Source: Bacteroidota bacterium
Lineage (GTDB): Bacteria; Bacteroidota; Bacteroidia; Bacteroidales; CG2-30-32-10
NCBI GenBank assembly: GCA_043801235.1
Contig: JAZDMF010000122.1
Coordinates: 1 to 42,507, forward strand
Length of the DNA: 42,507 nt
Direction of reading: 5' to 3'
Notes under the pieces: generated by a model
What the model was told of the DNA's origin: nothing
Database searches by the model: none
Seen by the model: the letters and a program-made list of their open reading frames with translations, nothing else
Shown here: one piece after another, positions 1-42,507 of the stretch
How the letters are laid out: each line of letters begins with the position of its first letter
Position numbering within the stretch: position 1 is the first letter of the stretch
Position numbers and translations under genes: made by a program

Positions 1-774
1 GCCTTATCTCATCATCCAAGTTTAAATAATTCTGTTACTGAAATATTTATTGACGAAAACGCTTCTGTTGATCATTATAAAATGCAGAATAACGATAATC
101 ATTCTGCTATGATTAATAATATTTCGTTTCATCAGCTTGACCACAGCCGTGTATCAAGCAACATTATGACCCTTAACGGAGGATTCATCAGGAATAATGT
201 TACCGTTGCCATTAACGGAGAACATTGCGAAACTAACCTGAACGGATTGTACCTTGTAGATGGCAAACAGCATGTGGACAATCATACTTTTATAGATCAT
301 ATTAAACCCAACAGTACGAGCAGTGAATTGTTCAAAGGCATTATTGACAACCAGGGCAAGGCGGTGTTTAACGGAAGCATAATTGTAAGAAAAGATGCCC
401 AGAAAACTGTGGCATTCCAAACAAACAGGAATATTCTTCTTACTGATGAAGCTACTGTAAACACTAAACCGAATTTGCAGATTTTTGCCGATGATGTGAA
501 ATGCAGCCATGGTGCTACTGTCGGGCAACTTGATACTGAAGCAATGTTTTATCTGCGCGCCCGTGGTATAAGCGAAGATAATGCACGCATGCTGTTAATG
601 AATGCATTTGCTGAGGAAGTAGCTTCTAAAATCACAATTGAACCTTTACGGGAACGTGTTTGCAGCTTAATTGAAAAACGCTTAAAAGGCGAACTTTCTA
701 TCTGTGATCAATGTGTGCTACATTGCAAAAAAAATGAGCCTTTGGTGTTTAATATTGATGTGGATAAAATATAA
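1..774 (+). CDS. sufD: Fe-S cluster assembly protein SufD, C-terminal part (5' end lies outside the window)
   Basis: Frame 1 is open from base 1 to the TAA at 772-774, so the ATG at 82 is internal. The translation shows SufB/SufD-type C-terminal motifs (IFADDVKCSHGATVGQLD, EAMFYLRARGI). The gene sits directly upstream of sufS and sufE. Confidence 0.8.
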   Translation, partial: ALSHHPSLNNSVTEIFIDENASVDHYKMQNNDNHSAMINNISFHQLDHSRVSSNIMTLNGGFIRNNVTVAINGEHCETNLNGLYLVDGKQHVDNHTFIDHIKPNSTSSELFKGIIDNQGKAVFNGSIIVRKDAQKTVAFQTNRNILLTDEATVNTKPNLQIFADDVKCSHGATVGQLDTEAMFYLRARGISEDNARMLLMNAFAEEVASKITIEPLRERVCSLIEKRLKGELSICDQCVLHCKKNEPLVFNIDVDKI

Positions 775-884
775 AAACGTTAGACATTTGTCGTTAACTT
801 CAGTTGCAAAAATAAAACTTAAATTTATCTGTAAAAAAGTCAAACGTCTAACATCTAACAAAAAAACATTAAAAACCTTATAAA

Positions 885-2105
885 TTGAGCTTCGACATTA
901 ATAAAATCCGCGAAGATTTCCCCGCCCTTCATCAGCTGGTTTACAAAAAACCTTTAGTGTATCTTGATAATGCCGCCACAACACAAAAACCAAATTGTGT
1001 TATTGAGACTTTAAAAAATTATTACGAAAAACAGAACAGCAATATTCACCGTGGGGTTCATTACCTGAGTCAGCAAGCCACCACTGTTTATGAAGAAGCA
1101 CGCAAAACCATTCAGCAATTTATAAATGCAGAAAAATCGCATGAAATAATTTTTACCCGCGGAACTACCGAATCAATTAATCTTGTGGCATCATCGTTTG
1201 CAAAGAAGTTTCTGAAAGCAGGTGATGAGGTGCTGGTCACAGCGATGGAGCATCATTCAAACATTGTTCCCTGGCAAATGGCTTGTGAAGAAAAAAACGC
1301 AAAACTAAAAGTGATTCCATTTGATGAAAATGGCGCATTAATAATGGATTCACTTGATAATTTATTAAATGAAAAAGTAAAAATTGTTGCTGTTACACAT
1401 ATCTCAAATGCGCTGGGTACAGTAAATCCTATTAAAGAAATCATCAGAAAATCCCATGAAAAAAACATTCCTGTTCTTGTGGATGGTGCGCAGGCCGTGC
1501 CACACAGGAGAGTGGATGTTCGGGAACTGGATTGCGATTTTTATTGTTTCTCAGGGCATAAAGTTTATGCACCCATGGGTGTTGGCGTTTTATACGGTAA
1601 AGAAAAATGGCTTGAAGAATTACCTCCTTACCAGGGCGGTGGTGAAATGATAAAAAATGTAACTTTTGAAAAAACCACATATAACGATCTTCCTTTTAAA
1701 TTTGAGGCGGGCACGCCAAACGTGGGCGATGGTCTGGGTTTGGAAACTGCCTTAAAGTATTTGAACGTATTGGGACTGGAAAATATTTTTAAGTATGAAG
1801 ATGAACTTCTATCTTATGCAAATAAAAGATTAGCGAAAATTGAAGGTTTGCGTTTCATTGGAAATGCCAAAGAAAAAAAAGGAGTGGCATCGTTTCTTGT
1901 CGGGAAAATTCATCCATACGATATGGGAACCATTCTTGATAAGCTTGGCATTGCTGTAAGAACGGGACATCATTGCGCTCAGCCCGTAATGGACTTTTTT
2001 AAAATCCCCGGAACTGTGAGAGTTTCATTCGCATTATATAATACAAAAGAAGAAGTAGATATTTTAATTGAAGGGATAAAAAAAGCAAAGGAGATGTTGA
2101 GTTAG
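885..2105 (+). CDS. sufS: Cysteine desulfurase SufS (class V aminotransferase)
   Basis: TTG start at 885. The translation carries AMEHHSNIVPW, the PLP-lysine context FSGHKVYAPMGVGVLYG and the catalytic-Cys loop RTGHHCAQPVM. It lies in a suf operon context. Confidence 0.95.
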   Translation: MSFDINKIREDFPALHQLVYKKPLVYLDNAATTQKPNCVIETLKNYYEKQNSNIHRGVHYLSQQATTVYEEARKTIQQFINAEKSHEIIFTRGTTESINLVASSFAKKFLKAGDEVLVTAMEHHSNIVPWQMACEEKNAKLKVIPFDENGALIMDSLDNLLNEKVKIVAVTHISNALGTVNPIKEIIRKSHEKNIPVLVDGAQAVPHRRVDVRELDCDFYCFSGHKVYAPMGVGVLYGKEKWLEELPPYQGGGEMIKNVTFEKTTYNDLPFKFEAGTPNVGDGLGLETALKYLNVLGLENIFKYEDELLSYANKRLAKIEGLRFIGNAKEKKGVASFLVGKIHPYDMGTILDKLGIAVRTGHHCAQPVMDFFKIPGTVRVSFALYNTKEEVDILIEGIKKAKEMLS

Positions 2106-2115
2106 TACAAACCAA

Positions 2116-2206
2116 AAACACTAAGAACACTTAGCTCACTTAGAAACACTAAGAAAAAGATTCTTAGTGCATCTTAGTGTTCTCAGTGAATTCAGTGGTA
2201 AAAAAA
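2116..2206 (+). repeat. Word-array hairpin, 5' flank of GxxExxY cassette 1
   Basis: The left arm has four 7-mers CACTAAG/CACTTAG/CACTTAG/CACTAAG starting at 2119, 2128, 2137, 2147 (spacing 9-9-10). The right arm has CTTAGTG/CTTAGTG/CTCAGTG/TTCAGTG starting at 2163, 2173, 2182, 2191 (spacing 10-9-9). That gives four short helices in exact mirror register. The element ends in CAGTGGTAAAAAAA and is about 90% identical to 2643-2739. Confidence 0.9.
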
Positions 2207-2212
2207 TAATAT

Positions 2213-2626
2213 ATGATAATAACCCAGAAATATGTAAATAATATCGCTTACAGAGTTGTTGGATGTGCAATTGAAGTTAATAAACAATTAGGTCCGGGGC
2301 TTCTCGAATCAGTATACGAAAGTTGTTTTATTGAAGAATTGAAAATGGATGGGCTTGATGTTAAATCTCAAGTATATGTTCCCGTTATTTACAAAGGCAA
2401 AGATTTAGGAGGTTTCTTAAAAATAGATATTCTAGTAAACGATATTTTGATAGTAGAGATAAAAGCCGTGGATACGATGATTCCAATATATAAAGCACAA
2501 CTTTTGTCATACTTAAAATTAGCTGTAAAACCGAAAGGATTATTAATAAATTTTAATTCAACAAATATCATTGAGGATATGACTCCTCTTGTAACCGAAG
2601 AATTTGCAAAGTTGCCTAAAGAATGA
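2213..2626 (+). CDS. GxxExxY family protein (PD-(D/E)xK nuclease-like fold)
   Basis: This 137-aa ORF has the family-defining LGPGLLESVY motif and a D...ExK-like core (KIDILVNDILIVEIKAV). By manual count it is 97/136 identical to the ORF at 20536-20946. Confidence 0.85.
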   Translation: MIITQKYVNNIAYRVVGCAIEVNKQLGPGLLESVYESCFIEELKMDGLDVKSQVYVPVIYKGKDLGGFLKIDILVNDILIVEIKAVDTMIPIYKAQLLSYLKLAVKPKGLLINFNSTNIIEDMTPLVTEEFAKLPKE

Positions 2627-2642
2627 AGTTATTTCAAAATAT

Positions 2643-2739
2643 AAACACTAAGGACACTTAGCTCACTTAGAAACACTATGAAAAAATTCAATACGCTAAG
2701 TGCATCTTAGTGCTCTCAGTGAACTCAGTGCTAAAAAAA
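2643..2739 (+). repeat. Word-array hairpin, 3' flank of GxxExxY cassette 1
   Basis: This is a direct copy of 2116-2206. Left-arm words start at 2646, 2655, 2664, 2674 (9-9-10) and right-arm words at 2696, 2706, 2715, 2724 (10-9-9). The loop is 6 nt longer. The element ends in CAGTGCTAAAAAAA, 7 nt before the sufE ATG. Confidence 0.9.
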
Positions 2740-2746
2740 TGTGAAG

Positions 2747-3178
2747 ATGAATATTTCAGAAACTGAAAACGAAATCATCAGTGAATTTGAACAGTTCGAG
2801 GACTGGCTGGATAAATACAATTACATCATTGAACTTGGAAAATCATTGCCCCTGATAGATGAAAAATACAAGACACAGCAATATATAATAACAGGCTGCC
2901 AGTCGCAGGTTTGGTTGCAGGCTTCTTTAGAAAATAATAAAATTATTTTTAAAGCAGATAGTGATGCCATAATCACGAAAGGTATTGTCAACCTTTTAAT
3001 ACGTGTGTTTTCAGGACATACACCAGAAGAAATATTGAATGCTGATCTTGGTTTCGTGGATAAAATAGGTTTGCGCGAACACCTTTCTCCCACGCGTTCA
3101 AACGGATTAACTTCAATGATAAAACAAATGAAGCTTTATGCGCTTGCCTTTAAAACCAAACTTTCACAAAAACAATAA
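2747..3178 (+). CDS. sufE: Cysteine desulfuration (sulfur acceptor) protein SufE
   Basis: The active-site context GCQSQVWL is present and the size is SufE-like. The gene follows sufS. I prefer the ATG at 2747 over the GTG at 2741 used by the ORF track, but either is possible. Confidence 0.85.
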   Translation: MNISETENEIISEFEQFEDWLDKYNYIIELGKSLPLIDEKYKTQQYIITGCQSQVWLQASLENNKIIFKADSDAIITKGIVNLLIRVFSGHTPEEILNADLGFVDKIGLREHLSPTRSNGLTSMIKQMKLYALAFKTKLSQKQ

Positions 3179-3183
3179 ACGCC

Positions 3184-3504
3184 ATGAATGAAAAAAACTT
3201 TTTGGAACTTGAAAGCAAGATCGTGGATGCATTGAAAAATATTTTCGATCCAGAGATTCCTGTCAGCATCTATGATATGGGAATGATTTACGAAGTTTCA
3301 GTAGATGAAAAATCTATTGCTCATATCACTATGACAGTAACAGCACCCAATTGCCCGGTGGTTGAGACCTTGCCCATTGAGGTTCACAATAAAATAAAAG
3401 AAATAGAAGGCATTAAAGATGTAGATGTGAAGCTTACCTTTGAACCGCCATGGAATGAAGACATGCTGAGCGAAGCGGCAAAACTCGAACTTGGACTACT
3501 TTAA
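3184..3504 (+). CDS. sufT: SUF-associated DUF59 protein (SufT-like Fe-S assembly factor)
   Basis: This is a 106-aa ORF with the DUF59 signature region TMTVTAPNCPV. It is the last gene of the suf cluster. Confidence 0.75.
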   Translation: MNEKNFLELESKIVDALKNIFDPEIPVSIYDMGMIYEVSVDEKSIAHITMTVTAPNCPVVETLPIEVHNKIKEIEGIKDVDVKLTFEPPWNEDMLSEAAKLELGLL

Positions 3505-4835
3505 GAAATGCGGCACAAGCTTTTTTCTTTTCTGAGTACAAGCAAAAGAAAAAATGTCCCGAATATAAAAAACACGATTAAGGCAAGTATGGAATTCCTC
3601 ATGCTTCCTGTTATAGCCTCAATGAATCCAAAACAGAAAGTTCCGCCCACTGTAGCCAGTTTTTCCATTACGTCATAAAAGCTGAAGAATGAAGTATGAC
3701 CGGTGGTTTCGGGAAGCATTTTTGAATATGTTGACCGGCCCAGCGACTGCGAACCACCCATGACTATTCCTACGAAAAAAGCAATGATAATAAATCCAAC
3801 CGCATCGGTGATCAGATAGGCTCCGGCACAAATAATAATCCAACCGCTAATGGCAATAATTAAACTTTTAATATTTCCAAATTTCCCCGAAATCCTTGCG
3901 AACAGCCAGGCGCCAAACATCCCCACAAGCTGAATGACAAGAATTGTTGCTATTAATATTTCGGTTCCCAGCTTTAGTTGCTTTTCGCCATAGGTGGCTG
4001 CCATAAACATTACTGTAAGGATTCCCATGGTGTTAAAGAAAAATCCTGCAAGATAAAAACTTAAAGCAGGTGTTTTCCGTATCTGTTTATAAACATTCCC
4101 AAGCTCTTTATAACCGCTCAGCACAACATTTTTCTTATTTTCCTTACAACCAAATGTATATTTTGGAAGCCGGCTAAATGTAATTTGTGAAAAGCCGATC
4201 CACCAGATAAACACTGATAAAAATGCAATTTTAGGAGGCAGCAGCATATCAGTAATTCCAAAAAACCCGGGGAAAAGAATAATAATAAGATTTATTACAA
4301 GCAATATAACCCCGCCAAGGTATCCCATTGAATAGCCACGGGCGCTGATTTTATCCTGTTCCGATTCTTCCGCAATAACAGGCAAAAACGAATTATAATA
4401 AACGAGGCTCCCACAATAACCAATCGTTCCAAGGGTAAATGCAATAATACCAAGTTCAATATGGTCCTTATCAAAAAAGAAAAGCATGCCGCAGGAAAAA
4501 GCTCCAATCAAAGTAAATAATTTCATAAATAATTTTCGCCTTCCGGTATAATCAGCTATGGAAGAAAAAAGAGGAGTGAATAGGGCAACTACCAGGTATG
4601 CGGCTGCAATTGCCCATGAATAAAGGACAGTATTAATAATATGCAGCCCGAAAAAATCAACGGTAAATTGATCTCCGCTTCGGGTAACCTGATTATAGTA
4701 AACCGGGAAAATAGCCGAAGCAATGGTGAGCTGGTAAACTGAATTGGCCCAGTCGTACATAACCCATCCCCTGATAACTTTTTTATCACCCTTACAGATA
4801 ACCTGATATTTGTTATATTTCGACAAACCGTTCAA
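3501..4835 (-). CDS. MFS transporter (UMF1/Atg22-like)
   Basis: About 12 hydrophobic segments are visible and the N-terminal motif WVMYDWANSVY is typical of UMF1-type MFS proteins. The TTG start overlaps the upstream TGA (TTGA). Confidence 0.7.
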   Translation of the reverse strand: MNGLSKYNKYQVICKGDKKVIRGWVMYDWANSVYQLTIASAIFPVYYNQVTRSGDQFTVDFFGLHIINTVLYSWAIAAAYLVVALFTPLFSSIADYTGRRKLFMKLFTLIGAFSCGMLFFFDKDHIELGIIAFTLGTIGYCGSLVYYNSFLPVIAEESEQDKISARGYSMGYLGGVILLVINLIIILFPGFFGITDMLLPPKIAFLSVFIWWIGFSQITFSRLPKYTFGCKENKKNVVLSGYKELGNVYKQIRKTPALSFYLAGFFFNTMGILTVMFMAATYGEKQLKLGTEILIATILVIQLVGMFGAWLFARISGKFGNIKSLIIAISGWIIICAGAYLITDAVGFIIIAFFVGIVMGGSQSLGRSTYSKMLPETTGHTSFFSFYDVMEKLATVGGTFCFGFIEAITGSMRNSILALIVFFIFGTFFLLLVLRKEKSLCRIS

Positions 4836-5746
4836 TCATTATAATCATTATCTAATCTCACCCTGAATGCAATACCTGCATCAAAATAGATATGGTCTTT
4901 AGTTTTCTGAAAAACAAAGCGGCTGACATCGGGCATATTTTGAATATTATATTCTTCGAATATTCTAAAACCGGTATAACCAATTTCTCCAAAAAGCATC
5001 AATTGTTTTGTAACATAAAACTGATAATAATTCCTTATCATATTATGCCCCCAGAATTTATCCCCTTCACGGATATAACGGTAGGCATATAGCCTGTAGG
5101 ATGCTGTATTGCTTTTATATGCCAAGCCTGTATAAAATCCTTTGCAAATCCTGTATTCATAATTCATACTCCCGGGAAGAACACCGAACAAATACATGTG
5201 GTCGTTTATTTTCCAATCTATTCCGGCTAAAGGCATAAAATAGTTTCCAAAGAACTCTCTGTTGTAAAACAAACCGAATTTCAATTTCAGGCTATTTCTT
5301 TTTTTATAAGAAAACAAAACAGCCCCGCCCATTTGAAAATAATCATTTCGGATTGACAATCCGGAATAGCATTCGCTTATTTTTGGAATGGCAAGTATGG
5401 TAACATTCCATCTGCTTTTTCCAAGATTTTTTATTAATCCCCCCTGAAATGAAAGTTGATAAAGCCTGTCACTATCACCATTTATATGGGTTTTGTTATT
5501 ATAAAGATTAAAATCCAGGCGGTCGTATGAACCACCGAAAAGAATAAAGTTTTTTGATTTTAATTGAAGCGGAATAAAAAACTCTCCGTAATATTGATTT
5601 GTTGATGTTTGGAAATTTTTATTATTCTTAAAATCCGTTTTGGGAAACCTGGAATATTTTAAATTCACAATATCAACGAAAGGTTGTGACAATACTGTTG
5701 ATCCGGCAAGCAATAAAACGAAAACAATAATAATTTTTTTTTTCAT
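4832..5746 (-). CDS. Putative outer-membrane beta-barrel protein, function unknown
   Basis: The N terminus is signal-peptide-like (MKKKIIIVFVLLLAGSTVLSQ). The rest is Tyr/Phe/Gly/Asn-rich with an alternating beta-strand-like pattern. Its ATG overlaps the upstream TAA by 1 nt. Confidence 0.45.
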   Translation of the reverse strand: MKKKIIIVFVLLLAGSTVLSQPFVDIVNLKYSRFPKTDFKNNKNFQTSTNQYYGEFFIPLQLKSKNFILFGGSYDRLDFNLYNNKTHINGDSDRLYQLSFQGGLIKNLGKSRWNVTILAIPKISECYSGLSIRNDYFQMGGAVLFSYKKRNSLKLKFGLFYNREFFGNYFMPLAGIDWKINDHMYLFGVLPGSMNYEYRICKGFYTGLAYKSNTASYRLYAYRYIREGDKFWGHNMIRNYYQFYVTKQLMLFGEIGYTGFRIFEEYNIQNMPDVSRFVFQKTKDHIYFDAGIAFRVRLDNDYND

Positions 5747-6720
5747 TAATAATCACGTTGCATCATCCGGTCAGTAAATTTTTTCAGGTTTATTTTTTTC
5801 TCTTCGTCAATTGAAATCAAAGAATAATATGAAAGTGCTTTATCGTAATATTTGTCAATAAGGTTTACCGTTGATTCTCTTACTCCTATTTTACTATATA
5901 TTTCTTTAACTGCCTGAACTTTTTCCTGAGGATCAGCCGTATTCGATGAGAAAAAATTCTGCAATACTTTTCGGTCATTCCTTTCCGCATCCTGCAATGC
6001 TTTAATATACAAGTAAGTTTTTTTGTTGGTGACTATATCCCCGCCTATTTTTTTTCCGAATTTTTCCTGGTCAGCATAAACATCCAGCAGGTCATCCTGC
6101 AACTGAAAAGCAATTCCAACGCATTCACCGTACTTATAAATGTTTTCTATATCTTCAGGCTTTGCTCTTCCGATAACTGCACCTGTTTTCATACTGGCGG
6201 CAATCAGAACTGCAGTTTTAAGGCGAATCATTTCCATGTATTCATCAATGCCAACATCATTCCTCGTTTCAAAATTCATATCGTACTGTTGCCCTTCGCA
6301 TACTTCAATGGCTGCATTGGTGAAAATTTCAAGTATGTCGTCAAGAACCTCCTTATTGGTTTTTATCAGGTGCTTGTATGCCAGTGCAAACATGGTATCG
6401 CCTGAAAGAATGGCAACATTCGCATTCCATCTTTTAAAAACGGTTTCCTTCCCGCGCCGCAGGGGCGCATTATCCATGATATCGTCATGAAGAAGGGTGA
6501 AGTTATGAAAAACTTCAATCGCTATTGCAGAATGAACGGCAGAATTTAAATCGCCACCGAAAATTTCGCATGTTATCAATACCAGCACCGGTCGTATCCG
6601 TTTCCCGCCAAGGTCTAAAGTATAACTGATAGGTGAATACAGTTCGCCTGGATTTCTTTTTAAATCAATTATTTTTATTGCCTCATTAACTTTTTTAAGT
6701 AAATTATCGGAAGTGTGCAT
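5746..6720 (-). CDS. Polyprenyl diphosphate synthase (trans-isoprenyl diphosphate synthase family)
   Basis: Both Asp-rich motifs are present (LLHDDIMD and FQLQDDLLD). I prefer the start at ATG 6720 (MHTSDNLL). The longer ORF reaching 6780 would overlap the upstream gene by 53 nt. Confidence 0.9.
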   Translation of the reverse strand: MHTSDNLLKKVNEAIKIIDLKRNPGELYSPISYTLDLGGKRIRPVLVLITCEIFGGDLNSAVHSAIAIEVFHNFTLLHDDIMDNAPLRRGKETVFKRWNANVAILSGDTMFALAYKHLIKTNKEVLDDILEIFTNAAIEVCEGQQYDMNFETRNDVGIDEYMEMIRLKTAVLIAASMKTGAVIGRAKPEDIENIYKYGECVGIAFQLQDDLLDVYADQEKFGKKIGGDIVTNKKTYLYIKALQDAERNDRKVLQNFFSSNTADPQEKVQAVKEIYSKIGVRESTVNLIDKYYDKALSYYSLISIDEEKKINLKKFTDRMMQRDY

Positions 6721-6727
6721 GGTGTGT

Positions 6728-7666
6728 TTACCTGATAATAAACTGAGTGTTCTCGAGAATCTTACTGATACCTTCTTCAATGGAATACGGCTTTCTTTTC
6801 AGCAGGCCGAGCATTTTTGAAATGTCGGGAAACCTGCGCAGCATATCGCCTTCTTCAAGAGCGGGTAAATATACTATCCGCGATTTTGAACCTGTGATAT
6901 CTATAATTTTTTTAGCCAGATCGAGCATGGTAATTTCAACATTACCGCCTATATTCACCACATCATTTACAATTTTATCCTCATAAAACGCATTCACGCA
7001 TGCATCAACATTGTCGTCAATATAACAGAATGTGCGGGTCTGCATACCATCGCCGTAAATTGTGATATTCTGATTTTTTACTGCCAGCGATATAAAGCGC
7101 GACATCACAAAGTCAACACTTTGTTTCGGGCCGTATGTGTTGAAGAAGCGGAAAATCGTAAAACCAAGATCGTATTCTTTTTTATAGGACCTGAGATATG
7201 CTTCTCCTGCATTTTTTACCACTGCATAGGGTATTCTTGAGTTCAGGGGTGTCGTAAGCTCGTTCTGCGGCAATTCGGTGGGTTCACCATACACCTCGGA
7301 TGAAGACGAAAAGAAAATCCTTTTCACGCCTGTGTTCTTGCAAAGGTTTAAAATATTTTCGATGCCCTTTAAATCGCATAGTACTTTTACCGGATGCTGC
7401 TGTGTGCGCTGCACGCCTACCAGCGCTGCATAGTGAAACACATAATCGAAATGGTAATTAAACATTACAGAAGCTATATCGCGGTAATTATTAACATCGC
7501 ATTTCACAAAACGCATCTTCTCCGCTGATGTTGCGGGTAATTTCCTGATATCGCCTGTAGTTAAATTATCAACAACAACAATAAAGTTATCAGAATCCTG
7601 AAGCAGTTTTTCAACCAAAGCACTCCCGATAAATCCTGCGCCTCCTGTAATCAATATTTTTCTCAT
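6728..7666 (-). CDS. NAD-dependent epimerase/dehydratase (extended SDR, UDP-sugar decarboxylase/epimerase-like)
   Basis: The N-terminal Rossmann motif GGAGFIGS and a YxxxK catalytic motif (PYAVVK) are present. The protein is 312 aa. Confidence 0.85.
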   Translation of the reverse strand: MRKILITGGAGFIGSALVEKLLQDSDNFIVVVDNLTTGDIRKLPATSAEKMRFVKCDVNNYRDIASVMFNYHFDYVFHYAALVGVQRTQQHPVKVLCDLKGIENILNLCKNTGVKRIFFSSSSEVYGEPTELPQNELTTPLNSRIPYAVVKNAGEAYLRSYKKEYDLGFTIFRFFNTYGPKQSVDFVMSRFISLAVKNQNITIYGDGMQTRTFCYIDDNVDACVNAFYEDKIVNDVVNIGGNVEITMLDLAKKIIDITGSKSRIVYLPALEEGDMLRRFPDISKMLGLLKRKPYSIEEGISKILENTQFIIR

Positions 7667-7720
7667 GAAAAAGGGATATGTTTCTTAAACGAAAAAATAG
7701 GGTATTAGGTTACTTCGATT

Positions 7721-7834
7721 ATGTCAAATTTATGATGTAAAATGTCAAAAGGTAAATTGTTTTTTTATGAAATTAGAAAGAAACAACTCTTTAAATTTCA
7801 TTTTTTACATGTGCAATCTGCTATTTGACATCAT
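7721..7834. repeat. Nested intergenic hairpin built from ATGTCAAA words
   Basis: ATGTCAAA at 7721-7728 and again at 7742-7749 is complementary to TTTGACAT at 7824-7831. The inner perfect 8-bp stem is ATGAAATT (7767-7774) with AATTTCAT (7794-7801). Confidence 0.7.
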
Positions 7835-7840
7835 ATTTTT

Positions 7841-8698
7841 TTACTGCAAATTCATCAGATAGTCGCCATATCCGCTTTTTAACAAGGGTTGTGCAATTTC
7901 CTCCAGTTGTTTTCTGTTAATAAACCCCATGCGGTATGCAATTTCCTCAATACAACCGATTTTAAGACCTTGCCGTTCTTCAATTACCTGAACAAACTGT
8001 GAGGCCTGCAGCAATGAACTGAAAGTGCCTGTATCCAGCCATGCTGTACCCCTGCTAAGGATACCCACTTTTAATTTTCCTTTTTCCAGATAATATTTAT
8101 TCACGTCGGTAATTTCATACTCGCCCCTTGGACTGGGTTTAATATTTTTTGCCACCTCAACAACCGAGTTATCATAAAAATACAATCCGGGAACGGCAAA
8201 ATTCGATTTGGGTTCTTTGGGTTTTTCTTCAATAGAAATAGCTTTCCGGCTTTCATCAAATTCTACTACGCCATATCTTTGCGGGTCGGAAACATGATAA
8301 GCGAAAACCACTCCTCCTTCGGGATTATTATTTTCCTGAATTAATTTCGGCAGATCGGTTCCGTAAAAAATATTATCGCCAAGAATTAACGCTATCTTTT
8401 CTTTTCCGATGAACTTTTCGCCAATAATAAAAGCCTGGGCCAGCCCGTTCGGCACAGCCTGCTCGGCATATTCAAAACTGCATCCCAGGCGAACGCCATC
8501 GCCCAGAAGTTTTTCGAAACCCGGTAAGTCGTGAGGAGTAGAAATAATCAGTATTTCCCTGATTCCTGCCATCATCAATACCGACAGAGGATAATACACC
8601 ATTGGTTTATCGTAAACCGGCATCAATTGCTTGCTTATGGCTATTGTAAGAGGGTGTAATCTTGTTCCGGAACCTCCGGCAAGTACTATTCCTTTCAT
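7841..8698 (-). CDS. rfbA: Glucose-1-phosphate thymidylyltransferase
   Basis: The N terminus [18 protein letters not shown] and a full-length resemblance to RmlA/RfbA (285 aa) support the call. Confidence 0.95.
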
Positions 8699-8741
8699 TT
8701 TTAATAAATTAAAATATATGAACTAATGAGACATTAAATAT

Positions 8742-8873
8742 CAATGTCGTTTAGTTAAGAAGAAATATTGAACCCTTTTCAGGGTTCAATTTCACAGATC
8801 ATTTATTTTCCACGGGTGCAACCCGTGGTTATTATTATTTGACTCCTCCGGAGTCCTTAACTAAACGACATTG
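8742..8873. mobile_element. 132-bp MITE with perfect 18-bp terminal inverted repeats and a 10-bp target-site duplication
   Basis: The TIR CAATGTCGTTTAGTTAAG (8742-8759) is the exact reverse complement of 8856-8873. It is flanked by the direct repeat CATTAAATAT at 8732-8741 and 8874-8883. The interior holds three GC-rich hairpins (8767-8790, 8810-8828, 8841-8856). It has no coding capacity. Confidence 0.8.
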
Positions 8874-8880
8874 CATTAAA

Positions 8881-9053
8881 TATACTGTAAACGGTTAAAA
8901 ATTTAACTTTTTGTTGAATAAAAATGCTGAATTGTTTTATTGTTAAATTGTTAAAAATTAACCAACAACAGTATGTATAAAGAATGAAAACAACAATTAA
9001 ACAATTTTAACCTGTCTGCCGACAAGGCAGGCAATATAGCCATTTAAAGTATA
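8881..9053. repeat. MITE-like intergenic element, copy 1 (second copy at 28236-28459)
   Basis: The 5' module TGTAAACGGTTAAAAATTTAACTTTTTGTTGAATAAAAATGCTGAATT (8886-8933) and the 3' module AGCCATTTAAAGTATA (9038-9053) both recur at 28236-28283 and 28444-28459. The ends are inverted repeats of each other (TATACTGTAAACGG / CCATTTAAAGTATA). Confidence 0.7.
9013..9033. repeat. GCCTGCC-type mini-palindrome (intergenic copy nested in the MITE-like element)
   Basis: TGTCTGCC (9013-9020) pairs with GGCAGGCA (9026-9033) with one transition. It lies inside a 29-nt segment (9013-9041) that is absent from the otherwise matching 3' module of the copy at 28436-28459. Confidence 0.75.
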
Positions 9054-9066
9054 TATATGATTTAAT

Positions 9067-9164
9067 CATTTTGTGAAATTTTGTGTTTTAGTGATTTTGT
9101 GGCGTTTTTCTTGCCACCAAAACACTAAAGCACAAACCTGCTTTCCGGCAGATATCACAAAAAT
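9067..9164. repeat. Long intergenic hairpin built from TTTTGTG / CACAAAA words (possible terminator of the exporter gene)
   Basis: The left arm 9067-9103 (CATTTTGTGAAATTTTGTGTTTTAGTGATTTTGTGGC) pairs collinearly with 9113-9164 (GCCACCAAAACACTAAAGCACAAA...ATCACAAAAAT). It lies just 3' of the minus-strand gene ending at 9219. Confidence 0.65.
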
Positions 9165-9218
9165 ATTATTTATCTATTATACAATCTATATTAATGCAGA
9201 CTTTTATTTTTACCAAAA

Positions 9219-11627
9219 CTATTTTTCATTTTTTTCTTCAGTCAGAATATCCTCAGCTGTTTTTTCGCTGTTATCATCCGAAACATCAACATCATAAATT
9301 TCAAGAATAGGCTGTTTAAACGATCTTGTTGTTATCATTTTGTCAAGCGTCAATATCAATGACGGAAGTACAATGATGTTAAAGAAGAGGGCAATGAATA
9401 AAGTGATGGAAATAAGCATGCCCAAGGCTTGTGTTCCGCCGAATCCTGAAACCATGAATATTCCAAAGCCAAGCACCAGAACTATCGATGCATAGATCAT
9501 GCTTATTCCTGTTTCGTTCAAAGCATTCGAAACGGAAAGCCGTATGTTCCCTGCATTCAGCTTAAGCTCATGCCTGTATTTCGACAAAAACAACAGGGCG
9601 TTGTCGATTGAAATTCCCAGCGCAACACTAAAAACAATCAAGGTTGATGGTTTAACGGGTATGCCTCCATACCCCATTATTGCCGCGGTAACAAGCAACG
9701 GGATAAGGTTGCATATCATGGCAATAATCACCATTCTGTATGAAGTGAACACAATGGCTACCAAAATTGAAATAATAAGAATTCCGATAAGCAGGCTTTC
9801 AATAAGATTATTGATAAGAAAATCGGTTCCTTTTGTGTATACAACACTATTGCCTGTAATGGTTACATCAAATTTTTCGGGATTGAAAATGGAATCGATT
9901 TTTGGCCTCAGTTTGGCTTCAATCAGTTTCATTTCCTTAGTACCTACGTCGGCCATCTGCACGCTAATGCGTGTATAGCGTTTTGTACTGTCAAGAAAGG
10001 AATGCATCAGATTTTTTTTACCTTTTACATTTGCAGGAAGATACGATAAAATAAAATCTTTTTCCATGTTATTGGGAATGCTGTAGAATGATGAGTCGCC
10101 ATTGTAAAAAGCCTGCTTGGCAAATTTAACAAATTCTGCCAGCGACAGGGCTTTGGAAAACTGCGGAAAACTATCGAGTTCCTTCTGAAGTTTATTTATT
10201 TTATTGATGGTCGACAACTTCATCACCCCGTTTTTCTTTTTCGTATCAATGGATATTTCAAAAGGCATCACCCCGTTGAAATTCTTTTCAAAAAATTTCA
10301 GATCGACATATATAGGATCGGAAGCTTTGATATCGTCAACAACTTTTCCGGAAGTTTTCATGCGTGTTACACCGTAAATACATATGATGACAAAAAGCAA
10401 AGTAACAATATACACTATGCCTCTTCTGTCGAAAATCAGGATTTTTATAGATTCTATTATTTTATTTACCTTTTTGTTTTCCAGATGTACAACATGCTTT
10501 TCCTTCGGAGGGGCCATGTAGCTGAAGATAATAGGAATTAAGGCAAGCGACACCAGATACTCTATCATTACATTGATTGATGCCACTATTCCAAATTCAC
10601 GAAGCATGGCGTTTGAAGTGAAAATGAAGGCGGCAAATCCTGTGGCAGAGGTTAAATTGGTCATCAGCGTGGCAAATCCGATACGCTTCACTACGTTTGA
10701 CAAAGCCTTGATTTTATTGCCATGCAGCCTGTATTCCCAGTGGTACTTATTAATCAGATAAATACAATTTTCAATGGCAATAATGGTAATCAGCGATGGG
10801 ATAACCCCGGTAAGGATAGTTATTTTGTAATCAAATAACGAAAGTGTTCCGAGGCTCCAGATAATACTGATAACCACAATGATCAATGATAAAAAAAAGA
10901 CCTTGGCCGATTTAAAGAAAAGTATAATTATTAATGCGGCAATCATTAATGAAAGAATGATGAAAAGAAAAAGTTCCGATTTGATTTTCTGTGTTGTTAT
11001 TGTTCTTATGTATGGAAGGCCGGAATAATGCACTTCGCTGCCTGTTTTTTCCTTGTAACTTTCAATGAGTGATTTAATATCCGAAATCATTCCCTCGCGG
11101 CTCTTGTCGTTGATTTTATTTTTATCAAGGGTTATGGCAAGCAAAAAAGCATCCTTCTCTTTATTATACAGCAGTCCGTCATAAAAAGGCAGGGAGAAAA
11201 TCAAATTGCGGATGCTGTCCACTCCGGCCTGGGTAGCCGGTTTTACAGGAGAAACCTGGTTGAAATCAAATTTTTCCTGAACCGTGTCTTTATAAATGTT
11301 CAGGACGCGTGTTATTGAAACCACTTCTTCAACGCCTTCCTTTTTCTTTATCTCACTGCATAAATCGTGCAGCGCCCGGAACTGCGACAGTTCAAAAATT
11401 TTACAGTTTTTTATTCCCACAGCAAACACATTCCCGTCTTCCCCAAACCTGTTTTTGAAAATATCATACTTGATGGATGTCGAATCGCCGGAGGAAAGCA
11501 TGCGCGGTAATTCATAAGACAACTCTACGTTCAATGCGTTATAGGCCATAAAGCCCGTCAGAAGAGCAATAACCACAATTATCCCCGGCCTGTTTCTTAA
11601 TATTAATCTGACAAGTACTGTCCACAT
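9219..11627 (-). CDS. RND-superfamily exporter (MMPL / sterol-sensing-domain type)
   Basis: The protein has two blocks of about 6 hydrophobic helices, each preceded by a large soluble loop, which is the typical MMPL/HpnN-like topology. The probable start is ATG 11627 (MWTVLVRLILRNRPG) rather than the ORF-track start at 11687. Confidence 0.75.
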   Translation of the reverse strand: MWTVLVRLILRNRPGIIVVIALLTGFMAYNALNVELSYELPRMLSSGDSTSIKYDIFKNRFGEDGNVFAVGIKNCKIFELSQFRALHDLCSEIKKKEGVEEVVSITRVLNIYKDTVQEKFDFNQVSPVKPATQAGVDSIRNLIFSLPFYDGLLYNKEKDAFLLAITLDKNKINDKSREGMISDIKSLIESYKEKTGSEVHYSGLPYIRTITTQKIKSELFLFIILSLMIAALIIILFFKSAKVFFLSLIIVVISIIWSLGTLSLFDYKITILTGVIPSLITIIAIENCIYLINKYHWEYRLHGNKIKALSNVVKRIGFATLMTNLTSATGFAAFIFTSNAMLREFGIVASINVMIEYLVSLALIPIIFSYMAPPKEKHVVHLENKKVNKIIESIKILIFDRRGIVYIVTLLFVIICIYGVTRMKTSGKVVDDIKASDPIYVDLKFFEKNFNGVMPFEISIDTKKKNGVMKLSTINKINKLQKELDSFPQFSKALSLAEFVKFAKQAFYNGDSSFYSIPNNMEKDFILSYLPANVKGKKNLMHSFLDSTKRYTRISVQMADVGTKEMKLIEAKLRPKIDSIFNPEKFDVTITGNSVVYTKGTDFLINNLIESLLIGILIISILVAIVFTSYRMVIIAMICNLIPLLVTAAIMGYGGIPVKPSTLIVFSVALGISIDNALLFLSKYRHELKLNAGNIRLSVSNALNETGISMIYASIVLVLGFGIFMVSGFGGTQALGMLISITLFIALFFNIIVLPSLILTLDKMITTRSFKQPILEIYDVDVSDDNSEKTAEDILTEEKNEK

Positions 11628-11811
11628 CGTGTTCTGCCCTTTCTGAAGAAAATCAAATATAAAGGGCATCAAAATTAACACATTCATTTGTAAAAGAAAA
11701 ATGATACCCTCTTTTTAATCCTAATATTTTGTGTTTCTGTCGGTTTCCCTCCAAGTGTATGTTTTGGCTTAATCTTTGTTTTAGGTCAAATGCAACTTTA
11801 TACATAAAGCC

Positions 11812-12975
11812 ATGAAAAAGATTTTTACCCTTCTCGTTATAACAGCAATCATCGCATCGGGTTGCGTTTCTTCCGGAAAGCTGATGCAGAAAGGCCGTTA
11901 CGACCAGGCTATAAACAAATCAGTAAAAAAATTGCTGAAAAACCCTGAAAAAGTAAAAGAGTTAACTGTTCTGGCCAGCTCTTACAAACTTGCCAACCAG
12001 AAAGACCTTGACAATATTACATTCCTGAAAAAAACCGGTGAACCCGACATATGGGATAAAATTTTTGCCACCTACAGCACAATGAAAATAAGGCAGGAAA
12101 AAGTCAAGGTGCTTTCGGATGATATTCTCGGTAAAATGGGTTTTGAATATGTAAACTACGATAACAATATAATTGAAGCCAAAAAGAAAGCTGCCGAATA
12201 TTTTTATGTTCATGCTCAGTCGCTGCTTGCCCTGAATGACCGTGATAATGCGCGCAAAGCATATTATGAGCTGGAAAAAGTAAAAAGTTATTATGCTTCG
12301 TACAGAGACTGTGATTCGCTTGTTTCCGTTGCGCTGGAACAGGGAACAGCTTATGTTCTTTTTAAAATGCAGAACGCAACAACCCTGCTCCTTCCGGCCG
12401 ATTTTGAATCGCTTCTCACAAAAATATCAATGGCCGACCTGGATCAATTATGGATAAGTTACGATACCCGGCAGGTGGAAGGGCGCAATTACGCCTATGT
12501 AATACTGATGAACATAAAAGCAATCGATGTTTCACCCGAATACATAAAAGAAATTCAGTATACCGAATCGAAAGAAGTACAGGATGGTTATACTTACCTG
12601 CTCGACTCGCTGGGCAATGTTATGCACGACAGTCTGGGCAACGATATAAAAATACCAAAATATAAAACCATATCATGCATAGTTACCGAAACACAGCAAA
12701 AGAAAACAGCTATCGTTAGCGGAACCCTTGATTACCTGAGCGCAGAAACCGAAGACCTGATTAAAACCGATCCTGTTACTGCTGAAACCTGTTTTGAAAA
12801 TTATTTTGCCAGAGCCAATGGCGATCTTGATGCTCTTTCGGATGAAACCAAAAAGAAGATTGGCAACAGCTATGTTCCTTTTCCATCCAACCCGGGAATG
12901 ATTTTGCTGGCCGGCGAGGTACTGAAAGATATGGTAAAGGATATTGTCTGGAAATACAAATCCCTGCTATCATAA
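11812..12975 (+). CDS. Hypothetical lipoprotein
   Basis: This 387-aa ORF has a signal peptide plus a lipobox-like IASGC (MKKIFTLLVITAIIASGCVSSG). I recognised no catalytic motif. Confidence 0.6.
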   Translation: MKKIFTLLVITAIIASGCVSSGKLMQKGRYDQAINKSVKKLLKNPEKVKELTVLASSYKLANQKDLDNITFLKKTGEPDIWDKIFATYSTMKIRQEKVKVLSDDILGKMGFEYVNYDNNIIEAKKKAAEYFYVHAQSLLALNDRDNARKAYYELEKVKSYYASYRDCDSLVSVALEQGTAYVLFKMQNATTLLLPADFESLLTKISMADLDQLWISYDTRQVEGRNYAYVILMNIKAIDVSPEYIKEIQYTESKEVQDGYTYLLDSLGNVMHDSLGNDIKIPKYKTISCIVTETQQKKTAIVSGTLDYLSAETEDLIKTDPVTAETCFENYFARANGDLDALSDETKKKIGNSYVPFPSNPGMILLAGEVLKDMVKDIVWKYKSLLS

Positions 12976-12980
12976 AAAAG

Positions 12981-13010
12981 AGGCTGTCTCAAAAGGACAG
13001 CCTTTTTTAT
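12981..13010 (+). terminator. Rho-independent terminator of the lipoprotein gene
   Basis: The stem GGCTGTC (12982-12988) pairs with GACAGCC (12996-13002) around a 7-nt loop. A T6 run follows at 13003-13008. The stem begins 7 nt after the stop codon (12973-12975). Confidence 0.85.
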
Positions 13011-13090
13011 TTGATCTGATCCATCAAAAACACTAACAGTATTATACAAGAAAAGGGATAAAACCTGACTTTTATTAAGTCCCAAATTTC

Positions 13091-13150
13091 AAACTACAAG
13101 CCCCAAATTCAGAGAAGACCAGAAGCATAATCCTTTGGGGCTTGGAGTTT
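13091..13150. repeat. 17-bp-stem hairpin between convergent genes (possible terminator)
   Basis: AAACTACAAGCCCCAAA (13091-13107) pairs with TTTGGGGCTTGGAGTTT (13134-13150) with one mismatch and a 26-nt loop. Confidence 0.7.
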
Positions 13151-13193
13151 AGGCCTTTTATTTAATTATCCTGTTCACAGAATATACAGATCG

Positions 13194-14156
13194 TTAAATC
13201 AAATTATTCCTTATAGCATACATAACCAGATCGGCGGTATTTTTCACGCCTGTTTTATTGAGAAGGTTCGCCCTGTGCGTTTCGATGGTTCTCTTGCTGC
13301 GTTCAAGCTGCTGCGATATTTCCGCATTTGAAAGACCCTGACAAACCATGGAAAGAATTTTTATTTCCTTTTTTGACAATGATTCTGCACTTATGTCTTT
13401 TTCATCGGAAAATACTGATTTATTTTTCGTATTGTTGCATTCTGCCATATTTCCTATCAGCGAATCAGAGCCCTTATAATTTACCATGCCTGCATACAAT
13501 TCAACCGAAATTTTTTTGTTGTCTTTATGAAACGACTGAAATTTCACATGAACGGTATTTTGAATTTTATTCAAACACCTCTGAATTTTTTCAAGGGCAT
13601 AATCTTTATCGCTTCCGGTAACAAGCTTTTCAAAAGTCAGGGTCAATAAATCTTCGCGGGTCAATCCGAATATTTTTGAGCAGGCATCATTTACGAACTC
13701 GAATTTATTTTTACAATAAATAAATGCGCCGGTAAGAGGGTTATCAATAAGTGCATAGAATTTTTCATCATTTCTTTGCTGGATCTTTTCAAATTTATCC
13801 AAACGTGTTTTTATTGAAATCAAAAGTTCGTTGTAATCAAAAGGTTTGGTAATATAATCATCGGCCCCCAGTTGCATACCTGTTCTCATATCCTCTTTTT
13901 CAGCCTTGGCCGTTAGAAAAATCAGCGGGATGGTTGAAGTGGCCTTTATTTGCTGTATGGTTTTATAAAAATCATAACCATTCATGCGGGGCATCATAAT
14001 GTCGCATAAAATAAGGTCAGGCAGATGGTTCATTGCAAGCTGCAGCCCGATAAGCCCGTCTTCGGCCAAAAGAACATCGTATCCTTCTTCCTTAAGCAAA
14101 TCGCAGGTGTTTTCCCTTAAGGTTTTGTCGTCTTCAATAATCAAGATAGTTTTCAT
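13194..14156 (-). CDS. Response regulator, REC - PAS - LuxR-type HTH
   Basis: The REC domain is visible (LLAEDG..., phospho-acceptor context LILCDIMMP, ITKP). A central PAS-like segment follows, then a C-terminal LuxR/FixJ HTH (LSKKEIKILSMVCQGLSNAEISQQLERSKRTIETHRANLLNK). It is a paralogue of 14796-15773. Confidence 0.85.
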   Translation of the reverse strand: MKTILIIEDDKTLRENTCDLLKEEGYDVLLAEDGLIGLQLAMNHLPDLILCDIMMPRMNGYDFYKTIQQIKATSTIPLIFLTAKAEKEDMRTGMQLGADDYITKPFDYNELLISIKTRLDKFEKIQQRNDEKFYALIDNPLTGAFIYCKNKFEFVNDACSKIFGLTREDLLTLTFEKLVTGSDKDYALEKIQRCLNKIQNTVHVKFQSFHKDNKKISVELYAGMVNYKGSDSLIGNMAECNNTKNKSVFSDEKDISAESLSKKEIKILSMVCQGLSNAEISQQLERSKRTIETHRANLLNKTGVKNTADLVMYAIRNNLI

Positions 14157-14210
14157 AAGTCGTAGAAGTTAAAGTTATTAATGAGGGCATAAAATAGTTT
14201 GCCTCCCGCC

Positions 14211-14286
14211 ATGCTTCGATAGATTCAGCATGACGCTCTCGCGCTTGGTCACCTTGAGAAATGTCACACTAAGCCTGTCGAAGTGT
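14211..14286. repeat. Imperfect hairpin of the widespread type that translates as ...VTLSLSK...
   Basis: ATGCTTCGATAGATTCAGCATGAC (14211-14234) opposes GTCACACTAAGCCTGTCGAAGTGT (14263-14286). 15 of 24 positions are complementary and every mismatch is a transition. It sits inside a larger unit bounded by TTATTAATG (14176-14184) and CATTAATAA (14333-14341). Confidence 0.6.
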
Positions 14287-14632
14287 AAGCGAAAGGTAAG
14301 CGTGCATTTAAAAAGCCAAAATTTACCGCTCCCATTAATAATAGTTTAATGTATCGTTAGATGTAATTCGTTTGTTCAACTGTTCTATTGTCAGATTGTT
14401 CATTTGTTTCAGCCAGACTTCGGCGTGAGCTCAATCGAACGCCGGCGGATTCGTTCGTTTGTTTTGTTCCCATTGTGATGGCAGTGCAATAAACAATCAA
14501 AACCTGCCTGCAGAAACAAAATTAGCCTCATCAGAACCGTTACACGTCAGCAAAATTGCTTAATTTTATTTTTATTTTTTATGGGAGAATAGGTAATTTT
14601 ACTTACAGGTATAAAACTAATAAATTTTATTT

Positions 14633-14759
14633 ATGGGCATCTCGAAAATCTTTAAATCTCTTCGTTCGACTTCGTTTTGCAATTCCTCATGTACAATAGG
14701 TACACTGCGGATTACAAAACTTTGTCTGCCTCGATATTTTTTGTTTTTCAAGATGCCAT
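14633..14759. repeat. About 125-nt long imperfect hairpin
   Basis: The outer stem is ATGGGCATCTCGAAAA (14633-14648) with TTTTTCAAGATGCCAT (14744-14759). The inner stem is GTTTTGCAATTCCTCATGTAC (14674-14694) with GTACACTGCGGATTACAAAAC (14700-14720), which has four mismatches and two G:T wobbles, around a 5-nt loop. Confidence 0.65.
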
Positions 14760-14795
14760 ATACGTTTTTCAGAGACGCTCTTATGCCAAAGTTTG

Positions 14796-15773
14796 CTAAT
14801 CGACAGTGATTATTTTTTTCCGGAGAGCATACAGAACAAGCCCGGCAGTATTTTTAGCTTCTGTTTTATTGAGCAGGCTGGCGCGGTGAGAATCCACTGT
14901 TCGCAAGCTGATATGGCTGGCATCGGCAATTTCGGCCGTAGAGAGCCCTATACTAACCAGTTTCAGTATTTCAATTTCCCTCTTTGATAATTTATCGGTA
15001 TTATCTGAAACACCGAAAACTGTTTTTTTGTTTTCTTTTTCAGTTATGTCAACAGCATTTCCTACGAGTGCCGGAACACCTTTGAAACTGATTAAATTTG
15101 CATAAATTTCAACATACAGTTTTTTTTGAACATCTTTGTGAAAAGCCTCGAACTCAACCTGCACACATTCATGAATACCCTTCAAGCCTCTTCGTATTTT
15201 TTCTAAAACATGTTCTACCGATTCGTTTGCAATAATATCGGCAAAGCCCATATTTTCAAAATCATGTACGTCCAGTCCGAACATTTTCGAAAATGTACTG
15301 TTCACGTACTGAAATTTATTTTCGCAGTAAATAAAAACACCGAGCAGGGGGTTATCTATCAGGGCATAGAATTTTTCATCGTACGCTTTTTGAAAACGTT
15401 CCTGTTTTTCGAGCCGTATCCTTACGGTCTGAAGCAGTTCATTCAGGTCGAAAGGTTTTGTGATATAATCATCCGCGCCCAGCTGCATTCCGGTGCGCAT
15501 ATCTTCTTTTTCGCTTTTTGCAGTAATAAAAATAAACGGAATGGCCGATGTTGTTTTTATTTGCTGAAGGGTTTTAAATAATTCAAGGCCGTTCATTCCC
15601 GGCATCATGATATCGCAAAGTATCAGGTCGGGTATCCGGCTCATGGCCGATTGTACTCCTGTTATGCCATCGGCTGCAACGGATACACAGTAACCTTCTT
15701 CATTAAGAAAATCGGTCATGTTTTCACGTAATGTGATATCATCTTCAATGATAAGGATGTTTTTCTTTTTCAT
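14796..15773 (-). CDS. Response regulator, REC - PAS - LuxR-type HTH (paralogue)
   Basis: The architecture matches 13194-14156, with LILCDIMMPGMNG, ITKPFDLNELL and the C-terminal HTH LSKREIEILKLVSIGLSTAEIADASHISLRTVDSHRASLLNK. Confidence 0.85.
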   Translation of the reverse strand: MKKKNILIIEDDITLRENMTDFLNEEGYCVSVAADGITGVQSAMSRIPDLILCDIMMPGMNGLELFKTLQQIKTTSAIPFIFITAKSEKEDMRTGMQLGADDYITKPFDLNELLQTVRIRLEKQERFQKAYDEKFYALIDNPLLGVFIYCENKFQYVNSTFSKMFGLDVHDFENMGFADIIANESVEHVLEKIRRGLKGIHECVQVEFEAFHKDVQKKLYVEIYANLISFKGVPALVGNAVDITEKENKKTVFGVSDNTDKLSKREIEILKLVSIGLSTAEIADASHISLRTVDSHRASLLNKTEAKNTAGLVLYALRKKIITVD

Positions 15774-15798
15774 TTTTTATCGGATTAACTGTAAAATT

Positions 15799-15826
15799 GC
15801 TGGTTGCTGGTTACTGGTTGCTGGCT
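15799..15826. repeat. Tandem heptamer array GCTGGTT x4
   Basis: GCTGGTT GCTGGTT ACTGGTT GCTGGCT are read directly at 15799-15826. TTCGTTTGTTCG (15831-15842) and TTCGATTGTTTGTTGC (15847-15862) follow. I saw no complementary partner array nearby. Confidence 0.85.
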
Positions 15827-15862
15827 AAATTTCGTTTGTTCGGGTATTCGATTGTTTGTTGC

Positions 15863-18800
15863 TTATTCACTTTTTTTTTTATTATTCAGAATTTTTAAAA
15901 TAGGAAGAATAACAGTAACACAGGTTCCTTTATCTTTTTCAGACACTATTTTTATTTCGCCCGAACATTGATCGACAAAGCGTTTAACAATAGACAAACC
16001 GAAGCCCGTTCCTTTTATATTTTCCACATTCGACGCCCTGTAAAAAGGTTCATACAGGTGTTTCAGTTCTTCAGAAGGTATTCCGATCCCATAGTCGGTA
16101 ACTTCAAAAACGATTTGGTTATTGCTTTCGGATGCTGAAAAAATAATTTTTCTCGAATTACCACTGTATTTTATAGCATTTGAAATTATATTTCCAATAA
16201 TATGCCTGATAATATCTCTGTCTAAATTATAGTTTACTGCCGGCAGGTCATAGCGGGTAGTAAATCCGAATCCGGGTCCGAAAATCTGGATATTCTCATC
16301 AATCAGGGCATCCAGGAATTCCTTAAGGTCGATCATTGCAGGCTTCAGGGGAATTTTATCACTATGGTCCTTGTCAATGATTGAAACATCGTTCAGCAGG
16401 GTTTTCGTATGGTTAACAGCATCGATGATTTGTTTGAACATTTTCTCCTTTTTTTCATCCGTCCATTTATTATCATAACGCATCAGCAATTGCACACTTG
16501 AGAGAATTCCGGCAAGGGGCGTGCGGAATTCGTGAGAAACAGTGGAAATGAACTGCGCCTTCATTACATTCAGCCCTTTTTCTTTTTCCAGGTTTTTCAT
16601 TATTTCGTTTTCAATTTCCTTGTGCTTGGTAATATCAATAACAGTAACTACAACTCTTATCACTTCATTGTTCAGGAAAACAGGCGATATTTTTCTTTGC
16701 GTATAATATTTTTTTCCGAATACGTCATATTCCGATTCATTAATTACCTGAATGCCTTCTGAAAATACCTGTTCAATATTTCCATAGTCCTCAGTGTCAA
16801 GAAAAGTAAATACATCCTTCATGTACATCCCTAAAAGTTCTCTGCCATCACCACCCCTAGTAAAGATTTTTTTTAAAGAATCATTAGCGAACACTATCCT
16901 GTAATTGCGGTCAATAACATAAATCCAGTCGCTTATTGAATTTACGGTTGTATAATACAATTCCTCCGATCGTGAAAGTTCTTCGGTTCGAACAGTAACC
17001 TGTTTTTCCAAATTATCAAGAGTGTTTTTCAGTTCATTTGAAAGTTTTTTCTTTTCGGTAATATCGCGGGCTATGCCGAATACTTCGATGGGTTGCCCGT
17101 TTTTGTACCGAATCATGCTGTTCATTTCCAGATCGGTCACAGAGCCGAAATTATTTTTAAATTCAACTTCATAAACGGTGTTGGTTTTTTCGCCTTTAAG
17201 TTTTTTTGTTATGTTTTCAAAAGCAATTCCGGCTGTTTCTTCCGATATAAAATTCGTCATATTTCTATTTGAAAGGGCTTCCAGCTTATAACCGAGCAGC
17301 CTTTCGGCGCTGGGGCTAACAGAAGTAAAATTGCCTTTGAAATCCATGGTGTAAATAATATCGTTCGATGTGTCAAAAAGTTCTTTATACTTTTCAAAGG
17401 CTTTATTCATCTCTTCCTCGGCTTTTTTTCGTGCTTCTATATTCCTCATTGAGCCCACAATTCTACAGGGTTTATTTTCTTTGTCATATAAAAATTTTGA
17501 GGTAACCGAACAACGCTGCACACTTCCGTTCTTATCAAGCAGTGAAATTTCAAAATCAATAACAAATCCGTTTTTTGTCATTTCTTCGAAAAATTTTTGT
17601 CGGTCTGAAAAATCAGAATAAAGGCCAAGTATATTCCTGCCAATAAGTTCTTTCCTTTTATACAGGCTTATATTAACTACTGAAGGGCTTACTTCAAGTA
17701 TGATTCCGTCAAGTGTCGCTTCGTAATATACATCCTGAATGTTTTCAAAAATGCTTCTGAATTTTTTTTCGCTTTCCATCAGATCCTTTTCTGCCTGCCT
17801 GCGTTTCAGAGCCACGCCGATACTTTCGCTTATCCTCTCATAAAAATGGATCATATCAAGTGTAAAACAATTTTTTTTATGGTCATTTAATTGCAGAAGG
17901 CCTACAATCTCATTATCCGACCGGATAGGTATCAGCGCCACGGAATGGAAGCCTTCATGAATACATCGGTTCCGCGGATGAAGCCTTATATCTTCGGCAG
18001 CCGGAATGTCCAATATTGGTAATGAGTCATTTGTCCAGGCACTACCTCCTTCCGTAAAAAGAGGCCTTGACGGATCGGTCTTTCCGGATAATACCACACC
18101 GCATGTGCATTCCAGGCAGGGTTTGCCGTTCTCATCCCTGCAAAGCCCGCTTTCATTGCGAATAGTCAACGTATTTTCCGTCAGCAGAAAATCATCAGAA
18201 AAACCTTTCTGGTCAAAATAAGGGAAGTCATCGCCGCTTCTCAGGCGGACACCAACCGCATCGAAACCTGTTTCACGCTTGATCGCTGTGAGAATACTGC
18301 TGATCGTTTCATCAAAAGCAGTTGGCACATTAAGAATGCTCAGAATTTCAGATAAAAGATGTTGCCATCGTTCAGACTGCTTGCGTTCAGTAATGTCTAT
18401 TACTGAATTAACTGAAAATTGGTTACCCTTTAAGGCGATTAATTCAGAAGAGGTTAAGATACTTTTTTTCTCACCGCTTTTTGTTGTAATCTCATTCTCA
18501 ACAAGCCTTAAATATCCTTTACTTACTAACTCTTCACGAAGCTTGTTTCTTGCTTCTGTGTCAATAATTTTTAATTCTTCTACGTTATACCCGACCGCTT
18601 CTTCTCTTGAAAAACCCATTAATTTGCTCCACACATCATTAATTTCAGTGAGTTTTCCGTTGGATACCCTTGCAATACTTACAGCAATTGGACTGGCTCT
18701 AAATATTTTTGCGAAAAGCTCCTCGCTTTCGCGCAGCTCTTCCTCCGCCTGCTTGCGTTCGGTGATGTCAAGAATAGAGACAACACTTTGCTGTGTTTCC

Positions 18801-19885
18801 GGAATCATATTAATATCAAGGAACGAAACACGGATATCACCTTTTCTATTGACGAGTTTAACTTCATATTTTTTTGGTGCAGCAGCGGGATCCTGTCGCC
18901 GGAGATTGTGGTTCTTTATCATTTCCTGCAAACTCTCAGGGGCAACATATTGAGTCCATTTTTGCCCAATAAGTTCTGAAGGAGTATAACCCGTGAGCTG
19001 AAGACACTCGTTGTTTGCCATGATGATAGTACGATCTTCTTCAACAATCAATGTAGCTGTACCGGTTGATTCAAAAATTGCCTGGTACTTTTCATGGCTC
19101 CTGCTAAGTGTTTCTTCCGACAGCTTGCGTTCGGTGATGTCCTGTACTGTACCAAACAATTTTATTACTTTTCCATTTTCATCCTTAACAGGTCTTATTG
19201 TTGAACTATAATATACTTTTCTGCCACTTGGTAATATAGGCTCAATTTCATTGTTGAATTCCAAATTTGAATCTATAGATTGCCGGGTAAAATTTCGTAA
19301 AGCTTCCGCTTGTTTTTCAGTATAGTACTTCGCTTCTTCTTCTACTGTTGGATTACCGAGATTAATATCTCTTTCATACAATTTAAAAACCTGGTCAGAC
19401 CATGTGATATTCTGTGTAAAAATATCGAATTCCCAATTGCCTATTTTTCCAATACTTTGAGCTTCTTTTAACTTTCTCTCGCTCTCACGCAGTATTTCTT
19501 CTGTATGCCTGCGCTCTATTGAATATTGAATAGCTTTTCCAAGCAGGTCGGGAATCAGGCTTTGTTTCGTTATGTAATCCTGTGCGCCTTCTTTGATAAA
19601 CTTTAAAGATAATTCCTCATCTTTCAGACCACTTACCAGAATAACCGGTATGCTGCCACAGCAATCCATTACTTTTTTAAATGTCTGCTGTCCTGTGCTG
19701 TCGGGCAGGTTAAGGTCGAGCAAAATAACATCAAAGTTGTTTTTATGAATTTGTTCGCAACCGTCTTTCAGGGTGCCGGAAGTGAAAAGGTTATAATTAT
19801 AGAGGTTGGACTCCTTAAGCATTTCACTGACTAACCGTACATCGGAAAGATTGTCCTCGATTAAAAGAATGGTGATGATTTTCAT
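15863..19885 (-). CDS. Hybrid sensor histidine kinase: N-terminal REC, multiple PAS, GAF, PAS, HisKA, HATPase_c
   Basis: The N-terminal REC (ILLIEDN..., VILLDLNLPD) is followed by repeated PAS/PAC-type segments ending in ITERK. A GAF-like block comes next, then the H-box STVSHEFRTPL and the N/G boxes (NAIKYS, DYGIGI, GTGFGLS). The likely start is ATG 19885 (MKIITILL), 8 codons inside the ORF-track start. Confidence 0.9.
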   Translation of the reverse strand: MKIITILLIEDNLSDVRLVSEMLKESNLYNYNLFTSGTLKDGCEQIHKNNFDVILLDLNLPDSTGQQTFKKVMDCCGSIPVILVSGLKDEELSLKFIKEGAQDYITKQSLIPDLLGKAIQYSIERRHTEEILRESERKLKEAQSIGKIGNWEFDIFTQNITWSDQVFKLYERDINLGNPTVEEEAKYYTEKQAEALRNFTRQSIDSNLEFNNEIEPILPSGRKVYYSSTIRPVKDENGKVIKLFGTVQDITERKLSEETLSRSHEKYQAIFESTGTATLIVEEDRTIIMANNECLQLTGYTPSELIGQKWTQYVAPESLQEMIKNHNLRRQDPAAAPKKYEVKLVNRKGDIRVSFLDINMIPETQQSVVSILDITERKQAEEELRESEELFAKIFRASPIAVSIARVSNGKLTEINDVWSKLMGFSREEAVGYNVEELKIIDTEARNKLREELVSKGYLRLVENEITTKSGEKKSILTSSELIALKGNQFSVNSVIDITERKQSERWQHLLSEILSILNVPTAFDETISSILTAIKRETGFDAVGVRLRSGDDFPYFDQKGFSDDFLLTENTLTIRNESGLCRDENGKPCLECTCGVVLSGKTDPSRPLFTEGGSAWTNDSLPILDIPAAEDIRLHPRNRCIHEGFHSVALIPIRSDNEIVGLLQLNDHKKNCFTLDMIHFYERISESIGVALKRRQAEKDLMESEKKFRSIFENIQDVYYEATLDGIILEVSPSVVNISLYKRKELIGRNILGLYSDFSDRQKFFEEMTKNGFVIDFEISLLDKNGSVQRCSVTSKFLYDKENKPCRIVGSMRNIEARKKAEEEMNKAFEKYKELFDTSNDIIYTMDFKGNFTSVSPSAERLLGYKLEALSNRNMTNFISEETAGIAFENITKKLKGEKTNTVYEVEFKNNFGSVTDLEMNSMIRYKNGQPIEVFGIARDITEKKKLSNELKNTLDNLEKQVTVRTEELSRSEELYYTTVNSISDWIYVIDRNYRIVFANDSLKKIFTRGGDGRELLGMYMKDVFTFLDTEDYGNIEQVFSEGIQVINESEYDVFGKKYYTQRKISPVFLNNEVIRVVVTVIDITKHKEIENEIMKNLEKEKGLNVMKAQFISTVSHEFRTPLAGILSSVQLLMRYDNKWTDEKKEKMFKQIIDAVNHTKTLLNDVSIIDKDHSDKIPLKPAMIDLKEFLDALIDENIQIFGPGFGFTTRYDLPAVNYNLDRDIIRHIIGNIISNAIKYSGNSRKIIFSASESNNQIVFEVTDYGIGIPSEELKHLYEPFYRASNVENIKGTGFGLSIVKRFVDQCSGEIKIVSEKDKGTCVTVILPILKILNNKKKSE

Positions 19886-19983
19886 CTGTACAAAATTTTG
19901 AATGTGCATAAAATTAACGTGTTGGGAAACATGATTTTTTTGTTACTCGATCCCGCAACCGCAACACTGGCTCGCTCGTGATA

Positions 19984-20421
19984 TTACCGGTTAGGAAGTT
20001 TTACAATTGTGAGCCAGAAATCTTCAATGGATTTAACCACTTCCATGAATTTATTCAGGTCGAGCGGTTTTGTGATATAGCAGTTCGCATGCAGGTTATA
20101 AGTTTTCAGAATATCTTCTTCTGCTTTTGAAATTGTCAAAATAACCACCGGTATCCTTTTCAGGTCATCGTCTTCTTTTATTTCCGCAAGAACTTCACGT
20201 CCGTCTTTTTTTGGCAGGTTAAGATCAAGAATGATCAGGTCGGGACGGGGAGCATCTTTATAATCATTTTTCCTGAAAAGAAAATCGGTTGCCTGTACGC
20301 CGTCATACACAATATGAATTTTGTTTTTGACTTTACTATCTTTCAATGATTCCTGTGCCAGCCGGGCATCGCCGGGGTTGTCTTCTATCAGAAGAATGTC
20401 AATAATTTTTAAGTTTTCCAT
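19984..20421 (-). CDS. Stand-alone receiver-domain response regulator (Rcp1/CheY-like)
   Basis: This is a 145-aa REC-only protein with ILLIEDNPGD, the phospho-acceptor context LIILDLNLPKKDG and CYITKP. Confidence 0.9.
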   Translation of the reverse strand: MENLKIIDILLIEDNPGDARLAQESLKDSKVKNKIHIVYDGVQATDFLFRKNDYKDAPRPDLIILDLNLPKKDGREVLAEIKEDDDLKRIPVVILTISKAEEDILKTYNLHANCYITKPLDLNKFMEVVKSIEDFWLTIVKLPNR

Positions 20422-20447
20422 TTTTTATGATTTTTGATTAATGTAAC

Positions 20448-20535
20448 TCTTTACCACGGAGGCACGGATTACACGGAGGTTCACGGAGAAAAACGCTCTG
20501 TGTTTCTCTGTGTAATCTGTGTCTCAGTGGTTTTT
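20448..20535. repeat. Word-array hairpin flanking GxxExxY cassette 2 (3' side of the gene)
   Basis: The left arm has CACGGAG/CACGGAT/CACGGAG/CACGGAG starting at 20455, 20463, 20472, 20482 (spacing 8-9-10). The right arm has CTCTGTG/CTCTGTG/ATCTGTG/CTCAGTG starting at 20496, 20506, 20515, 20523 (spacing 10-9-8). On the plus strand three of the four helices need one G:T wobble. The element begins TTTACCAC and ends CAGTGG followed by a T run. Confidence 0.9.
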
Positions 20536-20946
20536 TTATTCTTTAGGCAATTTTGCAAACATTTCAGTAACAAGTGAAACTAAATGTTCTTTAATATTTT
20601 CACAATTAAAATTTATTAATAATCCTTTAGGTTTTCCTGTAAGTTTCAAATACGATAAAAGTTGCGCTTTGTATAACGGAATCATTATTTCTACTGCTTT
20701 CTCTTCAACAATAATTAAATCGTTTACAACTAAATCAAGTTTTAAAATTCCGCCCAAATCTTTTCCTTTATAGTGTACAGGAACATATATTTGTGACTTT
20801 ACAGATAATCCAGCGCTTCTCATTTCATCAATAAAACAGATATCATAAACCGATTCGAGCAAGCCTGGACCAAGGTGTTTGTGCACTTCAATAGCACAAC
20901 CAATTATCTTATATGAAATTTCATTTATGTGTTTTTGTGTAATCAT
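20536..20946 (-). CDS. GxxExxY family protein (PD-(D/E)xK nuclease-like fold), second copy
   Basis: This 136-aa ORF has LGPGLLESVY and LDLVVNDLIIVEEKAV. It is about 71% identical to 2213-2626. Confidence 0.85.
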   Translation of the reverse strand: MITQKHINEISYKIIGCAIEVHKHLGPGLLESVYDICFIDEMRSAGLSVKSQIYVPVHYKGKDLGGILKLDLVVNDLIIVEEKAVEIMIPLYKAQLLSYLKLTGKPKGLLINFNCENIKEHLVSLVTEMFAKLPKE

Positions 20947-20958
20947 ATCGTTTTTATT

Positions 20959-21046
20959 TATTTACCACTGAGGTACAGAGAGCACGGAGGTACACGGAGA
21001 AATTCTCTGTGGTTCTCTATGCTCTCCGTGTCTCCGTGGTTTTTTA
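20959..21046. repeat. Word-array hairpin flanking GxxExxY cassette 2 (5' side of the gene)
   Basis: The left arm has CACTGAG/TACAGAG/CACGGAG/CACGGAG starting at 20966, 20974, 20983, 20993 (8-9-10). The right arm has CTCTGTG/CTCTATG/CTCCGTG/CTCCGTG starting at 21005, 21015, 21024, 21032 (10-9-8). It has the same ends as 20448-20535 (TTTACCAC... ...CGTGGTTTTTT) and abuts the kinase stop codon at 21047. Confidence 0.9.
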
Positions 21047-22729
21047 TCATTTTTTTAATGTAAAATAAAAAGTTGTTCCTTCATTTTCTTTCGATTCAAA
21101 CCATATTCTTCCGCCATGCCTTTCAATGATACGTTTGCATATTGAAAGACCTATGCCCGTTCCGGTATATTCTTCTTTGGAATGCAGGCGCTGAAAAATA
21201 GTAAATACCTTGTCATGATATTGCATATCTATTCCGATACCATTATCCCTGACGGCAAACTCATAAAAATCATTTTTCGTTTTACAGGAAATATGAATCT
21301 TAGGCAATTCGGGTTTCTTTTTATATTTGATTGCATTTTCAATAAGGTTCTGAAAAACACGCCCAATCTGTGATTCATCAACATTCAAAACTGGCAACTC
21401 TTCGTTTGTGACCAAAGCTGTGTTCGATGTTATCATTTGGTGAAGGTTCGAAACAGCCTGCCCAAGAATCAGGGAAATATCAACCCTTGTGAATTCCTTT
21501 CCCTGCGAAGATATCCTTGAATAGTCAAGCAGGTCGTTAATCAGTTTTTGCATCCGGCTTGCTCCTTCAACTGCATATTGAATAAAATCGTTTGCATCCT
21601 GGTCCAATTTGTCTTTGTATCTTCTTTCAAGCAATTGTGTATAGCTCGATACCATTCTTAACGGCTCCTGCAAATCGTGCGAAGCTACATAGGCAAATTG
21701 TTCCAGTTCCTGGTTTGAGCGCTGCAAATCAGCCAGAGCATTCATGAGTTGTTCTTCAGCTTCCCTTTCTTTTGTTACATCAAGGTTTGTTGACTGATAC
21801 CCGATAAGCTCACCATCTGCATTTCGAAGACTTGATGCAAATCCACGGGAGATAAAGGTTCTTCCATCAAATGTCTTAGCTTTAAATTCGCCTTCCCATG
21901 CATCATATTTTGCCAGCGCTTCAAGCACAGGAGTTGCATCAGCTGGATTGGCGAAGAATGAACCAACGCTTTTACCGATAGCTTCATCTATGTTAGAATA
22001 GCCCCACATTTTCAGGAACGATGGGTTCACGTGTGTAATTATTCCTGCGCTGTCGGCGATACTCTGGGAAGCAATTGAATCATCAAACACTTTATTTTTA
22101 ATTCGCAGGTCGGCTTCGGCTTGCTTGCGCTCGTTTAATAATTTATTAAGTTCTTCATTAGTAATGATTAACCTTTCCCTTTCCCTTTCCCTTTCCCTTT
22201 CCCTTTCCTTCTTAGCAATGATCAACTCTGTTGCGCGTTTTGCCTTTTCTTTGTTGGCAATGATTAGTTCGGCAGCACGTTTCTCTTTTTCTTTGTTGGC
22301 AATGATCAATTCAGCAGCACGTTTTTCTTTTTCTTTGTTTTGAAAGGCAAGTTCTTTGTTGGCTATTATTAACTCTGCAGCACGTTTCTCTTTTTCTTTG
22401 TTCTGAAATACAAGTTCTTTGTTAGCAATGATTAGTTCGGCAGCACGTTTTTCTTTCTCTTTATTTTGAAAAGCGAGTTCTTTGTTGGCAATGATTAGTT
22501 CGGCAGCACGTTTTGCTTTCTGTTTATTTTTAAAGGCAAGTTCTTTGTTGGCAATGATTAACTCTGCTGCCCATTTTTCTTTCTCTTCGTTTTGAAAGGC
22601 AATGTCTTTATTGGCGCGTTCGAGGAGTTCCTGTGTAATCTTTAATTTTTCTTCACTTTCTTTCAGCCTGTTTACTTCCTGCTCCAGTTTCTGCAAGTCG
22701 TTTATAAGTTCTTCTCTGGTTTTGCTCAT
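21047..22729 (-). CDS. Sensor histidine kinase: coiled-coil tandem repeats, PAS, HisKA, HATPase_c
   Basis: The H-box FAYVASHDLQEPLRMV and the boxes NAIKY, DNGIGI and GTGIGLS are present, with one PAS-like segment. The N-terminal 190 aa are dominated by repeats of AAELIIANKELAFQNKEKEKR. Confidence 0.9.
   Translation of the reverse strand: MSKTREELINDLQKLEQEVNRLKESEEKLKITQELLERANKDIAFQNEEKEKWAAELIIANKELAFKNKQKAKRAAELIIANKELAFQNKEKEKRAAELIIANKELVFQNKEKEKRAAELIIANKELAFQNKEKEKRAAELIIANKEKEKRAAELIIANKEKAKRATELIIAKKERERERERERERLIITNEELNKLLNERKQAEADLRIKNKVFDDSIASQSIADSAGIITHVNPSFLKMWGYSNIDEAIGKSVGSFFANPADATPVLEALAKYDAWEGEFKAKTFDGRTFISRGFASSLRNADGELIGYQSTNLDVTKEREAEEQLMNALADLQRSNQELEQFAYVASHDLQEPLRMVSSYTQLLERRYKDKLDQDANDFIQYAVEGASRMQKLINDLLDYSRISSQGKEFTRVDISLILGQAVSNLHQMITSNTALVTNEELPVLNVDESQIGRVFQNLIENAIKYKKKPELPKIHISCKTKNDFYEFAVRDNGIGIDMQYHDKVFTIFQRLHSKEEYTGTGIGLSICKRIIERHGGRIWFESKENEGTTFYFTLKK
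22160..22624 (-). repeat. In-frame tandem repeats (63-nt and 42-nt units) encoding the ELIIANKELAFQN(K/E)EKEKRAA motif
   Basis: About five 21-aa units and three shortened 14-aa units (AAELIIANKEKEKR) are read directly in the translation, aa 36-190. The DNA units are highly similar, for example the recurring GCAATGATTAGTTCGGCAGCACGTTT. Confidence 0.9.
22172..22207 (-). repeat. Hexanucleotide microsatellite (CCTTTC)6 encoding (ER)6
   Basis: Six perfect CCTTTC units are seen on the plus strand. On the coding strand they read GAAAGG x6, giving ERERERERERER. Confidence 0.95.
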
Positions 22730-22948
22730 GACATTTAATTTTACTTTGAAAAAGGATCAGCGGATTTTAAGATTCATGTACATTTAATTTATTTAAAAAG
22801 ATTGTGCTCTCTGAGAATATCAATTTCGCTTTTAACTCTTTTTCAAAAGTTAAAATTTTATAATGGTAAGCCGAAATTCAAAAAAATATTTACAAAGTTA
22901 ATTGCAAATCAGGTATTTTCTGTCAGTATAAATACTGAATTCTCTAAA

Positions 22949-22975
22949 ATAAAAAAAGCTGCTCTATGGCAGCTT
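22949..22975 (-). terminator. Rho-independent terminator of the small lipoprotein gene
   Basis: On the minus strand the stem AAGCTGC (22975-22969) pairs with GCAGCTT (22962-22956) around a 6-nt loop. A T run follows (plus-strand A run 22949-22955). It starts 24 nt downstream of the stop at 22999. Confidence 0.8.
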
Positions 22976-22998
22976 CATAAAATCATTATTAATCTTTT

Positions 22999-23376
22999 TT
23001 ACTCGAAGGTAAAATTTTCAATATATGCTTCAAGTAATCCCTTTCCCCCAATACCAATAACGGCTTCTCCTGATATTACTGAGTTTCCGGGAATGCCTTT
23101 ATTACTGCGTTCAACAAAAGTGTAAGAAACCCAATTGACGTTCAGGGCTTTTACAGTGAACACATAACTGTGGATATCGGTAAAGTCATTATTTACCACT
23201 GAATAGTACACATGAAGGTTTTCGGGAATAAAATTCATTCCAAACTGAATCGTATCCTGTCGCAGACTGTCAATTCTTATTTCAGCATTGTATGGTTCGG
23301 CACCTTCTTCTTTTTCGCAGGATGCAAAAAAAACAAAGAGGGCAATTAATAAAAACGGAGTAAATATTTTTTTCAT
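22999..23376 (-). CDS. Hypothetical small lipoprotein
   Basis: MKKIFTPFLLIALFVFFASCEKEE gives a signal peptide plus a lipobox Cys. I prefer the ATG at 23376 to the TTG at 23394. Confidence 0.55.
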   Translation of the reverse strand: MKKIFTPFLLIALFVFFASCEKEEGAEPYNAEIRIDSLRQDTIQFGMNFIPENLHVYYSVVNNDFTDIHSYVFTVKALNVNWVSYTFVERSNKGIPGNSVISGEAVIGIGGKGLLEAYIENFTFE

Positions 23377-23506
23377 ATCAAATAGTTTATACAAATAAAA
23401 AAAAATTCTGTACGGAAAAAAAACTCAACGCAGCAAATATATGAAAATATTATTTAAAAACAATACCCCTTCAAAAACAAAAATTGCCTTTAAATCTTCT
23501 TAAACC

Positions 23507-25138
23507 TTATTTATTGTATTCATCAAAAAAATCATTTCCTTTATCATCTGTAATGATGAATGCCGGCATATTTTCCACCCTGATTTTTCTGATTGCCTCC
23601 ATTCCGAGGTCTTCAAAATCGACCATCTCAACCGATTTGATGTTTTCTGCGGCCAGCAATGCGGCCGGCCCGCCGATAGATCCCAGGTAGAATCCGCCGT
23701 GTTTCTTGCAGGCATCAATTACAGCCCTTGTCCGGTTTCCTTTTGCTACCATGATCAATGATCCACCCAGACTCTGAAAAAGATCCACATATGCATCCAT
23801 TCGACCGGCTGTGGTCGGACCGAAGCTTCCTGATGGCATTCCTTCGGGGGTTTTTGCAGGTCCGGCGTAGTAAATTGGGTGGTTCTTAAAATACTCAGGC
23901 ATGGGTTTTCCCTCATCAATCTGTTTCTTAAGCTGGGCATGAGCAATATCTCTGGCAACTATGAGAGTACCAGTAAGGCTCAATCTTGTCTTGACCGGAT
24001 ATTTTGTTAATTCAGCGAGAACTTCTTTCGTCGGCAGATCGAGATTGATCTCAACAGGTTTTTCAAATTCCGGTGCTATAGCCGGCATGAAGCGGGACGG
24101 ATTCTTTTCAAGTTCTTCAAGGAAAATTCCTTTTTCGTTGATGCGGGCTTTTATATTCCTGTCGGCGCTGCAGCTTACACCCAGTCCGACCGGACATGAC
24201 GCAGCATGGCGGGGAAGCCTGATAACCCTTACATCATGAACAAAATACTTGCCGCCGAATTGGGCGCCCACGCCATATTCCTGGCATATTTTTTCAATCT
24301 TCTTCTCCCATTCAATATCGCGGAATGCACGTCCGCTGGCATTTCCAGTCACAGCAAGATGATCAAAGTAACCTGCAGAAGCTTCCTTCACTGTTTTAAG
24401 TGTAGCTTCGGCGGAAGTTCCTCCAATAACAAGTGCAAGATGATATGGCGGGCAGGCAGATGTGCCAAGGTCTTTTATCTTCTCCCTGACAAATTTCGTC
24501 AGAGACTCTTCATTTAGCAGAGATTTGGTTTGCTGATAGAGGAAAGTTTTATTAGATGATCCGCCACCCTTTGTAATAAAAAGAAAATCATATGAATTTC
24601 CCTCAGTAGAATATATGTCAATCTGAGCCGGCAGGTTAGAACCGGAATTTTTCTCTTCAAACATTGAAAACGGGACAACCTGTGAATACCTCAGATTTTT
24701 CTCCTTGTATGTAGTATATATGCCTCTTGAAAGGAATTCCGCATCGTTTGCTTGGGTCCAAACCTGTTCCCCTTTTTTACCTATAACAATTGCGGTTCCG
24801 GTGTCCTGACACCATGGGAGATCTCCTTTGGCTGAGATAACCGTGTTCCGGAGCATTGTATATGCAACAAACTTATCATTATCTGTTGCTTCAGGATCAT
24901 CAAGTATTTTAGCACACTTTTCAAGATGTGAAGTCCGGAGATAAAAAGAGAGATCAAAAATAGCTTCTTTTGCAAGAAGTTCCAATCCCTTCGGGTCGAC
25001 TTTAAGAATCTTTTTTCCTCCTGCCTGCCTGTCCGGTAGGCAGGCTTCAATTACTTGTACATAATCTTTTGTAAGAAGCCTGTAAGTGGTTGAGTCCTTC
25101 TCAATCTGAAAAGGTTTCTCATAAATAAAATCTGCCAT
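23507..25138 (-). CDS. Class I (Fe-S dependent) fumarate hydratase, fused alpha/beta type
   Basis: The protein resembles FumA/FumB-type enzymes over its full length. Visible motifs include [44 protein letters not shown] and [11 protein letters not shown]. It is 543 aa. Confidence 0.95.
25023..25045. repeat. GCCTGCC-type mini-palindrome inside the fumarase coding sequence
   Basis: GCCTGCCT (25023-25030) is the exact reverse complement of AGGCAGGC (25038-25045). On the coding strand it reads [10 protein letters not shown]. Confidence 0.9.
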
Positions 25139-25185
25139 ATTTTATTGTTATTTAGTTATTAGTAAAAAATTAGATGATTTATATT

Positions 25186-25527
25186 TTATATAATTTCTTC
25201 AATTCTTTCATGTGGCCTGCAAATAATAGCCTTATTATTTTTTACAACAATAGGCCTTTCAATAAGCATAGGATATTCGCGCATGATGTTTATCCATTCA
25301 TCATCTGTAAATTTCTTTCCCCTGAATTTTTCTTTGAATATTTTTTCTTTCCGGCGAATGATATCCTGTGGTTTCAGATTCAGCTTTGCAAGAAGCTTTT
25401 TCAGATCAGCAGCAGAGGGAATGCTTTTAAGATATTCGATGATTTCCGAATCGGGATTATTTTTCAGTAATTCATTAAGAACTGCACGGCTTGTTTTACA
25501 TCTGGGATTGTGATAAATCTGGTACAT
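25186..25527 (-). CDS. arsC: Arsenate reductase (glutaredoxin-coupled ArsC family)
   Basis: The 113-aa protein starts with IYHNPRCKTSR, the catalytic Cys context. It has the conserved ERPIV and CRP segments as in plasmid R773-type ArsC. Membership in the wider ArsC/Spx/YffB family is certain. The arsenate specificity is inferred. Confidence 0.7.
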   Translation of the reverse strand: MYQIYHNPRCKTSRAVLNELLKNNPDSEIIEYLKSIPSAADLKKLLAKLNLKPQDIIRRKEKIFKEKFRGKKFTDDEWINIMREYPMLIERPIVVKNNKAIICRPHERIEEII

Positions 25528-25556
25528 AAATAATACTGTTACTGAAAAATCCCGAT

Positions 25557-25674
25557 TTCTAAACGCTAAACTCTAAACAATTTCTAATATTAAAATATAA
25601 AATCCAAAACTGTTTCGAGCATTGAAAAATTAGTGTTTTGAATTTGTTTAGAATTCAGATATTTGGATTTAGAA
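25557..25674. repeat. Long intergenic hairpin built from CTAAAC / GTTTAG words
   Basis: Three collinear nested pairings are seen. TTCTAAA (25557-25563) pairs with TTTAGAA (25668-25674). TCTAAACAA (25572-25580) pairs with TTGTTTAGA (25644-25652). AAATCCAAAAC (25600-25610) pairs with GTTTTGAATTT (25635-25645). Confidence 0.75.
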
Positions 25675-25805
25675 TTTATTTTAGCATAAAACGGACATGC
25701 TAATTTACATTAATTGTCAATCCGTCAACAATATTGCGGAAAAATATTTAGAAATATACTGATCATCATTATTGAAAGTGTATTCATTATAATAAAAACG
25801 GGATA

Positions 25806-25824
25806 CTTGCCTGCGGCAGGCAGG
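25806..25824. repeat. GCCTGCC-type mini-palindrome (intergenic copy)
   Basis: CTTGCCTGC (25806-25814) opposes GCAGGCAGG (25816-25824) with one mismatch. Confidence 0.75.
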
Positions 25825-25850
25825 AATTTATACTTTTTAGAATAAAATAT

Positions 25851-25926
25851 AGAATGTAAAATGTTCAATGTAGAATGTAGATTTTCAATTCTATATTGGA
25901 TATTCATTATTCTACATTCTGCATTT
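25851..25926. repeat. Hairpin built from tandem AATGTAG heptamers (possible terminator of the carboxylase operon)
   Basis: The left arm has four contiguous 7-mers AATGTAA AATGTTC AATGTAG AATGTAG (25853-25880). The 15-nt stem AATGTAGAATGTAGA (25867-25881) pairs with TCTACATTCTGCATT (25911-25925) with one transition. T-rich tracts lie on both sides. It lies 3' of the minus-strand gene ending at 25994. Confidence 0.75.
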
Positions 25927-25993
25927 TTTAGGTATTTAAAATGCAATAATTTAACCCATGTGCAGTATAAGACAGCATAATGACTTTCTGAAA

Positions 25994-27667
25994 TCAAAGT
26001 GGAATGCTTCCGTGCTTTTTAGGGGGGTTGGAAAGTGTTTTATTCTGAGTCATTTCAAGCGCCTGAATCAGTTTAAAGCGTGTCTGGCAGGGTTGAATAA
26101 TTTCATCGATGTAGCCCAGTTCGGCAGCCTGGTATGGATTAGCAAAACGTTCCTTGTAATCGCTGAGCGCTTTATCTTTTTCTTTAGCATCGGCCGACCT
26201 GTACAAAACATTTACCACGCCTTCAGGGCCCATCACGGCTATTTCAGCCATAGGATAAGCATAATTCACATCACCGCCAATATGTTTGCTTGACATCACA
26301 CAATATGCACCGCCATAAGCTTTCCTGGTAATTACGGTAATTTTCGGAACAGTTGCTTCAGAATATGCATACAGCAACTTGGCCCCATGCCTGATAATTC
26401 CGAGGTGTTCCTGTACTGTTCCCGGCAAGAAACCAGGCACGTCTTCAAACGTTATCAGGGGAATATTGAATGCATCACAAAACCTGACAAAACGGGCCGC
26501 TTTCACAGAGGCATCAACATCCAGCACGCCTGCCAGTATCGAAGGCTGATTGGCGATGATTCCTACCGATTTCCCGCCAAGGAAGGCAAAACCGATAATG
26601 ATATTCTGCGCATATATTGACATTACTTCGAAGAAATATCCGTTATCGACTACCGCGGTGATAAGTTCCTTCATATCATAGGGCTTGTTGTGATCGTCGG
26701 GAATGAGTGTCTGCAGTTTCTTTTCTTCACGGGTCACATCATCATTGTTGTGGTGCAGGGGAGAATCTTCCATATTGTTCGAGGGCAGGAACTGCATGAG
26801 TTCCCTGATCATAAGAAGCGTGGATTCTTCGTTCTCGCACATAAAATGCGCAACGCCGCTTTTTGTATTATGAGTTAATGCGCCTCCCAGCTCTTCCTTT
26901 GATATCTCTTCATGCGTAACTGTTTTGATGACATCAGGACCGGTAACAAACATGTGGCTTTTTTCCTTCACCATAAAAATAAAATCGGTAATAGCCGGTG
27001 AATATACGGCACCGCCGGCACAAGGCCCTAATACTGCTGATATCTGGGGAATAACTCCGGATGATATCGTGTTCTGATAAAAAATATCTGCATAACCGCC
27101 GAGGCTCGAAACGCCTTCCTGTATCCTTGCTCCTCCCGAATCATTCAGTCCAATGATGGGTGCTCCGTTTCTTATGGCAAGCTTTTGAATTTTCGTGATC
27201 TTGTCAGCATTTGAACGGCTGAGCGAGCCTCCGAAAACCGTAAAGTCGAAAGCAAAAACATAAACCGGACGGCCGTCAATCTTTCCATATCCTGATACCA
27301 CTCCATCACCAGGTACCTTTGTCTTATCCATGTCAAAATCGGTGCAACGATGTGTCACAAATTTATCAAGCTCGACAAAAGTTTTGTTGTCAAGAAGAAT
27401 ATTTATCCGCTCACGGGCAGTGAGTTTGCCCGATTCATGCTGCTTTTTGATACGGTCTTTACCTCCGCCAAGTTCAGCAATTCTGGATCGTTTTTCGTAT
27501 TCCCGGAATTTTTTTTCTGATTCTGAAAGGTTTGAATCATCCTTTATAACAATGGTTGCAGGGGCTGAGATATTCTTTTCTGATGTAACGTTGTTCTTCT
27601 TTTTAATAACTACTGTTTTGATATCTTGCCTGTCGGCAGATAGGTTTTCTTTTTTCATTTTTGCCAT
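25994..27667 (-). CDS. Acyl-CoA carboxylase carboxyltransferase (beta) subunit, propionyl-/methylmalonyl-CoA type
   Basis: The protein shows the carboxyl-transferase family pattern (DSGGARIQEGVSSLGGY, two crotonase-like halves). About 45 extra Lys/Ser-rich residues sit at the N terminus. Confidence 0.9.
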   Translation of the reverse strand: MAKMKKENLSADRQDIKTVVIKKKNNVTSEKNISAPATIVIKDDSNLSESEKKFREYEKRSRIAELGGGKDRIKKQHESGKLTARERINILLDNKTFVELDKFVTHRCTDFDMDKTKVPGDGVVSGYGKIDGRPVYVFAFDFTVFGGSLSRSNADKITKIQKLAIRNGAPIIGLNDSGGARIQEGVSSLGGYADIFYQNTISSGVIPQISAVLGPCAGGAVYSPAITDFIFMVKEKSHMFVTGPDVIKTVTHEEISKEELGGALTHNTKSGVAHFMCENEESTLLMIRELMQFLPSNNMEDSPLHHNNDDVTREEKKLQTLIPDDHNKPYDMKELITAVVDNGYFFEVMSIYAQNIIIGFAFLGGKSVGIIANQPSILAGVLDVDASVKAARFVRFCDAFNIPLITFEDVPGFLPGTVQEHLGIIRHGAKLLYAYSEATVPKITVITRKAYGGAYCVMSSKHIGGDVNYAYPMAEIAVMGPEGVVNVLYRSADAKEKDKALSDYKERFANPYQAAELGYIDEIIQPCQTRFKLIQALEMTQNKTLSNPPKKHGSIPL

Positions 27668-27719
27668 ATTGTTTATTATCCTGAATTCTTGCTGATTTTT
27701 TTATTAAAATTTTCAAGCT

Positions 27720-28229
27720 TTATTCCAATTCGACAAGGGTTTGATTGCCTTCTACGGTATCTCCTTCTTTTACTAAAATATTTTTAATGATGCAATCGCG
27801 TTTTACCTTATACTCGCTCTGCATTTTCATAGCTTCAACAATGATGATTGTCTGGTTCGCCTTCACTTCCTGGCCAATTTTCACAGGTATTTTTACAATT
27901 TTGCCGGGAATTTGAGCTACAATTTTTTCCTGGGTTTCGTCTATATCGTCCTTCATCCGGTTCCGGATGTACTTAGCCTGCATATCGATGATTTCGACCG
28001 GGAAGTTATTGTACAAGGTGTTAACCATATAGCTTTTTCCGGTATCGCTGCGTGTCAGTTCAACATTATAGGATTTATTATCCGAAATAATTGAATAAAC
28101 CCCATTCTCAACCATTACGATATCGACATCATAGATATTATTATCGATTGTAATCTGCACCTTATTGCCCTCCTTGCTTATCAATTCAACGTTGGCAATA
28201 CGTTCACCTACTTTTATTTCAAGAACCAT
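27720..28229 (-). CDS. Biotin carboxyl carrier protein (biotin/lipoyl attachment domain)
   Basis: The C-terminal biotinylation motif IIVEAMKMQSE is present. The gene lies between the carboxyltransferase and biotin carboxylase genes. Confidence 0.85.
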   Translation of the reverse strand: MVLEIKVGERIANVELISKEGNKVQITIDNNIYDVDIVMVENGVYSIISDNKSYNVELTRSDTGKSYMVNTLYNNFPVEIIDMQAKYIRNRMKDDIDETQEKIVAQIPGKIVKIPVKIGQEVKANQTIIIVEAMKMQSEYKVKRDCIIKNILVKEGDTVEGNQTLVELE

Positions 28230-28235
28230 AGTTTT

Positions 28236-28459
28236 TGTAAACGGTTAAAAAAATTAAATTTTGTTGAATAATAATGCTAAATTACTTAATTGCTAAATTG
28301 CATGACTGTTTAATTGCTAAGACATTTCTCACATCAATTACAAACTGTGGACAGTTTAGTGCAACTTTTTCTATTATTGCTTAATTGCTAATTGCTATAA
28401 TTATCCATTAAAAATATAAAATAAAGAAAAATGCCAACAATTTAACCATTTAAAGTATA
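28236..28459. repeat. MITE-like intergenic element, copy 2 (see 8881-9053)
   Basis: It shares a 5' module (28236-28283, about 88% identical by eye) and a 3' module AACCATTTAAAGTATA (28444-28459) with copy 1. The interior is different and is built from TAATTGCTA-type words. It fills the accC-BCCP spacer. Confidence 0.7.
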
Positions 28460-28462
28460 AAA

Positions 28463-29977
28463 TCAAATACGCAGAACTCCTTTTTGTTTTCCGAAATGTT
28501 TCCATTTGTTCTTGGCACCATTATCATTCAATGACACCTGCTTATTTTCTTCCAGGTTCATCAGGTAATCGAAATAAGCTGCTATGATAGCCATGTTTTC
28601 CGTGACCTGCTTGCTTGCCCTTCCGGGCTTCAGTAATGATTCAAGATTATTCTCAATGAAATGGGTATTGTATTTTCCATTCACAAAATCGGGCGAACTC
28701 ATAACCTTTCTCAGGAAAGCCAGGTTGTTTTTCACACCCACGATCTTATATTCATACAGTGCCCTTTTCATACGTTCAATGGCATATTCGCGTTTGGAAG
28801 CCCAAACGATCAGCTTGGAAATCATAGGATCGTAATAAATGGGAATCTCATATCCGGGGTAAATATAGCCATCAACCCTCACGCCCAAGCCAAGCGGCAC
28901 TGTAACAAGTTTGATCAATCCTGCGCTTGGCACAAAATTATTCTGTGGATCTTCAGCACAGATTCGGCATTCGATGGCATGACCGCGCTGTACGATGTCT
29001 TTCTGTTTCCGGCTAAGTTTCTTTCCGTTGGCAATATTTATTTGTTCTTTTACAAGATCGATGCCCAGTATCTGCTCGGTAATAGGATGCTCCACCTGTA
29101 AGCGTGTATTCATCTCAAGGAAATAAAAATTCAGATTGTCATCCACAAGAAATTCTATTGTACCAGCGCCCACATACTTTACAGATTTTGCAGCCCTGAT
29201 CGCCATCCTGCCCATTTCCCTTCGAAGTTTTTCTGTCATCAGCGGAGATGGTGTTTCTTCAACCAGCTTTTGATGGCGGCGTTGTATGGAACATTCACGT
29301 TCGCATAAATGAATGATGTTCCCATGCTCATCGCCCAGAATTTGAAATTCAATATGGTGAGGCGATTCAATGTATTTCTCAAGATAAACCGTCTCATCAC
29401 CGAATGACGACAATGCTTCTGAACGCGCAGCACATACAGCTTCCCATAAATCTTCCTTCATCCTTACGAGGCGCATCCCTTTTCCTCCCCCGCCCGCCGA
29501 AGCTTTGACCATGATAGGATACCCGATCTTTTTTGCAATGCTGAGAGCTTCCTTTTCCTTCTTAAGTTTTTCTTTTGTGCCAGGCACTACAGGCACTCCT
29601 GCTTTTATCATAGTCTGGCGGGCCATGATCTTATCGCCCATTGCCTTTATTGAATGAGGTTTGGGGCCAATGAAAATGATCCCTTCCTTCAGACAGCGCT
29701 CGGCAAATTGTACATTTTCCGATAAAAAACCATAACCCGGATGTATGGCATCGGCACCCGTTTTTTTAGCAGCTTCTATGATATTATCAATAACAAGATA
29801 ACTTTCATTCGAAGGCGCAGGCCCGATTAATACTGCTTCATCGGCATAACTTACATGCTTGGAGGTGCGATCGGCTTCCGAATAAACAGCAACGCTTTTT
29901 ATTCCCATTTCCCTGCTCGACCGCATCACCCTGACAGCTATCTCGCCCCTGTTGGCAACAAGTATTTTCTTAATCAT
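28463..29977 (-). CDS. accC: Biotin carboxylase subunit of acetyl/propionyl-CoA carboxylase
   Basis: The N terminus KILVANRGEIAVR, the ATP-grasp glycine loop ASAGGGGKGMRLV and EMNTRLQVEHP are present. The protein is 504 aa. Confidence 0.95.
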   Translation of the reverse strand: MIKKILVANRGEIAVRVMRSSREMGIKSVAVYSEADRTSKHVSYADEAVLIGPAPSNESYLVIDNIIEAAKKTGADAIHPGYGFLSENVQFAERCLKEGIIFIGPKPHSIKAMGDKIMARQTMIKAGVPVVPGTKEKLKKEKEALSIAKKIGYPIMVKASAGGGGKGMRLVRMKEDLWEAVCAARSEALSSFGDETVYLEKYIESPHHIEFQILGDEHGNIIHLCERECSIQRRHQKLVEETPSPLMTEKLRREMGRMAIRAAKSVKYVGAGTIEFLVDDNLNFYFLEMNTRLQVEHPITEQILGIDLVKEQINIANGKKLSRKQKDIVQRGHAIECRICAEDPQNNFVPSAGLIKLVTVPLGLGVRVDGYIYPGYEIPIYYDPMISKLIVWASKREYAIERMKRALYEYKIVGVKNNLAFLRKVMSSPDFVNGKYNTHFIENNLESLLKPGRASKQVTENMAIIAAYFDYLMNLEENKQVSLNDNGAKNKWKHFGKQKGVLRI

Positions 29978-30239
29978 AAATAATTATTTTACGAAACACT
30001 CGAAAAAAATGTGCGAAATACATTTTTTACTAAAAAGTTTTTAAGGAATAGATAAGCAAAAAATGACAAAAGTTATGATGTTTCGTTTGCCTGTAACTTA
30101 CAAAGATAAATTATTTAATAGCTTGAAAAGTCATTTTTTCAAATTTAACATTTTTTATAATTTCGTACTTTTATGCTTAACTTCACTCTTACCTCATTCA
30201 TTTTCATTTAATTAATAATGAAGGCTTTCGACTGAATGT

Positions 30240-31329
30240 TTATTTTCTGCCGAACTCCATCAGGTATGCCTTGATAAAATCATACAGGTCGCCATCCATC
30301 ACAGCCTGCACATTTGATGTTTCAACACCTGTTCGAACGTCTTTCACCATTTTATACGGATGCATCACATAACTGCGGATCTGGGAACCCCATTCGATTT
30401 TCTTTTTGCTGCCTTCAATTTCAGCAAGTGATTCTTTCTTTTTTCTGAGCTCAATTTCATACAATTGAGATTTAAGCATCTGCAATGCTTTTTCACGGTT
30501 CTGCTGTTGCGAGCGTGTTACCTGGCATTCAATGATGATGCCGGTGGGCGCATGTTTCAAGCGGACTGCAGTTTCAACTTTATTTACATTTTGTCCTCCG
30601 GGCCCAGATGATCGGAATGTATCCCAGCTAACATCGGCCGGATTAATTTCAATATTGATATTTTCATCAATGAGGGGATATGCAAAAACCGATGCAAATG
30701 AAGTATGGCGCTTGTTAGCAGAATCGAATGGTGAAAGTCGTACCAGCCTGTGAACTCCGCTTTCGCCTTTCAGATAGCCATATGCATAATCGCCTTCAAA
30801 CTCGAGAGAAGCCGATTTAATTCCTGCAACATCACCATCCTGCACATCGAGAACATTTATTTTATAACTGTTGCGTTCGCCCCAGCGTATGTACATGCGC
30901 ATCAGCATTTCTGCCCAGTCCTGGCTTTCGGTGCCGCCCGCGCCGGAATTAATGTTTAAAACTGATCCGAGTTTATCCTCCTCACCGCTCAGCATATTGC
31001 GGAATTCAAGATCATCAATATGCTTCAGGGTAACGGAATATTGTTTTTCAATATCTTCTTCTGAAGCTTCGTTTTCCTGGTAAAAATCCCACATTACCTG
31101 CAAATCGCCCATGCTGCTATCAGCGCGGGAATAAGCCACTGTCCAGTTCTTCTTTTCATTTATGGCTTTATGAATTTTTTCAGCTTTTTTGGGATCATTC
31201 CAGAAATCTGGGGAAAGAGGGAGTTTTTCTTCTTCATCAATAAGACTTAGTTTCTTATCAATGTCAAAGGAACCTCCTTAAAGCATCGAGCCTTTTAGTA
31301 AGGTCTTTAATGTTCTCGGCAGTAACCAT
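30240..31329 (-). CDS. prfB: Peptide chain release factor 2, expressed through a programmed +1 frameshift
   Basis: ORF1 (31329 down to 31267) encodes [21 protein letters not shown] and runs into an in-frame TGA (31266-31264). Shifting +1 at CTT TGA C continues into the frame of the 30240-31139 ORF. The SPF tripeptide (RLSPFDS) and GGQ ([10 protein letters not shown]) are present. The total is about 362 aa. Confidence 0.95.
31263..31278 (-). promoter_or_regulatory. RF2 autoregulatory +1 frameshift site (SD-like AGGAGG, 3-nt spacer, CTT TGA C)
   Basis: The minus strand reads AGGAGG TTC CTT TGA C. On the plus strand CCTCCT is at 31273-31278 and GTCAAAG at 31263-31269. Confidence 0.9.
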
Positions 31330-31522
31330 AATTTGTTTATTGGAGTTCAAAAGTAATGATAATATATTATACAATCGGGTATTAATTGTTATTCTTCCAT
31401 GATCCCACCGAAGCACTAACCTGTTACGAATATACGAACCAATTGTACTTCGTAAATTCATATTTATTCGTACTTTGTTGTGATCAAATAAACAAGTTAT
31501 TAGCGTTTAAAATACAATCGCA

Positions 31523-32026
31523 TCATTTAATAAACATTTCTCTTACTATGTTCCAAACCCGTTCGCTTTCATATCCTTTCTGAAGTACAAAGGAAGCAAG
31601 CCTGTTCATTTTTTTATACATATTTTTTTCCTGCCTGCCGGCAGGCAAGGCTTTGAGTTCTTTTGATTTTTTCAATAAAATTTCTTTCAAAGCCTCTGTG
31701 TAATCCGAATCATTTATTTCCCTCAAGCCTTTGTTTATGCAATATTCAGATATATTTTTACGCTTCAGTTCATTTCTGATTTTTATTTTCCCCCATTTTT
31801 TTATTCTGAATTTTCCTCCGGCAAATGCTTTGGCAAATCTTTCTTCGTTGATAAAGCCTGTGCTTATCAGTTCTGCAATGCATTGCTCTGTTTCTTCGCC
31901 AAACAAACCCCATTCGTATAGTTTTGAGCGGATTTCCTGCTGGCAACGTTCCTGCAGGACACAATAATCAGCAGCTTTTTTTAATGCCCTGATGGGGGTA
32001 TAATTTTTTTTTCCTGCCTTTTTCAT
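31523..32026 (-). CDS. recX: RecA regulator RecX
   Basis: The 167-aa helical-repeat protein has the typical N-terminal YCVLQERCQQEIRSKL segment. Confidence 0.75.
   Translation of the reverse strand: MKKAGKKNYTPIRALKKAADYCVLQERCQQEIRSKLYEWGLFGEETEQCIAELISTGFINEERFAKAFAGGKFRIKKWGKIKIRNELKRKNISEYCINKGLREINDSDYTEALKEILLKKSKELKALPAGRQEKNMYKKMNRLASFVLQKGYESERVWNIVREMFIK
31630..31650. repeat. GCCTGCC-type mini-palindrome inside the recX coding sequence
   Basis: CCTGCCTGCC (31630-31639) opposes GGCAGGCAAGG (31640-31650). On the coding strand it reads KALPAGRQEK. Confidence 0.9.
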
Positions 32027-32043
32027 GCAGAAATGGGATTAAT

Positions 32044-33594
32044 TTAAAGTTTTATTTCGTCATCTTCTTTGTTAAAGAAGTGGTATTCAAGAAAATGATA
32101 AGATGACATGGGAACAATGCGCAGCCATTTTTTAAATTTCATGAACCATTTGAAGCGTATAGAAAAACTTCCTTGGGTGAGATATGCGTAAATATAAGGA
32201 TGCACGCACATTTTAAGGTATTTCTCATTCTGACGCTGAATGAGGTATTTTATATTATTTTCTATTTCGTCAATAAAAATTATGCTTGCCTTTATTTCGC
32301 CGGTTCCATCGCAGACAGGACATTTCTCAAGAGTCTCAATATTTGTTTCGGGGCGAACGCGCTGACGGGTTATTTGAACGAGTCCGAATTTGCTGGGTGG
32401 AAGTATGGTATGTTTGGCCCTGTCGTTGCGCATTTCCTCACGGAGCCTGTCAAAAAGCTTGCGGCGGTTATGCCCGTCGTGCATATCGATAAAATCGATC
32501 ACTATTATGCCGCCCATATCCCTGAGGCGCAACTGCCGTGCTACTTCGGATGCTGCTTCGAGATTAACATCCAGCGCATTTTGCTCCTGGTTGTTCTCTG
32601 AATTGGAACGGTGGCCGCTGTTGACATCAATTACATGAAGCGCTTCGGTATGCTCAATGATAAGGTATGCCCCGCTTTTTGCGGAAACATTTTTCCCAAA
32701 AGATGTTTTAATCTGCTTTTCAACACCAAAGTGTTCAAAAATGGGACTTTTCCCTCTGTAGAGTTTTACAATGTCCTGTTGGTCGGGGGCAATAGTGCGG
32801 ATATAATTTTTTATCTCATCAAAAATCTTCTGTTCATTAACATGAATGTTGTTAAAGGAATCGTTCAGCAGATCGCGCAATATTGCAGAGGTACGGTTAA
32901 GTTCGCCCACAATTTTCACGGGTGCTTTTGATGACGCCAGTTTTCCTATGGATGACTCCCATTTTTTCACCAGGTCGCGCAGGTCGGCGTCGAGTTCGGC
33001 AACCATGCGGTTTTCGGCAATTGTGCGAATGATTATTCCAAAATTATTTGGACGTATGCTTTGCACAAGCCGTTTCAGCCTGCTTCTTTCTTCGGGGCTT
33101 TTAATTTTCTGGGAAACTGAAATTTTATCTGTAAAAGGAACCAGCACAAGATAGCGGCCTGCAAAAGAAATTTCGGAACTTACCCTTGGACCCTTCGTAG
33201 AAATGGGTTCCTTGGCCACCTGAACCAGAATTTGCTGGTTTATGCTCAGAACATTCGAAATCTTGCCTGTTTTTTCAATGTCCTTTTCAAGGCGGAATTG
33301 CTCAAGGGTGGGAACGCCCTGCCTGCGCGACAATGCTATTTTAATCAGTTTGTTCAGGGAGAGAATCTGAGAGCCCAGGTCAAGGTAATGCAGAAAAGCA
33401 TCTTTCTCATAACCCACATCTACGAAAGCTGCATTCAACCCAGGTATCACCTTTTTCACCCTACCCAGGTATACATCACCTACTGCATAACTTTTGCCGC
33501 TTTTGTCTTTATTTAACTCAACAAGACGTTTGTCTTCAAGCAGCGCTATGGTTACTTCTGAAACGCCGGAATCGATAATTAATTCCTTGTTCAC
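32044..33594 (-). CDS. rng: Ribonuclease G/E family endoribonuclease
   Basis: The N-terminal S1 domain (VGDVYLGRVKKVIPGLNAAFVDVG) is followed by the Rne/Rng catalytic-core pattern (HVIDVNSG, GIIVIDFIDM) and a Zn-link CPVCDGTG. The protein is 516 aa. Confidence 0.9.
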   Translation of the reverse strand: MNKELIIDSGVSEVTIALLEDKRLVELNKDKSGKSYAVGDVYLGRVKKVIPGLNAAFVDVGYEKDAFLHYLDLGSQILSLNKLIKIALSRRQGVPTLEQFRLEKDIEKTGKISNVLSINQQILVQVAKEPISTKGPRVSSEISFAGRYLVLVPFTDKISVSQKIKSPEERSRLKRLVQSIRPNNFGIIIRTIAENRMVAELDADLRDLVKKWESSIGKLASSKAPVKIVGELNRTSAILRDLLNDSFNNIHVNEQKIFDEIKNYIRTIAPDQQDIVKLYRGKSPIFEHFGVEKQIKTSFGKNVSAKSGAYLIIEHTEALHVIDVNSGHRSNSENNQEQNALDVNLEAASEVARQLRLRDMGGIIVIDFIDMHDGHNRRKLFDRLREEMRNDRAKHTILPPSKFGLVQITRQRVRPETNIETLEKCPVCDGTGEIKASIIFIDEIENNIKYLIQRQNEKYLKMCVHPYIYAYLTQGSFSIRFKWFMKFKKWLRIVPMSSYHFLEYHFFNKEDDEIKL

Positions 33595-33736
33595 CCTGTT
33601 ACAGATTTAAAATTAATTTTCTCTGCAAAAAAAAATTTCTCAGCACGGTGATATGTAAAACCAATAATTACAAATGCCCAAAGGCAGAATGTAATTAATA
33701 TCAATAAAAAATAATAAGCGTAAAAAAATAAGAGGT

Positions 33737-33826
33737 TTATTTCTTTTTATGCCTGTTTTTTCTTAGGCGTTTCTTACGTTTGTGGGTAGACATCTTGTGC
33801 CTTTTTCTTTTTTTTCCGCTTGGCAT
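33737..33826 (-). CDS. 29-aa ultra-basic peptide (candidate small ribosomal protein of the bTHX-like type)
   Basis: I translated this by hand. ATG 33826 to TAA 33739-33737 gives MPSGKKRKRHKMSTHKRKKRLRKNRHKKK, with 19 of 29 residues Lys/Arg. It is too short for the ORF track. It sits 33 nt downstream of hup on the same strand. From memory, near-identical peptides in Bacteroidota are annotated as 30S protein THX. Confidence 0.6.
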   Translation of the reverse strand: MPSGKKRKRHKMSTHKRKKRLRKNRHKKK

Positions 33827-33859
33827 AGAATATTTTTTTCTTACAGAATAACTGTAATA

Positions 33860-34144
33860 TTATTTCACGCTTTTCTTAACCTCATTCACAAAAGTCTTTG
33901 CCGGTTTAAAAGAAGGGATATTGTGGGCAGGAATAATGATTGTGGTATTCTTTGAAATATTTCTTCCTGTTTTTTCAGCGCGTTTTTTAATAATGAAACT
34001 ACCGAAACCTCTCAGGTACACATTATCACCTTTGCTCAAAGACGATTTTACTGAATTCATGAAAGCTTCAACAGTTGCCTGAACTGCAACTTTTTCAACT
34101 CCCGTTTTGGCAGCAATGGTTGCTACGATTTCTGCTTTTGTCAT
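33860..34144 (-). CDS. hup: HU family DNA-binding protein
   Basis: The 94-aa protein has the HU/IHF signature region LRGFGSFIIKKRAEKTGRNISKNTTIIIPA. Confidence 0.9.
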   Translation of the reverse strand: MTKAEIVATIAAKTGVEKVAVQATVEAFMNSVKSSLSKGDNVYLRGFGSFIIKKRAEKTGRNISKNTTIIIPAHNIPSFKPAKTFVNEVKKSVK

Positions 34145-34192
34145 AATTTAAATAATTTTGTTTTTTAAACCTAATAATTATAAATTGGGGTG

Positions 34193-34200
34193 CAAAGATA
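34193..34200 (-). promoter_or_regulatory. Candidate Bacteroidota -7 box (TATCTTTG) for hup
   Basis: Plus-strand CAAAGATA reads TATCTTTG on the minus strand and matches TAnnTTTG. It lies 49 nt upstream of the hup ATG. I found no convincing -33 TTTG at the expected spacing. Confidence 0.3.
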
Positions 34201-34278
34201 AATTTTTTATTTTCCCGAAAAAAATTTTTTGCAATTATTTTCATATAATTCTCTCAAAATAAACCTGTTTTATACAAA

Positions 34279-35361
34279 ATGGCCTTTTTTACAAATCAAT
34301 TATTAAAATGGTATAAACAAAACCAAAGGAAATTACCCTGGCGAAAAACCCGCGATCCATATAAAATATGGCTGTCGGAAATAATCCTCCAGCAAACAAG
34401 GATTGCCCAGGGAACCGGCTATTATAATAAATTCATACGCGAATTTCCTGATGTTGCATCACTGGCAATGGCAAAACAGGATAAAGTAATGAAACTATGG
34501 CAGGGACTTGGATATTATACGCGCGCCCGGAACCTTCATGCCGCAGCAAAAGAAATTGAAAAGAAACACAAAGGGCAGGTACCTGATAATTATAATGACC
34601 TTATTAAACTTAAAGGCATTGGCGATTACACTGCCAGTGCAATATTATCCATTGCTTTCAGCAAGCCCTTTCCCGTGGTTGACGGTAATGTGATACGTGT
34701 AATTTCAAGGATTTACGGCATTACAAAACCTGTAAGCAGCGCGGATGCATTAAATGAAATAAAGACCCTGGCAAAAAAACTAATGCCAATAAACAAACCC
34801 GGTAATTTCAACCAGGCTATCATGGAATTCGGCGCACTGCAATGCAAACCCCAAAATCCCGATTGTGCAGGCTGCTGCCTTAACAGCATTTGCATTGCGT
34901 TCAAAAAAAATATTGTCGGGGCTCTCCCTGTTAAAAAAGAAACTCCTGCAATAAAAGAAAGGCACCTGAATTATTTTCTTATCACTTATAAAATAAAGAA
35001 AACACGTTATATTTATATAAGGAAAAGGACCGGAAATGATATCTGGAAAAATCTGTATGATCTGCCATGCATTGAGACTAAAGTAAAAGCGGGATACGAT
35101 AAAATAAAAACCGGCAAAGAATGGAAAACTATTTTCGGAAACCATAAAACAATAGTAAAAGGTAATCCTAAAGCATACATTCACGAACTTAGCCACCAAA
35201 CAATTTACGCTGTTTTTTACAATGTTTCTGTTTTACAAGCCCTGAAAAAAAAATCACTTTTAAAAAAAATTAAAGCGGACGATTTTCAAAAGCTTCCTGT
35301 TCCAAGACTGATAGAAAAATATTTGTTATCACAAAACCTTATTCTTTTTTCCGGAATTTAA
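34279..35361 (+). CDS. mutY: A/G-specific adenine DNA glycosylase
   Basis: The HhH-GPD region (LKGIGDYTASAI) and the 4Fe-4S cluster loop C-x6-C-x2-C-x5-C (CKPQNPDCAGCCLNSIC) are present. A C-terminal NUDIX-like domain follows. Confidence 0.9.
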   Translation: MAFFTNQLLKWYKQNQRKLPWRKTRDPYKIWLSEIILQQTRIAQGTGYYNKFIREFPDVASLAMAKQDKVMKLWQGLGYYTRARNLHAAAKEIEKKHKGQVPDNYNDLIKLKGIGDYTASAILSIAFSKPFPVVDGNVIRVISRIYGITKPVSSADALNEIKTLAKKLMPINKPGNFNQAIMEFGALQCKPQNPDCAGCCLNSICIAFKKNIVGALPVKKETPAIKERHLNYFLITYKIKKTRYIYIRKRTGNDIWKNLYDLPCIETKVKAGYDKIKTGKEWKTIFGNHKTIVKGNPKAYIHELSHQTIYAVFYNVSVLQALKKKSLLKKIKADDFQKLPVPRLIEKYLLSQNLILFSGI

Positions 35362-35374
35362 AAACAATTCTTTT

Positions 35375-35445
35375 CCCGCTGATACCGCTGATTTTCGCAG
35401 AAATCACATCGAAAATCATCTGCATTGTTCTGCGATATCTGCGGG
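35375..35445. repeat. Intergenic word hairpin (CCGCTGAT x2 / ATCTGC words)
   Basis: The outer stem is CCCGCTGATA (35375-35384) with TATCTGCGGG (35436-45) and one mismatch. The inner perfect 8-bp stem is GATTTTCG (35390-35397) with CGAAAATC (35410-35417). The left arm contains the direct repeat CCGCTGATA/CCGCTGATT at a 9-nt period. Confidence 0.7.
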
Positions 35446-35467
35446 AGACAATGAATAAATACTATAC

Positions 35468-35500
35468 TTGAAATGTCTATCGAAATTTTATGTATGTTTG
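35468..35500 (+). promoter_or_regulatory. Candidate promoter of ssb (TTG ... TATGTTTG)
   Basis: TATGTTTG at 35493-35500 matches the TAnnTTTG -7 consensus and lies 30 nt upstream of the ATG. A TTG sits at 35468-35470, 22 nt further upstream. Confidence 0.35.
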
Positions 35501-35530
35501 AAGATTATTATAAAACTAAATCTATACATT

Positions 35531-35947
35531 ATGGCAGGAATCAATAAAGTTATTTTAGTGGGAAACCTCGGCAAAAACGCAGAGATACGCAGTTTTGAAA
35601 ACAACACCAAGATATCATTTTCATTGGCCACTACCGAAGTGTACAAAGCTAAGGACGGGCAGAACACCGAACAGACCGAATGGCACGAAGTGGTTTTCTG
35701 GCGCACAGGGATGACCGAATTCGCTGAACGCAACCTGAAAAAAGGAACCAAGGTTTACATAGAAGGTAAAATTCGCACCCGTTCGTGGGATGACAAGGAC
35801 GGCGCTAAAAAATACCGTACTGAAATTATAGGCGACAAGGTGGAAATACTTATTCCCAAAAAAGAAGAAACAACCATTAACAATGAACCGCAGCATGATG
35901 AGCCCGTACCACCGGCTCCAGAGCCCAGCGATGATCTTCCGTTTTAA
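35531..35947 (+). CDS. ssb: Single-stranded DNA-binding protein
   Basis: The OB-fold N terminus MAGINKVILVGNLGKNAEIR and the acidic C-terminal tip SDDLPF are present. The start is at ATG 35531, inside the longer ORF-track frame. Confidence 0.95.
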   Translation: MAGINKVILVGNLGKNAEIRSFENNTKISFSLATTEVYKAKDGQNTEQTEWHEVVFWRTGMTEFAERNLKKGTKVYIEGKIRTRSWDDKDGAKKYRTEIIGDKVEILIPKKEETTINNEPQHDEPVPPAPEPSDDLPF

Positions 35948-35954
35948 CAAAAAA

Positions 35955-35978
35955 AGCAGGAGAAATTCCTGCTTTTTT
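35955..35978. terminator. Bidirectional rho-independent terminator between ssb and the fibre gene
   Basis: The stem AGCAGGA (35955-35961) pairs with TCCTGCT (35967-35973) around a 5-nt loop. An A run precedes it and a T run follows, so it is terminator-like on both strands. Confidence 0.8.
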
Positions 35979-36059
35979 ATATCAAATAAATGATAGAAAA
36001 TATCAAATAGCAAAATGATGTTTCACATTTGAAATTTTCCAATTTCCATCATTAATAAT

Positions 36060-38177
36060 TTATTTGGACTTAAGAATTTTTATTTCATCTTTCAGGATTT
36101 CAATTTCTGCCTGTTGTTCCTGCATGGCTTTTACAAGTACTGGTATCAAACCAATATAGTTAATTCCCTTGTATTCAATGTTTGCATCTTCTTTGGCTTC
36201 TCCCGGATGTACACTGTTTTCGACCAAAGCAGGGAATACCTTTTCCATTTCCTGTGCTATAAATCCAATCTGCGTACCTGATGCAAAACCCATAAACGGA
36301 TATTCTTCAGTTTTCATATTATAGGTAACAGGCCTTAACTTTAGTACATTATCAAGTGCACTGGAATAGTTGGTAACATCTTTTTTGAATTTTTCATCGG
36401 AAGCTAAAGTCCAGGTTCCTGTATACGCACCATTGCCACTGCAATATAAGCCATATGCTGTACCACCGGTTGTGCTTGCATAACCATAAACGCCATAAAC
36501 AGGAGCTGCGGCAGTAGATGAAGCATAGCCGGATACACCGAAAACACTATTAGTTGAAGTATTACTTGCTGTTCCTTCCACACCAGTAAATTTACTTTCA
36601 AAAAAGCCGCCATACCCATACCAGTTAGCAGCATTGCTTTTACCATATACGGCTATTCCGTCATTAGTTCCGGTATTGGTATATTCGGCATGAACAGCAT
36701 GGGCAGTGTAATCGGCGCTGTCAGTAGTAAAATAACCGGCATAACGGTTGGTAGAAGCGACATGGAGTTTAGTAGATCCTGTGGGAGTGGCAGTTCCAAT
36801 TGCAACAATACCAGCCTTGGTAATGGTCATTCGTTTTACGGGATCTGTACCAGCTCCGCTTGGTCGGGTCCAGAAATTTAGATATGAGGAATAATTGCCT
36901 GCATCAGTTCCTGCTGCAACAATATTACATTCGTTACCTGTGCCAGCTATCAAAGCAGAATGAAGCAAAATTCCTCCGGCATTACCGACATTAGCGTCAG
37001 TAGCATTAAATGCAGTAGTTGCACCACCTACTAATAACTGGGTATTTTCGGAAGTATTATACACCTGTAAGGCACCTAAAGGCGTTGATGTTCCAACACC
37101 GATTTTTGTTCCATTATTAAATAAATTACTTGTTGCAATCCAGTTTGTACCATCATGACGTAAAGTTTGTCCTGATGTTCCTGTAGGAAGGGTAGATGGT
37201 GTGTCCCATTGAACAAAGGTATTCGGACTTGTTCCATGCACTGTCAAAACCTGTCCATCAATCCCATGACTGCCGTTAAAATCACGAATATGTCCCCAAT
37301 ACAAGTCAAAATAATTTGCGTTAGAGCTTCCGAGTGAAAAAATATTCGCATTAGTTATGCTCATTCCATTCATATTAATGTTATAGGTACCTGCGCTATT
37401 GCCTAATGCCAATGTTTGTGTTAATGTCTGGCTGGCTGTTCCTGTCGGGCCAGTGGCACCGGTAGCACCTGCTGCACCAGTAGCACCATTTGCTCCGGCA
37501 GTACCAGTAGGTCCGGCTGCTCCGGTTGCTCCATTTGTTCCATTAGCCCCTGTGACACCTGCTGGCCCTGTTGCTCCATTGCCTCCAGTAGCACCATTGC
37601 TTCCAGCAACACCTGTAGGACCGGTCGGACCCGTCGGGCCCATTCCTGTACCTGTTGGACCCGTTGCGCCGGTAGCACCTGTGGTACCTGTTCCGGTGGC
37701 TCCGGTAGCTCCAATAGCTCCTGCAGGACCTGTTGGACCGGTAGGGCCTGTAGTTCCTGATGTACCGGCATTGGCTGCATACATGGCAAAAGGAACAGTT
37801 AACAACTGAGATGTTCCCATGTTAGTATAAACTGATCCTCCTGCAGGATCCATTTCAACCTGCAGCCAGTAATTGCCCGAACTCCATGCAATGGCGCTGA
37901 ATGTTCCGGTAATAACTGTTCCCTGCCCCAGGCTTATTGTAAATAATCCAAACTGGTTTGTTGTGGTTGAATGCGATTCGGAATACACAATGGTTCCTGA
38001 TGATGAACCCTGATGAACTGAAAGGCGCAGCCCTACTGCCTGACTGATAAGTAAATTTCCCGAAGCATCTCTTGCCACAGCCTGGTAGTTGAATGCCTGC
38101 GGCACCTGTGCGCTCAACTGGCCGATGAATACAAGCATCAGCATAGCACTTAAAAAAGTAATGATTGTTTTTTTCAT
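36060..38177 (-). CDS. Secreted collagen-like fibre protein with C-terminal tail-fibre-type (peptidase S74-like) intramolecular chaperone domain, copy A (705 aa)
   Basis: The signal peptide is [23 protein letters not shown]|QVP. A conserved N-domain follows, then 35 G-X-Y triplets (aa 138-248, mostly G-x-T). Next come a variable beta-rich centre and a Gly/Tyr-rich block. The last 113 aa (SDEKFKKDV...LRPVTYNMK...[15 protein letters not shown]...[26 protein letters not shown]) resemble the self-cleaving chaperone domain of phage endosialidases and tail fibres. Confidence 0.8.
37434..37766 (-). repeat. Collagen-like G-X-Y coding repeat of fibre A
   Basis: The translation reads [25 protein letters not shown]...[12 protein letters not shown] with two short register interruptions (GTG-TT-GAT and GTG-M-GPT). 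The tract is locally GC-rich and is open in several frames on both strands. Confidence 0.9.
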
Positions 38178-38196
38178 GTTTTATTCTGTTTTTTTA

Positions 38197-38715
38197 TTAA
38201 TAAACTAAATTTATTTTGTTATAATTTATTTGTTTTTCGCCTTTGGAATTTTCAGTTGTGAGTTCAAGCATGTATATTCCCTGGCTGAAACTGCTGATGT
38301 CGAAGGTCACAGTATTCGTGCCTGCCGATTGTAAAACAGCTTTTGTAAGAACTACCTGCCCTACCAGATTGTACATTATTATTATATTCTCCCCGCTGCT
38401 GTTGCTGATATAACTCAGCGTGAAAATGCCGCTGGTAGGATTCGGATAAATCAGTATGTCACCCGTTACTGTTGGATTTTCAGGAATGCCAACAACATAA
38501 TCTTCGGGTTGCTGGAAACCCTGGGTAAGAAAATTACCTCCTGCAGTGAATGTTTGCACCATGGTCATTTCAGCTACTGTGAATGAAAGCATGGCGCTGC
38601 CCGTTGAGTAAAATCCTCCGGAGGAAGATATTACAGTAGGCGACAGTGTTTGCGATTGTAAAATTCCTGATATTAATATCAGGGCAAACAGCAAAACCGA
38701 TAATTTATTTTTCAT
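38197..38715 (-). CDS. Small secreted protein with T9SS C-terminal sorting domain, copy A (172 aa)
   Basis: The signal peptide is ...GILQS|QTL. A passenger of only about 75 aa follows (LSPTVISSSGGFYSTGSAMLSFTVAEMTMVQTF...LTQGFQQPE). The C-terminal domain is Por-secretion-tail-like (ILIYPNPTSGIFTLSY...GIYMLELTTENSKG...INLVY). Confidence 0.8.
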   Translation of the reverse strand: MKNKLSVLLFALILISGILQSQTLSPTVISSSGGFYSTGSAMLSFTVAEMTMVQTFTAGGNFLTQGFQQPEDYVVGIPENPTVTGDILIYPNPTSGIFTLSYISNSSGENIIIMYNLVGQVVLTKAVLQSAGTNTVTFDISSFSQGIYMLELTTENSKGEKQINYNKINLVY

Positions 38716-38739
38716 ATTATATTGTTATTTATTTTGCTG

Positions 38740-38765
38740 CAAATCTATGCATTTTTACAGTCAAA
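38740..38765 (-). promoter_or_regulatory. Candidate promoter of the proximal small-protein/fibre pair
   Basis: The minus strand reads TTTG (38765-38762), a 14-nt spacer, then TAGATTTG (38747-38740, matching TAnnTTTG). The box lies 25 nt upstream of the ATG at 38715. The spacer is shorter than I would expect for the Bacteroides consensus. Confidence 0.35.
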
Positions 38766-38861
38766 TAAAAAAAAAATCAGTTTAGCCGTTTATTTTTTTA
38801 TTTCCATCCCTGAAATTTACTGCCTTTTAATTATTAAACAATTTTCATTCAAAGAATATTT

Positions 38862-38897
38862 TAAAAAAAAATAACAGACTTTTGCAAGCCTGTTATT
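38862..38897 (-). terminator. Rho-independent terminator after fibre gene B
   Basis: On the minus strand AATAACAG (38897-38890) pairs with CTGTTATT (38877-38870) around a 12-nt loop. A T7+ run follows (plus-strand A run 38863-38869). It starts 20 nt downstream of the stop at 38917. Confidence 0.8.
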
Positions 38898-38916
38898 TTT
38901 ATAAGAGAAACTAATT

Positions 38917-40542
38917 TTATTTACTTTCTAATTCTACAATCCTGTTTTCGAGTTGTTCGATCTTAGCATTCTGTTCCTGCATGGCTTTTACAAGTACAGG
39001 TATCAAACCAATATAGTTAACTCCTTTATATTTAACATCCGGGTCTTCTTTTGCAGCTCCGGGATGTACTCCATTTTCAACCAATGTAGGGAATACTTTT
39101 TCCATTTCCTGTGCAATAAAGCCAATCTGTTTACCTGATGCAAATCCCATAAATGGATATTCTTCAGTTTTCATAGAATAAGAAACCGGCCTTAATTTTA
39201 ACACATTATCGAGTGCACTGGAATAGTTGGTAACATCTTTTTTGAATTTTTCATCGGAAGCTAAAGTCCAGGTTCCTGTATAAGCACCATTACCACTGCA
39301 ATATAAGCCATATGCTGTACCACCTGTTGTGGCTGCATAACCATAAACGCCATAAACAGGAGCAGCTGCGGATGAAGTAGCATAACCGTATACACCATAA
39401 AGACTATTAACAGAAGTATTAGTTGCTGTTGAATAAACTCCTATATATTTACTTTCAAAATAGCCACCATATCCATACCAATCAGCAGCATTGCTTTTAC
39501 CATACACAGCTACTCCGTCATAACTACCTGTATTGGTATATTCAGCATGAACAGCGTGACCCAAATAATATGCTGTATCAGTAGTAAAATAGCCTGCATA
39601 TTTTTTTGAAGCTTTCACATTCAGCAATGAAGAAGTATTGGGGGTAGTGGTTCCAATACCAACCCTACCCTGGCCATCAATTGTTAGTCTTCTTATACTA
39701 TTGGTTCCAAAATGCATTGGAACGGGGTCATATGCCCACATATTCATTTCTGTAGATTTTGCTTCAACAAAACCTGTATATGTTCCGCTAACATAAAAAT
39801 CGAGGGTTGGATTTAAAGAATTATTAACTGCAATAGCATCCTGAACCTGCAGAATGTCAGAACCAAATGGGGTGGTAGTACCAACAAGCACTCTTGAGCC
39901 GTTATCATACATAATAGAATTACCTACTGCTGTAGCCGATGTGAACTTTGCAACATAATTAGTTGTTCCGTTTACTGTACCTGAACCGGCAGGACCTGTT
40001 GGGCCTGTAACACCAGCAAGGCCTGTTGCACCATTCGCTCCGGCAGGACCTGTTGCACCATTAGCACCTGCAGGACCTGTAAGGCCAGCAGGGCCAGTAG
40101 CTCCGGTTGCACCAGTAGTTCCTGATGTACCTGCATTGGCTGCATACATGGCAAAAGGAACTGTGAGCAACTGGTCGGTTCCCATATTGGCATAGGTAGT
40201 GCCACCTGTAGGATCCATTTGTACCTGTAACCAATAATTTCCAGTACTCCAGGTAATAGCGCTGAAAGTTCCTGATACTACTGTGCCCTGACCTAATGCC
40301 ACTGTAAACAAACCAAACTGGTTAGTAGTGGGTGAATGAGTTTCGGAATACACTATAGTTCCCGAAGATGACCCCTGATGAATTGTGAGTTTTAATCCTA
40401 TAGTCTGGCTTGCCAATAAAGCTCCTGAACTATTGCGGGCAACGGCCTGATAATTGAATGCCTGAGGAACCTGTGAATATGCATGACCTACGATCATTAA
40501 CATCAACAGCGCTCCAATAAAAGAGATAATTGTTCTTTTCAT
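38917..40542 (-). CDS. Secreted collagen-like fibre protein with C-terminal tail-fibre-type (peptidase S74-like) intramolecular chaperone domain, copy B (541 aa)
   Basis: The N-domain and the last 230 aa or so match copy A. The collagen tract is shorter (16 G-X-Y triplets, aa 138-185). The central part is unrelated to that of copy A. Confidence 0.8.
   Translation of the reverse strand: MKRTIISFIGALLMLMIVGHAYSQVPQAFNYQAVARNSSGALLASQTIGLKLTIHQGSSSGTIVYSETHSPTTNQFGLFTVALGQGTVVSGTFSAITWSTGNYWLQVQMDPTGGTTYANMGTDQLLTVPFAMYAANAGTSGTTGATGATGPAGLTGPAGANGATGPAGANGATGLAGVTGPTGPAGSGTVNGTTNYVAKFTSATAVGNSIMYDNGSRVLVGTTTPFGSDILQVQDAIAVNNSLNPTLDFYVSGTYTGFVEAKSTEMNMWAYDPVPMHFGTNSIRRLTIDGQGRVGIGTTTPNTSSLLNVKASKKYAGYFTTDTAYYLGHAVHAEYTNTGSYDGVAVYGKSNAADWYGYGGYFESKYIGVYSTATNTSVNSLYGVYGYATSSAAAPVYGVYGYAATTGGTAYGLYCSGNGAYTGTWTLASDEKFKKDVTNYSSALDNVLKLRPVSYSMKTEEYPFMGFASGKQIGFIAQEMEKVFPTLVENGVHPGAAKEDPDVKYKGVNYIGLIPVLVKAMQEQNAKIEQLENRIVELESK
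39988..40131 (-). repeat. Collagen-like G-X-Y coding repeat of fibre B
   Basis: The translation reads [48 protein letters not shown]. Confidence 0.9.
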
Positions 40543-40564
40543 TTTTCTATTCTTTTTTTAATTT

Positions 40565-41083
40565 TTAATAAACTAAATTTATTTTGTTATAATTTATTTG
40601 ATTTTCGCCTTTGGAATTTTCAGTTGTGAGTTCAAGCATGTATATTCCCTGGCTGAAACTGCCGATATCAAAGGTTACCGTGTTGGTTCCTTCCGATTGC
40701 AAAACAGCTTTTGTAAGAACCACCTGCCCGACAAGGTTGTACATTTTAATTACATTTTCCCCGCTGCTGTTGCTGAAATAATTCAGCGTAAAAATGCCAT
40801 TGGTGGGATTCGGATAAATCAGTATGTCACCCGTTACTGTTGGATTTTCAGTAATGCCAACTATATAATCTTCGGGTTGCTGGAAACCCTGGGTAAGAAA
40901 ATTACCTCCTGCAGTAAATGTTTGCACCATGGTCATTTCAGCCACTGTGAACGACAGCATGGCACTGCCCGTAGAGTAAAATCCCCCGGAGGAAGATATT
41001 ACAGTGGGCGATAACGTTTGTGATTGCAGTATGCCTGTAAAAAGCATAAGTGCAAAAAACACATTCCAGATTTTAGTTTTCAT
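40565..41083 (-). CDS. Small secreted protein with T9SS C-terminal sorting domain, copy B (172 aa)
   Basis: In the mature part it differs from 38197-38715 at only about 10 positions, while the signal peptide is diverged. The YPNP...GIYMLEL C-terminal sorting domain is the same. Confidence 0.8.
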   Translation of the reverse strand: MKTKIWNVFFALMLFTGILQSQTLSPTVISSSGGFYSTGSAMLSFTVAEMTMVQTFTAGGNFLTQGFQQPEDYIVGITENPTVTGDILIYPNPTNGIFTLNYFSNSSGENVIKMYNLVGQVVLTKAVLQSEGTNTVTFDIGSFSQGIYMLELTTENSKGENQINYNKINLVY

Positions 41084-41117
41084 TTTTTTATTGTTTAATA
41101 CTTTTGGTTAGCGAAAG

Positions 41118-41144
41118 CAAAGTTAATTTTTTTTAAAAATCAAA
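41118..41144 (-). promoter_or_regulatory. Candidate promoter of the distal small-protein/fibre pair
   Basis: The minus strand reads TTTG (41144-41141), a 15-nt spacer, then TAACTTTG (41125-41118). The box lies 35 nt upstream of the ATG at 41083. The layout matches the candidate at 38740-38765. Confidence 0.35.
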
Positions 41145-41182
41145 CTCGCTTTTTATCAAATAAATACTTATACAATTATCTA

Positions 41183-42064
41183 TTACCATTCCAGGCTGTC
41201 CTCAAGCCTTATCTCATCCAGATCTTCTTTGCTGAGGCCGTGCCAAGTGCAACCTTTTTTTGCGCATATAAAAAAGTCGATCATTTTTGTTCGGGCGCTG
41301 ACAAGTATTTTCGCGATCTGTGTTCCGCATTTTTCACATTTTCCTTTATGTACTATCAGGCTTTTATCGCAGTGGAAACAACTGATATCGCCCACACTCT
41401 GATCTTCCGGCAGGAAAATAGTAGATTTTGAAGAAAAAACATTGAGGTAAGGGCTTAAAAGTATGTAACCTGATTCTCCTTCTTTCTTTACAATTTTTAT
41501 TTTAAGCATATCATCTTCGATCAACGATTTTTTGCAATGGGGACAATAGGTTTGAAGGAAGCTTCCGGATTCAATAATTTCTTTCCGTTTTTCTTTTTGC
41601 TTTTTTGTCTTTCTCGTTACTTTGTTATTTACAATTTCATCGGAATGAAAATGAACTTTCATCCCAAACTCTTGATGTAGTTTTGCAAGTGCACCCGAAA
41701 GGTCTACAAAACTAATATTATGATTTTTACAACCATTGCGCGAACAAAAATTAATTTTACCTCCAATTTCAAGGAGTACTGAAGACATAGGAGCACGGCA
41801 GGCAGTGCAAAGTTCCTGAGAGGTAATTATAGATTTGCAATGGGGGCATAAAAAAACGGTGACGACACCAGGTTCAATCGTTATTTCGGAATAATAATTA
41901 CAGCTTTCGTATATTGAGCTTAATCTTATAAAGCCCGATTTTCCGGGTATTTCGATATTAAGTTGGATACTGGGTTCATTATCTACTTTATGCTCATTAT
42001 CCATAAGTGATTTGTTGCACACAGGGCATTTAACGTGCAATGAAATAAAATTGAAATTGTTCAT
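41183..42064 (-). CDS. Internally duplicated multi-zinc-ribbon protein, function unknown (293 aa)
   Basis: Two homologous halves each carry CPxCxKSL ... G(F/Y)I(R/L)LS ... C(P/F)HC ... CxxC ... Cx4Cx2H. They are joined by a Lys/Arg-rich linker (KVTRKTKKQKEKRKE). I recognised no enzyme motif. Confidence 0.6.
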   Translation of the reverse strand: MNNFNFISLHVKCPVCNKSLMDNEHKVDNEPSIQLNIEIPGKSGFIRLSSIYESCNYYSEITIEPGVVTVFLCPHCKSIITSQELCTACRAPMSSVLLEIGGKINFCSRNGCKNHNISFVDLSGALAKLHQEFGMKVHFHSDEIVNNKVTRKTKKQKEKRKEIIESGSFLQTYCPHCKKSLIEDDMLKIKIVKKEGESGYILLSPYLNVFSSKSTIFLPEDQSVGDISCFHCDKSLIVHKGKCEKCGTQIAKILVSARTKMIDFFICAKKGCTWHGLSKEDLDEIRLEDSLEW

Positions 42065-42214
42065 TGTTTCTCCTGATTTTCCATGTTCAAAGTATTTTAT
42101 CAGATTATTTAACGAATGTACTAAAAATAAATTATTTATTTCAGAAAGCTTTAAAAAACTTTCTTTAAAATATTTAGTTAATGAATCGCAATAAAAAAAT
42201 CCTTGAAATTGATT

Positions 42215-42394
42215 ATCCTCGGGGCAAGCCTGCCCGACTATGTCATTCAGGCGGGCCCACGAGGTATTAAACCAATTTCATTCCGACTACGTCGAAAACG
42301 GATTTTTATATTCACCCCTCTGTCAGCTATACAGCTGACATCTCCCCTTGAAACAATGGGAGATTACAAGGAAACCCCGACTCAAGAGTCGGGG
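42215..42394. repeat. Cluster of GC-rich hairpins in the spacer upstream of the zinc-ribbon gene
   Basis: TGTCAGCT (42321-42328) pairs with AGCTGACA (42333-42340) around a 4-nt loop. ATCTCCC (42339-42345) pairs with GGGAGAT (42358-42364). CCCCGACT (42375-42382) pairs with AGTCGGGG (42387-42394) around the loop CAAG. CCTCG (42217-42221) pairs with CGAGG (42259-42263), enclosing GC-rich segments. Confidence 0.7.
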
Positions 42395-42462
42395 AATTAT
42401 TATACTGAATATTGTAAAATCAATTTACCTGTGAAATAAAAAATATTCTCAGGCACCTTATA

Positions 42463-42507
42463 TCATTCATCAGCTTTCTGTAATTCATGCTCCTGTTCAT
42501 TTTCCGC
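42463..42507 (-). CDS. 3' end of an unidentified minus-strand gene running off the window
   Basis: The frame is open from the window edge to a TGA at 42465-42463 and reads ...AENEQEHELQKADE*. Only 14 codons are visible, so the call is weak. Confidence 0.2.
   Translation of the reverse strand, partial: AENEQEHELQKADE

Follow-up and report, generated by a model that had tools for sequence, protein, structure and literature searches.

The window analysed here, a 42,507-nucleotide stretch of DNA from a Bacteroidota bacterium, encodes on its forward strand the cysteine desulfurase SufS (885 to 2105, with a TAG stop at 2103-2105; PF00266 Aminotran_5, E = 3.7e-150) and SufE (2747 to 3178; PF02657, E = 6.7e-48). 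The longest open reading frame for sufE opens at a GTG at 2741, but comparison with the related loci L121 and L124 makes the ATG at 2747 the most likely start. The spacer between the two genes holds a hairpin (hairpin 1, 2119-2197; left arm 2119-2153, loop 2154-2162, right arm 2163-2197), a 414-nt gene for a GxxExxY protein of 137 amino acids (2213-2626; PF13366 and TIGR04256), and another hairpin (hairpin 2, 2646-2730; left arm 2646-2680, loop 2681-2695, right arm 2696-2730), all on the same strand as sufS and sufE. A first-pass annotation of the window had already proposed that a GxxExxY nuclease-like gene on the strand of the operon fills this spacer; profile matches confirm the coordinates and the gene identities, and the orientation is as described.

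Each hairpin is part of a longer repeated unit. In the first copy (2100-2207) a leader of 19 nt precedes hairpin 1 and an A run follows it as a tail; in the second (2627-2740) a leader starting with AGTTAT precedes hairpin 2, again with an A run as the tail. The first copy starts within the last two codons of sufS (2100-2105), which read AGTTAG where the second copy has AGTTAT, and the two 19-nt leaders match at 14 of 19 positions (P about 1e-4). The hairpins had been described as about 90% identical, which is accurate for the arms (88% and 91%) but not for the whole repeated unit, where a 7-nt indel between the loops lowers the identity to about 80%. An Rfam scan of the whole window at gathering thresholds found no rRNA or other match, and a tRNA scan found no tRNAs. 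An Rfam scan of positions 2050-2800 by E-value returned only sub-threshold eukaryotic miRNA and snoRNA models, which we dismissed as chance matches to a hairpin.

A second element with the same hairpin-ORF-hairpin order but a different word type lies on the reverse strand. Its upstream hairpin A (20965-21039; MFE -40.2 kcal/mol) directly follows the stop codon of a histidine kinase gene (21047-22729) and contains the words CACGGAG, CATAGAG and CACAGAG with the partners CTCCGTG, CTCTGTA and CTCAGTG. It is followed by a second GxxExxY paralog of 136 amino acids (20536-20946; PF13366, E = 1.4e-36, 125.8 bits), about 70-71% identical to the suf-site protein in different alignments, and by the downstream hairpin B (20454-20530; MFE -34.6 kcal/mol), whose words are CACTGAG, CACAGAT and CACAGAG with CTCCGTG partners. 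A response regulator gene (19984-20421), also on the reverse strand, is the neighbour on the other side.

The suf-site protein matches PF13366 PDDEXK_3 (E = 9.8e-36, 123.1 bits, cut-off 22) and TIGR04256 GxxExxY (E = 1.5e-37, 128.6 bits, cut-off 35), and no other Pfam or NCBIfam model. Its name-giving motif is G29-L-L-E32-S-V-Y35, and among 25 sequences the catalytic-type residues D72 and K84 are invariant and E82 is nearly so. The AF2 model (pLDDT 90) contains an alpha-beta nuclease core, and its best fold matches in the PDB, Cas4 SSO0001 and lambda exonuclease, are weak (TM about 0.5). The protein is, as modelled, a minimal Cas4/RecB-like PD-(D/E)XK fold and a predicted nuclease. A PDB sequence search with it returned no match, it showed no sequence resemblance to known homing enzymes, and exact-match database records were found neither for it nor for protein P0081. 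Viral contigs scanned with the protein and with alignment A1 yielded no relatives, and PHROGs gave no match, which argues that the element is not phage-borne; PADLOC returned only a marginal similarity to Cas4 (E = 0.006), which therefore does not point to a defence system. The PDDEXK_3/GxxExxY family comprises 15,450 clusters at 50% identity (E <= 1e-3), and its function was listed as unknown in 2012 (PMC3424549). The papers we examined mention the family only in passing, literature searches for TIGR04256, IPR026350 and PF13366 turned up no account of a repeat association, and searches for the heptamers as text strings found only unrelated eukaryotic papers. The heptamer-array element with its GxxExxY gene is widespread and apparently undescribed so far.

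Word arrays and predicted folds

The left arm of hairpin 1 is an array of four CACTWAG words at 2119, 2128, 2137 and 2147 (spacing 9-9-10), and its right arm an array of four CTNAGTG words at 2163, 2173, 2182 and 2191 (spacing 10-9-9). The same layout recurs in hairpin 2 at 2646-2680 and 2696-2730. Four words per arm with mirrored spacing had been noted before, and this description stands with the words written as CACTNAG. CACTWAG occurs 13 times in the window where 5.4 occurrences are expected, with 11 of the 13 inside the two suf-spacer hairpins. Arrays of at least three CRCNNAG words number six against 0.1 expected, and all six flank the two GxxExxY genes.

The pairing between the arms is less regular than the four perfect 7-bp helices that had been attributed to each hairpin. 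On the sense strand only one of the four word pairs is perfect in hairpin 1 and none of the four in hairpin 2; the seven imperfect pairs, of eight in total, all share a mismatch at word position 5, and in two of the seven a further position is non-Watson-Crick as well. The predicted minimum free energy of hairpin 1 is -27 kcal/mol on the sense strand (z -5.3) and -37 on the antisense strand (z -6.5); for hairpin 2 the values are -20.7 kcal/mol (z -1.6) and -32.8 (z -3.3). If left arm 1 paired at long range with right arm 2, all four words would be mismatched, although the minimum free energy structure predicted for the whole cassette includes some of this pairing. The predicted folds are local hairpins in the window and a long-range stem in L124. 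We detected no complementarity specific to the register of the words, with 0.56 mismatches in register and 0.57 out of register (permutation p 0.55).

An A run lies behind each hairpin on the sense strand, as the first-pass annotation had stated; the U run that it expected on the antisense strand is present after hairpin 1 (U5), but hairpin 2 is followed only by UUUAUAUUUU. Its view that the hairpins lack terminator character on the sense strand holds, and a terminator scan calls neither of them. The consensus order of the family is T run, hairpin, A run on both strands, with no U tract after the stem in either direction. Transcription is not expected to stop at the arrays, as these have no U tract behind them on the sense strand. 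A scan for sigma-70 promoters was uninformative (7 matches, 6.1 expected), and the Bacteroidetes -7 motif TAnnTTTG is absent from positions 1801-2800. The GxxExxY gene is co-directional with both neighbours at 21 of 25 loci, which fits the earlier suggestion that it is transcribed by read-through, and hairpins of the element lie inside operons such as sufS-sufE, ftsA-ftsZ and fabD-fabG.

Insertion history at the suf site

In six more distantly related loci (L130, L133, L134, L147, L163 and L176), whose SufE proteins are 60-72% identical, sufS and sufE are separated by an empty spacer of about 7-20 nt. Such short spacers had been named in advance as the sign of an insertion, and they are what the relatives contain. 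At the level of sequence, this comparison establishes that the sufS-sufE spacer was once short and that the element entered it in an ancestor of the lineage. The gene has since been held under strong purifying selection, as judged from dN/dS values of 0.03-0.05 against its suf-site relatives, between which synonymous sites are saturated. Of the idea that a self-contained cassette colonised the operon spacer, the insertion is thus upheld; its self-contained character is not supported, and the insertion, which L121 and L124 share at the same site, is old and not a recent colonisation.

The cassette is not an indivisible unit either. In L121 and L124 a GxxExxY gene occupies the same site as arm-ORF-arm, within one long-range inverted repeat, and L124 has two GxxExxY genes within one suf operon. 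The relative L150 lacks the ORF and retains a word-array hairpin in the same spacer, an outcome that the first-pass annotation had named in advance as refuting its proposal; also against the cassette as first conceived is the observation that hairpins without an ORF are far commoner than those with one. In other lineages the suf spacer is filled by other word arrays without any gene, and in L153 it contains a gene for a PF05635 four-helix-bundle protein framed by arrays of a different word. Because this non-nuclease gene is framed in the same manner, the enclosed gene need not be a mobility enzyme.

No direct repeat flanks the arms, so that no target-site duplication was detected; the outermost arm bases, TTNACCAC ... 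GTGGTNAA, belong to the palindrome. No recent presence/absence polymorphism was found. The sole duplication seen is that of the 108-nt unit of the suf spacer in the window. We considered nested insertion, snap-back synthesis and tandem duplication as origins of the two-hairpin layout, and none of them fits both the order of the arms and the duplicated end of sufS.

Arrays and GxxExxY genes across genomes

The association of gene and arrays extends well beyond the window. Arrays frame the gene at all six loci of a set located by protein similarity alone (the two window loci, L121, L124, L209 and L215), at five more such loci (L224, L225, L227, L228 and L229), and in five of six family members at about 34-46% identity. 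GxxExxY genes of Bacteroides finegoldii and Bernardetia are framed by arrays; the words are CGCGAAG in Sphingomonas and CGCAGAG in Gemmatirosa, and a Treponema gene is framed by a single inverted repeat. In total, inverted CRCNNAG arrays frame GxxExxY genes in five phyla, and arrays mirrored on both sides of the ORF were seen at about 20 loci. The association also holds where the words have diverged between phyla (CGCGAAG, CGCAGAG), so that gene and words appear to have long travelled together. The proposal that hairpins and gene belong together is borne out by this recurrence, and by the window, where every array flanks a GxxExxY gene.

The reverse expectation, that further copies of the hairpin always lie beside a GxxExxY gene, is contradicted by a genome scan with the pattern CACTWAGnnCACTWAGnnCACTWAG, in which only 9 of 120 matches have such a gene within 300 nt. 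The 120 raw matches overstate the size of the family because the pattern catches plain 9-mer tandem repeats and coding repeats as well (L008, L109, Paenibacillus), and most ORF-bearing examples came from the CACTWAG pattern, which biases the word statistics. Arms found by the scan at a distance of 400-770 nt nearly always enclose a GxxExxY ORF. Compact hairpins without an ORF are much more frequent; they are scattered over intergenic spacers, chiefly where the neighbouring genes are co-directional or convergent, and occur on several contigs of the same genome, for example in Lewinella CAZLEF01 and Neolewinella lacunae. The copies of a single genome conserve the words and vary in their spacers and loops; they are therefore not the young identical copies that an active MITE would produce. 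Arms can be nested (L054, L111), and the word spacing is graded (8-9-10 nt) and polar throughout the family, widening towards the gene.

The type of word follows the type of protein. Members of the clade with an EEK motif are associated with CAC[AG]GAG words in five of five cases, and members of the E[ILV]K clade with CACT[ATG]AG words in every case. The sequences compared demonstrate that word type and protein clade are co-inherited, both at unrelated sites and within one genome; the link between clade and word may go back to a single ancestral switch.

A putative nuclease and its foldback arrays

We favour the reading that the suf-site cassette belongs to a widespread foldback element, similar to REPIN-RAYT systems and to the intervening sequences (IVS) of 23S rRNA, in which a putative nuclease acts on the CRCNNAG arrays that frame its gene. 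We assign this reading a probability of about 0.5, and the mechanism that follows is inferred. The GxxExxY gene would have no promoter of its own and would be expressed through read-through from the host operon. The nuclease would recognise the words as duplex DNA or within a folded or cruciform hairpin, and cut at the arrays; repair or strand transfer would then spread and maintain the arrays and occasionally place the gene into or beside a resident hairpin. The two full hairpins of the window may have arisen when the whole hairpin-bearing spacer of about 108 nt was duplicated at insertion or reinsertion of the gene. At the RNA level, the arms could fold into local hairpins or pair over a long distance into a stem resembling that of a 23S rRNA IVS. 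The element would thus represent a PD-(D/E)XK counterpart of the REPIN-RAYT relationship.

In REPIN-RAYT systems, REP doublets are associated with REP-associated tyrosine transposases (Bertels and Rainey; PMC3116915, PMC3337134). The element has in common with them short inverted repeats that can form hairpins and are scattered through intergenic spacers, a small gene of about 400-500 bp with such repeats on either side, gene-free copies of these repeats elsewhere, a repeat type particular to each gene clade, and long maintenance of the gene by purifying selection. However, RAYTs are HUH/Y1 enzymes related to IS200 transposases, whereas GxxExxY proteins have a PD-(D/E)XK fold like that of Cas4 and RecB. 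The REP is a single palindrome of 20-35 nt and not an array of three to six heptamers with graded spacing. The GxxExxY gene may also differ from the single-copy RAYT genes in number: the window contains two in 42 kb, though each with a different word type, and L124 has two in one suf operon. Unlike a RAYT gene, the GxxExxY gene also often lies inside the loop of the hairpin.

The IVS of 23S rRNA in Coxiella burnetii and Leptospira possess terminal inverted repeats whose stem encloses an ORF of about 120-140 codons, an arrangement that the element shares at the suf site of L121 and L124, and they lie within a host transcript on whose transcription they depend, as the element would. In Coxiella, tandem heptamers (GACAGAT) are located in the stem ahead of the ORF, as in our arrays, and RNase III cuts the stem (PMC4990558). 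The IVS-protein gene in the suf spacer of L153 adds to the resemblance. IVS differ in that they reside in helix 25 or 45 of 23S rRNA and not in the spacer of an mRNA operon, and in that they encode a four-helix bundle and not a nuclease fold; the Coxiella ORF is decaying whereas the GxxExxY gene is strongly conserved, and each arm in the window, unlike an IVS arm, is a complete local hairpin.

Two further systems offer partial parallels. Eukaryotic FB transposons and MITEs have terminal inverted repeats composed of short subrepeats in tandem; the majority of copies are repeats alone that fold into a hairpin, and a minority has a coding region in the loop. The arms made of subrepeats, the prevalence of hairpins without an ORF and the occasional ORF in the loop are all features of our element, which is, however, prokaryotic, about ten times smaller, encodes an unrelated protein and has no visible target-site duplication. 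Free-standing homing endonuclease genes include one for a PD-(D/E)XK homing enzyme, I-Ssp6803I. Like them, the GxxExxY gene is a small, putative nuclease gene wedged co-directionally between host genes at a site that is empty in relatives, and spread by cleavage and repair is plausible for it; but its putative target is a multi-copy repeat and not a unique allele, and the suf-site insertion is ancient and fixed where homing genes are polymorphic.

If the arrays mattered only in the transcript, as sites of processing by RNase III or a similar enzyme, or of insulation or stabilisation of the flanking cistrons in the manner of REP sequences and 23S IVS stems, then the element would be an IVS-like RNA element and the gene a passenger whose nuclease activity is unrelated to the arrays. 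The arm-ORF-arm order of 23S IVS, the PF05635 gene in L153, the strong co-directionality with host operons and the predicted local and long-range folds are consistent with this explanation, which we nevertheless consider unlikely. Against it stand the nearly equal mismatch rates in and out of register, the mismatch at the same word position in seven of eight window helices, and the sense-strand fold of hairpin 2, which is not significant. Conservation of the words while the spacers drift points to recognition of the words and not to their pairing. Nor does a role in RNA alone explain why word type tracks protein clade. Somewhat less probable again is the possibility that the hairpins are REP-like repeats maintained by the host, binding protein or stabilising mRNA, and that GxxExxY genes use them as landing pads. 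A circle containing the ORF and one hairpin could recombine with a resident hairpin to yield hairpin-ORF-hairpin, and in each window element the two hairpins repeat in direct orientation, as such an integration predicts. The large excess of hairpins without an ORF, their REP-like location in operon spacers and between convergent genes, and the gene-free arrays of other words in the suf spacer of other lineages would also be expected. However, arm-ORF-arm, the commonest layout, is impossible by integration of a circle at a hairpin; the association of gene and array persists in phyla with diverged words, and 6 nt of sufS, which lie outside any dispersed repeat, belong to the duplicated unit of the window.

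The remaining two explanations are very improbable. An integron-like cassette, with hairpins serving a tyrosine recombinase as folded attC-like sites, is suggested by the resemblance of hairpin-ORF-hairpin, with its direct imperfect palindromes, to attC-ORF-attC, and by the lack of an obvious promoter for the gene. Yet in relatives the ORF lies inside one inverted repeat and not between two sites, single cassettes are scattered over housekeeping operons instead of being arrayed by an integrase, the arms are arrays of one heptamer and not R and L boxes, and the gene tables of related loci contain no integrase. Slightly less credible still is a chance flanking of the gene by ordinary intrinsic terminators or attenuators. 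Stable hairpins behind genes, and the U5 behind hairpin 1 on the antisense strand, have the appearance of terminators, but the sense-strand A runs, the family consensus without a U tract, the AT-rich stems with periodic internal loops, the negative terminator scan and the positions inside operons all argue otherwise.

A broader version of the favoured foldback reading, in which GxxExxY proteins are the dedicated nucleases of an unrecognised cross-phylum class of prokaryotic foldback elements that has graded CRCNNAG heptamer arrays as its cis sites, resides in essential operons without polar effects and may be the source of the ORF-bearing IVS of 23S rRNA, is a more tentative proposition, and we would put it at rather less than an even chance. 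The consistent pairing with inverted CRCNNAG arrays provides the GxxExxY family with a concrete, testable substrate. It suggests that a second class of enzymes, beside the HUH-type RAYTs, may sustain dispersed hairpin repeats in bacteria, and it would connect heptamer repeats with the ORF-bearing IVS of 23S rRNA, which have long lacked an explanation. Elements made of heptamer arrays can, as the suf site illustrates, persist for long periods inside essential operons. For annotation, the pairing would account for many of the small genes labelled "GxxExxY protein" in Bacteroidota, Ignavibacteriota and other phyla, together with the hairpins that surround them.

A GxxExxY gene in the suf operon and its paralog

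The first-pass annotation described a GxxExxY gene between two hairpins in the sufS-sufE spacer, and coordinates, profile matches and word counts bear this arrangement out. A sufD fragment (82-774, Pfam) and the plus-strand sufS (885-2105; PF00266, E 3.7e-150) are followed, all on the plus strand, by hairpin 1 (2119-2197), the 414-nt GxxExxY ORF (2213-2626; PF13366, E 9.8e-36; TIGR04256, E 1.5e-37), hairpin 2 (2646-2730) and sufE (ATG at 2747, to 3178; PF02657), and then by an FeS_assembly_P gene (3184-3504, Pfam). Word arrays, direct repetition and folding delimit both hairpins. There are four CACTWAG words in each left arm, spaced 9-9-10 nt, and four CTNAGTG words in each right arm, spaced 10-9-9, as annotated. 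CACTWAG occurs 13 times in the 42.5-kb window against 5.4 expected, with 11 of the 13 inside these hairpins, and arrays of at least three CRCNNAG words number 6 in the window against 0.1 expected; all six adjoin GxxExxY genes.

The four 7-bp helices that had been proposed are imperfect: the complementary words pair at all positions in only one of four cases in hairpin 1 and in none of four in hairpin 2. The seven remaining pairs share a mismatch at word position 5, and a second non-Watson-Crick position occurs in two of them. Antisense-strand folding is stronger for both hairpins; on the sense strand, the fold of hairpin 2 falls short of significance (z -1.6). The estimate that the two copies are about 90% identical is accurate for the arms (88% and 91%); the whole unit reaches only about 80% because of a 7-nt indel in the loop. 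Terminators were considered and rejected, in agreement with the annotation: the family consensus on either strand is T run, hairpin, A run, and a terminator scan called neither window hairpin. The sufD-sufS spacer (775-884) contains only degenerate inverted words (GTTAGAC ... GTCTAAC), possibly a decayed hairpin copy. Elsewhere in the window, an A+T-rich stretch at 8931-8952 carries ATTGTT three times with an 8-nt period, unrelated to the CRCNNAG arrays.

A second GxxExxY element lies on the minus strand at 20454-21039. Its ORF (20536-20946) encodes a protein identical to that of the suf site at 71% by tblastn against the window and about 70% by codon alignment, and sits, on the operon strand, between genes for a histidine kinase (21047-22729) and a response regulator (19984-20421). 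A complete hairpin is present on either side (20965-21039 and 20454-20530), with left-arm words CACGGAG, CACAGAG, CACTGAG and CACAGAT and right arms of the CTCCGTG type. The hairpin-ORF-hairpin arrangement is therefore a repeated design here, and the word is its variable. In the N-terminal half of the histidine kinase, also encoded on the minus strand, a ~19-aa unit (KEKRAAELIIANKELAFQN) is repeated in tandem about eight times.

The sufS-sufE spacer in relatives and the origin of two hairpins

A SufE scan of metagenomes provided 80 loci for comparison at the suf spacer. In many relatives with 60-72% SufE identity (L130, L133, L134, L147, L163, L176) sufS and sufE are only about 7-20 nt apart, the empty site for which the annotation had suggested a search. 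The closest protein relatives of the suf-site GxxExxY protein, P0002 (86% identity by protein search, 85% by codon alignment) and P0004 (77%), are likewise encoded between sufS and sufE; in both loci the gene is enclosed by one inverted repeat, in the order left arm, ORF, right arm. Between the window and the related loci L121 or L124, synonymous sites of the GxxExxY gene are saturated (pS about 0.73), whereas dN is 0.09-0.16 and dN/dS 0.03-0.05; SufE dN is 0.17-0.18 over the same comparisons. The gene is therefore old at this site and constrained like its housekeeping neighbors. The suf-site cassette thus is an ancient insertion into a formerly short operon spacer. What stands of the mobile cassette of the first-pass annotation is that it was inserted, that its geometry suits read-through and that hairpins and gene are linked; the recent colonization is contradicted by this age, and the fixed hairpin-ORF-hairpin unit by the arm-ORF-arm layout of the suf-site relatives and the frequency of gene-free hairpins. 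The left arms in L121 (1-60) and L124 (2950-2990) are each broken by a small G+C-rich palindrome (CCTGCCtgccggtaGGCAGG and GCCATGGC, respectively); these look like tiny secondary insertions.

The relative L124/L140 carries a perfect ORF-less hairpin (CACTTAG x4 / CTTAGTG x4; 1621-1694 in L124) between sufD and sufS, L124 has an additional PDDEXK_3 gene upstream of sufD, and the sufS-sufE spacer of L150 contains a degenerate hairpin without an ORF. Other relatives have periodic word arrays and no gene in the spacer: AATGAC x7 (L135), GAATGA x10 (L141) and TAGAG (L179). GAATGTT is also found among these gene-free arrays (L135, L141, L148, L179, L131), which are unrelated to CRCNNAG. Flavobacteria-like loci have a gene for a META-domain lipoprotein in the spacer, and L153 (2009-2480) has a gene for a 124-aa PF05635 "23S rRNA intervening sequence protein" between inverted TTCAATG / CATTGAA arrays, whose word is unlike CRCNNAG. 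The sufS-sufE spacer seems prone to acquiring word arrays of any kind, and the four-helix-bundle gene in L153 warns that the enclosed gene need not be the mobility enzyme.

Two full hairpins are seen in the window's genome, L227 and L049, and in part in L215 and L229; most loci have one arm per side. At the suf site the duplicated unit (2100-2207 and 2627-2740) exceeds the hairpin. It starts within the final two sufS codons (AGTTAG vs AGTTAT), and the two copies of its 19-nt leader agree at 14 positions (P about 1e-4). Since 6 nt of sufS fall within this unit, the entire hairpin-bearing host spacer (~108 nt) seems to have been duplicated. Staggered cuts flanking a resident hairpin would produce such a duplication, as would resolution of the resident hairpin's cruciform and subsequent fill-in. 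Two direct hairpins would also result if a circle bearing the ORF and one hairpin integrated; however, such integration would leave the end of sufS uncopied, yet that end lies within the duplicated unit.

Word arrays and GxxExxY genes across phyla

The spacing seen in the window is a single instance of a graded, polar rule. Read from the outer end inward, four-word arrays are spaced 8-9-10 (23 arrays), 9-9-10 (14), 9-9-11 (9) or 9-9-9 (8), and the reverse orders occur 0-1 times; spacing widens toward the loop or gene, in the window at 2119-2153 and 2696-2730 as well. Within one genome the words and a terminal TTNACCAC motif are conserved, and the 1-3 nt spacers and loops vary. Register-specific complementarity was absent among 36 hairpins (0.56 mismatches in register vs 0.57 out of register; permutation p 0.55). 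In sequence terms, this points to selection acting on the word rather than on the base pair. The ORF is co-directional with both neighbors in 21 of 25 loci although the arms are palindromic, which favors reliance on host transcription. Of the hairpins without an ORF in these loci, 22 lie between co-directional genes, 9 between convergent and 2 between divergent ones.

The GxxExxY gene clade and the word type travel as a pair. Proteins with an E-E-K catalytic motif (the second copy in the window, P0059, P0026, P0118 and P0102) are framed by CAC[AG]GAG words in five of five cases, and all those with E-[ILV]-K by CACT[ATG]AG words. The pairing is seen at unrelated insertion sites as well as inside the window's genome, and therefore gene and arms were inherited together upon arrival at a new site.

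A genome pattern scan for three CACTWAG words at a 9-nt period returned at least 120 loci from many phyla. The 120 matches listed include some simple tandem repeats of a 9-mer; the others are mostly gene-free compact hairpins (TTNACCACTAAG nn CACTAAG ... loop ... CTTAGTG nn CTTAGTGGTNAA), and only in nine matches does a GxxExxY gene lie no more than 300 nt away. Gene-free versions of the arrays thus exist as dispersed hairpins. Where arms in the listed matches are 400-770 nt apart, a GxxExxY ORF nearly always lies inside (L010, L024, L035, L037, L043, L054, L081, L094, L097, L111), with nested arms (left, left, ORF, right, right) in L054 and L111. Pure CACTAAGnn or CACTTAGnn tandem arrays (L008, L109, L030, L074 and others, in unrelated genomes of Gammaproteobacteria, Paenibacillus and Hydrogenedentota) have neither an inverted partner nor a GxxExxY gene, and some are in coding sequence.

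Conversely, arrays are present in all loci ascertained by protein alone: L209, L215, L224 (ftsA-X-ftsZ), L225 (aconitase-X), L227 (PAS kinase-X-PAS kinase), L228 and L229. Several GxxExxY genes sit inside core operons in the direction of their neighbors (L224, L220, L218, L225 and L227), with ftsA-X-ftsZ, fabD-X-fabG, radA-X, aconitase-X and a position between two PAS sensor kinase genes as examples. Six cultured organisms with distant family members (34-46% identity) were also compared. Arrays frame the gene in Bacteroides finegoldii (radA-X, CACAGAG / CTCTGTG), Bernardetia (ade-X, CACAGAG), Sphingomonas parapaucimobilis (fabD-X-fabG, CGCGAAG / CTTCGCG) and Gemmatirosa (CGCAGAG x3 / CTCTGCG x3); Treponema has a single inverted repeat (CACGGATTCG), and no word arrays were seen at the Prevotella nigrescens locus. 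The word common to the framing arrays is C-R-C-N-N-A-G. The suf-site cassette thus belongs to a large family in which CRCNNAG heptamer arrays frame a GxxExxY gene, an association of which we found no description in the searchable literature.

The GxxExxY protein and a possible mechanism

The protein family comprises 15,450 clusters at 50% identity (E <= 1e-3) and was not found in the viral collections searched. G29, E32, Y35, D72 and K84 are invariant and E82 nearly so. The AF2 model (pLDDT 90) has Cas4 SSO0001, lambda exonuclease and LHK-Exo as its top structural neighbors (TM about 0.5); the Cas4 sequence signal is marginal. These residues and the predicted fold suggest that the protein is an active nuclease. 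Two tandem GxxExxY domains are present in proteins of about 260-295 aa (P0126, P0130, P0131 and others), which may be fusions of adjacent copies.

We propose that the nuclease recognizes the heptamer words and has the arrays as its target; its action would sustain and spread them, and would occasionally insert the gene into a resident hairpin or next to one. Expression of the gene would rely on read-through, and the arrays may additionally undergo processing as RNA. The REPIN-RAYT system (PMC3337134) similarly combines dispersed hairpins with a flanked, clade-matched, conserved gene, but its defining HUH transposase is missing here. ORF-bearing 23S rRNA intervening sequences (PMC4990558) have a heptamer-containing inverted-repeat stem around a small ORF within a host transcript, which resembles the arm-ORF-arm layout of the suf-site relatives, whereas each arm in the window is a complete local hairpin; the location also differs. 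The GxxExxY element is a new variant among known kinds of element, and with it a large uncharacterized protein family gains a function that can be tested.

Follow-up and report, generated by a model that had tools for sequence, protein, structure and literature searches.

The word hairpins in the spacers of this window (the whole 42,507-nt stretch of Bacteroidota DNA that we analysed) are probably, at roughly 60%, gene-less members of a cassette family that is built like intervening sequences and lies in transcribed operon spacers of Bacteroidota. In such a cassette, two complementary arms, each with at least three copies of a short word, would enclose a loop that is either empty or holds a small gene. 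One class, with arms of CACNNAG words, carries a GxxExxY protein of the PD-(D/E)XK fold, and other classes, with arms of strict heptamers, carry a four-helix-bundle protein in related genomes.

GxxExxY genes and their hairpins

We searched the window for word hairpins, defined as rows of a 7-nt word (at most one mismatch, a period of 7–11 nt, and at least 2+2 copies) with a complementary row at most 100 nt away. There were 12 matches in the window, versus a mean of 0.6 and a maximum of 2 in 30 shuffles. If at least five copies were required, 6 matches remained, versus none in the shuffles. Two of the 12 are false positives inside coding repeats. Folds were scored with RNAfold as z values against dinucleotide shuffles, and are given below for the forward and then the reverse strand.

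The matches include all four hairpins that flank the window's GxxExxY genes. The first gene (PF13366 / TIGR04256; 2213-2626, forward strand) is inserted between sufS and sufE, at a site that is also occupied in the relatives L081 and L163. Upstream of it is a complete hairpin (2106-2205; z of -4.8 and -5.5) with four CACTAAG/CACTTAG words in the left arm and four CTTAGTG/CTCAGTG words in the right arm. A second complete hairpin, at 2640-2740, is a direct repeat of the first (88–91% identity). The second gene (20536-20946, reverse strand) is 71% identical to the first and has a response-regulator gene on one side and a histidine-kinase gene on the other. It adjoins a complete hairpin at 20450-20535 (CACGGAG / CTCTGTG, periods 8-9-10; z of -12.8 and -8.2), and another lies on its opposite side (20960-21045; z of -7.4 and -7.3).

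Among 80 metagenome loci with GxxExxY genes, 73 had enough flanking sequence for a census of architecture. In 43 of the 73 loci, the gene sits precisely between its left and right arms, and 8 show the arrangement of the window, with a complete hairpin to either side; only 6 loci lack arms altogether. The hairpins form a single class with CACNNAG words, periods 8-9-10, and ends ACCAC/GTGGT. Of 19 left arms with four words, 18 have these periods, and all 13 right arms have the mirror order (10-9-8). The median distance between the innermost word and the ATG or stop codon is 2 nt, and pairing of the two arms around the gene has a mean duplex energy of -49 kcal/mol. The arms are kept even in members from Bacteroides finegoldii and Bernardetia, at 43–45% protein identity. 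Word type tracks the protein: for 68 of 75 GxxExxY proteins, the nearest protein relative has the same word type (mean of 34 and maximum of 50 in shuffles). Across 82 sequences, neither the GxxExxY motif nor the catalytic residues (D72 and E82-x-K84) vary.

We counted 183 CAC arrays across GxxExxY loci (376 kb) and 9 across other Bacteroidota loci (1.31 Mb), the latter not above chance (15 in shuffles), so the class is confined to the neighbourhoods of GxxExxY genes. In these sequences the CAC class and GxxExxY form one unit, and a protein-plus-hairpin system, as the earlier note had suspected around these genes, does exist. The cassettes sit inside operons: at 35 of 41 loci they are co-oriented with both neighbouring genes. 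Pairing energies showed no asymmetry between sense and antisense (27 loci, p = 0.95), so a role as RNA is not favoured over a role as DNA.

Copies of the CAC hairpin without a gene also occur. In L081, whose SufD and SufS are 87% and 88% identical to the window's, the spacer between sufD and sufS contains a CAC hairpin without a gene, and the sufE|FeS_P spacer contains another, of inverted arm order. The latter spacer measures just 5 nt in both the window and L163. Gene-less CAC copies thus turn over between close relatives, which is in line with the earlier note. In a metatranscriptome, only two reads (depth 2) cover a gene-less hairpin and a GxxExxY gene of L081, and these could be DNA carry-over.

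The spacer elements of the window

The source organism is Bacteroidales-like and occurs in groundwater metagenomes. The earlier note had listed ten orphan elements in the window's spacers (E1 to E10) as sharing one design. They are in fact a mixture, and about half are true word-array hairpins (E2, E7, E8, E9, and, weakly, E1). The design is confirmed for E2 (9067-9164; z of -7.6 and -6.4), in which four xxxxGTG words are followed by CACxxxx words. E2 is the only one of the ten in the CAC class, whose other members in the window are the four cassette hairpins. Its arm order is inverted: a right-arm row of four TTTTGTG words ending in GTGG comes first, then a short loop, CCAC, and a left-arm row of CACAAAA (detector match at 9087-9129). 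A GC mini-palindrome is nested in it at 9136-9153, and E2 shares its apex (GTGGCG...GCCAC) with the hairpin that L081 has, without a gene, between sufE and FeS_P.

E7 (25557-25674; detector match at 25558-25652) has three (T/G)CTAAAC words opposite two GTTTAGA words, with weak structure (z of -1.7 and -3.3), and E8 (25851-25926; detector match at 25850-25925; z of -4.2 and -2.8) has five AATGTAG words opposite two CTACATT words. E9 (35375-35445; z of -3.4 and -5.6) has two words per arm (CCGCTGAT / ATCTGCGG) at a 9-nt period, with a single central mismatch in each. E1 (7721-7834; z of -2.7 and -2.2) is marginal, a weak and imperfect hairpin of two ATGTCAAA words and one complement TTTGACAT. 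E6 (15799-15826) is, as had been reported, a bare tandem array of four GCTGGTT heptamers without a partner arm, or half of a word hairpin; a z value is not applicable. E6, E7, and E8 all keep a strict period of 7. A GATGCTG array that resembles E6 adjoins rmlA in L010.

The other four elements do not have the word design. E3 (13091-13150; z of -3.1 and -3.8) has an 11-bp GC-rich plain stem and looks like an ordinary terminator-like stem. E4 (14211-14286; z of -1.5 and -3.3), E5 (14633-14759; an imperfect 127-nt hairpin of strong structure, z of -5.3 and -9.6), and E10 (42215-42394; four or five simple GC-rich hairpins in a row, z of -6.3 and -5.2) are structured elements of other kinds. Nor do hairpins occupy almost every long spacer, which was an overstatement: 9 of the 24 spacers of at least 85 nt show nothing. 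The other 15 contain a 110-nt interval with z of -3.2 or below (minimum of -2.8 in coding controls), and 4 of these 15 are ordinary short-stem terminators with T tracts.

Two further true word-array hairpins had not been listed. One, TACGAAT / ATTCGTA, is a detector match at 31425-31472 in the recX-prfB spacer, and words of its class (ACGAAT) are also found in L082 and L026. The other has AATTGTT/AACAATT words at 8930-9012 (period 8; also a detector match) and belongs to an element at 8886-9060, with a GC mini-palindrome nested at 9013-9036; the AATTGTT word also occurs in Hymenobacter (L078) and Pontibacter (L043). A second copy of this family, at 28236-28462, lies inside the biotin carboxylase|BCCP operon. 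Its TTAGCAAT word rows are direct and it has no significant fold (z of about 0); a detector match lies at 28381-28510. The two copies have a 65-nt end in common (8886-8950 and 28236-28300, 83% identity), the one exception to the statement that each element has its own word, which otherwise holds within the window. In two relatives (L167 and L172), the biotin carboxylase|BCCP junction holds a four-helix-bundle cassette.

From spacer comparisons, the window's orphans appear to be lineage-specific: MMPL and rmlA are separated by 520 nt in the window versus 15–250 nt in 11 syntenic relatives, and the rmlA|epimerase spacer, the site of E1, is 174 nt versus 17–21 nt in L021 and L025. Such lengthened spacers might suggest that the orphans are foldback miniature transposable elements that depend in trans on a transposase from another part of the genome, as might the inverted termini TAAACGGTTAAA and TTTAACCATTTA that 8886-9060 and 28236-28462 have in common and the small GC palindromes nested within larger elements. 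We consider this improbable: target-site duplications could not be defined, the window contains no transposase gene, and most orphans are single-copy in the 1.7 Mb of related sequence compared.

Cargo, and proposed origin and mechanism

Nothing found here ties most of the orphans to GxxExxY. Those other than E2 use unrelated words, several of them with a period of 7, and words outside the CAC class are also found around a second kind of gene. Genes for the four-helix-bundle "23S rRNA IVS protein" (PF05635) lie between inverted heptamer rows in 6 of 9 cases; arms were not found at the other three, which are from Flavobacteriaceae. In related genomes, the flanking words include the strict heptamers AGTGCxx, AATGACx, and TAACTAA. 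Near a four-helix-bundle gene of L082, the neighbouring spacers are filled by four hairpins that have the same word but no gene. E6, E7, and E8 have the heptamer design of these cassettes, a possible link that is one of design alone; a search of the window for a cargo gene or remnant of the non-CAC orphans found none. Non-CAC word hairpins also occur in loci without a GxxExxY gene, and are only about 1.5 times as dense in GxxExxY loci (0.059 versus 0.040 per kb).

These results bear on the proposal that all of the orphans are REP-like and are spread and maintained by GxxExxY proteins, with a cognate gene for each word family. GxxExxY genes are indeed flanked by their own hairpins, word type follows the protein tree, copies without a gene occur and differ from one relative to another, and the catalytic and motif residues are invariant. 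We nevertheless judge it very unlikely, for there is one word class, with fixed spacing and ends, across 43–77% protein identity; 9 of the 10 orphans lack that class, which is absent away from GxxExxY genes; and other word classes enclose a different, non-nuclease protein or lie in loci without GxxExxY.

A more serious, if still doubtful, alternative is that the orphans arise locally, without a dedicated protein or mobility. Slippage would amplify a word, template switching at a quasi-palindrome would copy the row to the opposite arm, and the stems would persist because they do no harm or are of slight use, whether in ending an RNA, in its processing, or in insulation. In its favour, each orphan has a word of its own, and a search of 1.7 Mb of related sequence gave no further copy; some rows (E6 and those of L010 and L013) are bare, lacking a partner arm; and the MMPL|rmlA spacer is filled by different words in different genomes. 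Intergenic heptamer rows that close relatives lack are also described in Bacteroidetes and Cyanobacteria (PMC4679880), and Coxiella strains vary in heptamer copy number (PMC4990558). It accounts less well for sequences that recur: AATTGTT in the window, Hymenobacter, and Pontibacter; ACGAAT/ACGGAT in four loci; one word hairpin four times in L082; and the common ends of the elements at 8886 and 28236. Furthermore, the orphans have the design of cassettes with cargo genes.

If word hairpins are instead the gene-less form of a cassette family, a mechanism can be proposed. Transcription of the host operon would include the element, and the arms would pair into a stem of about 30–40 bp. RNase III would cut this stem, as it does in rRNA intervening sequences, which would leave the neighbouring genes undisturbed and free any cargo mRNA. 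Origin and spread are the weakest steps. Slippage may multiply the words, template switching within the hairpin may keep both arms complementary, and recombination may copy whole hairpins into new spacers; for the CAC class, copying might be aided if the GxxExxY nuclease cuts hairpin or cruciform DNA.

Comparison with known systems

The analogy to REP elements and their REP-associated tyrosine transposases (RAYTs) proved wrong, although both systems have a single gene between its own palindromic repeats and gene-less copies elsewhere in intergenic DNA. RAYT is an HUH/Y1 transposase, whereas GxxExxY has a PD-(D/E)XK fold. REPs are described (PMC3733652) as 20–40-nt GC-rich palindromes with a conserved GTAG/CGTC head and tens to hundreds of near-identical copies; the hairpins here are 70–130 nt, AT-rich, built of words, and each unique in the window.

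Integron cassettes are also small promoter-less genes with imperfect hairpin palindromes (attC) at their borders, co-oriented and expressed from an outside promoter, and the hairpin-gene-hairpin order of the window looks like gene-attC units in a row. However, there is no integrase and no attI here, the cassettes occur one at a time, dispersed among housekeeping operons, and the commonest form is a gene inside one hairpin, unlike in integrons. Free-standing homing endonuclease genes include PD-(D/E)XK types such as I-Ssp6803I. As with those genes, a small nuclease gene here splits what would otherwise be an unbroken site, the gene-less hairpin, that might be cleavable, but cleavage is putative here, and no defined pair of empty and occupied alleles and no intron or intein context was seen.

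Tandem heptamer rows (STRR; TAACTGA repeats) and long simple-sequence repeats are known from intergenic DNA of Cyanobacteria, Bacteroidetes, and Beggiatoaceae (PMC4679880). The heptamer rows too are rows of 7-nt words in spacers, often by start codons, missing from the same spacer in close relatives, and found in the same phyla (PMC4679880). This description fits E6 and the arms of E7 and E8, but that literature describes direct rows, without pairing of a row to its complement or a gene between rows.

The intervening sequences of 23S rRNA are the closest match. In Coxiella, an S23p ORF occupies the loop of a 28-bp stem, RNase III excises the intervening sequence, and tandem GACAGAT heptamers precede the start codon in numbers that vary by strain; the element is regarded as selfish and belongs to a transcribed unit, whose orientation it shares (PMC4990558). 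As in the intervening sequences of Coxiella, Leptospira, and Xanthomonas, a small ORF or none is looped out by complementary termini, the element is co-oriented with a transcribed unit, the arm on the start-codon side consists of tandem heptamers, and the same protein family (PF05635) lies between word rows in six of our loci. The elements differ in their sites, which are spacers of protein-coding operons and not helices 25 or 45 of rRNA. In one class, moreover, a PD-(D/E)XK nuclease takes the place of S23p, and many copies are gene-less and just 70–130 nt long. Overall, by this comparison, the cassettes resemble an intervening sequence more than a REP/RAYT system.

GxxExxY genes and their hairpins

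The window comes from a genome with a G+C content of about 38%, and its genes are nearly all housekeeping and on the minus strand. In a collection of species-representative genomes, the best match to its RmlA was 87% identical (the source is Lentimicrobiaceae and freshwater Bacteroidales MAGs). Near-identical fragments of the window are present in four groundwater metagenomes, on contigs of about 200 nt with a depth of 2–3. Exact look-ups of three proteins from the window found none of them on record. Two genes encode GxxExxY proteins, which match PF13366 (PDDEXK_3) and TIGR04256 only. One of these genes (2213-2626) is wedged between sufS and sufE, and the other (20536-20946) has a response-regulator gene and a histidine-kinase gene as neighbors; the two proteins are 71% identical. 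The histidine-kinase gene (21047-22729) contains five tandem copies of a 63-nt repeat (22289-22615) that encodes a repeated 21-residue segment. Elsewhere in the window, a module of two genes, one for a small Por-secretion-tail protein and one for a protein that combines collagen repeats and a Peptidase_S74 chaperone domain, is duplicated in tandem (36060-38715 and 38917-41083, with 75–85% nucleotide identity).

The GxxExxY family comprises 15,450 clusters at 50% identity. Across 82 sequences, the motif residues G29, E32, and Y35 are at least 99% conserved, as are D72 and E82-x-K84 of the nuclease triad, and the ORFs are intact. Sequence comparison to PDB found no homologue. The fold matches in PDB for an AlphaFold model (pLDDT 74) were all PD-(D/E)XK proteins, with Cas4, a splicing endonuclease, lambda exonuclease, and Hjc as the best, and these matches were weak (none had E ≤ 0.001). 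Just eight plasmid records encode relatives, all typed as non-mobilisable, and we saw no sign of mobility in them. We found no paper on the function of PF13366 or TIGR04256, and no description of GxxExxY genes inside hairpins in the literature we searched, which lay outside most subscription journals.

Both GxxExxY genes in the window have a complete hairpin of 85–100 nt on each side, in which CACxxxx words face xxxxGTG words. These four hairpins (2106-2205, 2640-2740, 20450-20535, and 20960-21045; RNAfold z of -3.1 to -12.8) belong, by sequence and by array scan, to what we call the CAC class: the words are CACNNAG facing CTNNGTG, and the outer ends are ACCAC and GTGGT. We compared them to 80 metagenome loci that encode GxxExxY relatives at 50–77% identity, 73 of which were counted in a census of architecture. 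Most loci have CAC-class arms beside the gene. In 43 of the 73, the gene lies between the left and right arms of a single hairpin; another 8 have the hairpin-gene-hairpin form of the window, and 6 have no arms. The spacing of the words is highly regular: the periods run 8-9-10 in 18 of the 19 left arms that have four words and 10-9-8 in all 13 right arms, and the distance from the inner word to the start (ATG) or stop codon has a median of 2 nt. The computed arm-to-arm pairing averages -49 kcal/mol. Across 27 cassettes, G-U versus A-C pairing in the arms showed no asymmetry between sense and antisense, which neither favors nor disfavors a role as RNA.

The words vary together with the protein. 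The CAC word variants (TNAG, RRAG, and ATAG) follow the GxxExxY protein tree, and in 68 of 75 cases a protein and its nearest relative shared a variant (34 expected, with a maximum of 50 in 1,000 shuffles). The same arms are kept around members of the family at 43–45% identity, from Bacteroides finegoldii (directly after radA) and Bernardetia. Also, we found 183 CAC-class arrays in 376 kb of GxxExxY loci versus 9 in 1.31 Mb of other Bacteroidota loci (15 in shuffles), so these arrays are confined to GxxExxY neighborhoods. Two candidate split arrays were discarded: one (in locus L011) is a chance match, and the other (in L001) is the downstream arm of a different kind of cassette, around a four-helix-bundle gene. 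The earlier note's proposal of a protein-plus-structured-repeat system thus holds for the CAC class. Because the cassettes are co-oriented with both neighbors at 35 of 41 loci, they sit in operons, and they are presumably transcribed together with their hosts.

Gene-less hairpins in relatives and in the window

The earlier note had suggested looking for presence or absence of individual hairpins among strains. We made a site-by-site comparison to two close relatives of the window: L163, whose GxxExxY protein is 86% identical, and L081, whose SufD and SufS are 87% and 88% identical. (The metatranscriptome contigs for L081 consist of 2–3 reads, at a depth of 2.) At the sufS–sufE site, both L163 (1-530) and L081 (3940-4460) have the gene between single arms, versus hairpin-gene-hairpin in the window (2106-2740), and so the double-hairpin form is derived. 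At this site in the window, both single arms have been extended to full hairpins. Between sufD and sufS, L081 has a canonical CAC hairpin with no gene; all that the window has there is a stem that is weak and unrelated. The spacer between sufE and FeS_P, just 5 nt in both the window and L163, contains in L081 a gene-less hairpin with inverted arms (right-arm words, the apex GTGGCG...GCCAC, and then left-arm words). Gene-less CAC hairpins are therefore polymorphic for presence between close relatives.

The earlier note also listed ten non-coding "orphan" elements (E1–E10) that lack a GxxExxY gene. E2 (9067-9164) has the same inverted arm order and the identical apex as the gene-less hairpin in the sufE–FeS_P spacer of L081, and it is an inverted and degenerate member of the CAC class. 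It is the only listed orphan in the GxxExxY class: an array scan of the whole window did not place E1 or E3–E10 there, and the protein-plus-repeat proposal does not extend to all ten.

The ten orphans had been described as sharing one word-array design. We searched for 7-nt words with at most one mismatch, in at least two copies at a period of 7–11, with a complementary row within 100 nt. The window has 12 such hits versus an average of 0.6 in shuffled sequences (6 versus 0 at a stricter threshold), and therefore the design is real and not due to chance. As to which elements have it, E2, E8 (25851-25926), and E9 (35375-35445) are clear word-array hairpins, E7 (25557-25674) is clear in sequence and weakly structured, and E1 (7721-7834) is marginal. 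E6 (15799-15826) has half of the design: it is a bare row of heptamers, GCTGGTT x4 with no partner arm, just as had been noted. The other four do not share it. E3 (13091-13150), a simple stem rich in GC, is the only listed element that could be a terminator, in this case of the convergent gene. E4 (14211-14286) is weak and has no words, E5 (14633-14759) is an imperfect hairpin of 127 nt (z of -9.6 on the minus strand) that is not built from words, and E10 (42215-42394; z of about -6) is a row of simple GC-rich hairpins. E5 lies 37 nt past the stop codon of a response-regulator gene, and none of the sequences that we fetched contains another copy of it. E4 and E10 are both runs of simple GC-rich hairpins in AT-rich spacers, of another kind than the word hairpins.

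Conversely, the list lacked two word hairpins (8930-9012 and 31425-31472) and a related element (28236-28462). The prfB gene (release factor 2; 30240-31330) appears to extend upstream of the listed ORF; a programmed +1 frameshift is expected for prfB. Part of the "spacer" at 31140-31522 is thus coding. Hairpins of this design do not occupy almost every long spacer, as had been claimed: among the 24 spacers of at least 85 nt, 9 have no structure beyond that of a coding control and 4 others hold ordinary terminators.

The words of the non-CAC orphans (TCTAAAC, AATGTAG, CCGCTGAT, AATTGTT, TACGAAT, and GCTGGTT) are unrelated to CACNNAG, and the orphan hairpins are 60–180 nt long. That each element uses its own word is nearly right, as neither the window nor 1.7 Mb of related sequence contains a second copy of a non-CAC orphan, except for a 65-nt end that is common to the elements at 8886 and 28236. 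The orphans are lineage-specific. The spacer between the MMPL gene and rmlA, which contains E2 and two other elements, is 520 nt in the window versus 15–250 nt in 11 syntenic relatives, and the spacer between rmlA and the epimerase gene, which contains E1, is 174 nt versus 17–21 nt in two relatives. In Chitinophagaceae, Hymenobacter, Larkinella, Runella, and the closest Lentimicrobiaceae MAG, the spacer before rmlA has hairpins with other words and no GxxExxY gene nearby.

Two other structures were noticed. Directly upstream of rmlA (8740-8880), three GC-rich hairpins are enclosed by an outer stem of 18 bp, which gives a four-way junction of 141 nt (z of about -10 on both strands), which has no match in Rfam and is not a tRNA or tmRNA; contigs from the four groundwater metagenomes differ at five positions, four of them unpaired. 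Also, a GC-rich palindrome (CCTGCC...GGCAGG) is nested in word hairpins at 9013-9036, 9136-9153 (in E2), and 25806-25824, and in the arms of L100, L102, and L163 (for L163, in the left arm beside its GxxExxY gene). It resembles a very small mobile palindrome, nearer to classical REPs than the word hairpins are.

We considered other explanations for the orphans. If the word hairpins were intrinsic terminators, they should have a short GC stem followed directly by a T run and lie at the ends of transcription units. The window has canonical terminators (12976-13008 and 22955-22976 from a scan; about 35950-35980 and 38885-38905 from the sequence). E2, E7, E8, and E9 had no match in the terminator scan of 7000-26999. 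By eye, none of the four combines a canonical short GC stem with a T run, and the genes on either side of them point the same way, in some cases within an operon. These four do not fit this explanation. As for other RNAs, the window has no Rfam match at gathering thresholds, and in E-value mode the sole match is a chance-level sRNA at 35864-36039. The main rival is that the non-CAC orphans arise purely locally, by slippage, with no partner gene. Single-copy elements such as E7, E8, and E9 may have this origin. The spacers at 14157-14795, 25528-25993, and 42065-42507 had no hidden cargo in an ORF listing or in tblastn searches with six four-helix-bundle proteins and GxxExxY. On the other side, AATTGTT and ACGAAT/ACGGAT recur across distant genomes, so the words are not entirely free.

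Four-helix-bundle genes as a second cargo

In L082, a word hairpin is split by 460 nt and encloses a four-helix-bundle gene (1609-1974) of the "23S rRNA IVS protein" family (PF05635). An in-frame stop codon indicates that this copy may be decaying, as has also been reported for the IVS ORF of Coxiella. The neighboring spacers contain four gene-less hairpins with the same AATGAC/GTCATT words. Overall, six of nine loci (L082, L001, L166, L167, L171, and L172) have a four-helix-bundle gene between inverted rows, which are strict heptamers in the last five; the three genes without arms are all from Flavobacteriaceae. The earlier note had asked whether each word family has its own GxxExxY gene. This does not hold: the hairpins with other words before rmlA have no GxxExxY gene nearby, and in these six loci the cargo is a four-helix-bundle gene. 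At the junction of biotin carboxylase and BCCP, there is a four-helix-bundle cassette in L167 (2855-3436) and in L172 (1415-1946), which are distant relatives, and a gene-less word element in the window (28230-28462), which suggests that this junction is a recurrently used insertion site in that operon.

Proposed spacer cassettes and known systems

The reading with the best support takes word-array hairpins for parts of IVS-like cassettes that live in operon spacers: they would be the arms of such cassettes, or cassettes without their gene, with at least two classes that are told apart by word design and cargo. Our comparisons show how the elements are built and that this build is conserved, that word class goes with cargo, that the elements lie in operons, and that they turn over between relatives. 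Most GxxExxY genes are enclosed by a single hairpin of sharply defined form and lie in operons in the sense direction; a small protein of no relation, familiar from rRNA IVSs, has the same kind of housing; and gene-less copies come and go between close relatives. The stem would form in the transcript and be cut by RNase III, slippage would multiply the words, template switching would keep the arms complementary, and the GxxExxY nuclease may act on its own hairpin. What had been an unknown protein plus odd repeats thereby becomes testable, as cutting of the stem by RNase III and of the hairpin by its own nuclease, and as the question of whether rRNA IVSs belong, as a special case, to a broader class of parasites of spacers. 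In practice, a long hairpin that is specific to a lineage and lies in a Bacteroidota spacer should not by default be taken for a regulatory RNA or a terminator.

A wider and rather doubtful reading is that the cassettes form an undescribed superfamily of selfish elements, in sister classes that share an IVS-like build and are set by word and cargo. GxxExxY would be the CAC element's own nuclease, specific for structure and word, which cuts gene-less hairpins of its class; repair after the cut would copy the gene in, which would be homing into a hairpin, not an intron. The remaining orphans of the window would belong, without a gene, to sister classes with four-helix-bundle cargo. If true, the homing role of GxxExxY would explain some 15,000 protein clusters whose function is unknown.

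The earlier note's analogy was to REP elements and REP-associated tyrosine transposases (RAYTs). The likeness is that the GxxExxY gene is flanked by cognate repeats whose word type co-varies with the protein. Otherwise the analogy fails: RAYTs are HUH single-tyrosine transposases (IS200/IS605-like, Y1_Tnp), whereas GxxExxY proteins match PD-(D/E)XK families and folds only; and REPs are 20–40-nt palindromes with a conserved head and many near-identical copies, in contrast to the longer orphans of the window, which have their own words and no second copy in the sequence compared. Another likeness is to LSSR/STRR repeats, which are head-to-tail 7-nt units in non-coding DNA. E6, E7, and E8 fit this description: they have a period of 7, and Tandem Repeats Finder reports 4.0 copies at 15797-15824, 2.9 at 25559-25578, and 5.1 at 25846-25881. 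Intergenic heptamer rows that close relatives lack are on record for Bacteroidetes and Cyanobacteria, as direct repeats only (PMC4679880).

IVSs differ in location, as they interrupt helix 25 or 45 of 23S rRNA, whereas all of the elements described here lie between protein-coding genes (Rfam finds no rRNA in the window). They are alike in that complementary termini form a long stem around an ORF (43 of 73 GxxExxY loci and 6 of 9 four-helix-bundle loci) and in that the arm next to the start codon contains tandem short repeats (CAC words or rows of heptamers). In the 23S rRNA IVS of Coxiella, which is excised by RNase III, the S23p ORF lies in the loop of a 28-bp stem with inverted termini, and three or four tandem heptamers (GACAGAT), whose number varies among strains, lie just before the start codon (PMC4990558). 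This design matches that of the four-helix-bundle cassettes.

Follow-up and report, generated by a model that had tools for sequence, protein, structure and literature searches.

Between the genes for a histidine kinase (21047-22729, minus strand) and a stand-alone response regulator (19984-20421, minus strand) of a Bacteroidota bacterium lies a small gene of the GxxExxY family (20536-20946, minus strand), framed on either side by a long palindrome that is built from copies of a single heptameric word. A second cassette of the same architecture, with a different word, is found in the window, i.e. the whole stretch of 42,507 nucleotides that was analysed. The locus raises the question of why the word changes on both arms and in both flanks together: does this reflect selection on a base-paired helix, a protein that evolves along with its own repeats, or hairpins with no functional link to the gene?

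The first of these genes (copy 2 hereafter) codes for a protein of 136 aa and lies between the stop of the kinase (21047) and the start of the regulator (20421), all on one strand. Its paralog (copy 1; 2213-2626, plus strand; 137 aa) occupies the spacer between sufS (885-2105) and sufE (2741-3178). The ORF list and a tblastn search, which gives 70.6% identity between the two, bear out the 71%-identical paralog on the strand of the host operon that was reported in the first-pass annotation; its other sequence statements on cassette 2, including a non-cassette spacer of about 26 nt, likewise hold. The palindrome upstream of copy 2 (20964-21040, minus strand; arms 20964-21001 and 21003-21040) is an inverted repeat with 74% complementarity, which reads CACGGAG-CACGGAG-CATAGAG-CACAGAG / CTCCGTG-CTCCGTG-CTCTGTA-CTCAGTG in gene sense, its right arm ending 19 nt 5' of the ATG. 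On the plus strand its left arm has CACTGAG at 20966, tACAGAG at 20974, CACGGAG at 20983 and CACGGAG at 20993, and its right arm CTCTGTG at 21005, CTCTATG at 21015, CTCCGTG at 21024 and CTCCGTG at 21032. It folds with -40.2 kcal/mol on the sense and -45.8 kcal/mol on the antisense strand (z about -8). The downstream palindrome (20453-20531, minus strand; arms 20453-20488 and 20496-20531; 78% complementary) reads CACTGAG-CACAGAT-CACAGAG-CACAGAG / CTCCGTG-CTCCGTG-(a)TCCGTG-CTCCGTG in gene sense; the plus-strand words are CACGGAG at 20455, CACGGAT at 20463, CACGGAG at 20472 and CACGGAG at 20482 on the left, and CTCTGTG at 20496, CTCTGTG at 20506, aTCTGTG at 20515 and CTCAGTG at 20523 on the right. 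The two palindromes are direct repeats of each other (75-80% identical), and the word positions confirm four heptamers per arm in both, with steps of 8-9-10 mirrored by 10-9-8.

Copy 1 is preceded by CACTAAG-CACTTAG-CACTTAG-CACTAAG / CTTAGTG-CTTAGTG-CTCAGTG-TTCAGTG (2119-2198, plus strand) and followed by CACTAAG-CACTTAG-CACTTAG-CACTATG / CTAAGTG-CTTAGTG-CTCAGTG-CTCAGTG (2646-2730, plus strand), the second palindrome being nearly identical to the first, spacers included. The word is thus CACGGAG/CACAGAG in cassette 2 and CACTAAG/CACTTAG with CTTAGTG in cassette 1; this switch on both arms and in both flanks is real and, as shown below, general across the family. The first-pass annotation had also singled out a terminal motif just upstream of the start codon: CAGTGGTAAA does precede both ATGs (at 2193, and as reverse complement at 20961), but it is no special leader, as all right arms have this generic sequence at their outer end (...GTGGTA/GTGGTT/GTGGTG). 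Within the 42.5-kb window, arrays of at least three such words are confined to the four cassette flanks; 20 shuffles gave none. All four palindromes fold far better than shuffled sequences, the z-scores of the two flanks of cassette 2 ranging from -6.8 to -11.3.

The protein encoded by copy 2 is recognized by TIGR04256 (130.8 bits; cut-off 35) and PF13366 (125.8 bits; cut-off 22); PD-(D/E)XK is its sole Pfam/NCBIfam match, with no transposase domain. It displays the motif residues G28-L-L-E31-S-V-Y34, D71, E81-x-K83 and Q95...Y99, and the GxxExxY and catalytic residues E31, D71, E81 and K83, along with Q95/Y99, are either invariant or conserved at over 90% among 53 relatives with 42-86% identity. 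An 85%-identical protein (P0165) is encoded by the cultured Aurantibacillus circumpalustris. The gene is under purifying selection (dN/dS 0.05-0.20 against eight relatives). Sequence searches of the PDB with the single protein or the 53-sequence profile gave no matches, nor did PHROGs for the GxxExxY protein. The best PDB fold matches to an AF2 model (pLDDT 95, broad alignment) are Cas4 SSO0001 (E 4e-3, TM 0.46-0.53) and then lambda exonuclease, with weaker neighbors that include the PD-(D/E)XK defence nucleases SduA and DrdV. A QxxxY motif is present, and the sequence has no four-cysteine cluster of the kind that holds the Fe-S of Cas4 proper. The GxxExxY protein is predicted, from these models, to be a small Cas4/RecB-like PD-(D/E)XK DNA nuclease with a fold like that of Cas4 and lambda exonuclease. 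The GxxExxY/PDDEXK_3 family is large and widespread, with over 7,700 cluster representatives, spanning more than 10 phyla, recovered in one search.

The association of gene and array extends across this whole family and many phyla. In data mostly from metagenome-assembled genomes, 136 of 164 GxxExxY loci, which span more than 10 phyla, have flanking arrays of at least three words within 200 nt, so that other paralogs do have flanking hairpins, and a strict test for paired inverted arrays is positive at 33 of 80 diverse loci as against none of 369 control tiles. The words follow the generic form C-A/G-C/T-N-N-A-G, with ACCAC...GTGGT at the outer ends of the arrays, and are uniform within an element while differing between lineages (CACGGAG, CACTAAG, CACATAG, CATTAAG, CGCAGAG, CACGGAT and others); in three cases (L006, L039, L073) they also match within one contig. 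Word identity is distributed non-randomly with respect to protein phylogeny (Mantel r = 0.36, a value reached in 0 of 2000 permutations), yet the tracking is loose, as CACAGAG is common to proteins only 43-55% identical. This link of protein and word, correlative and loose as it is, with CACAGAG used by proteins down to 43% identity, counts against the interpretation that we favor below. The exact 8-9-10 / 10-9-8 spacing recurs in 40 of 49 four-word elements.

The hairpin-gene-hairpin layout of the window is a minority form: most relatives lie inside a single palindrome whose arms are 0-10 nt from the ATG and 4-7 nt from the stop. Class-A junctions have the form CACNNAG/ATG...TAA/T-CTNNGTG, and compact hairpins with loops of 0-1 nt also exist. 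The ORF is always at the center of the dyad symmetry, either within one palindrome, as in most relatives, or between two, as in both window copies, and its distance to the arms (0-10 nt, or 19 nt) is conserved across many phyla. Neither a circle junction nor a tandem copy nor an inversion would convert the first layout into the second; that no simple event links the two counts against the interpretation that we favor below.

The first-pass annotation had taken the change of word between the two cassettes as compensatory covariation, and so as the signature of selection on structure or of a protein co-evolving with its repeats. Wrong-register controls rule out covariation as evidence for a helix. 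For 39 canonically spaced elements in the true hairpin register, 90.3% of cells are paired and the covariation score is 0.174, and two impossible registers, in which each word is paired to its partner's neighbor, score just as high (90.6% and 0.191; 90.7% and 0.194). The two variable word positions are complementary at a level of 0.70 in register as against 0.67 out of register, and the variable positions of compact hairpins at 0.57 against 0.63; spacer columns are mostly unpaired. Word differences average 0.89 between arms, 0.90 within an arm and 1.45 between elements. Complementarity of the arms is automatic because one word is repeated in both orientations; hence, of the two alternatives in the annotation, selection on structure falls, which leaves a protein that co-evolves with its repeats or else a concerted evolution of the words. 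The conserved unit is the repeated word, uniform within each element, and not the base pair. Arm-specific homogenization, suggested by four identical A:C mismatches in 20453-20531, is not general given the values within and between arms. More broadly, apparent compensatory covariation in palindromes built from repeats needs a wrong-register control.

These controls bear on an explanation at the level of RNA, in which the arms are part of the transcript of the host operon and their stems loop out or release the ORF by RNase III-type processing, as in the intervening sequences of 23S rRNA, or stabilize the mRNA or insulate the host genes, the change of word being a change of helix sequence. Several features would suit it: the ORF is co-oriented with the host operon (both neighbors on the strand of the gene at 114 of 120 informative loci, both opposite at 6), the arms directly abut the ATG and stop in most relatives, the sense strand of the spacers between words is rich in A in either arm, and the folding of all four window palindromes points the same way. 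Read-through is also possible, there being no intrinsic terminator on the sense strand: T-rich tails follow compact hairpins on the sense strand in 5 of 26 cases as against 17 of 26 on the antisense strand, and a scan of the window gave terminator-like sites only antisense to the operon. The G:T mismatches that the annotation placed on the plus strand are found in 20448-20535, where that strand folds better (-53.5 kcal/mol on the antisense, i.e. plus, strand versus -34.6 kcal/mol on the sense strand for the downstream palindrome), but such a bias, seen in the four window hairpins and considered as a sign of an antisense RNA, is not general: the relatives show 16 versus 16 in class A and 17 versus 9 in compact hairpins, with no consistently better-folding strand. 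Likewise, G:U is not in excess over A:C among sense-strand mismatches (35 versus 31), the pairing is not register-specific and the spacers are unpaired. Rfam gave nothing at gathering score in the window and 12 hairpin-rich loci, the E-value matches being miRNA-precursor models that fit any long hairpin. The nearest folds of the protein are DNA nucleases, and an RNA element would leave unexplained the gene-free hairpins of viral contigs, the nesting and the presence/absence polymorphism described below. We consider it unlikely as the primary explanation, though it could coexist with mobility.

At given intergenic spacers, elements are gained and lost, and some decay where they stand, leaving gene-free hairpins behind. 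The alaS-radA spacer of Ignavibacteria offers a series of states: it is empty in L244 and L308, full in L247 and L299, reduced to arms with a truncated gene in L242 and to a left arm with a decayed right arm in L245, and it shows a different word type in L241. As L245 keeps the ATG region, this gene-free remnant derives from a gene-bearing copy. The empty sites have no hairpin, which is more in keeping with the unit having transposed as a whole than with homing into palindromes that were already there. Comparison of the kinase-regulator junction at 80 related loci shows that it is empty in the closest cassette-free ortholog, L081: in L081 and L082 the kinase is 78-80% identical over its last 250 aa and the regulator follows directly, with no cassette. 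Two loci from Verrucomicrobia (L106, L119) have filled this junction independently with a distant GxxExxY gene and its own word hairpins. Elsewhere, a hairpin has a second one nested in its loop. The ORF can be 85-91% identical in nucleotides to relatives in which the flank arrangement changes exactly at the ATG and stop. Cassette 2 is further bounded by outer direct repeats, at 21040-21063 (TTACATTAAAAAAATGATAAAAAA in gene sense, including the stop codon of the kinase) and at 20421-20446 (TTACATTAATCAAAAATCATAAAAAA in gene sense, extending into the start codon of the regulator), with a local alignment score of 17, where non-cognate controls reach at most 14.5; the latter repeat aligns to the native kinase-regulator spacer of L081. 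These repeats are specific to cassette 2 and no general feature of relatives: flanking direct repeats exceed controls in 2 of 34 elements (cassette 2 and L042), and there is no general target-site duplication.

Gene-free hairpins are far more numerous than GxxExxY genes in metagenome contigs. There, the arm pattern recovers at least 120 stretches, with 11 of 172 arms within 1.5 kb of a GxxExxY gene and 94% of the sampled arms having none nearby. In viral contigs the 26-nt pattern again recovers at least 120 stretches, as against few chance matches expected in the collection, often with the inverted partner, which was not part of the search, adjoining; none has a GxxExxY gene nearby, and only one GxxExxY relative was found in all of these contigs. 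Within 4 kb, an inverted partner is lacking for roughly half of the arms from viral and metagenome contigs. One contig (L482) combines a GxxExxY gene with three gene-free hairpins of the same word class, and the 42-kb window has no gene-free copies. Given how often viral contigs without the gene have hairpins, either mobilization in trans or an independent origin must be assumed. In one alternative explanation the hairpins would be an independent REP-like family, spread by another agent or by replication slippage, and would merely mark permissive intergenic spots at which small selfish ORFs accumulate, with no functional link between the two. The gene-free state of 94% of metagenome-sample arms and all viral-sample arms, the half of arms that are unpaired and the repeated occupation of the same spacers are what one would expect from this. 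It does not account for the placement of the ORF exactly at the dyad center, with conserved distances in many phyla, the correlation of word type with protein phylogeny and its match within a contig, the absence of arrays from all 369 control tiles, or the derivation of the L245 remnant from a gene-bearing copy. Moreover, a search for gene families that recur next to the hairpins gave, apart from GxxExxY itself, only phage structural proteins, which recur because the contigs are related. We judge this lack of a link to be quite improbable.

The occurrence of hairpins in viral contigs, the defence nucleases among the weak fold neighbors and the direct apposition of arrays to the start codon might alternatively suggest that the arrays are operator-like sites for autoregulation of the nuclease, or that the nuclease attacks array-bearing foreign DNA, such as that of phages. 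However, PADLOC has no match for copy 2 and gives only a weak Cas4/Cas4b match for copy 1 (E about 0.006), and there are no partner genes, the gene sitting alone inside housekeeping operons. Phages would be expected to lose target arrays, those beside the gene would be self-targets, and the decay series and nesting would go unexplained; a regulatory or defensive role of this kind therefore strikes us as very unlikely. That short words in an AT-rich region form these patterns by chance or as a low-complexity artefact is refuted by the shuffles (0 arrays in 20), the fold z-scores (down to -11), the control tiles (0 of 369) and the at least 120 viral stretches with the 26-nt pattern where few are expected, and has a negligible probability.

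We favor the interpretation of the region as one copy of a selfish element, comprising a GxxExxY nuclease gene and inverted arrays in which one heptamer occurs 3-4 times, and give it about an even chance of being right. On analogy, the best reading is a partnership of nuclease and repeat resembling that of REP/RAYT or IS/MITE, with the words probably being recognized as DNA. In such an element the nuclease, probably as an oligomer, would bind the words as DNA on both arms and cut at or beside the palindrome. Repair and rejoining of the cut might then copy the ORF into unoccupied palindromes, i.e. homing; alternatively, the palindromes may be moved and duplicated in trans, in the manner of a MITE or REPIN. 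Movement would need host repair, because a 136-aa nuclease has no strand-transfer or ligation activity. As each word would be a putative binding site for the protein of its own element, all words of an element would stay alike and drift with that protein. The two window copies would be diverged lineages in one genome, each with its own word, and what the first-pass annotation saw as covariation between cassettes would be words drifting together with the protein.

This selfish element can be compared with several known systems. RAYTs, the REP-associated tyrosine transposases, are the partners of REP/REPIN repeats. As in the present case, those are short palindromic repeats in intergenic, transcribed DNA, with many gene-free copies per gene, repeats in inverted orientation flanking the gene, a repeat sequence specific to the protein lineage and long vertical persistence at a site (here alaS-radA in Ignavibacteria; REP properties are summarized in PMC3733652). 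In contrast, RAYTs are Y1/HUH (IS200/IS605-like) transposases rather than PD-(D/E)XK Cas4/RecB-like nucleases, and a REP is one imperfect palindrome of 20-40 nt with a GTAG/CGTC tag, unlike the 3-4 iterated heptamers with graded 8-9-10 steps and ACCAC...GTGGT ends seen here; further, the ORF here often lies inside the palindrome and the window lacks gene-free copies. With IS elements and MITEs the cassettes share the order inverted repeat-ORF-inverted repeat, multiple subterminal repeats resembling protein-binding sites, internal-deletion derivatives (L242, L245), nested insertions and copies shared with viral contigs, the last a property of MITEs in general (PMC11602168). They differ in having no DDE, serine, tyrosine or HUH transposase and no regular target-site duplication, in their size of only about 0.5-0.6 kb and in the coincidence of ORF and arm boundaries.

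Free-standing homing endonuclease genes include PD-(D/E)XK ones, such as I-Ssp6803I. Common to both are a small nuclease ORF in the middle of a symmetric sequence, possibly its own split target, presence/absence polymorphism, breaks of homology exactly at the ORF ends and high nucleotide identity of the ORF across different genomes. The presumed target here, however, is a dispersed palindromic repeat rather than a conserved host gene, empty alleles have no palindrome, and in a second layout the ORF lies between two palindromes, both complete. The ORF-bearing intervening sequences of 23S rRNA (Leptospira type) are similar in that a long inverted repeat encloses a small ORF in its loop, inserted into and co-oriented with a host transcript, but the present elements occupy mRNA spacers rather than rRNA helices, with no evidence of pairing-specific selection. 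The protein families differ too, that of the intervening sequences being a four-helix bundle. The TAACTGA heptamer repeats of Beggiatoaceae, Cyanobacteria and Bacteroidetes (PMC4679880) are likewise iterated, intergenic and found in some of the same phyla; they are nonetheless not the same phenomenon, being contiguous direct repeats of 7-nt period with no inverted partner and no associated nuclease. An integron cassette (attC; R''/R', GTTRRRY) was also rejected: the arms end in ACCAC/GTGGT, and these are single genes inside housekeeping operons (an integrase was looked for among the neighboring ORFs).

Our literature searches found no paper linking GxxExxY, PF13366 or TIGR04256 to repeats, nor one in which two or more of the six heptamer words that were searched occur in a relevant context; a nuclease gene framed by heptamer-word palindromes is thus apparently a widespread, undescribed element. 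Going further, we tentatively propose, as a possibility still short of probable, a new class of mobile element in which a transposase-free, minimal Cas4/RecB-like nuclease reads graded, lineage-specific heptamer arrays and spreads both itself, by ORF-precise homing into palindrome centers, and gene-free hairpins across bacterial and phage genomes. If true, the REPIN/RAYT way of life would have been invented a second time, independently, and with a word code that looks programmable. For annotation, the insertions split operons (sufS-sufE, kinase-regulator, alaS-radA, pheS-pheT) without terminating them, and the finding also accounts for a class of palindromes that are abundant, yet unannotated, in the intergenic DNA of bacterial and viral metagenome contigs. 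Should the nuclease read the words, CACGGAG, CACTAAG, CACATAG, CATTAAG, CGCAGAG and the like would provide a natural set of specificities for a DNA-recognition module of very small size. For the large GxxExxY family these arrays are the first concrete lead to function: the lineage-specific array of each member furnishes a substrate hypothesis, protein X with word X.

The gene flagged on the minus strand at 20536-20946 encodes a GxxExxY protein of 136 aa (TIGR04256, 130.8 bits against a cut-off of 35; PF13366, PD-(D/E)XK, 125.8 bits); a second copy on the plus strand (2213-2626) shares 70.6% identity with it. With their flanking palindromes these genes form cassettes 2 and 1, respectively. Cassette 2 is bracketed by the stop codon of a histidine kinase gene (21047) and the start of a gene for a stand-alone response regulator (20421), all three on one strand. 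Each of its flanks is a palindrome of two inverted arms, an arm being an array of repeated heptamers or words: read on the plus strand, words starting at 20455, 20463, 20472 and 20482 face those at 20496, 20506, 20515 and 20523, while those at 20966, 20974, 20983 and 20993 face those at 21005, 21015, 21024 and 21032, with steps of 8-9-10 versus 10-9-8 in each flank. Cassette 1 has the same layout, with the words CACTAAG/CACTTAG, and lies between sufS and sufE. The first-pass annotation had described the architecture, position, spacing and changed word of cassette 2 and its paralogue of about 71% identity, and every detail of this description was confirmed. Compared with shuffled sequences, the folding of the palindromes is better by 7-11 standard deviations. 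Arrays of at least three words are confined in the 42.5-kb window to the four cassette flanks (none in 20 shuffles), and the window contains no gene-free hairpins besides the two cassettes.

Cassette 2 and its neighborhood display certain local features. A direct repeat of 26 nt lies immediately outside its palindromes (21040-21063 and 20421-20446; 24 of 26 positions matching, with a 2-nt indel), one copy containing the kinase stop codon and the other extending into the regulator start. Judged by its sequence, it looks like a long target duplication; a counterpart is absent from cassette 1 and from 31 of 32 other elements, and flanking direct repeats were not found as a general feature across the compared elements, cassette 2 being the exception. 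The palindrome at 20453-20531 has arms with different word variants, each uniform in its arm (in gene sense, CACAGAG-type on the left and four copies of CTCCGTG on the right); hence its four identical A:C mismatches in gene sense, read on the plus strand as G:T. The pattern is a peculiarity of this palindrome, since across 39 elements uniformity is not higher in arms than in whole elements. At 22172-22615 the histidine kinase gene (21047-22729, minus strand) encodes, as the N-terminal part of its product, a tandem array: 5.2 copies of a 63-nt unit (21 aa, AAELIIANKELAFQNKEKEKR), 3.2 copies of 42-nt variants and a 6-nt run encoding (ER)n.

The association of gene and arrays is family-wide. We sampled 80 close relatives (69-91% protein identity; Bacteroidota, Ignavibacteriota and others), 80 diverse relatives (42-86%; more than 10 phyla) and two distant ones from Verrucomicrobia (L106 and L119; about 40%) that emerged from a search for unoccupied kinase-regulator junctions; metagenome-assembled genomes are the source of nearly all loci. 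Whether other paralogues lack flanking hairpins, a question posed by the first-pass annotation, was checked: at least one array of at least three words lies within 200 nt of the gene in 136 of 164 GxxExxY loci. A strict detector of paired inverted arrays fired at 33 of 80 diverse loci and at none of 369 size-matched control tiles; such detectors overlook degenerate arms. The word varies by lineage: CACGGAG/CACAGAG, CACTAAG/CACTTAG, CACATAG, CATTAAG, CATGAAG, CACAAAG, CGCAGAG, CGCAAAG, CACAGCG, CACGGAT and CGCCAAG. The elements end in ACCAC…GTGGT, and 40 of 49 four-word elements have the exact 8-9-10 | 10-9-8 spacing. Two Rikenellaceae MAGs sharing one insertion site (L022 1445-1500; L027 1458-1500) have left arms of six and five words instead of four, the extra words being repeats of a 10-nt unit, AAGCACAGAG; these arms would show that slippage alters word number.

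The changed word with retained complementarity had been read as compensatory covariation, a sign of selection on structure or of a protein co-evolving with its repeats. The covariation reading did not survive an arm-versus-arm alignment (A4) of 39 distinct elements with canonical spacing. In the true hairpin register 90.3% of cells are paired, with a covariation score of 0.174, above all 500 shuffles; when each word is paired with a neighbor of its true partner, a register impossible within one fold, the two shifts give 90.6% and 90.7% pairing and scores of 0.191 and 0.194. Counted separately, the two variable word positions give 0.70 in register versus 0.67 out of it, and 0.57 versus 0.63 in compact hairpins. 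Spacer columns are mostly unpaired (18 and 14 of 39 paired in the second spacer, 9-11 of 39 in the third). Two words of one arm differ at 0.90 positions, words from opposite arms of an element at 0.89 and words from separate elements at 1.45. Thus, the covariation-like signal is one word made homogeneous over the whole element: the same word in both orientations makes complementarity automatic, and hence uninformative for or against a helix. Such homogeneity suggests that something reads the word, or that the words evolve in concert. That the arms act chiefly as RNA is unlikely, as wrong registers score as well as the true one and sense-strand mismatches are balanced (35 G:U-type versus 31 A:C-type); they may do so as an additional role. 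The better antisense-strand folding of the window palindromes is not general among relatives.

In 114 loci both neighbors share the strand of the gene; in six both lie opposite. Among compact hairpins, 17 of 26 carry an A-rich tail on the sense strand and 17 of 26 a T-rich one on the antisense strand, versus 5 of 26 with a T-rich tail on the sense strand; a window scan placed terminator-like sites on the antisense strand only. An element inserted in reverse would therefore present terminators to the host operon and probably be lost, which would explain co-orientation without an RNA function of the arms. Co-orientation would also permit expression of the ORF by read-through.

The gene encodes an intact nuclease under selection: in 53 relatives E31, D71 and K83 are invariant and E81, Q95 and Y99 more than 90% conserved, and dN/dS of the cassette 2 gene against eight relatives is 0.05-0.20. 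No sequence-related solved structure was found in the PDB. The AF2 model (pLDDT 95) has Cas4 SSO0001, lambda exonuclease and an alkaline exonuclease as its nearest PDB folds, with weak scores (E 4e-3 to 7e-2; TM about 0.45-0.53), and would assign the protein to the RecB/Cas4 branch, which acts on DNA; none of its solved relatives is close.

The first-pass annotation had proposed testing whether protein phylogeny tracks word identity. Word and protein distances are correlated (Mantel r = 0.36; none of 2000 permutations as high), and mean protein identity is 0.68 for same-word pairs and 0.57 where words differ at two or more positions. The link is nevertheless loose: CACAGAG accompanies proteins of Bacteroidota, Chloroflexi, Planctomycetes and Acidobacteria whose identity to the window protein is no more than 43-55%. 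The ancestral form may plausibly be CACTGAG, a single change away from each of the window words and found outermost in the arrays of cassette 2.

There are two distinct layouts. The ORF inside a single palindrome: this is the layout of most relatives (about 48 loci by map, 32 by a strict rule), with 0-10 nt from the end of the left arm to the ATG and 4-7 nt from the stop to the start of the right arm. The ORF between two palindromes: this minority layout, that of the window copies (complete palindrome, 19 nt, ORF, about 10-20 nt, complete palindrome), accounts for 13 mapped loci and recurs in several phyla (L106, L181, L215, L222, L237). Under both, the center of dyad symmetry is the position of the ORF. 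Nucleotide identity of the ORF to close relatives with the other layout is 85-91%, versus about 45-55% in the 40 nt on each side; homology thus breaks exactly at ATG and stop. No simple rearrangement converting one layout into the other was found. Gene-free and tandem palindromes occur near some genes (L006, L037, L059, L074). On several MAG contigs (L001, L004, L040/L041, L162, L181, L215) elements cluster: some genes are in tandem, intact copies are accompanied by fragments of the gene, and two or three palindromes follow one another next to a gene. Such clusters are consistent with local duplication or preferred insertion next to existing arms.

At fixed sites, elements are gained and lost, and they decay. 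In Ignavibacteria the alaS-radA spacer presents a series of states: empty (L244 and L308; 67 and 95 nt, without words); an ORF inside one palindrome (L247); palindrome, gene and right arm (L299); both arms around a 5'-truncated pseudogene (L242); and a left arm, the ORF's first bases and a decayed right arm (L245), a gene-free remnant produced by internal deletion. At least 14 further Ignavibacteria carry an element there. An Ignavibacteria-like MAG (L241, ~1185-1300) has divergent, right-then-left arrays with CACAGAG/CACAAAG-type words and no gene; since its relatives use CACTAAG-type words at the same site, two lineages of elements have made use of this spacer. In L081, the closest orthologue (kinase 80% and regulator 81% identical), an empty spacer of 26 nt separates kinase and regulator; this junction is independently occupied in the two Verrucomicrobia (L106 1890-2460; L119 1930-2480), where the gene lies between two near-identical three-word palindromes with the words CACGGAT/ATCCGTG and CGCCAAG/CTTGGCG. 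The L119 gene has an apparent frameshift near its 3' end. On a viral contig from IMG/VR (L339 3342-3477) a CACGAAAAG/TTCGTG-word hairpin lies in the loop of a CACAGAG/CTCCGTG hairpin, a nesting which suggests that loops, that is dyad centers, may be favored insertion points.

Gene-free hairpins are abundant. These were sought with a 26-nt arm pattern without an inverted partner (ACCACNNAGRCACNNAGNNCACNNAG), and counts from such genome-collection scans are samples. At least 120 stretches matched in viral contigs and at least 120 in metagenome contigs. The 1.04 Mb of listed viral matches hold no GxxExxY gene, the whole viral collection one relative (L441), and among the metagenome matches listed 11 of 172 arms have the gene no more than 1.5 kb away. 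About half of the arms listed have an inverted partner within 300 nt (median loop 50-60 nt). On contig L482 the pheS-pheT spacer contains a gene with 54% identity, and 1-5 kb from it are three gene-free hairpins that share its word class (CACAAAG/CACGAAG). In the IMG/VR contigs (L321-L440; median G+C 62%) three-word hairpins are frequent, with up to six arms per 12 kb, and some loops are conserved between contigs (e.g. L322 and L355). Hairpins thus behave as a dispersed repeat family more numerous than the gene. That the two lack a functional link is, in our estimate, somewhat less probable still than an RNA role; a second gene family recurring next to hairpins was not found in the stretches examined.

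A 2012 survey of the superfamily lists the function of the GxxExxY family as unknown, and the full-text literature yielded no paper linking GxxExxY, PF13366 or TIGR04256 to flanking repeats or naming the words in context. A regulatory or defence role is decidedly improbable, and the probability of a chance origin is negligible. No Rfam family covers the word palindromes. REP/REPIN with RAYT and IS/MITE pairs are closest in their way of working, and homing endonuclease genes share some features; unlike the first, the GxxExxY element lacks an HUH enzyme and GTAG-tagged REP, and unlike the second, a DDE enzyme and regular target duplication. It belongs to none of these classes. Our preferred reading, on which we are evenly poised, is that the nuclease would recognize, as DNA, the heptamers of both arms and cut at or beside the palindrome; host repair would then copy the ORF into unoccupied palindromes, or move and duplicate palindromes, and words and protein would drift together.

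Follow-up and report, generated by a model that had tools for sequence, protein, structure and literature searches.

Adjacent genes, one for a small protein with a type IX secretion system (T9SS) sorting domain and one for a collagen-stalked fibre that has none, form a conserved functional unit in Bacteroidota, and their association is not due to chance. Two such modules lie in tandem in the window (the whole stretch of DNA analysed, 42,507 nucleotides). We propose, at a probability of roughly 0.45, that each module specifies a cell-surface trimeric adhesive fibre together with a dedicated T9SS-targeted adaptor. That the small protein exports or anchors the fibre is a suggestion drawn from the linkage of the genes and from the architecture of their products. 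The small partner itself appears to be undescribed so far; nothing relevant was found in the literature searched, an absence that is no proof of novelty.

The minus-strand open reading frames (ORFs) match exactly the predicted gene order (small partner B, fibre B, small partner A, fibre A), with intergenic gaps of 22 nt in module B and 19 nt in module A. The features of the locus are as follows (window coordinates; aa, residues of the encoded protein; CTD, C-terminal sorting domain; promoter boxes and terminators were read from the sequence; signal peptides are putative):

41118-41125, minus strand: Bacteroidota-type -7 promoter box (TAACTTTG) upstream of small partner B; a consensus match only.
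40565-41083, minus strand: ORF of small partner B, 172 aa, with signal peptide (aa 1-21), passenger (aa 22-72; nt 40868-41020), linker (aa 73-88) and type A T9SS CTD (aa 89-172).
38917-40542, minus strand: ORF of fibre B, 541 aa, with signal peptide (aa 1-22), N-domain (aa 23-135), 17 G-X-Y triplets, divergent centre, Gly/Tyr block (aa 317-428) and S74 chaperone (aa 429-541; nt 38920-39258).
38862-38894, minus strand: terminator-like hairpin (AACAG...CTGTT) with T-run, 3' of fibre B.
38740-38747, minus strand: Bacteroidota-type -7 promoter box (TAGATTTG) upstream of small partner A.
38197-38715, minus strand: ORF of small partner A, 172 aa, with signal peptide (aa 1-21), passenger (aa 22-72; nt 38500-38652), linker (aa 73-88) and type A T9SS CTD (aa 89-172) including the invariant K167.
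36060-38177, minus strand: ORF of fibre A, 705 aa, with signal peptide (aa 1-22), N-domain (aa 23-135; nt 37773-38111), collagen (aa 136-250; 9+23 triplets), centre (aa 251-480), Gly/Tyr block (aa 481-592) and S74 chaperone (aa 593-705; nt 36063-36401); the predicted cut falls before S593.
35949-35978, no strand assigned: bidirectional terminator (A-run, GCAGGA/TCCTGC hairpin, T-run) that separates fibre A from ssb, which converges on it.

The tandem duplication of the module is borne out by DNA repeats that are 75-85% identical, and synteny with annotated loci assigns the neighbouring genes to SSB, MutY and HU, as the original prediction had them. The two small partners are 89% identical overall (passengers 100%, CTD 90%), and the two fibres are conserved at their ends and divergent in stalk and centre. 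The promoter-like box expected before small partner A matches the Bacteroidota -7 consensus used here (TAnnTTTG), as does a box before small partner B, and both expected terminators, that after fibre B and that common to fibre A and ssb, are legible in the sequence. The stem of the hairpin behind fibre B has just two G-C pairs, and it was hence not listed in the pattern scan.

Profile searches recovered the S74-like C-terminus that had been read from the fibre sequences (Peptidase_S74, PF13884; 57.5 and 55.4 bits, cut-off 22, E 1e-15) as well as their collagen stalk (Collagen profile, 39 and 30 bits, cut-off 27.2), which consists mostly of G-X-T triplets. The Ser-Lys motif SDxxxK, as defined for S74 domains (PMC10769870), is present as SDEKFK at the start of the domain, at S593 in fibre A and S429 in fibre B, and the predicted self-cleavage would leave a 113-aa C-terminal fragment with a helical tail in each fibre. 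No T9SS sorting domain was found in either fibre in searches with Pfam and NCBIfam profiles. The fibre N-domain (113 aa) was modelled confidently as a beta-sandwich (pLDDT 89.8, pTM 0.82), and a fold search of the PDB and BFVD returned generic sandwiches alone (TM ≤0.54). Relatives that share this N-domain end in S74, C1q, YadA-like, PF07603 or PF26696 domains or in nothing recognisable.

The small proteins do carry the sorting domain attributed to them (PF18962, Por_Secre_tail, 53.5 and 52.5 bits, cut-off 27; TIGR04183, 48 and 46.5 bits, cut-off 23). In the AF2 model the CTD forms seven strands within residues 87-170 (pLDDT 70-88), and all of the 36 small-protein sequences keep K167, a Lys located six residues from the C-terminus; a seven-strand fold and a C-proximal Lys are described features of type A CTDs (PMC10994853). 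The CTD is kept in essentially all ~170-aa members of the family. The passenger had been put at ~75 aa; the alignment instead shows ~50 conserved residues and a variable linker of ~16 residues. Nearly invariant, the passenger is the most conserved part of the small protein, and despite this its region (residues 22-84) was modelled at pLDDT <50; it is predicted to be unable to fold alone. A fold search with the small-protein model matched the CTD to nothing but generic Ig-like sandwiches and left the passenger without any match. The passenger is nearly confined to ~170-aa proteins (440 clusters). In both families, fibres and small proteins, the predicted mature N-terminal Gln that follows the hydrophobic leader is invariant, which is consistent with the Q-rule of Bacteroidetes signal peptides (PMC5837995).

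The adjacency of small gene and fibre gene proved to be conserved. Among small genes with room downstream (88 sources), 81 of 98 are followed within ~120 nt by a gene for an N-domain fibre, and at least five 'solo' small genes carry a fibre gene immediately upstream instead. In the reverse direction, 59 of 84 independently sampled fibre genes (~70%) cluster with a small partner, and 25 (~30%) have none within 6 kb. The narrow passenger HMM left 35 fibres unpaired, 10 of which on inspection adjoin a divergent small T9SS partner. This second passenger subtype shows the same adjacency to a fibre gene, including in cultured Chryseobacterium. One cultured carrier of the module is Chryseobacterium sp. 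3008163 (CP033070.1, around 2,321,850-2,324,700). Arrays of three or four modules were found in relatives at the same ssb-mutY-hup site, and the module is also present at another chromosomal site. At one chromosomal site the tandem arrays hold anything from 0 to 4 fibre genes, which keep their ends and differ by exchanged middles; in some, a single small gene stands ahead of two or three fibre genes, and lone small genes occur at the syntenic site. A mirror-tree comparison of passenger with N-domain divergence gave r 0.44, against r 0.56 for the CTD and N-domain (partial correlation 0.19, with a crude slicing of the passenger); with the CTD as control, no co-evolution of passenger and N-domain was detected above shared ancestry.

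Far from being an orphan architecture, the fibre takes its place among the MAT-like fibres that a 2024 study described (PMC10769870). The mosaic adhesive trimers (MAT) of Bdellovibrio bacteriovorus (Caulton et al. 2024) have an N-domain that is conserved, a stalk that is trimeric and tips that may or may not be of the S74 type (PMC10769870). The fibre type itself is not new, Bacteroidota (FCB-group) members, one of them a 704-aa collagen-like protein, being already listed in Table S3 of that paper (PMC10769870). The N-domain matches the MAT profile NF053851 in 50 of 51 sequences (E 1e-7 to 1.5e-11; profile positions 12-78 of 162) at 31-36 bits, under the cut-off of 60, and these matches identify it, at the level of sequence, as a remote homologue of the Bdellovibrio MAT N-domain that falls below the NCBI membership threshold. 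As in MAT fibres, the predicted signal peptide is followed at once by a beta-rich conserved N-domain without structural relative in the PDB and then by a long homotrimeric stalk; the C-terminal parts are interchangeable (S74 with SDxxxK, or non-S74), and there are several paralogues per genome. Unlike in MAT fibres, the stalk is made of collagen, the host belongs to a Bacteroidales lineage that does not look predatory and has T9SS-type cargo, and a small partner gene is present, whereas none is mentioned for MATs ('T9SS' occurs 0 times in the supplements of PMC10769870). In the proposal of the MAT authors, the N-domain of those fibres sits right at the cell and attaches to some element of its surface (PMC10769870).

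Like the bacterial collagen-like surface proteins Scl1/Scl2, Lcl and BclA, the fibre has a G-X-Y triple-helix stalk that presents a globular part; unlike them, it lacks an LPXTG or other covalent anchor and has different N- and C-terminal domains. Membership in the Scl/Lcl-type adhesins was rejected, with NCBIfam equivalog scores of ~30-52 against cut-offs of 325-500 and matches confined to the collagen repeat. The small protein resembles type A T9SS cargo (e.g. RemA, ChiA, gingipains) in its predicted Sec leader with +1 Gln, seven-strand sorting domain and C-proximal Lys. It differs from such cargo in that its short conserved passenger has no predicted fold and no enzymatic or adhesive domain, and in being nearly always encoded beside a CTD-less fibre gene.

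The stalk, centre and S74 regions of the fibre match many phage tail-fibre PHROGs (E down to 1e-28), and this phage-like part resembles the T4 long-tail-fibre tip 6f45. With the chaperone domains of phage endosialidases and tail fibres the C-terminus shares its PF13884 match, the SDxxxK motif, a position behind a beta-rich trimeric region and the predicted 113-aa fragment. Together with N-domain genes on three IMG/VR contigs, the PHROG and T4 matches favour a reading in which the module would be left over from, or a satellite of, the tail-fibre locus of a phage, tailocin or contractile injection system and would have no cellular function of its own; we nevertheless consider this highly improbable. 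The PHROG matches begin only at about residue 127 and never reach the N-domain, and the small protein has neither a PHROG match nor a relative among 2.9 million viral contigs. Genes with the N-domain occur at no fewer than 590 cellular loci, against the 3 'viral' ones. The non-phage context was upheld: no phage genes were seen among the larger ORFs scanned in the 42.5-kb window, and all related loci likewise lie in housekeeping DNA. Furthermore, the predicted Sec leaders of both proteins are incompatible with cytoplasmic virion assembly. Unlike phage S74 proteins, the fibre is cellular and predicted to be Sec-exported, and a non-phage N-domain takes the place of the virion-attachment domain. 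A prophage or eCIS origin was rejected on the absence of phage genes among the larger ORFs scanned in the window, of PHROG matches to the N-domain and of the small partner from viral contigs.

In the adaptor model, the S74 domain would drive trimerisation in the periplasm and then cleave itself off before S593 (fibre A) or S429 (fibre B). The adaptor passenger would fold onto the fibre N-domain, probably by beta-strand addition and with one adaptor per chain, and the adaptor CTD would carry the complex through the SprA/PorV translocon. The CTD would then be removed and the new C-terminus of the adaptor joined to surface lipopolysaccharide; the fibre base would thus be tethered to the cell with the variable part outward, and tandem modules with conserved ends and swapped middles would furnish a repertoire of binding specificities. 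The domain calls, the N-domain fold, the type A CTD features and the gene linkage in both directions speak for this model, as do its geometry, in which an N-terminal fibre base fits a C-terminal adaptor tether, the complete identity of the passengers between copies as against that of the CTD, the low pLDDT of a passenger so strongly conserved and its near confinement to ~170-aa proteins, the arrays and the module at a further chromosomal site, the adjacency shown by the second passenger subtype, and the remote homology of the N-domain to a MAT domain proposed to bind the surface. Against it stand the passenger/N-domain correlation, which is no better than that of CTD and N-domain, the fibre genes without a nearby partner and the lone small genes, and the Bdellovibrio MAT fibres, which reach the surface without any T9SS. 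Note also that no T9SS components were seen in the 42.5-kb window, that the literature searched offered no instance of a CTD-less partner being carried by T9SS cargo, and that type A cargo may be released instead of anchored (PMC10994853).

Only tentatively do we entertain a narrower form of the adaptor model, in which the small protein would be a detachable T9SS signal with the sole function of binding the N-domain of the folded, self-processed trimer, carrying it through the type IX translocon and then staying as a lipopolysaccharide-linked socket. Hitchhiker or piggyback export, in which an untagged folded partner travels with a tagged subunit, is known from the small and large subunits of Tat hydrogenases and from PTS1 peroxisome import (PMC9251779); the likeness is in concept only, the machinery being different and the T9SS version a proposal.

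The small protein might instead be an anchor only, exported alone by the T9SS and fixed to surface lipopolysaccharide as a docking peptide, with the fibre crossing the outer membrane by a separate, MAT-like route and then binding the passenger via its N-domain. We think this unlikely, even though MAT fibres are surface-exposed in an organism without T9SS and have an N-domain proposed to bind a surface element, some 30% of the Bacteroidota fibres have no partner in cis, and the passenger motif is likewise found at the head of larger T9SS cargo (P0367) and of dockerin-like proteins, which would suit a generic docking module. To our knowledge, a Sec-exported fibre that is not a lipoprotein and lacks a CTD has no other export route in Bacteroidota, and the tight co-transcription, with gaps of 19-22 nt, suggests stoichiometric co-assembly ahead of export. 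A linked function that is neither anchor nor cargo carrier (as a factor that assembles the N-domain in the periplasm, as an accessory or tip subunit that is secreted, or as a co-regulated secreted peptide that acts separately) would agree with the gene linkage itself, with a passenger predicted to lack an autonomous fold, with the mirror-tree result and with the arrays that have a single small gene ahead of two or three fibre genes. A purely periplasmic factor, however, would need no T9SS CTD, yet the family has kept it, and the extreme conservation of the passenger parallels that of the N-domain and not the variable tips; a linked function of any of these kinds seems to us distinctly unlikely.

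T9SS cargo is defined by a sorting domain in cis. If the adaptor model is true, a phylum-wide class of fibres sorted in trans by an adjacently encoded mini-cargo would extend the rules of type IX secretion. If the small protein is in addition a detachable signal, this would be the first T9SS hitchhiker mechanism, and the long-sought partner of MAT-type N-domains would be identified, at least in Bacteroidota. For the cell-side partner of the conserved fibre base, a question that the 2024 MAT study did not settle (PMC10769870), the module offers a concrete, testable candidate, and it does so in Bacteroidota that can be cultured, Chryseobacterium among them. Variable arrays whose members keep their ends and exchange their middles are typical of diversifying surface-recognition systems. 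Consequently, the modules are probably important to environmental Bacteroidota for adhesion, whether between cells or to substrates.

The module under study comprises four minus-strand open reading frames, present exactly at the coordinates of the original prediction:

40565-41083, minus strand: small protein B, 172 aa
38917-40542, minus strand: fibre B, 541 aa
38197-38715, minus strand: small protein A, 172 aa
36060-38177, minus strand: fibre A, 705 aa

Each small gene precedes its fibre gene by a short gap of 22 nt (B) or 19 nt (A), as had been noted. Bacteroidota-type -7 boxes can be read upstream of small A (TAGATTTG) and small B (TAACTTTG), 3' of fibre B there is a hairpin with a T-run behind it, and fibre A is separated from the convergent ssb gene by an interval containing an A-run, hairpin and T-run. 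With a box before each small gene and these hairpins, modules A and B look like separate transcription units. Since a generic scan for sigma-70 promoters and terminators returned no more sites than shuffled sequence, these signals rest on reading of the sequence and not on statistics. The adjacent gene at 41183-42064 (minus strand) encodes 293 aa; its product has several CxxC motifs of zinc-ribbon type, and all of its Pfam matches fall below threshold. The position of this gene upstream of the modules is conserved by synteny in three related loci (L002, L003 and L006), there with Fe-S/NAD(P)H oxidoreductase and rubrerythrin genes around it.

Profile searches against Pfam and NCBIfam upheld the proposed division of domains between the two partners. 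Both fibres match Peptidase_S74 (57.5 and 55.4 bits, Pfam cut-off 22) and Collagen (39 and 30 bits, Pfam cut-off 27.2), and no T9SS sorting domain was detected in either with these profiles; both small proteins carry a type A sorting domain (PF18962, 53.5 and 52.5 bits; TIGR04183, 48 and 46.5 bits). The catalytic SDxxxK motif reads SDEKFK at S593 of fibre A and S429 of fibre B, and predicted cleavage there would free exactly 113 residues in both. The fibre family is very large and mosaic, and in all 120 of the 120 best matches the conserved N-domain directly follows the leader. This domain is predicted with high confidence to be a 7-strand beta-sandwich (pLDDT 89.8, pTM 0.82), for which fold searches of PDB and BFVD returned no convincing relative. 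The Gln at +1 after the predicted leader is invariant in both the fibre and small-protein families, a pattern that fits the Bacteroidetes Q-rule (PMC5837995).

The small proteins form a tight family of 378 clusters at E ≤ 1e-3; of the 120 matches listed, almost every one is about 172 aa long. The C-terminal sorting domain (CTD) is modelled well, with 7 strands at pLDDT 70-88, and contains an invariant C-proximal lysine (K167), a described feature of type A sorting domains (PMC10994853). The passenger that precedes linker and CTD falls below pLDDT 50 in the model (residues 22-84) but is the best-conserved stretch: residues Q22 to D72 hardly change, while linker and CTD vary. Such strong conservation without an autonomous fold is expected where a segment acquires its fold on a binding partner. 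When a 52-residue passenger query was run against the full library, it recovered 440 clusters, nearly all of them 160-175 aa long, in which the motif occupies residues ~20-72. The exceptions are larger: one 703-aa protein (P0367) bears the passenger at its mature N-terminus, followed by Ig-like repeats and a T9SS CTD, and two others (P0325, 273 aa; P0362, 265 aa) combine it with a dockerin-like part and have no CTD. By their sequences, these proteins indicate that the passenger is a portable N-terminal module.

The adjacency of small and fibre genes, proposed as a matter for survey, is conserved well beyond the window. A one-genome-per-species scan recovered at least 524 confirmed relatives in Bacteroidales, Chitinophagales, Saprospiraceae, Flavobacteriales, Sphingobacteriales and one Chlorobiota MAG. 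An N-domain gene lies on the same strand within ~120 nt of 81 of the 98 small genes with room downstream (88 sources); several of the remainder have a fibre directly upstream instead, or head small, fibre, fibre arrays. For the reverse sample, fibres were drawn independently through an N-domain alignment, and 84 had room upstream. A canonical small gene lies directly upstream of 30 of these, a divergent 'type-2' small T9SS protein upstream of 7, and a small CTD protein with no recognisable motif upstream of 3; 6 have a small gene directly downstream, 11 follow another fibre in an array, 2 have a small gene elsewhere in the locus, and 25 have none within 6 kb. Taken in both directions, these counts reveal a linkage that is strong and ancient, yet not obligatory in cis.

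The type-2 partner is a divergent second subtype of ~155-161 aa, with a T9SS CTD and the passenger pattern Q..IVASGGNASGSGGS.SYSIGQ...(12-18)...EGVQQPYE, in which GG precedes SYSIGQ. It lies directly upstream of N-domain genes in seven loci (L134, L149, L156, L158, L161, L163 and L165), and the N-termini of the fibres downstream read QAPxKMSYQAVVRN. Type-2 partners are frequent in Winogradskyella and among cultured Chryseobacterium; in the complete Chryseobacterium sp. 3008163 genome (CP033070.1, L171), 5 nt separate the type-2 gene (8001-8480) from the N-domain gene that follows it. The fibre there (8486-10836) is called as two products, one of 148 aa with the N-domain and one of 605 aa rich in Gly/Tyr repeats, and may be frameshifted or genuinely split.

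Tandem duplication is visible in the DNA itself, where modules A and B are repeats of 75-85% identity. At the protein level, identity is 89% for the whole small protein and 100% for the passenger (aa 22-72). The fibres are 79% identical in the N-domain, 36% in the collagen stalk (32 versus 17 triplets), 20% in the centre, 81% in the Gly/Tyr block and 82% in the S74 domain, a sequence pattern that indicates stalk and centre swapped between conserved ends. The ssb-mutY-hup-RNase G site harbours two modules in the window, four in a close relative (L001), and three plus an orphan small gene in L002, with S74 and non-S74 fibres mixed inside arrays. At this site, too, L003 retains a degraded module, its fibre fragmented and an rve-family IS next to it, and L006-L008 have a lone small gene and no fibre; L004 carries a module at another chromosomal site. 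Judged from these arrangements, the ssb-mutY-hup-RNase G site is a copy-number hotspot for the module.

The non-phage setting claimed at the outset was likewise recovered. The larger window ORFs scanned are all housekeeping (SufBD/SufS, polyprenyl synthase, RmlA, an MMPL transporter, PAS/two-component regulators, fumarase, acyl-CoA carboxylase subunits, RF, RecX and RNase G) and include no phage genes; HU, MutY and SSB were identified by synteny, and the window has no tRNA genes. A dense signalling cluster (13194-22729, minus strand) holds two RR-PAS-LuxR regulators, a 1348-aa multi-PAS hybrid histidine kinase, a stand-alone receiver and a PAS histidine kinase, with a PD-(D/E)XK nuclease-family gene (20536-20946) wedged inside. 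A 387-aa ORF (11812-12975, plus strand) matched no Pfam family at E ≤ 1e-5. PHROG matches to the fibres start at about residue 127 and cover only stalk, centre and S74 parts; neither the N-domain nor the small protein has a PHROG match, and a search of 2.9 million IMG/VR contigs turned up no relative of the small protein. N-domain genes occur in at least 590 metagenome stretches versus only three IMG/VR contigs (L168-L170; match ~9950-11500), of which L170 also has a small partner of the canonical type and L169 one that is divergent. Their neighbours are mobile-element-flavoured (DUF5131, a DnaB-type helicase, an IS1595 transposase), and none of the ORFs tested could be recognised as a virion gene. 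That the module is a phage remnant is thus very improbable.

The fibre itself is already of a known kind. The mosaic adhesive trimer (MAT) fibres of Bdellovibrio (PMC10769870), 21 in number, each place a ~130-aa beta-rich conserved domain after the signal peptide, then a trimeric stalk and a tip that is either of S74 type with SDxxxK or non-S74, and Table S3 of that study includes FCB-group members, among them a collagen-like Saprospiraceae protein of 704 aa and one from Dokdonia that is S74-like. The window fibres share this plan, here with a collagen stalk. Their N-domain matches the Bdellovibrio MAT profile NF053851 in 50 of 51 family members (best E 1.5e-11), always below cut-off (31-36 bits versus 60) and over the first half of the profile only. 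'T9SS' is absent from the supplements of the MAT paper, and in the literature searched neither the small partner nor the passage of a CTD-less partner through the T9SS is described. The partnership with a mini T9SS cargo therefore appears undescribed there.

With architecture, linkage, conservation pattern and non-phage context established, the original interpretation, a trimeric surface fibre whose export or anchoring is delegated to a separate sorted protein, is partly supported as a whole. We tentatively favour an adaptor with co-export (probability roughly 0.45). The passenger would bind the fibre N-domain and the CTD would guide the bound pair through the T9SS; once the CTD had been removed, the adaptor would hold the fibre at the surface by its base. 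An N-terminal fibre base and an adaptor tethered at its C-terminus would make a coherent geometry. Against this model, passenger and N-domain divergence correlate at r 0.44, CTD and N-domain at r 0.56, with a partial r of 0.19, nothing beyond shared ancestry; moreover, 30% of fibres have no cis partner, a bacterium that lacks a T9SS displays MAT fibres at its surface, and type A cargo can be released rather than anchored (PMC10994853). A variant in which the small protein serves only as anchor is unlikely, and some other coupled role for it is slightly less likely still.

The finding is best described, on its sequence features, as a MAT-like, collagen-stalked, S74-processed surface fibre that is partnered across the phylum by a mini T9SS cargo. 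The Tannerella forsythia vesicle proteome (PMC10682907) lists a 362-aa 'tail fiber domain-containing protein' (WP_046825792.1) among outer-membrane-vesicle proteins, which, if it has the N-domain, would provide proteomic evidence for an envelope location. The module offers a candidate for what the base of a MAT-type fibre binds, one that can be tested in culturable organisms.
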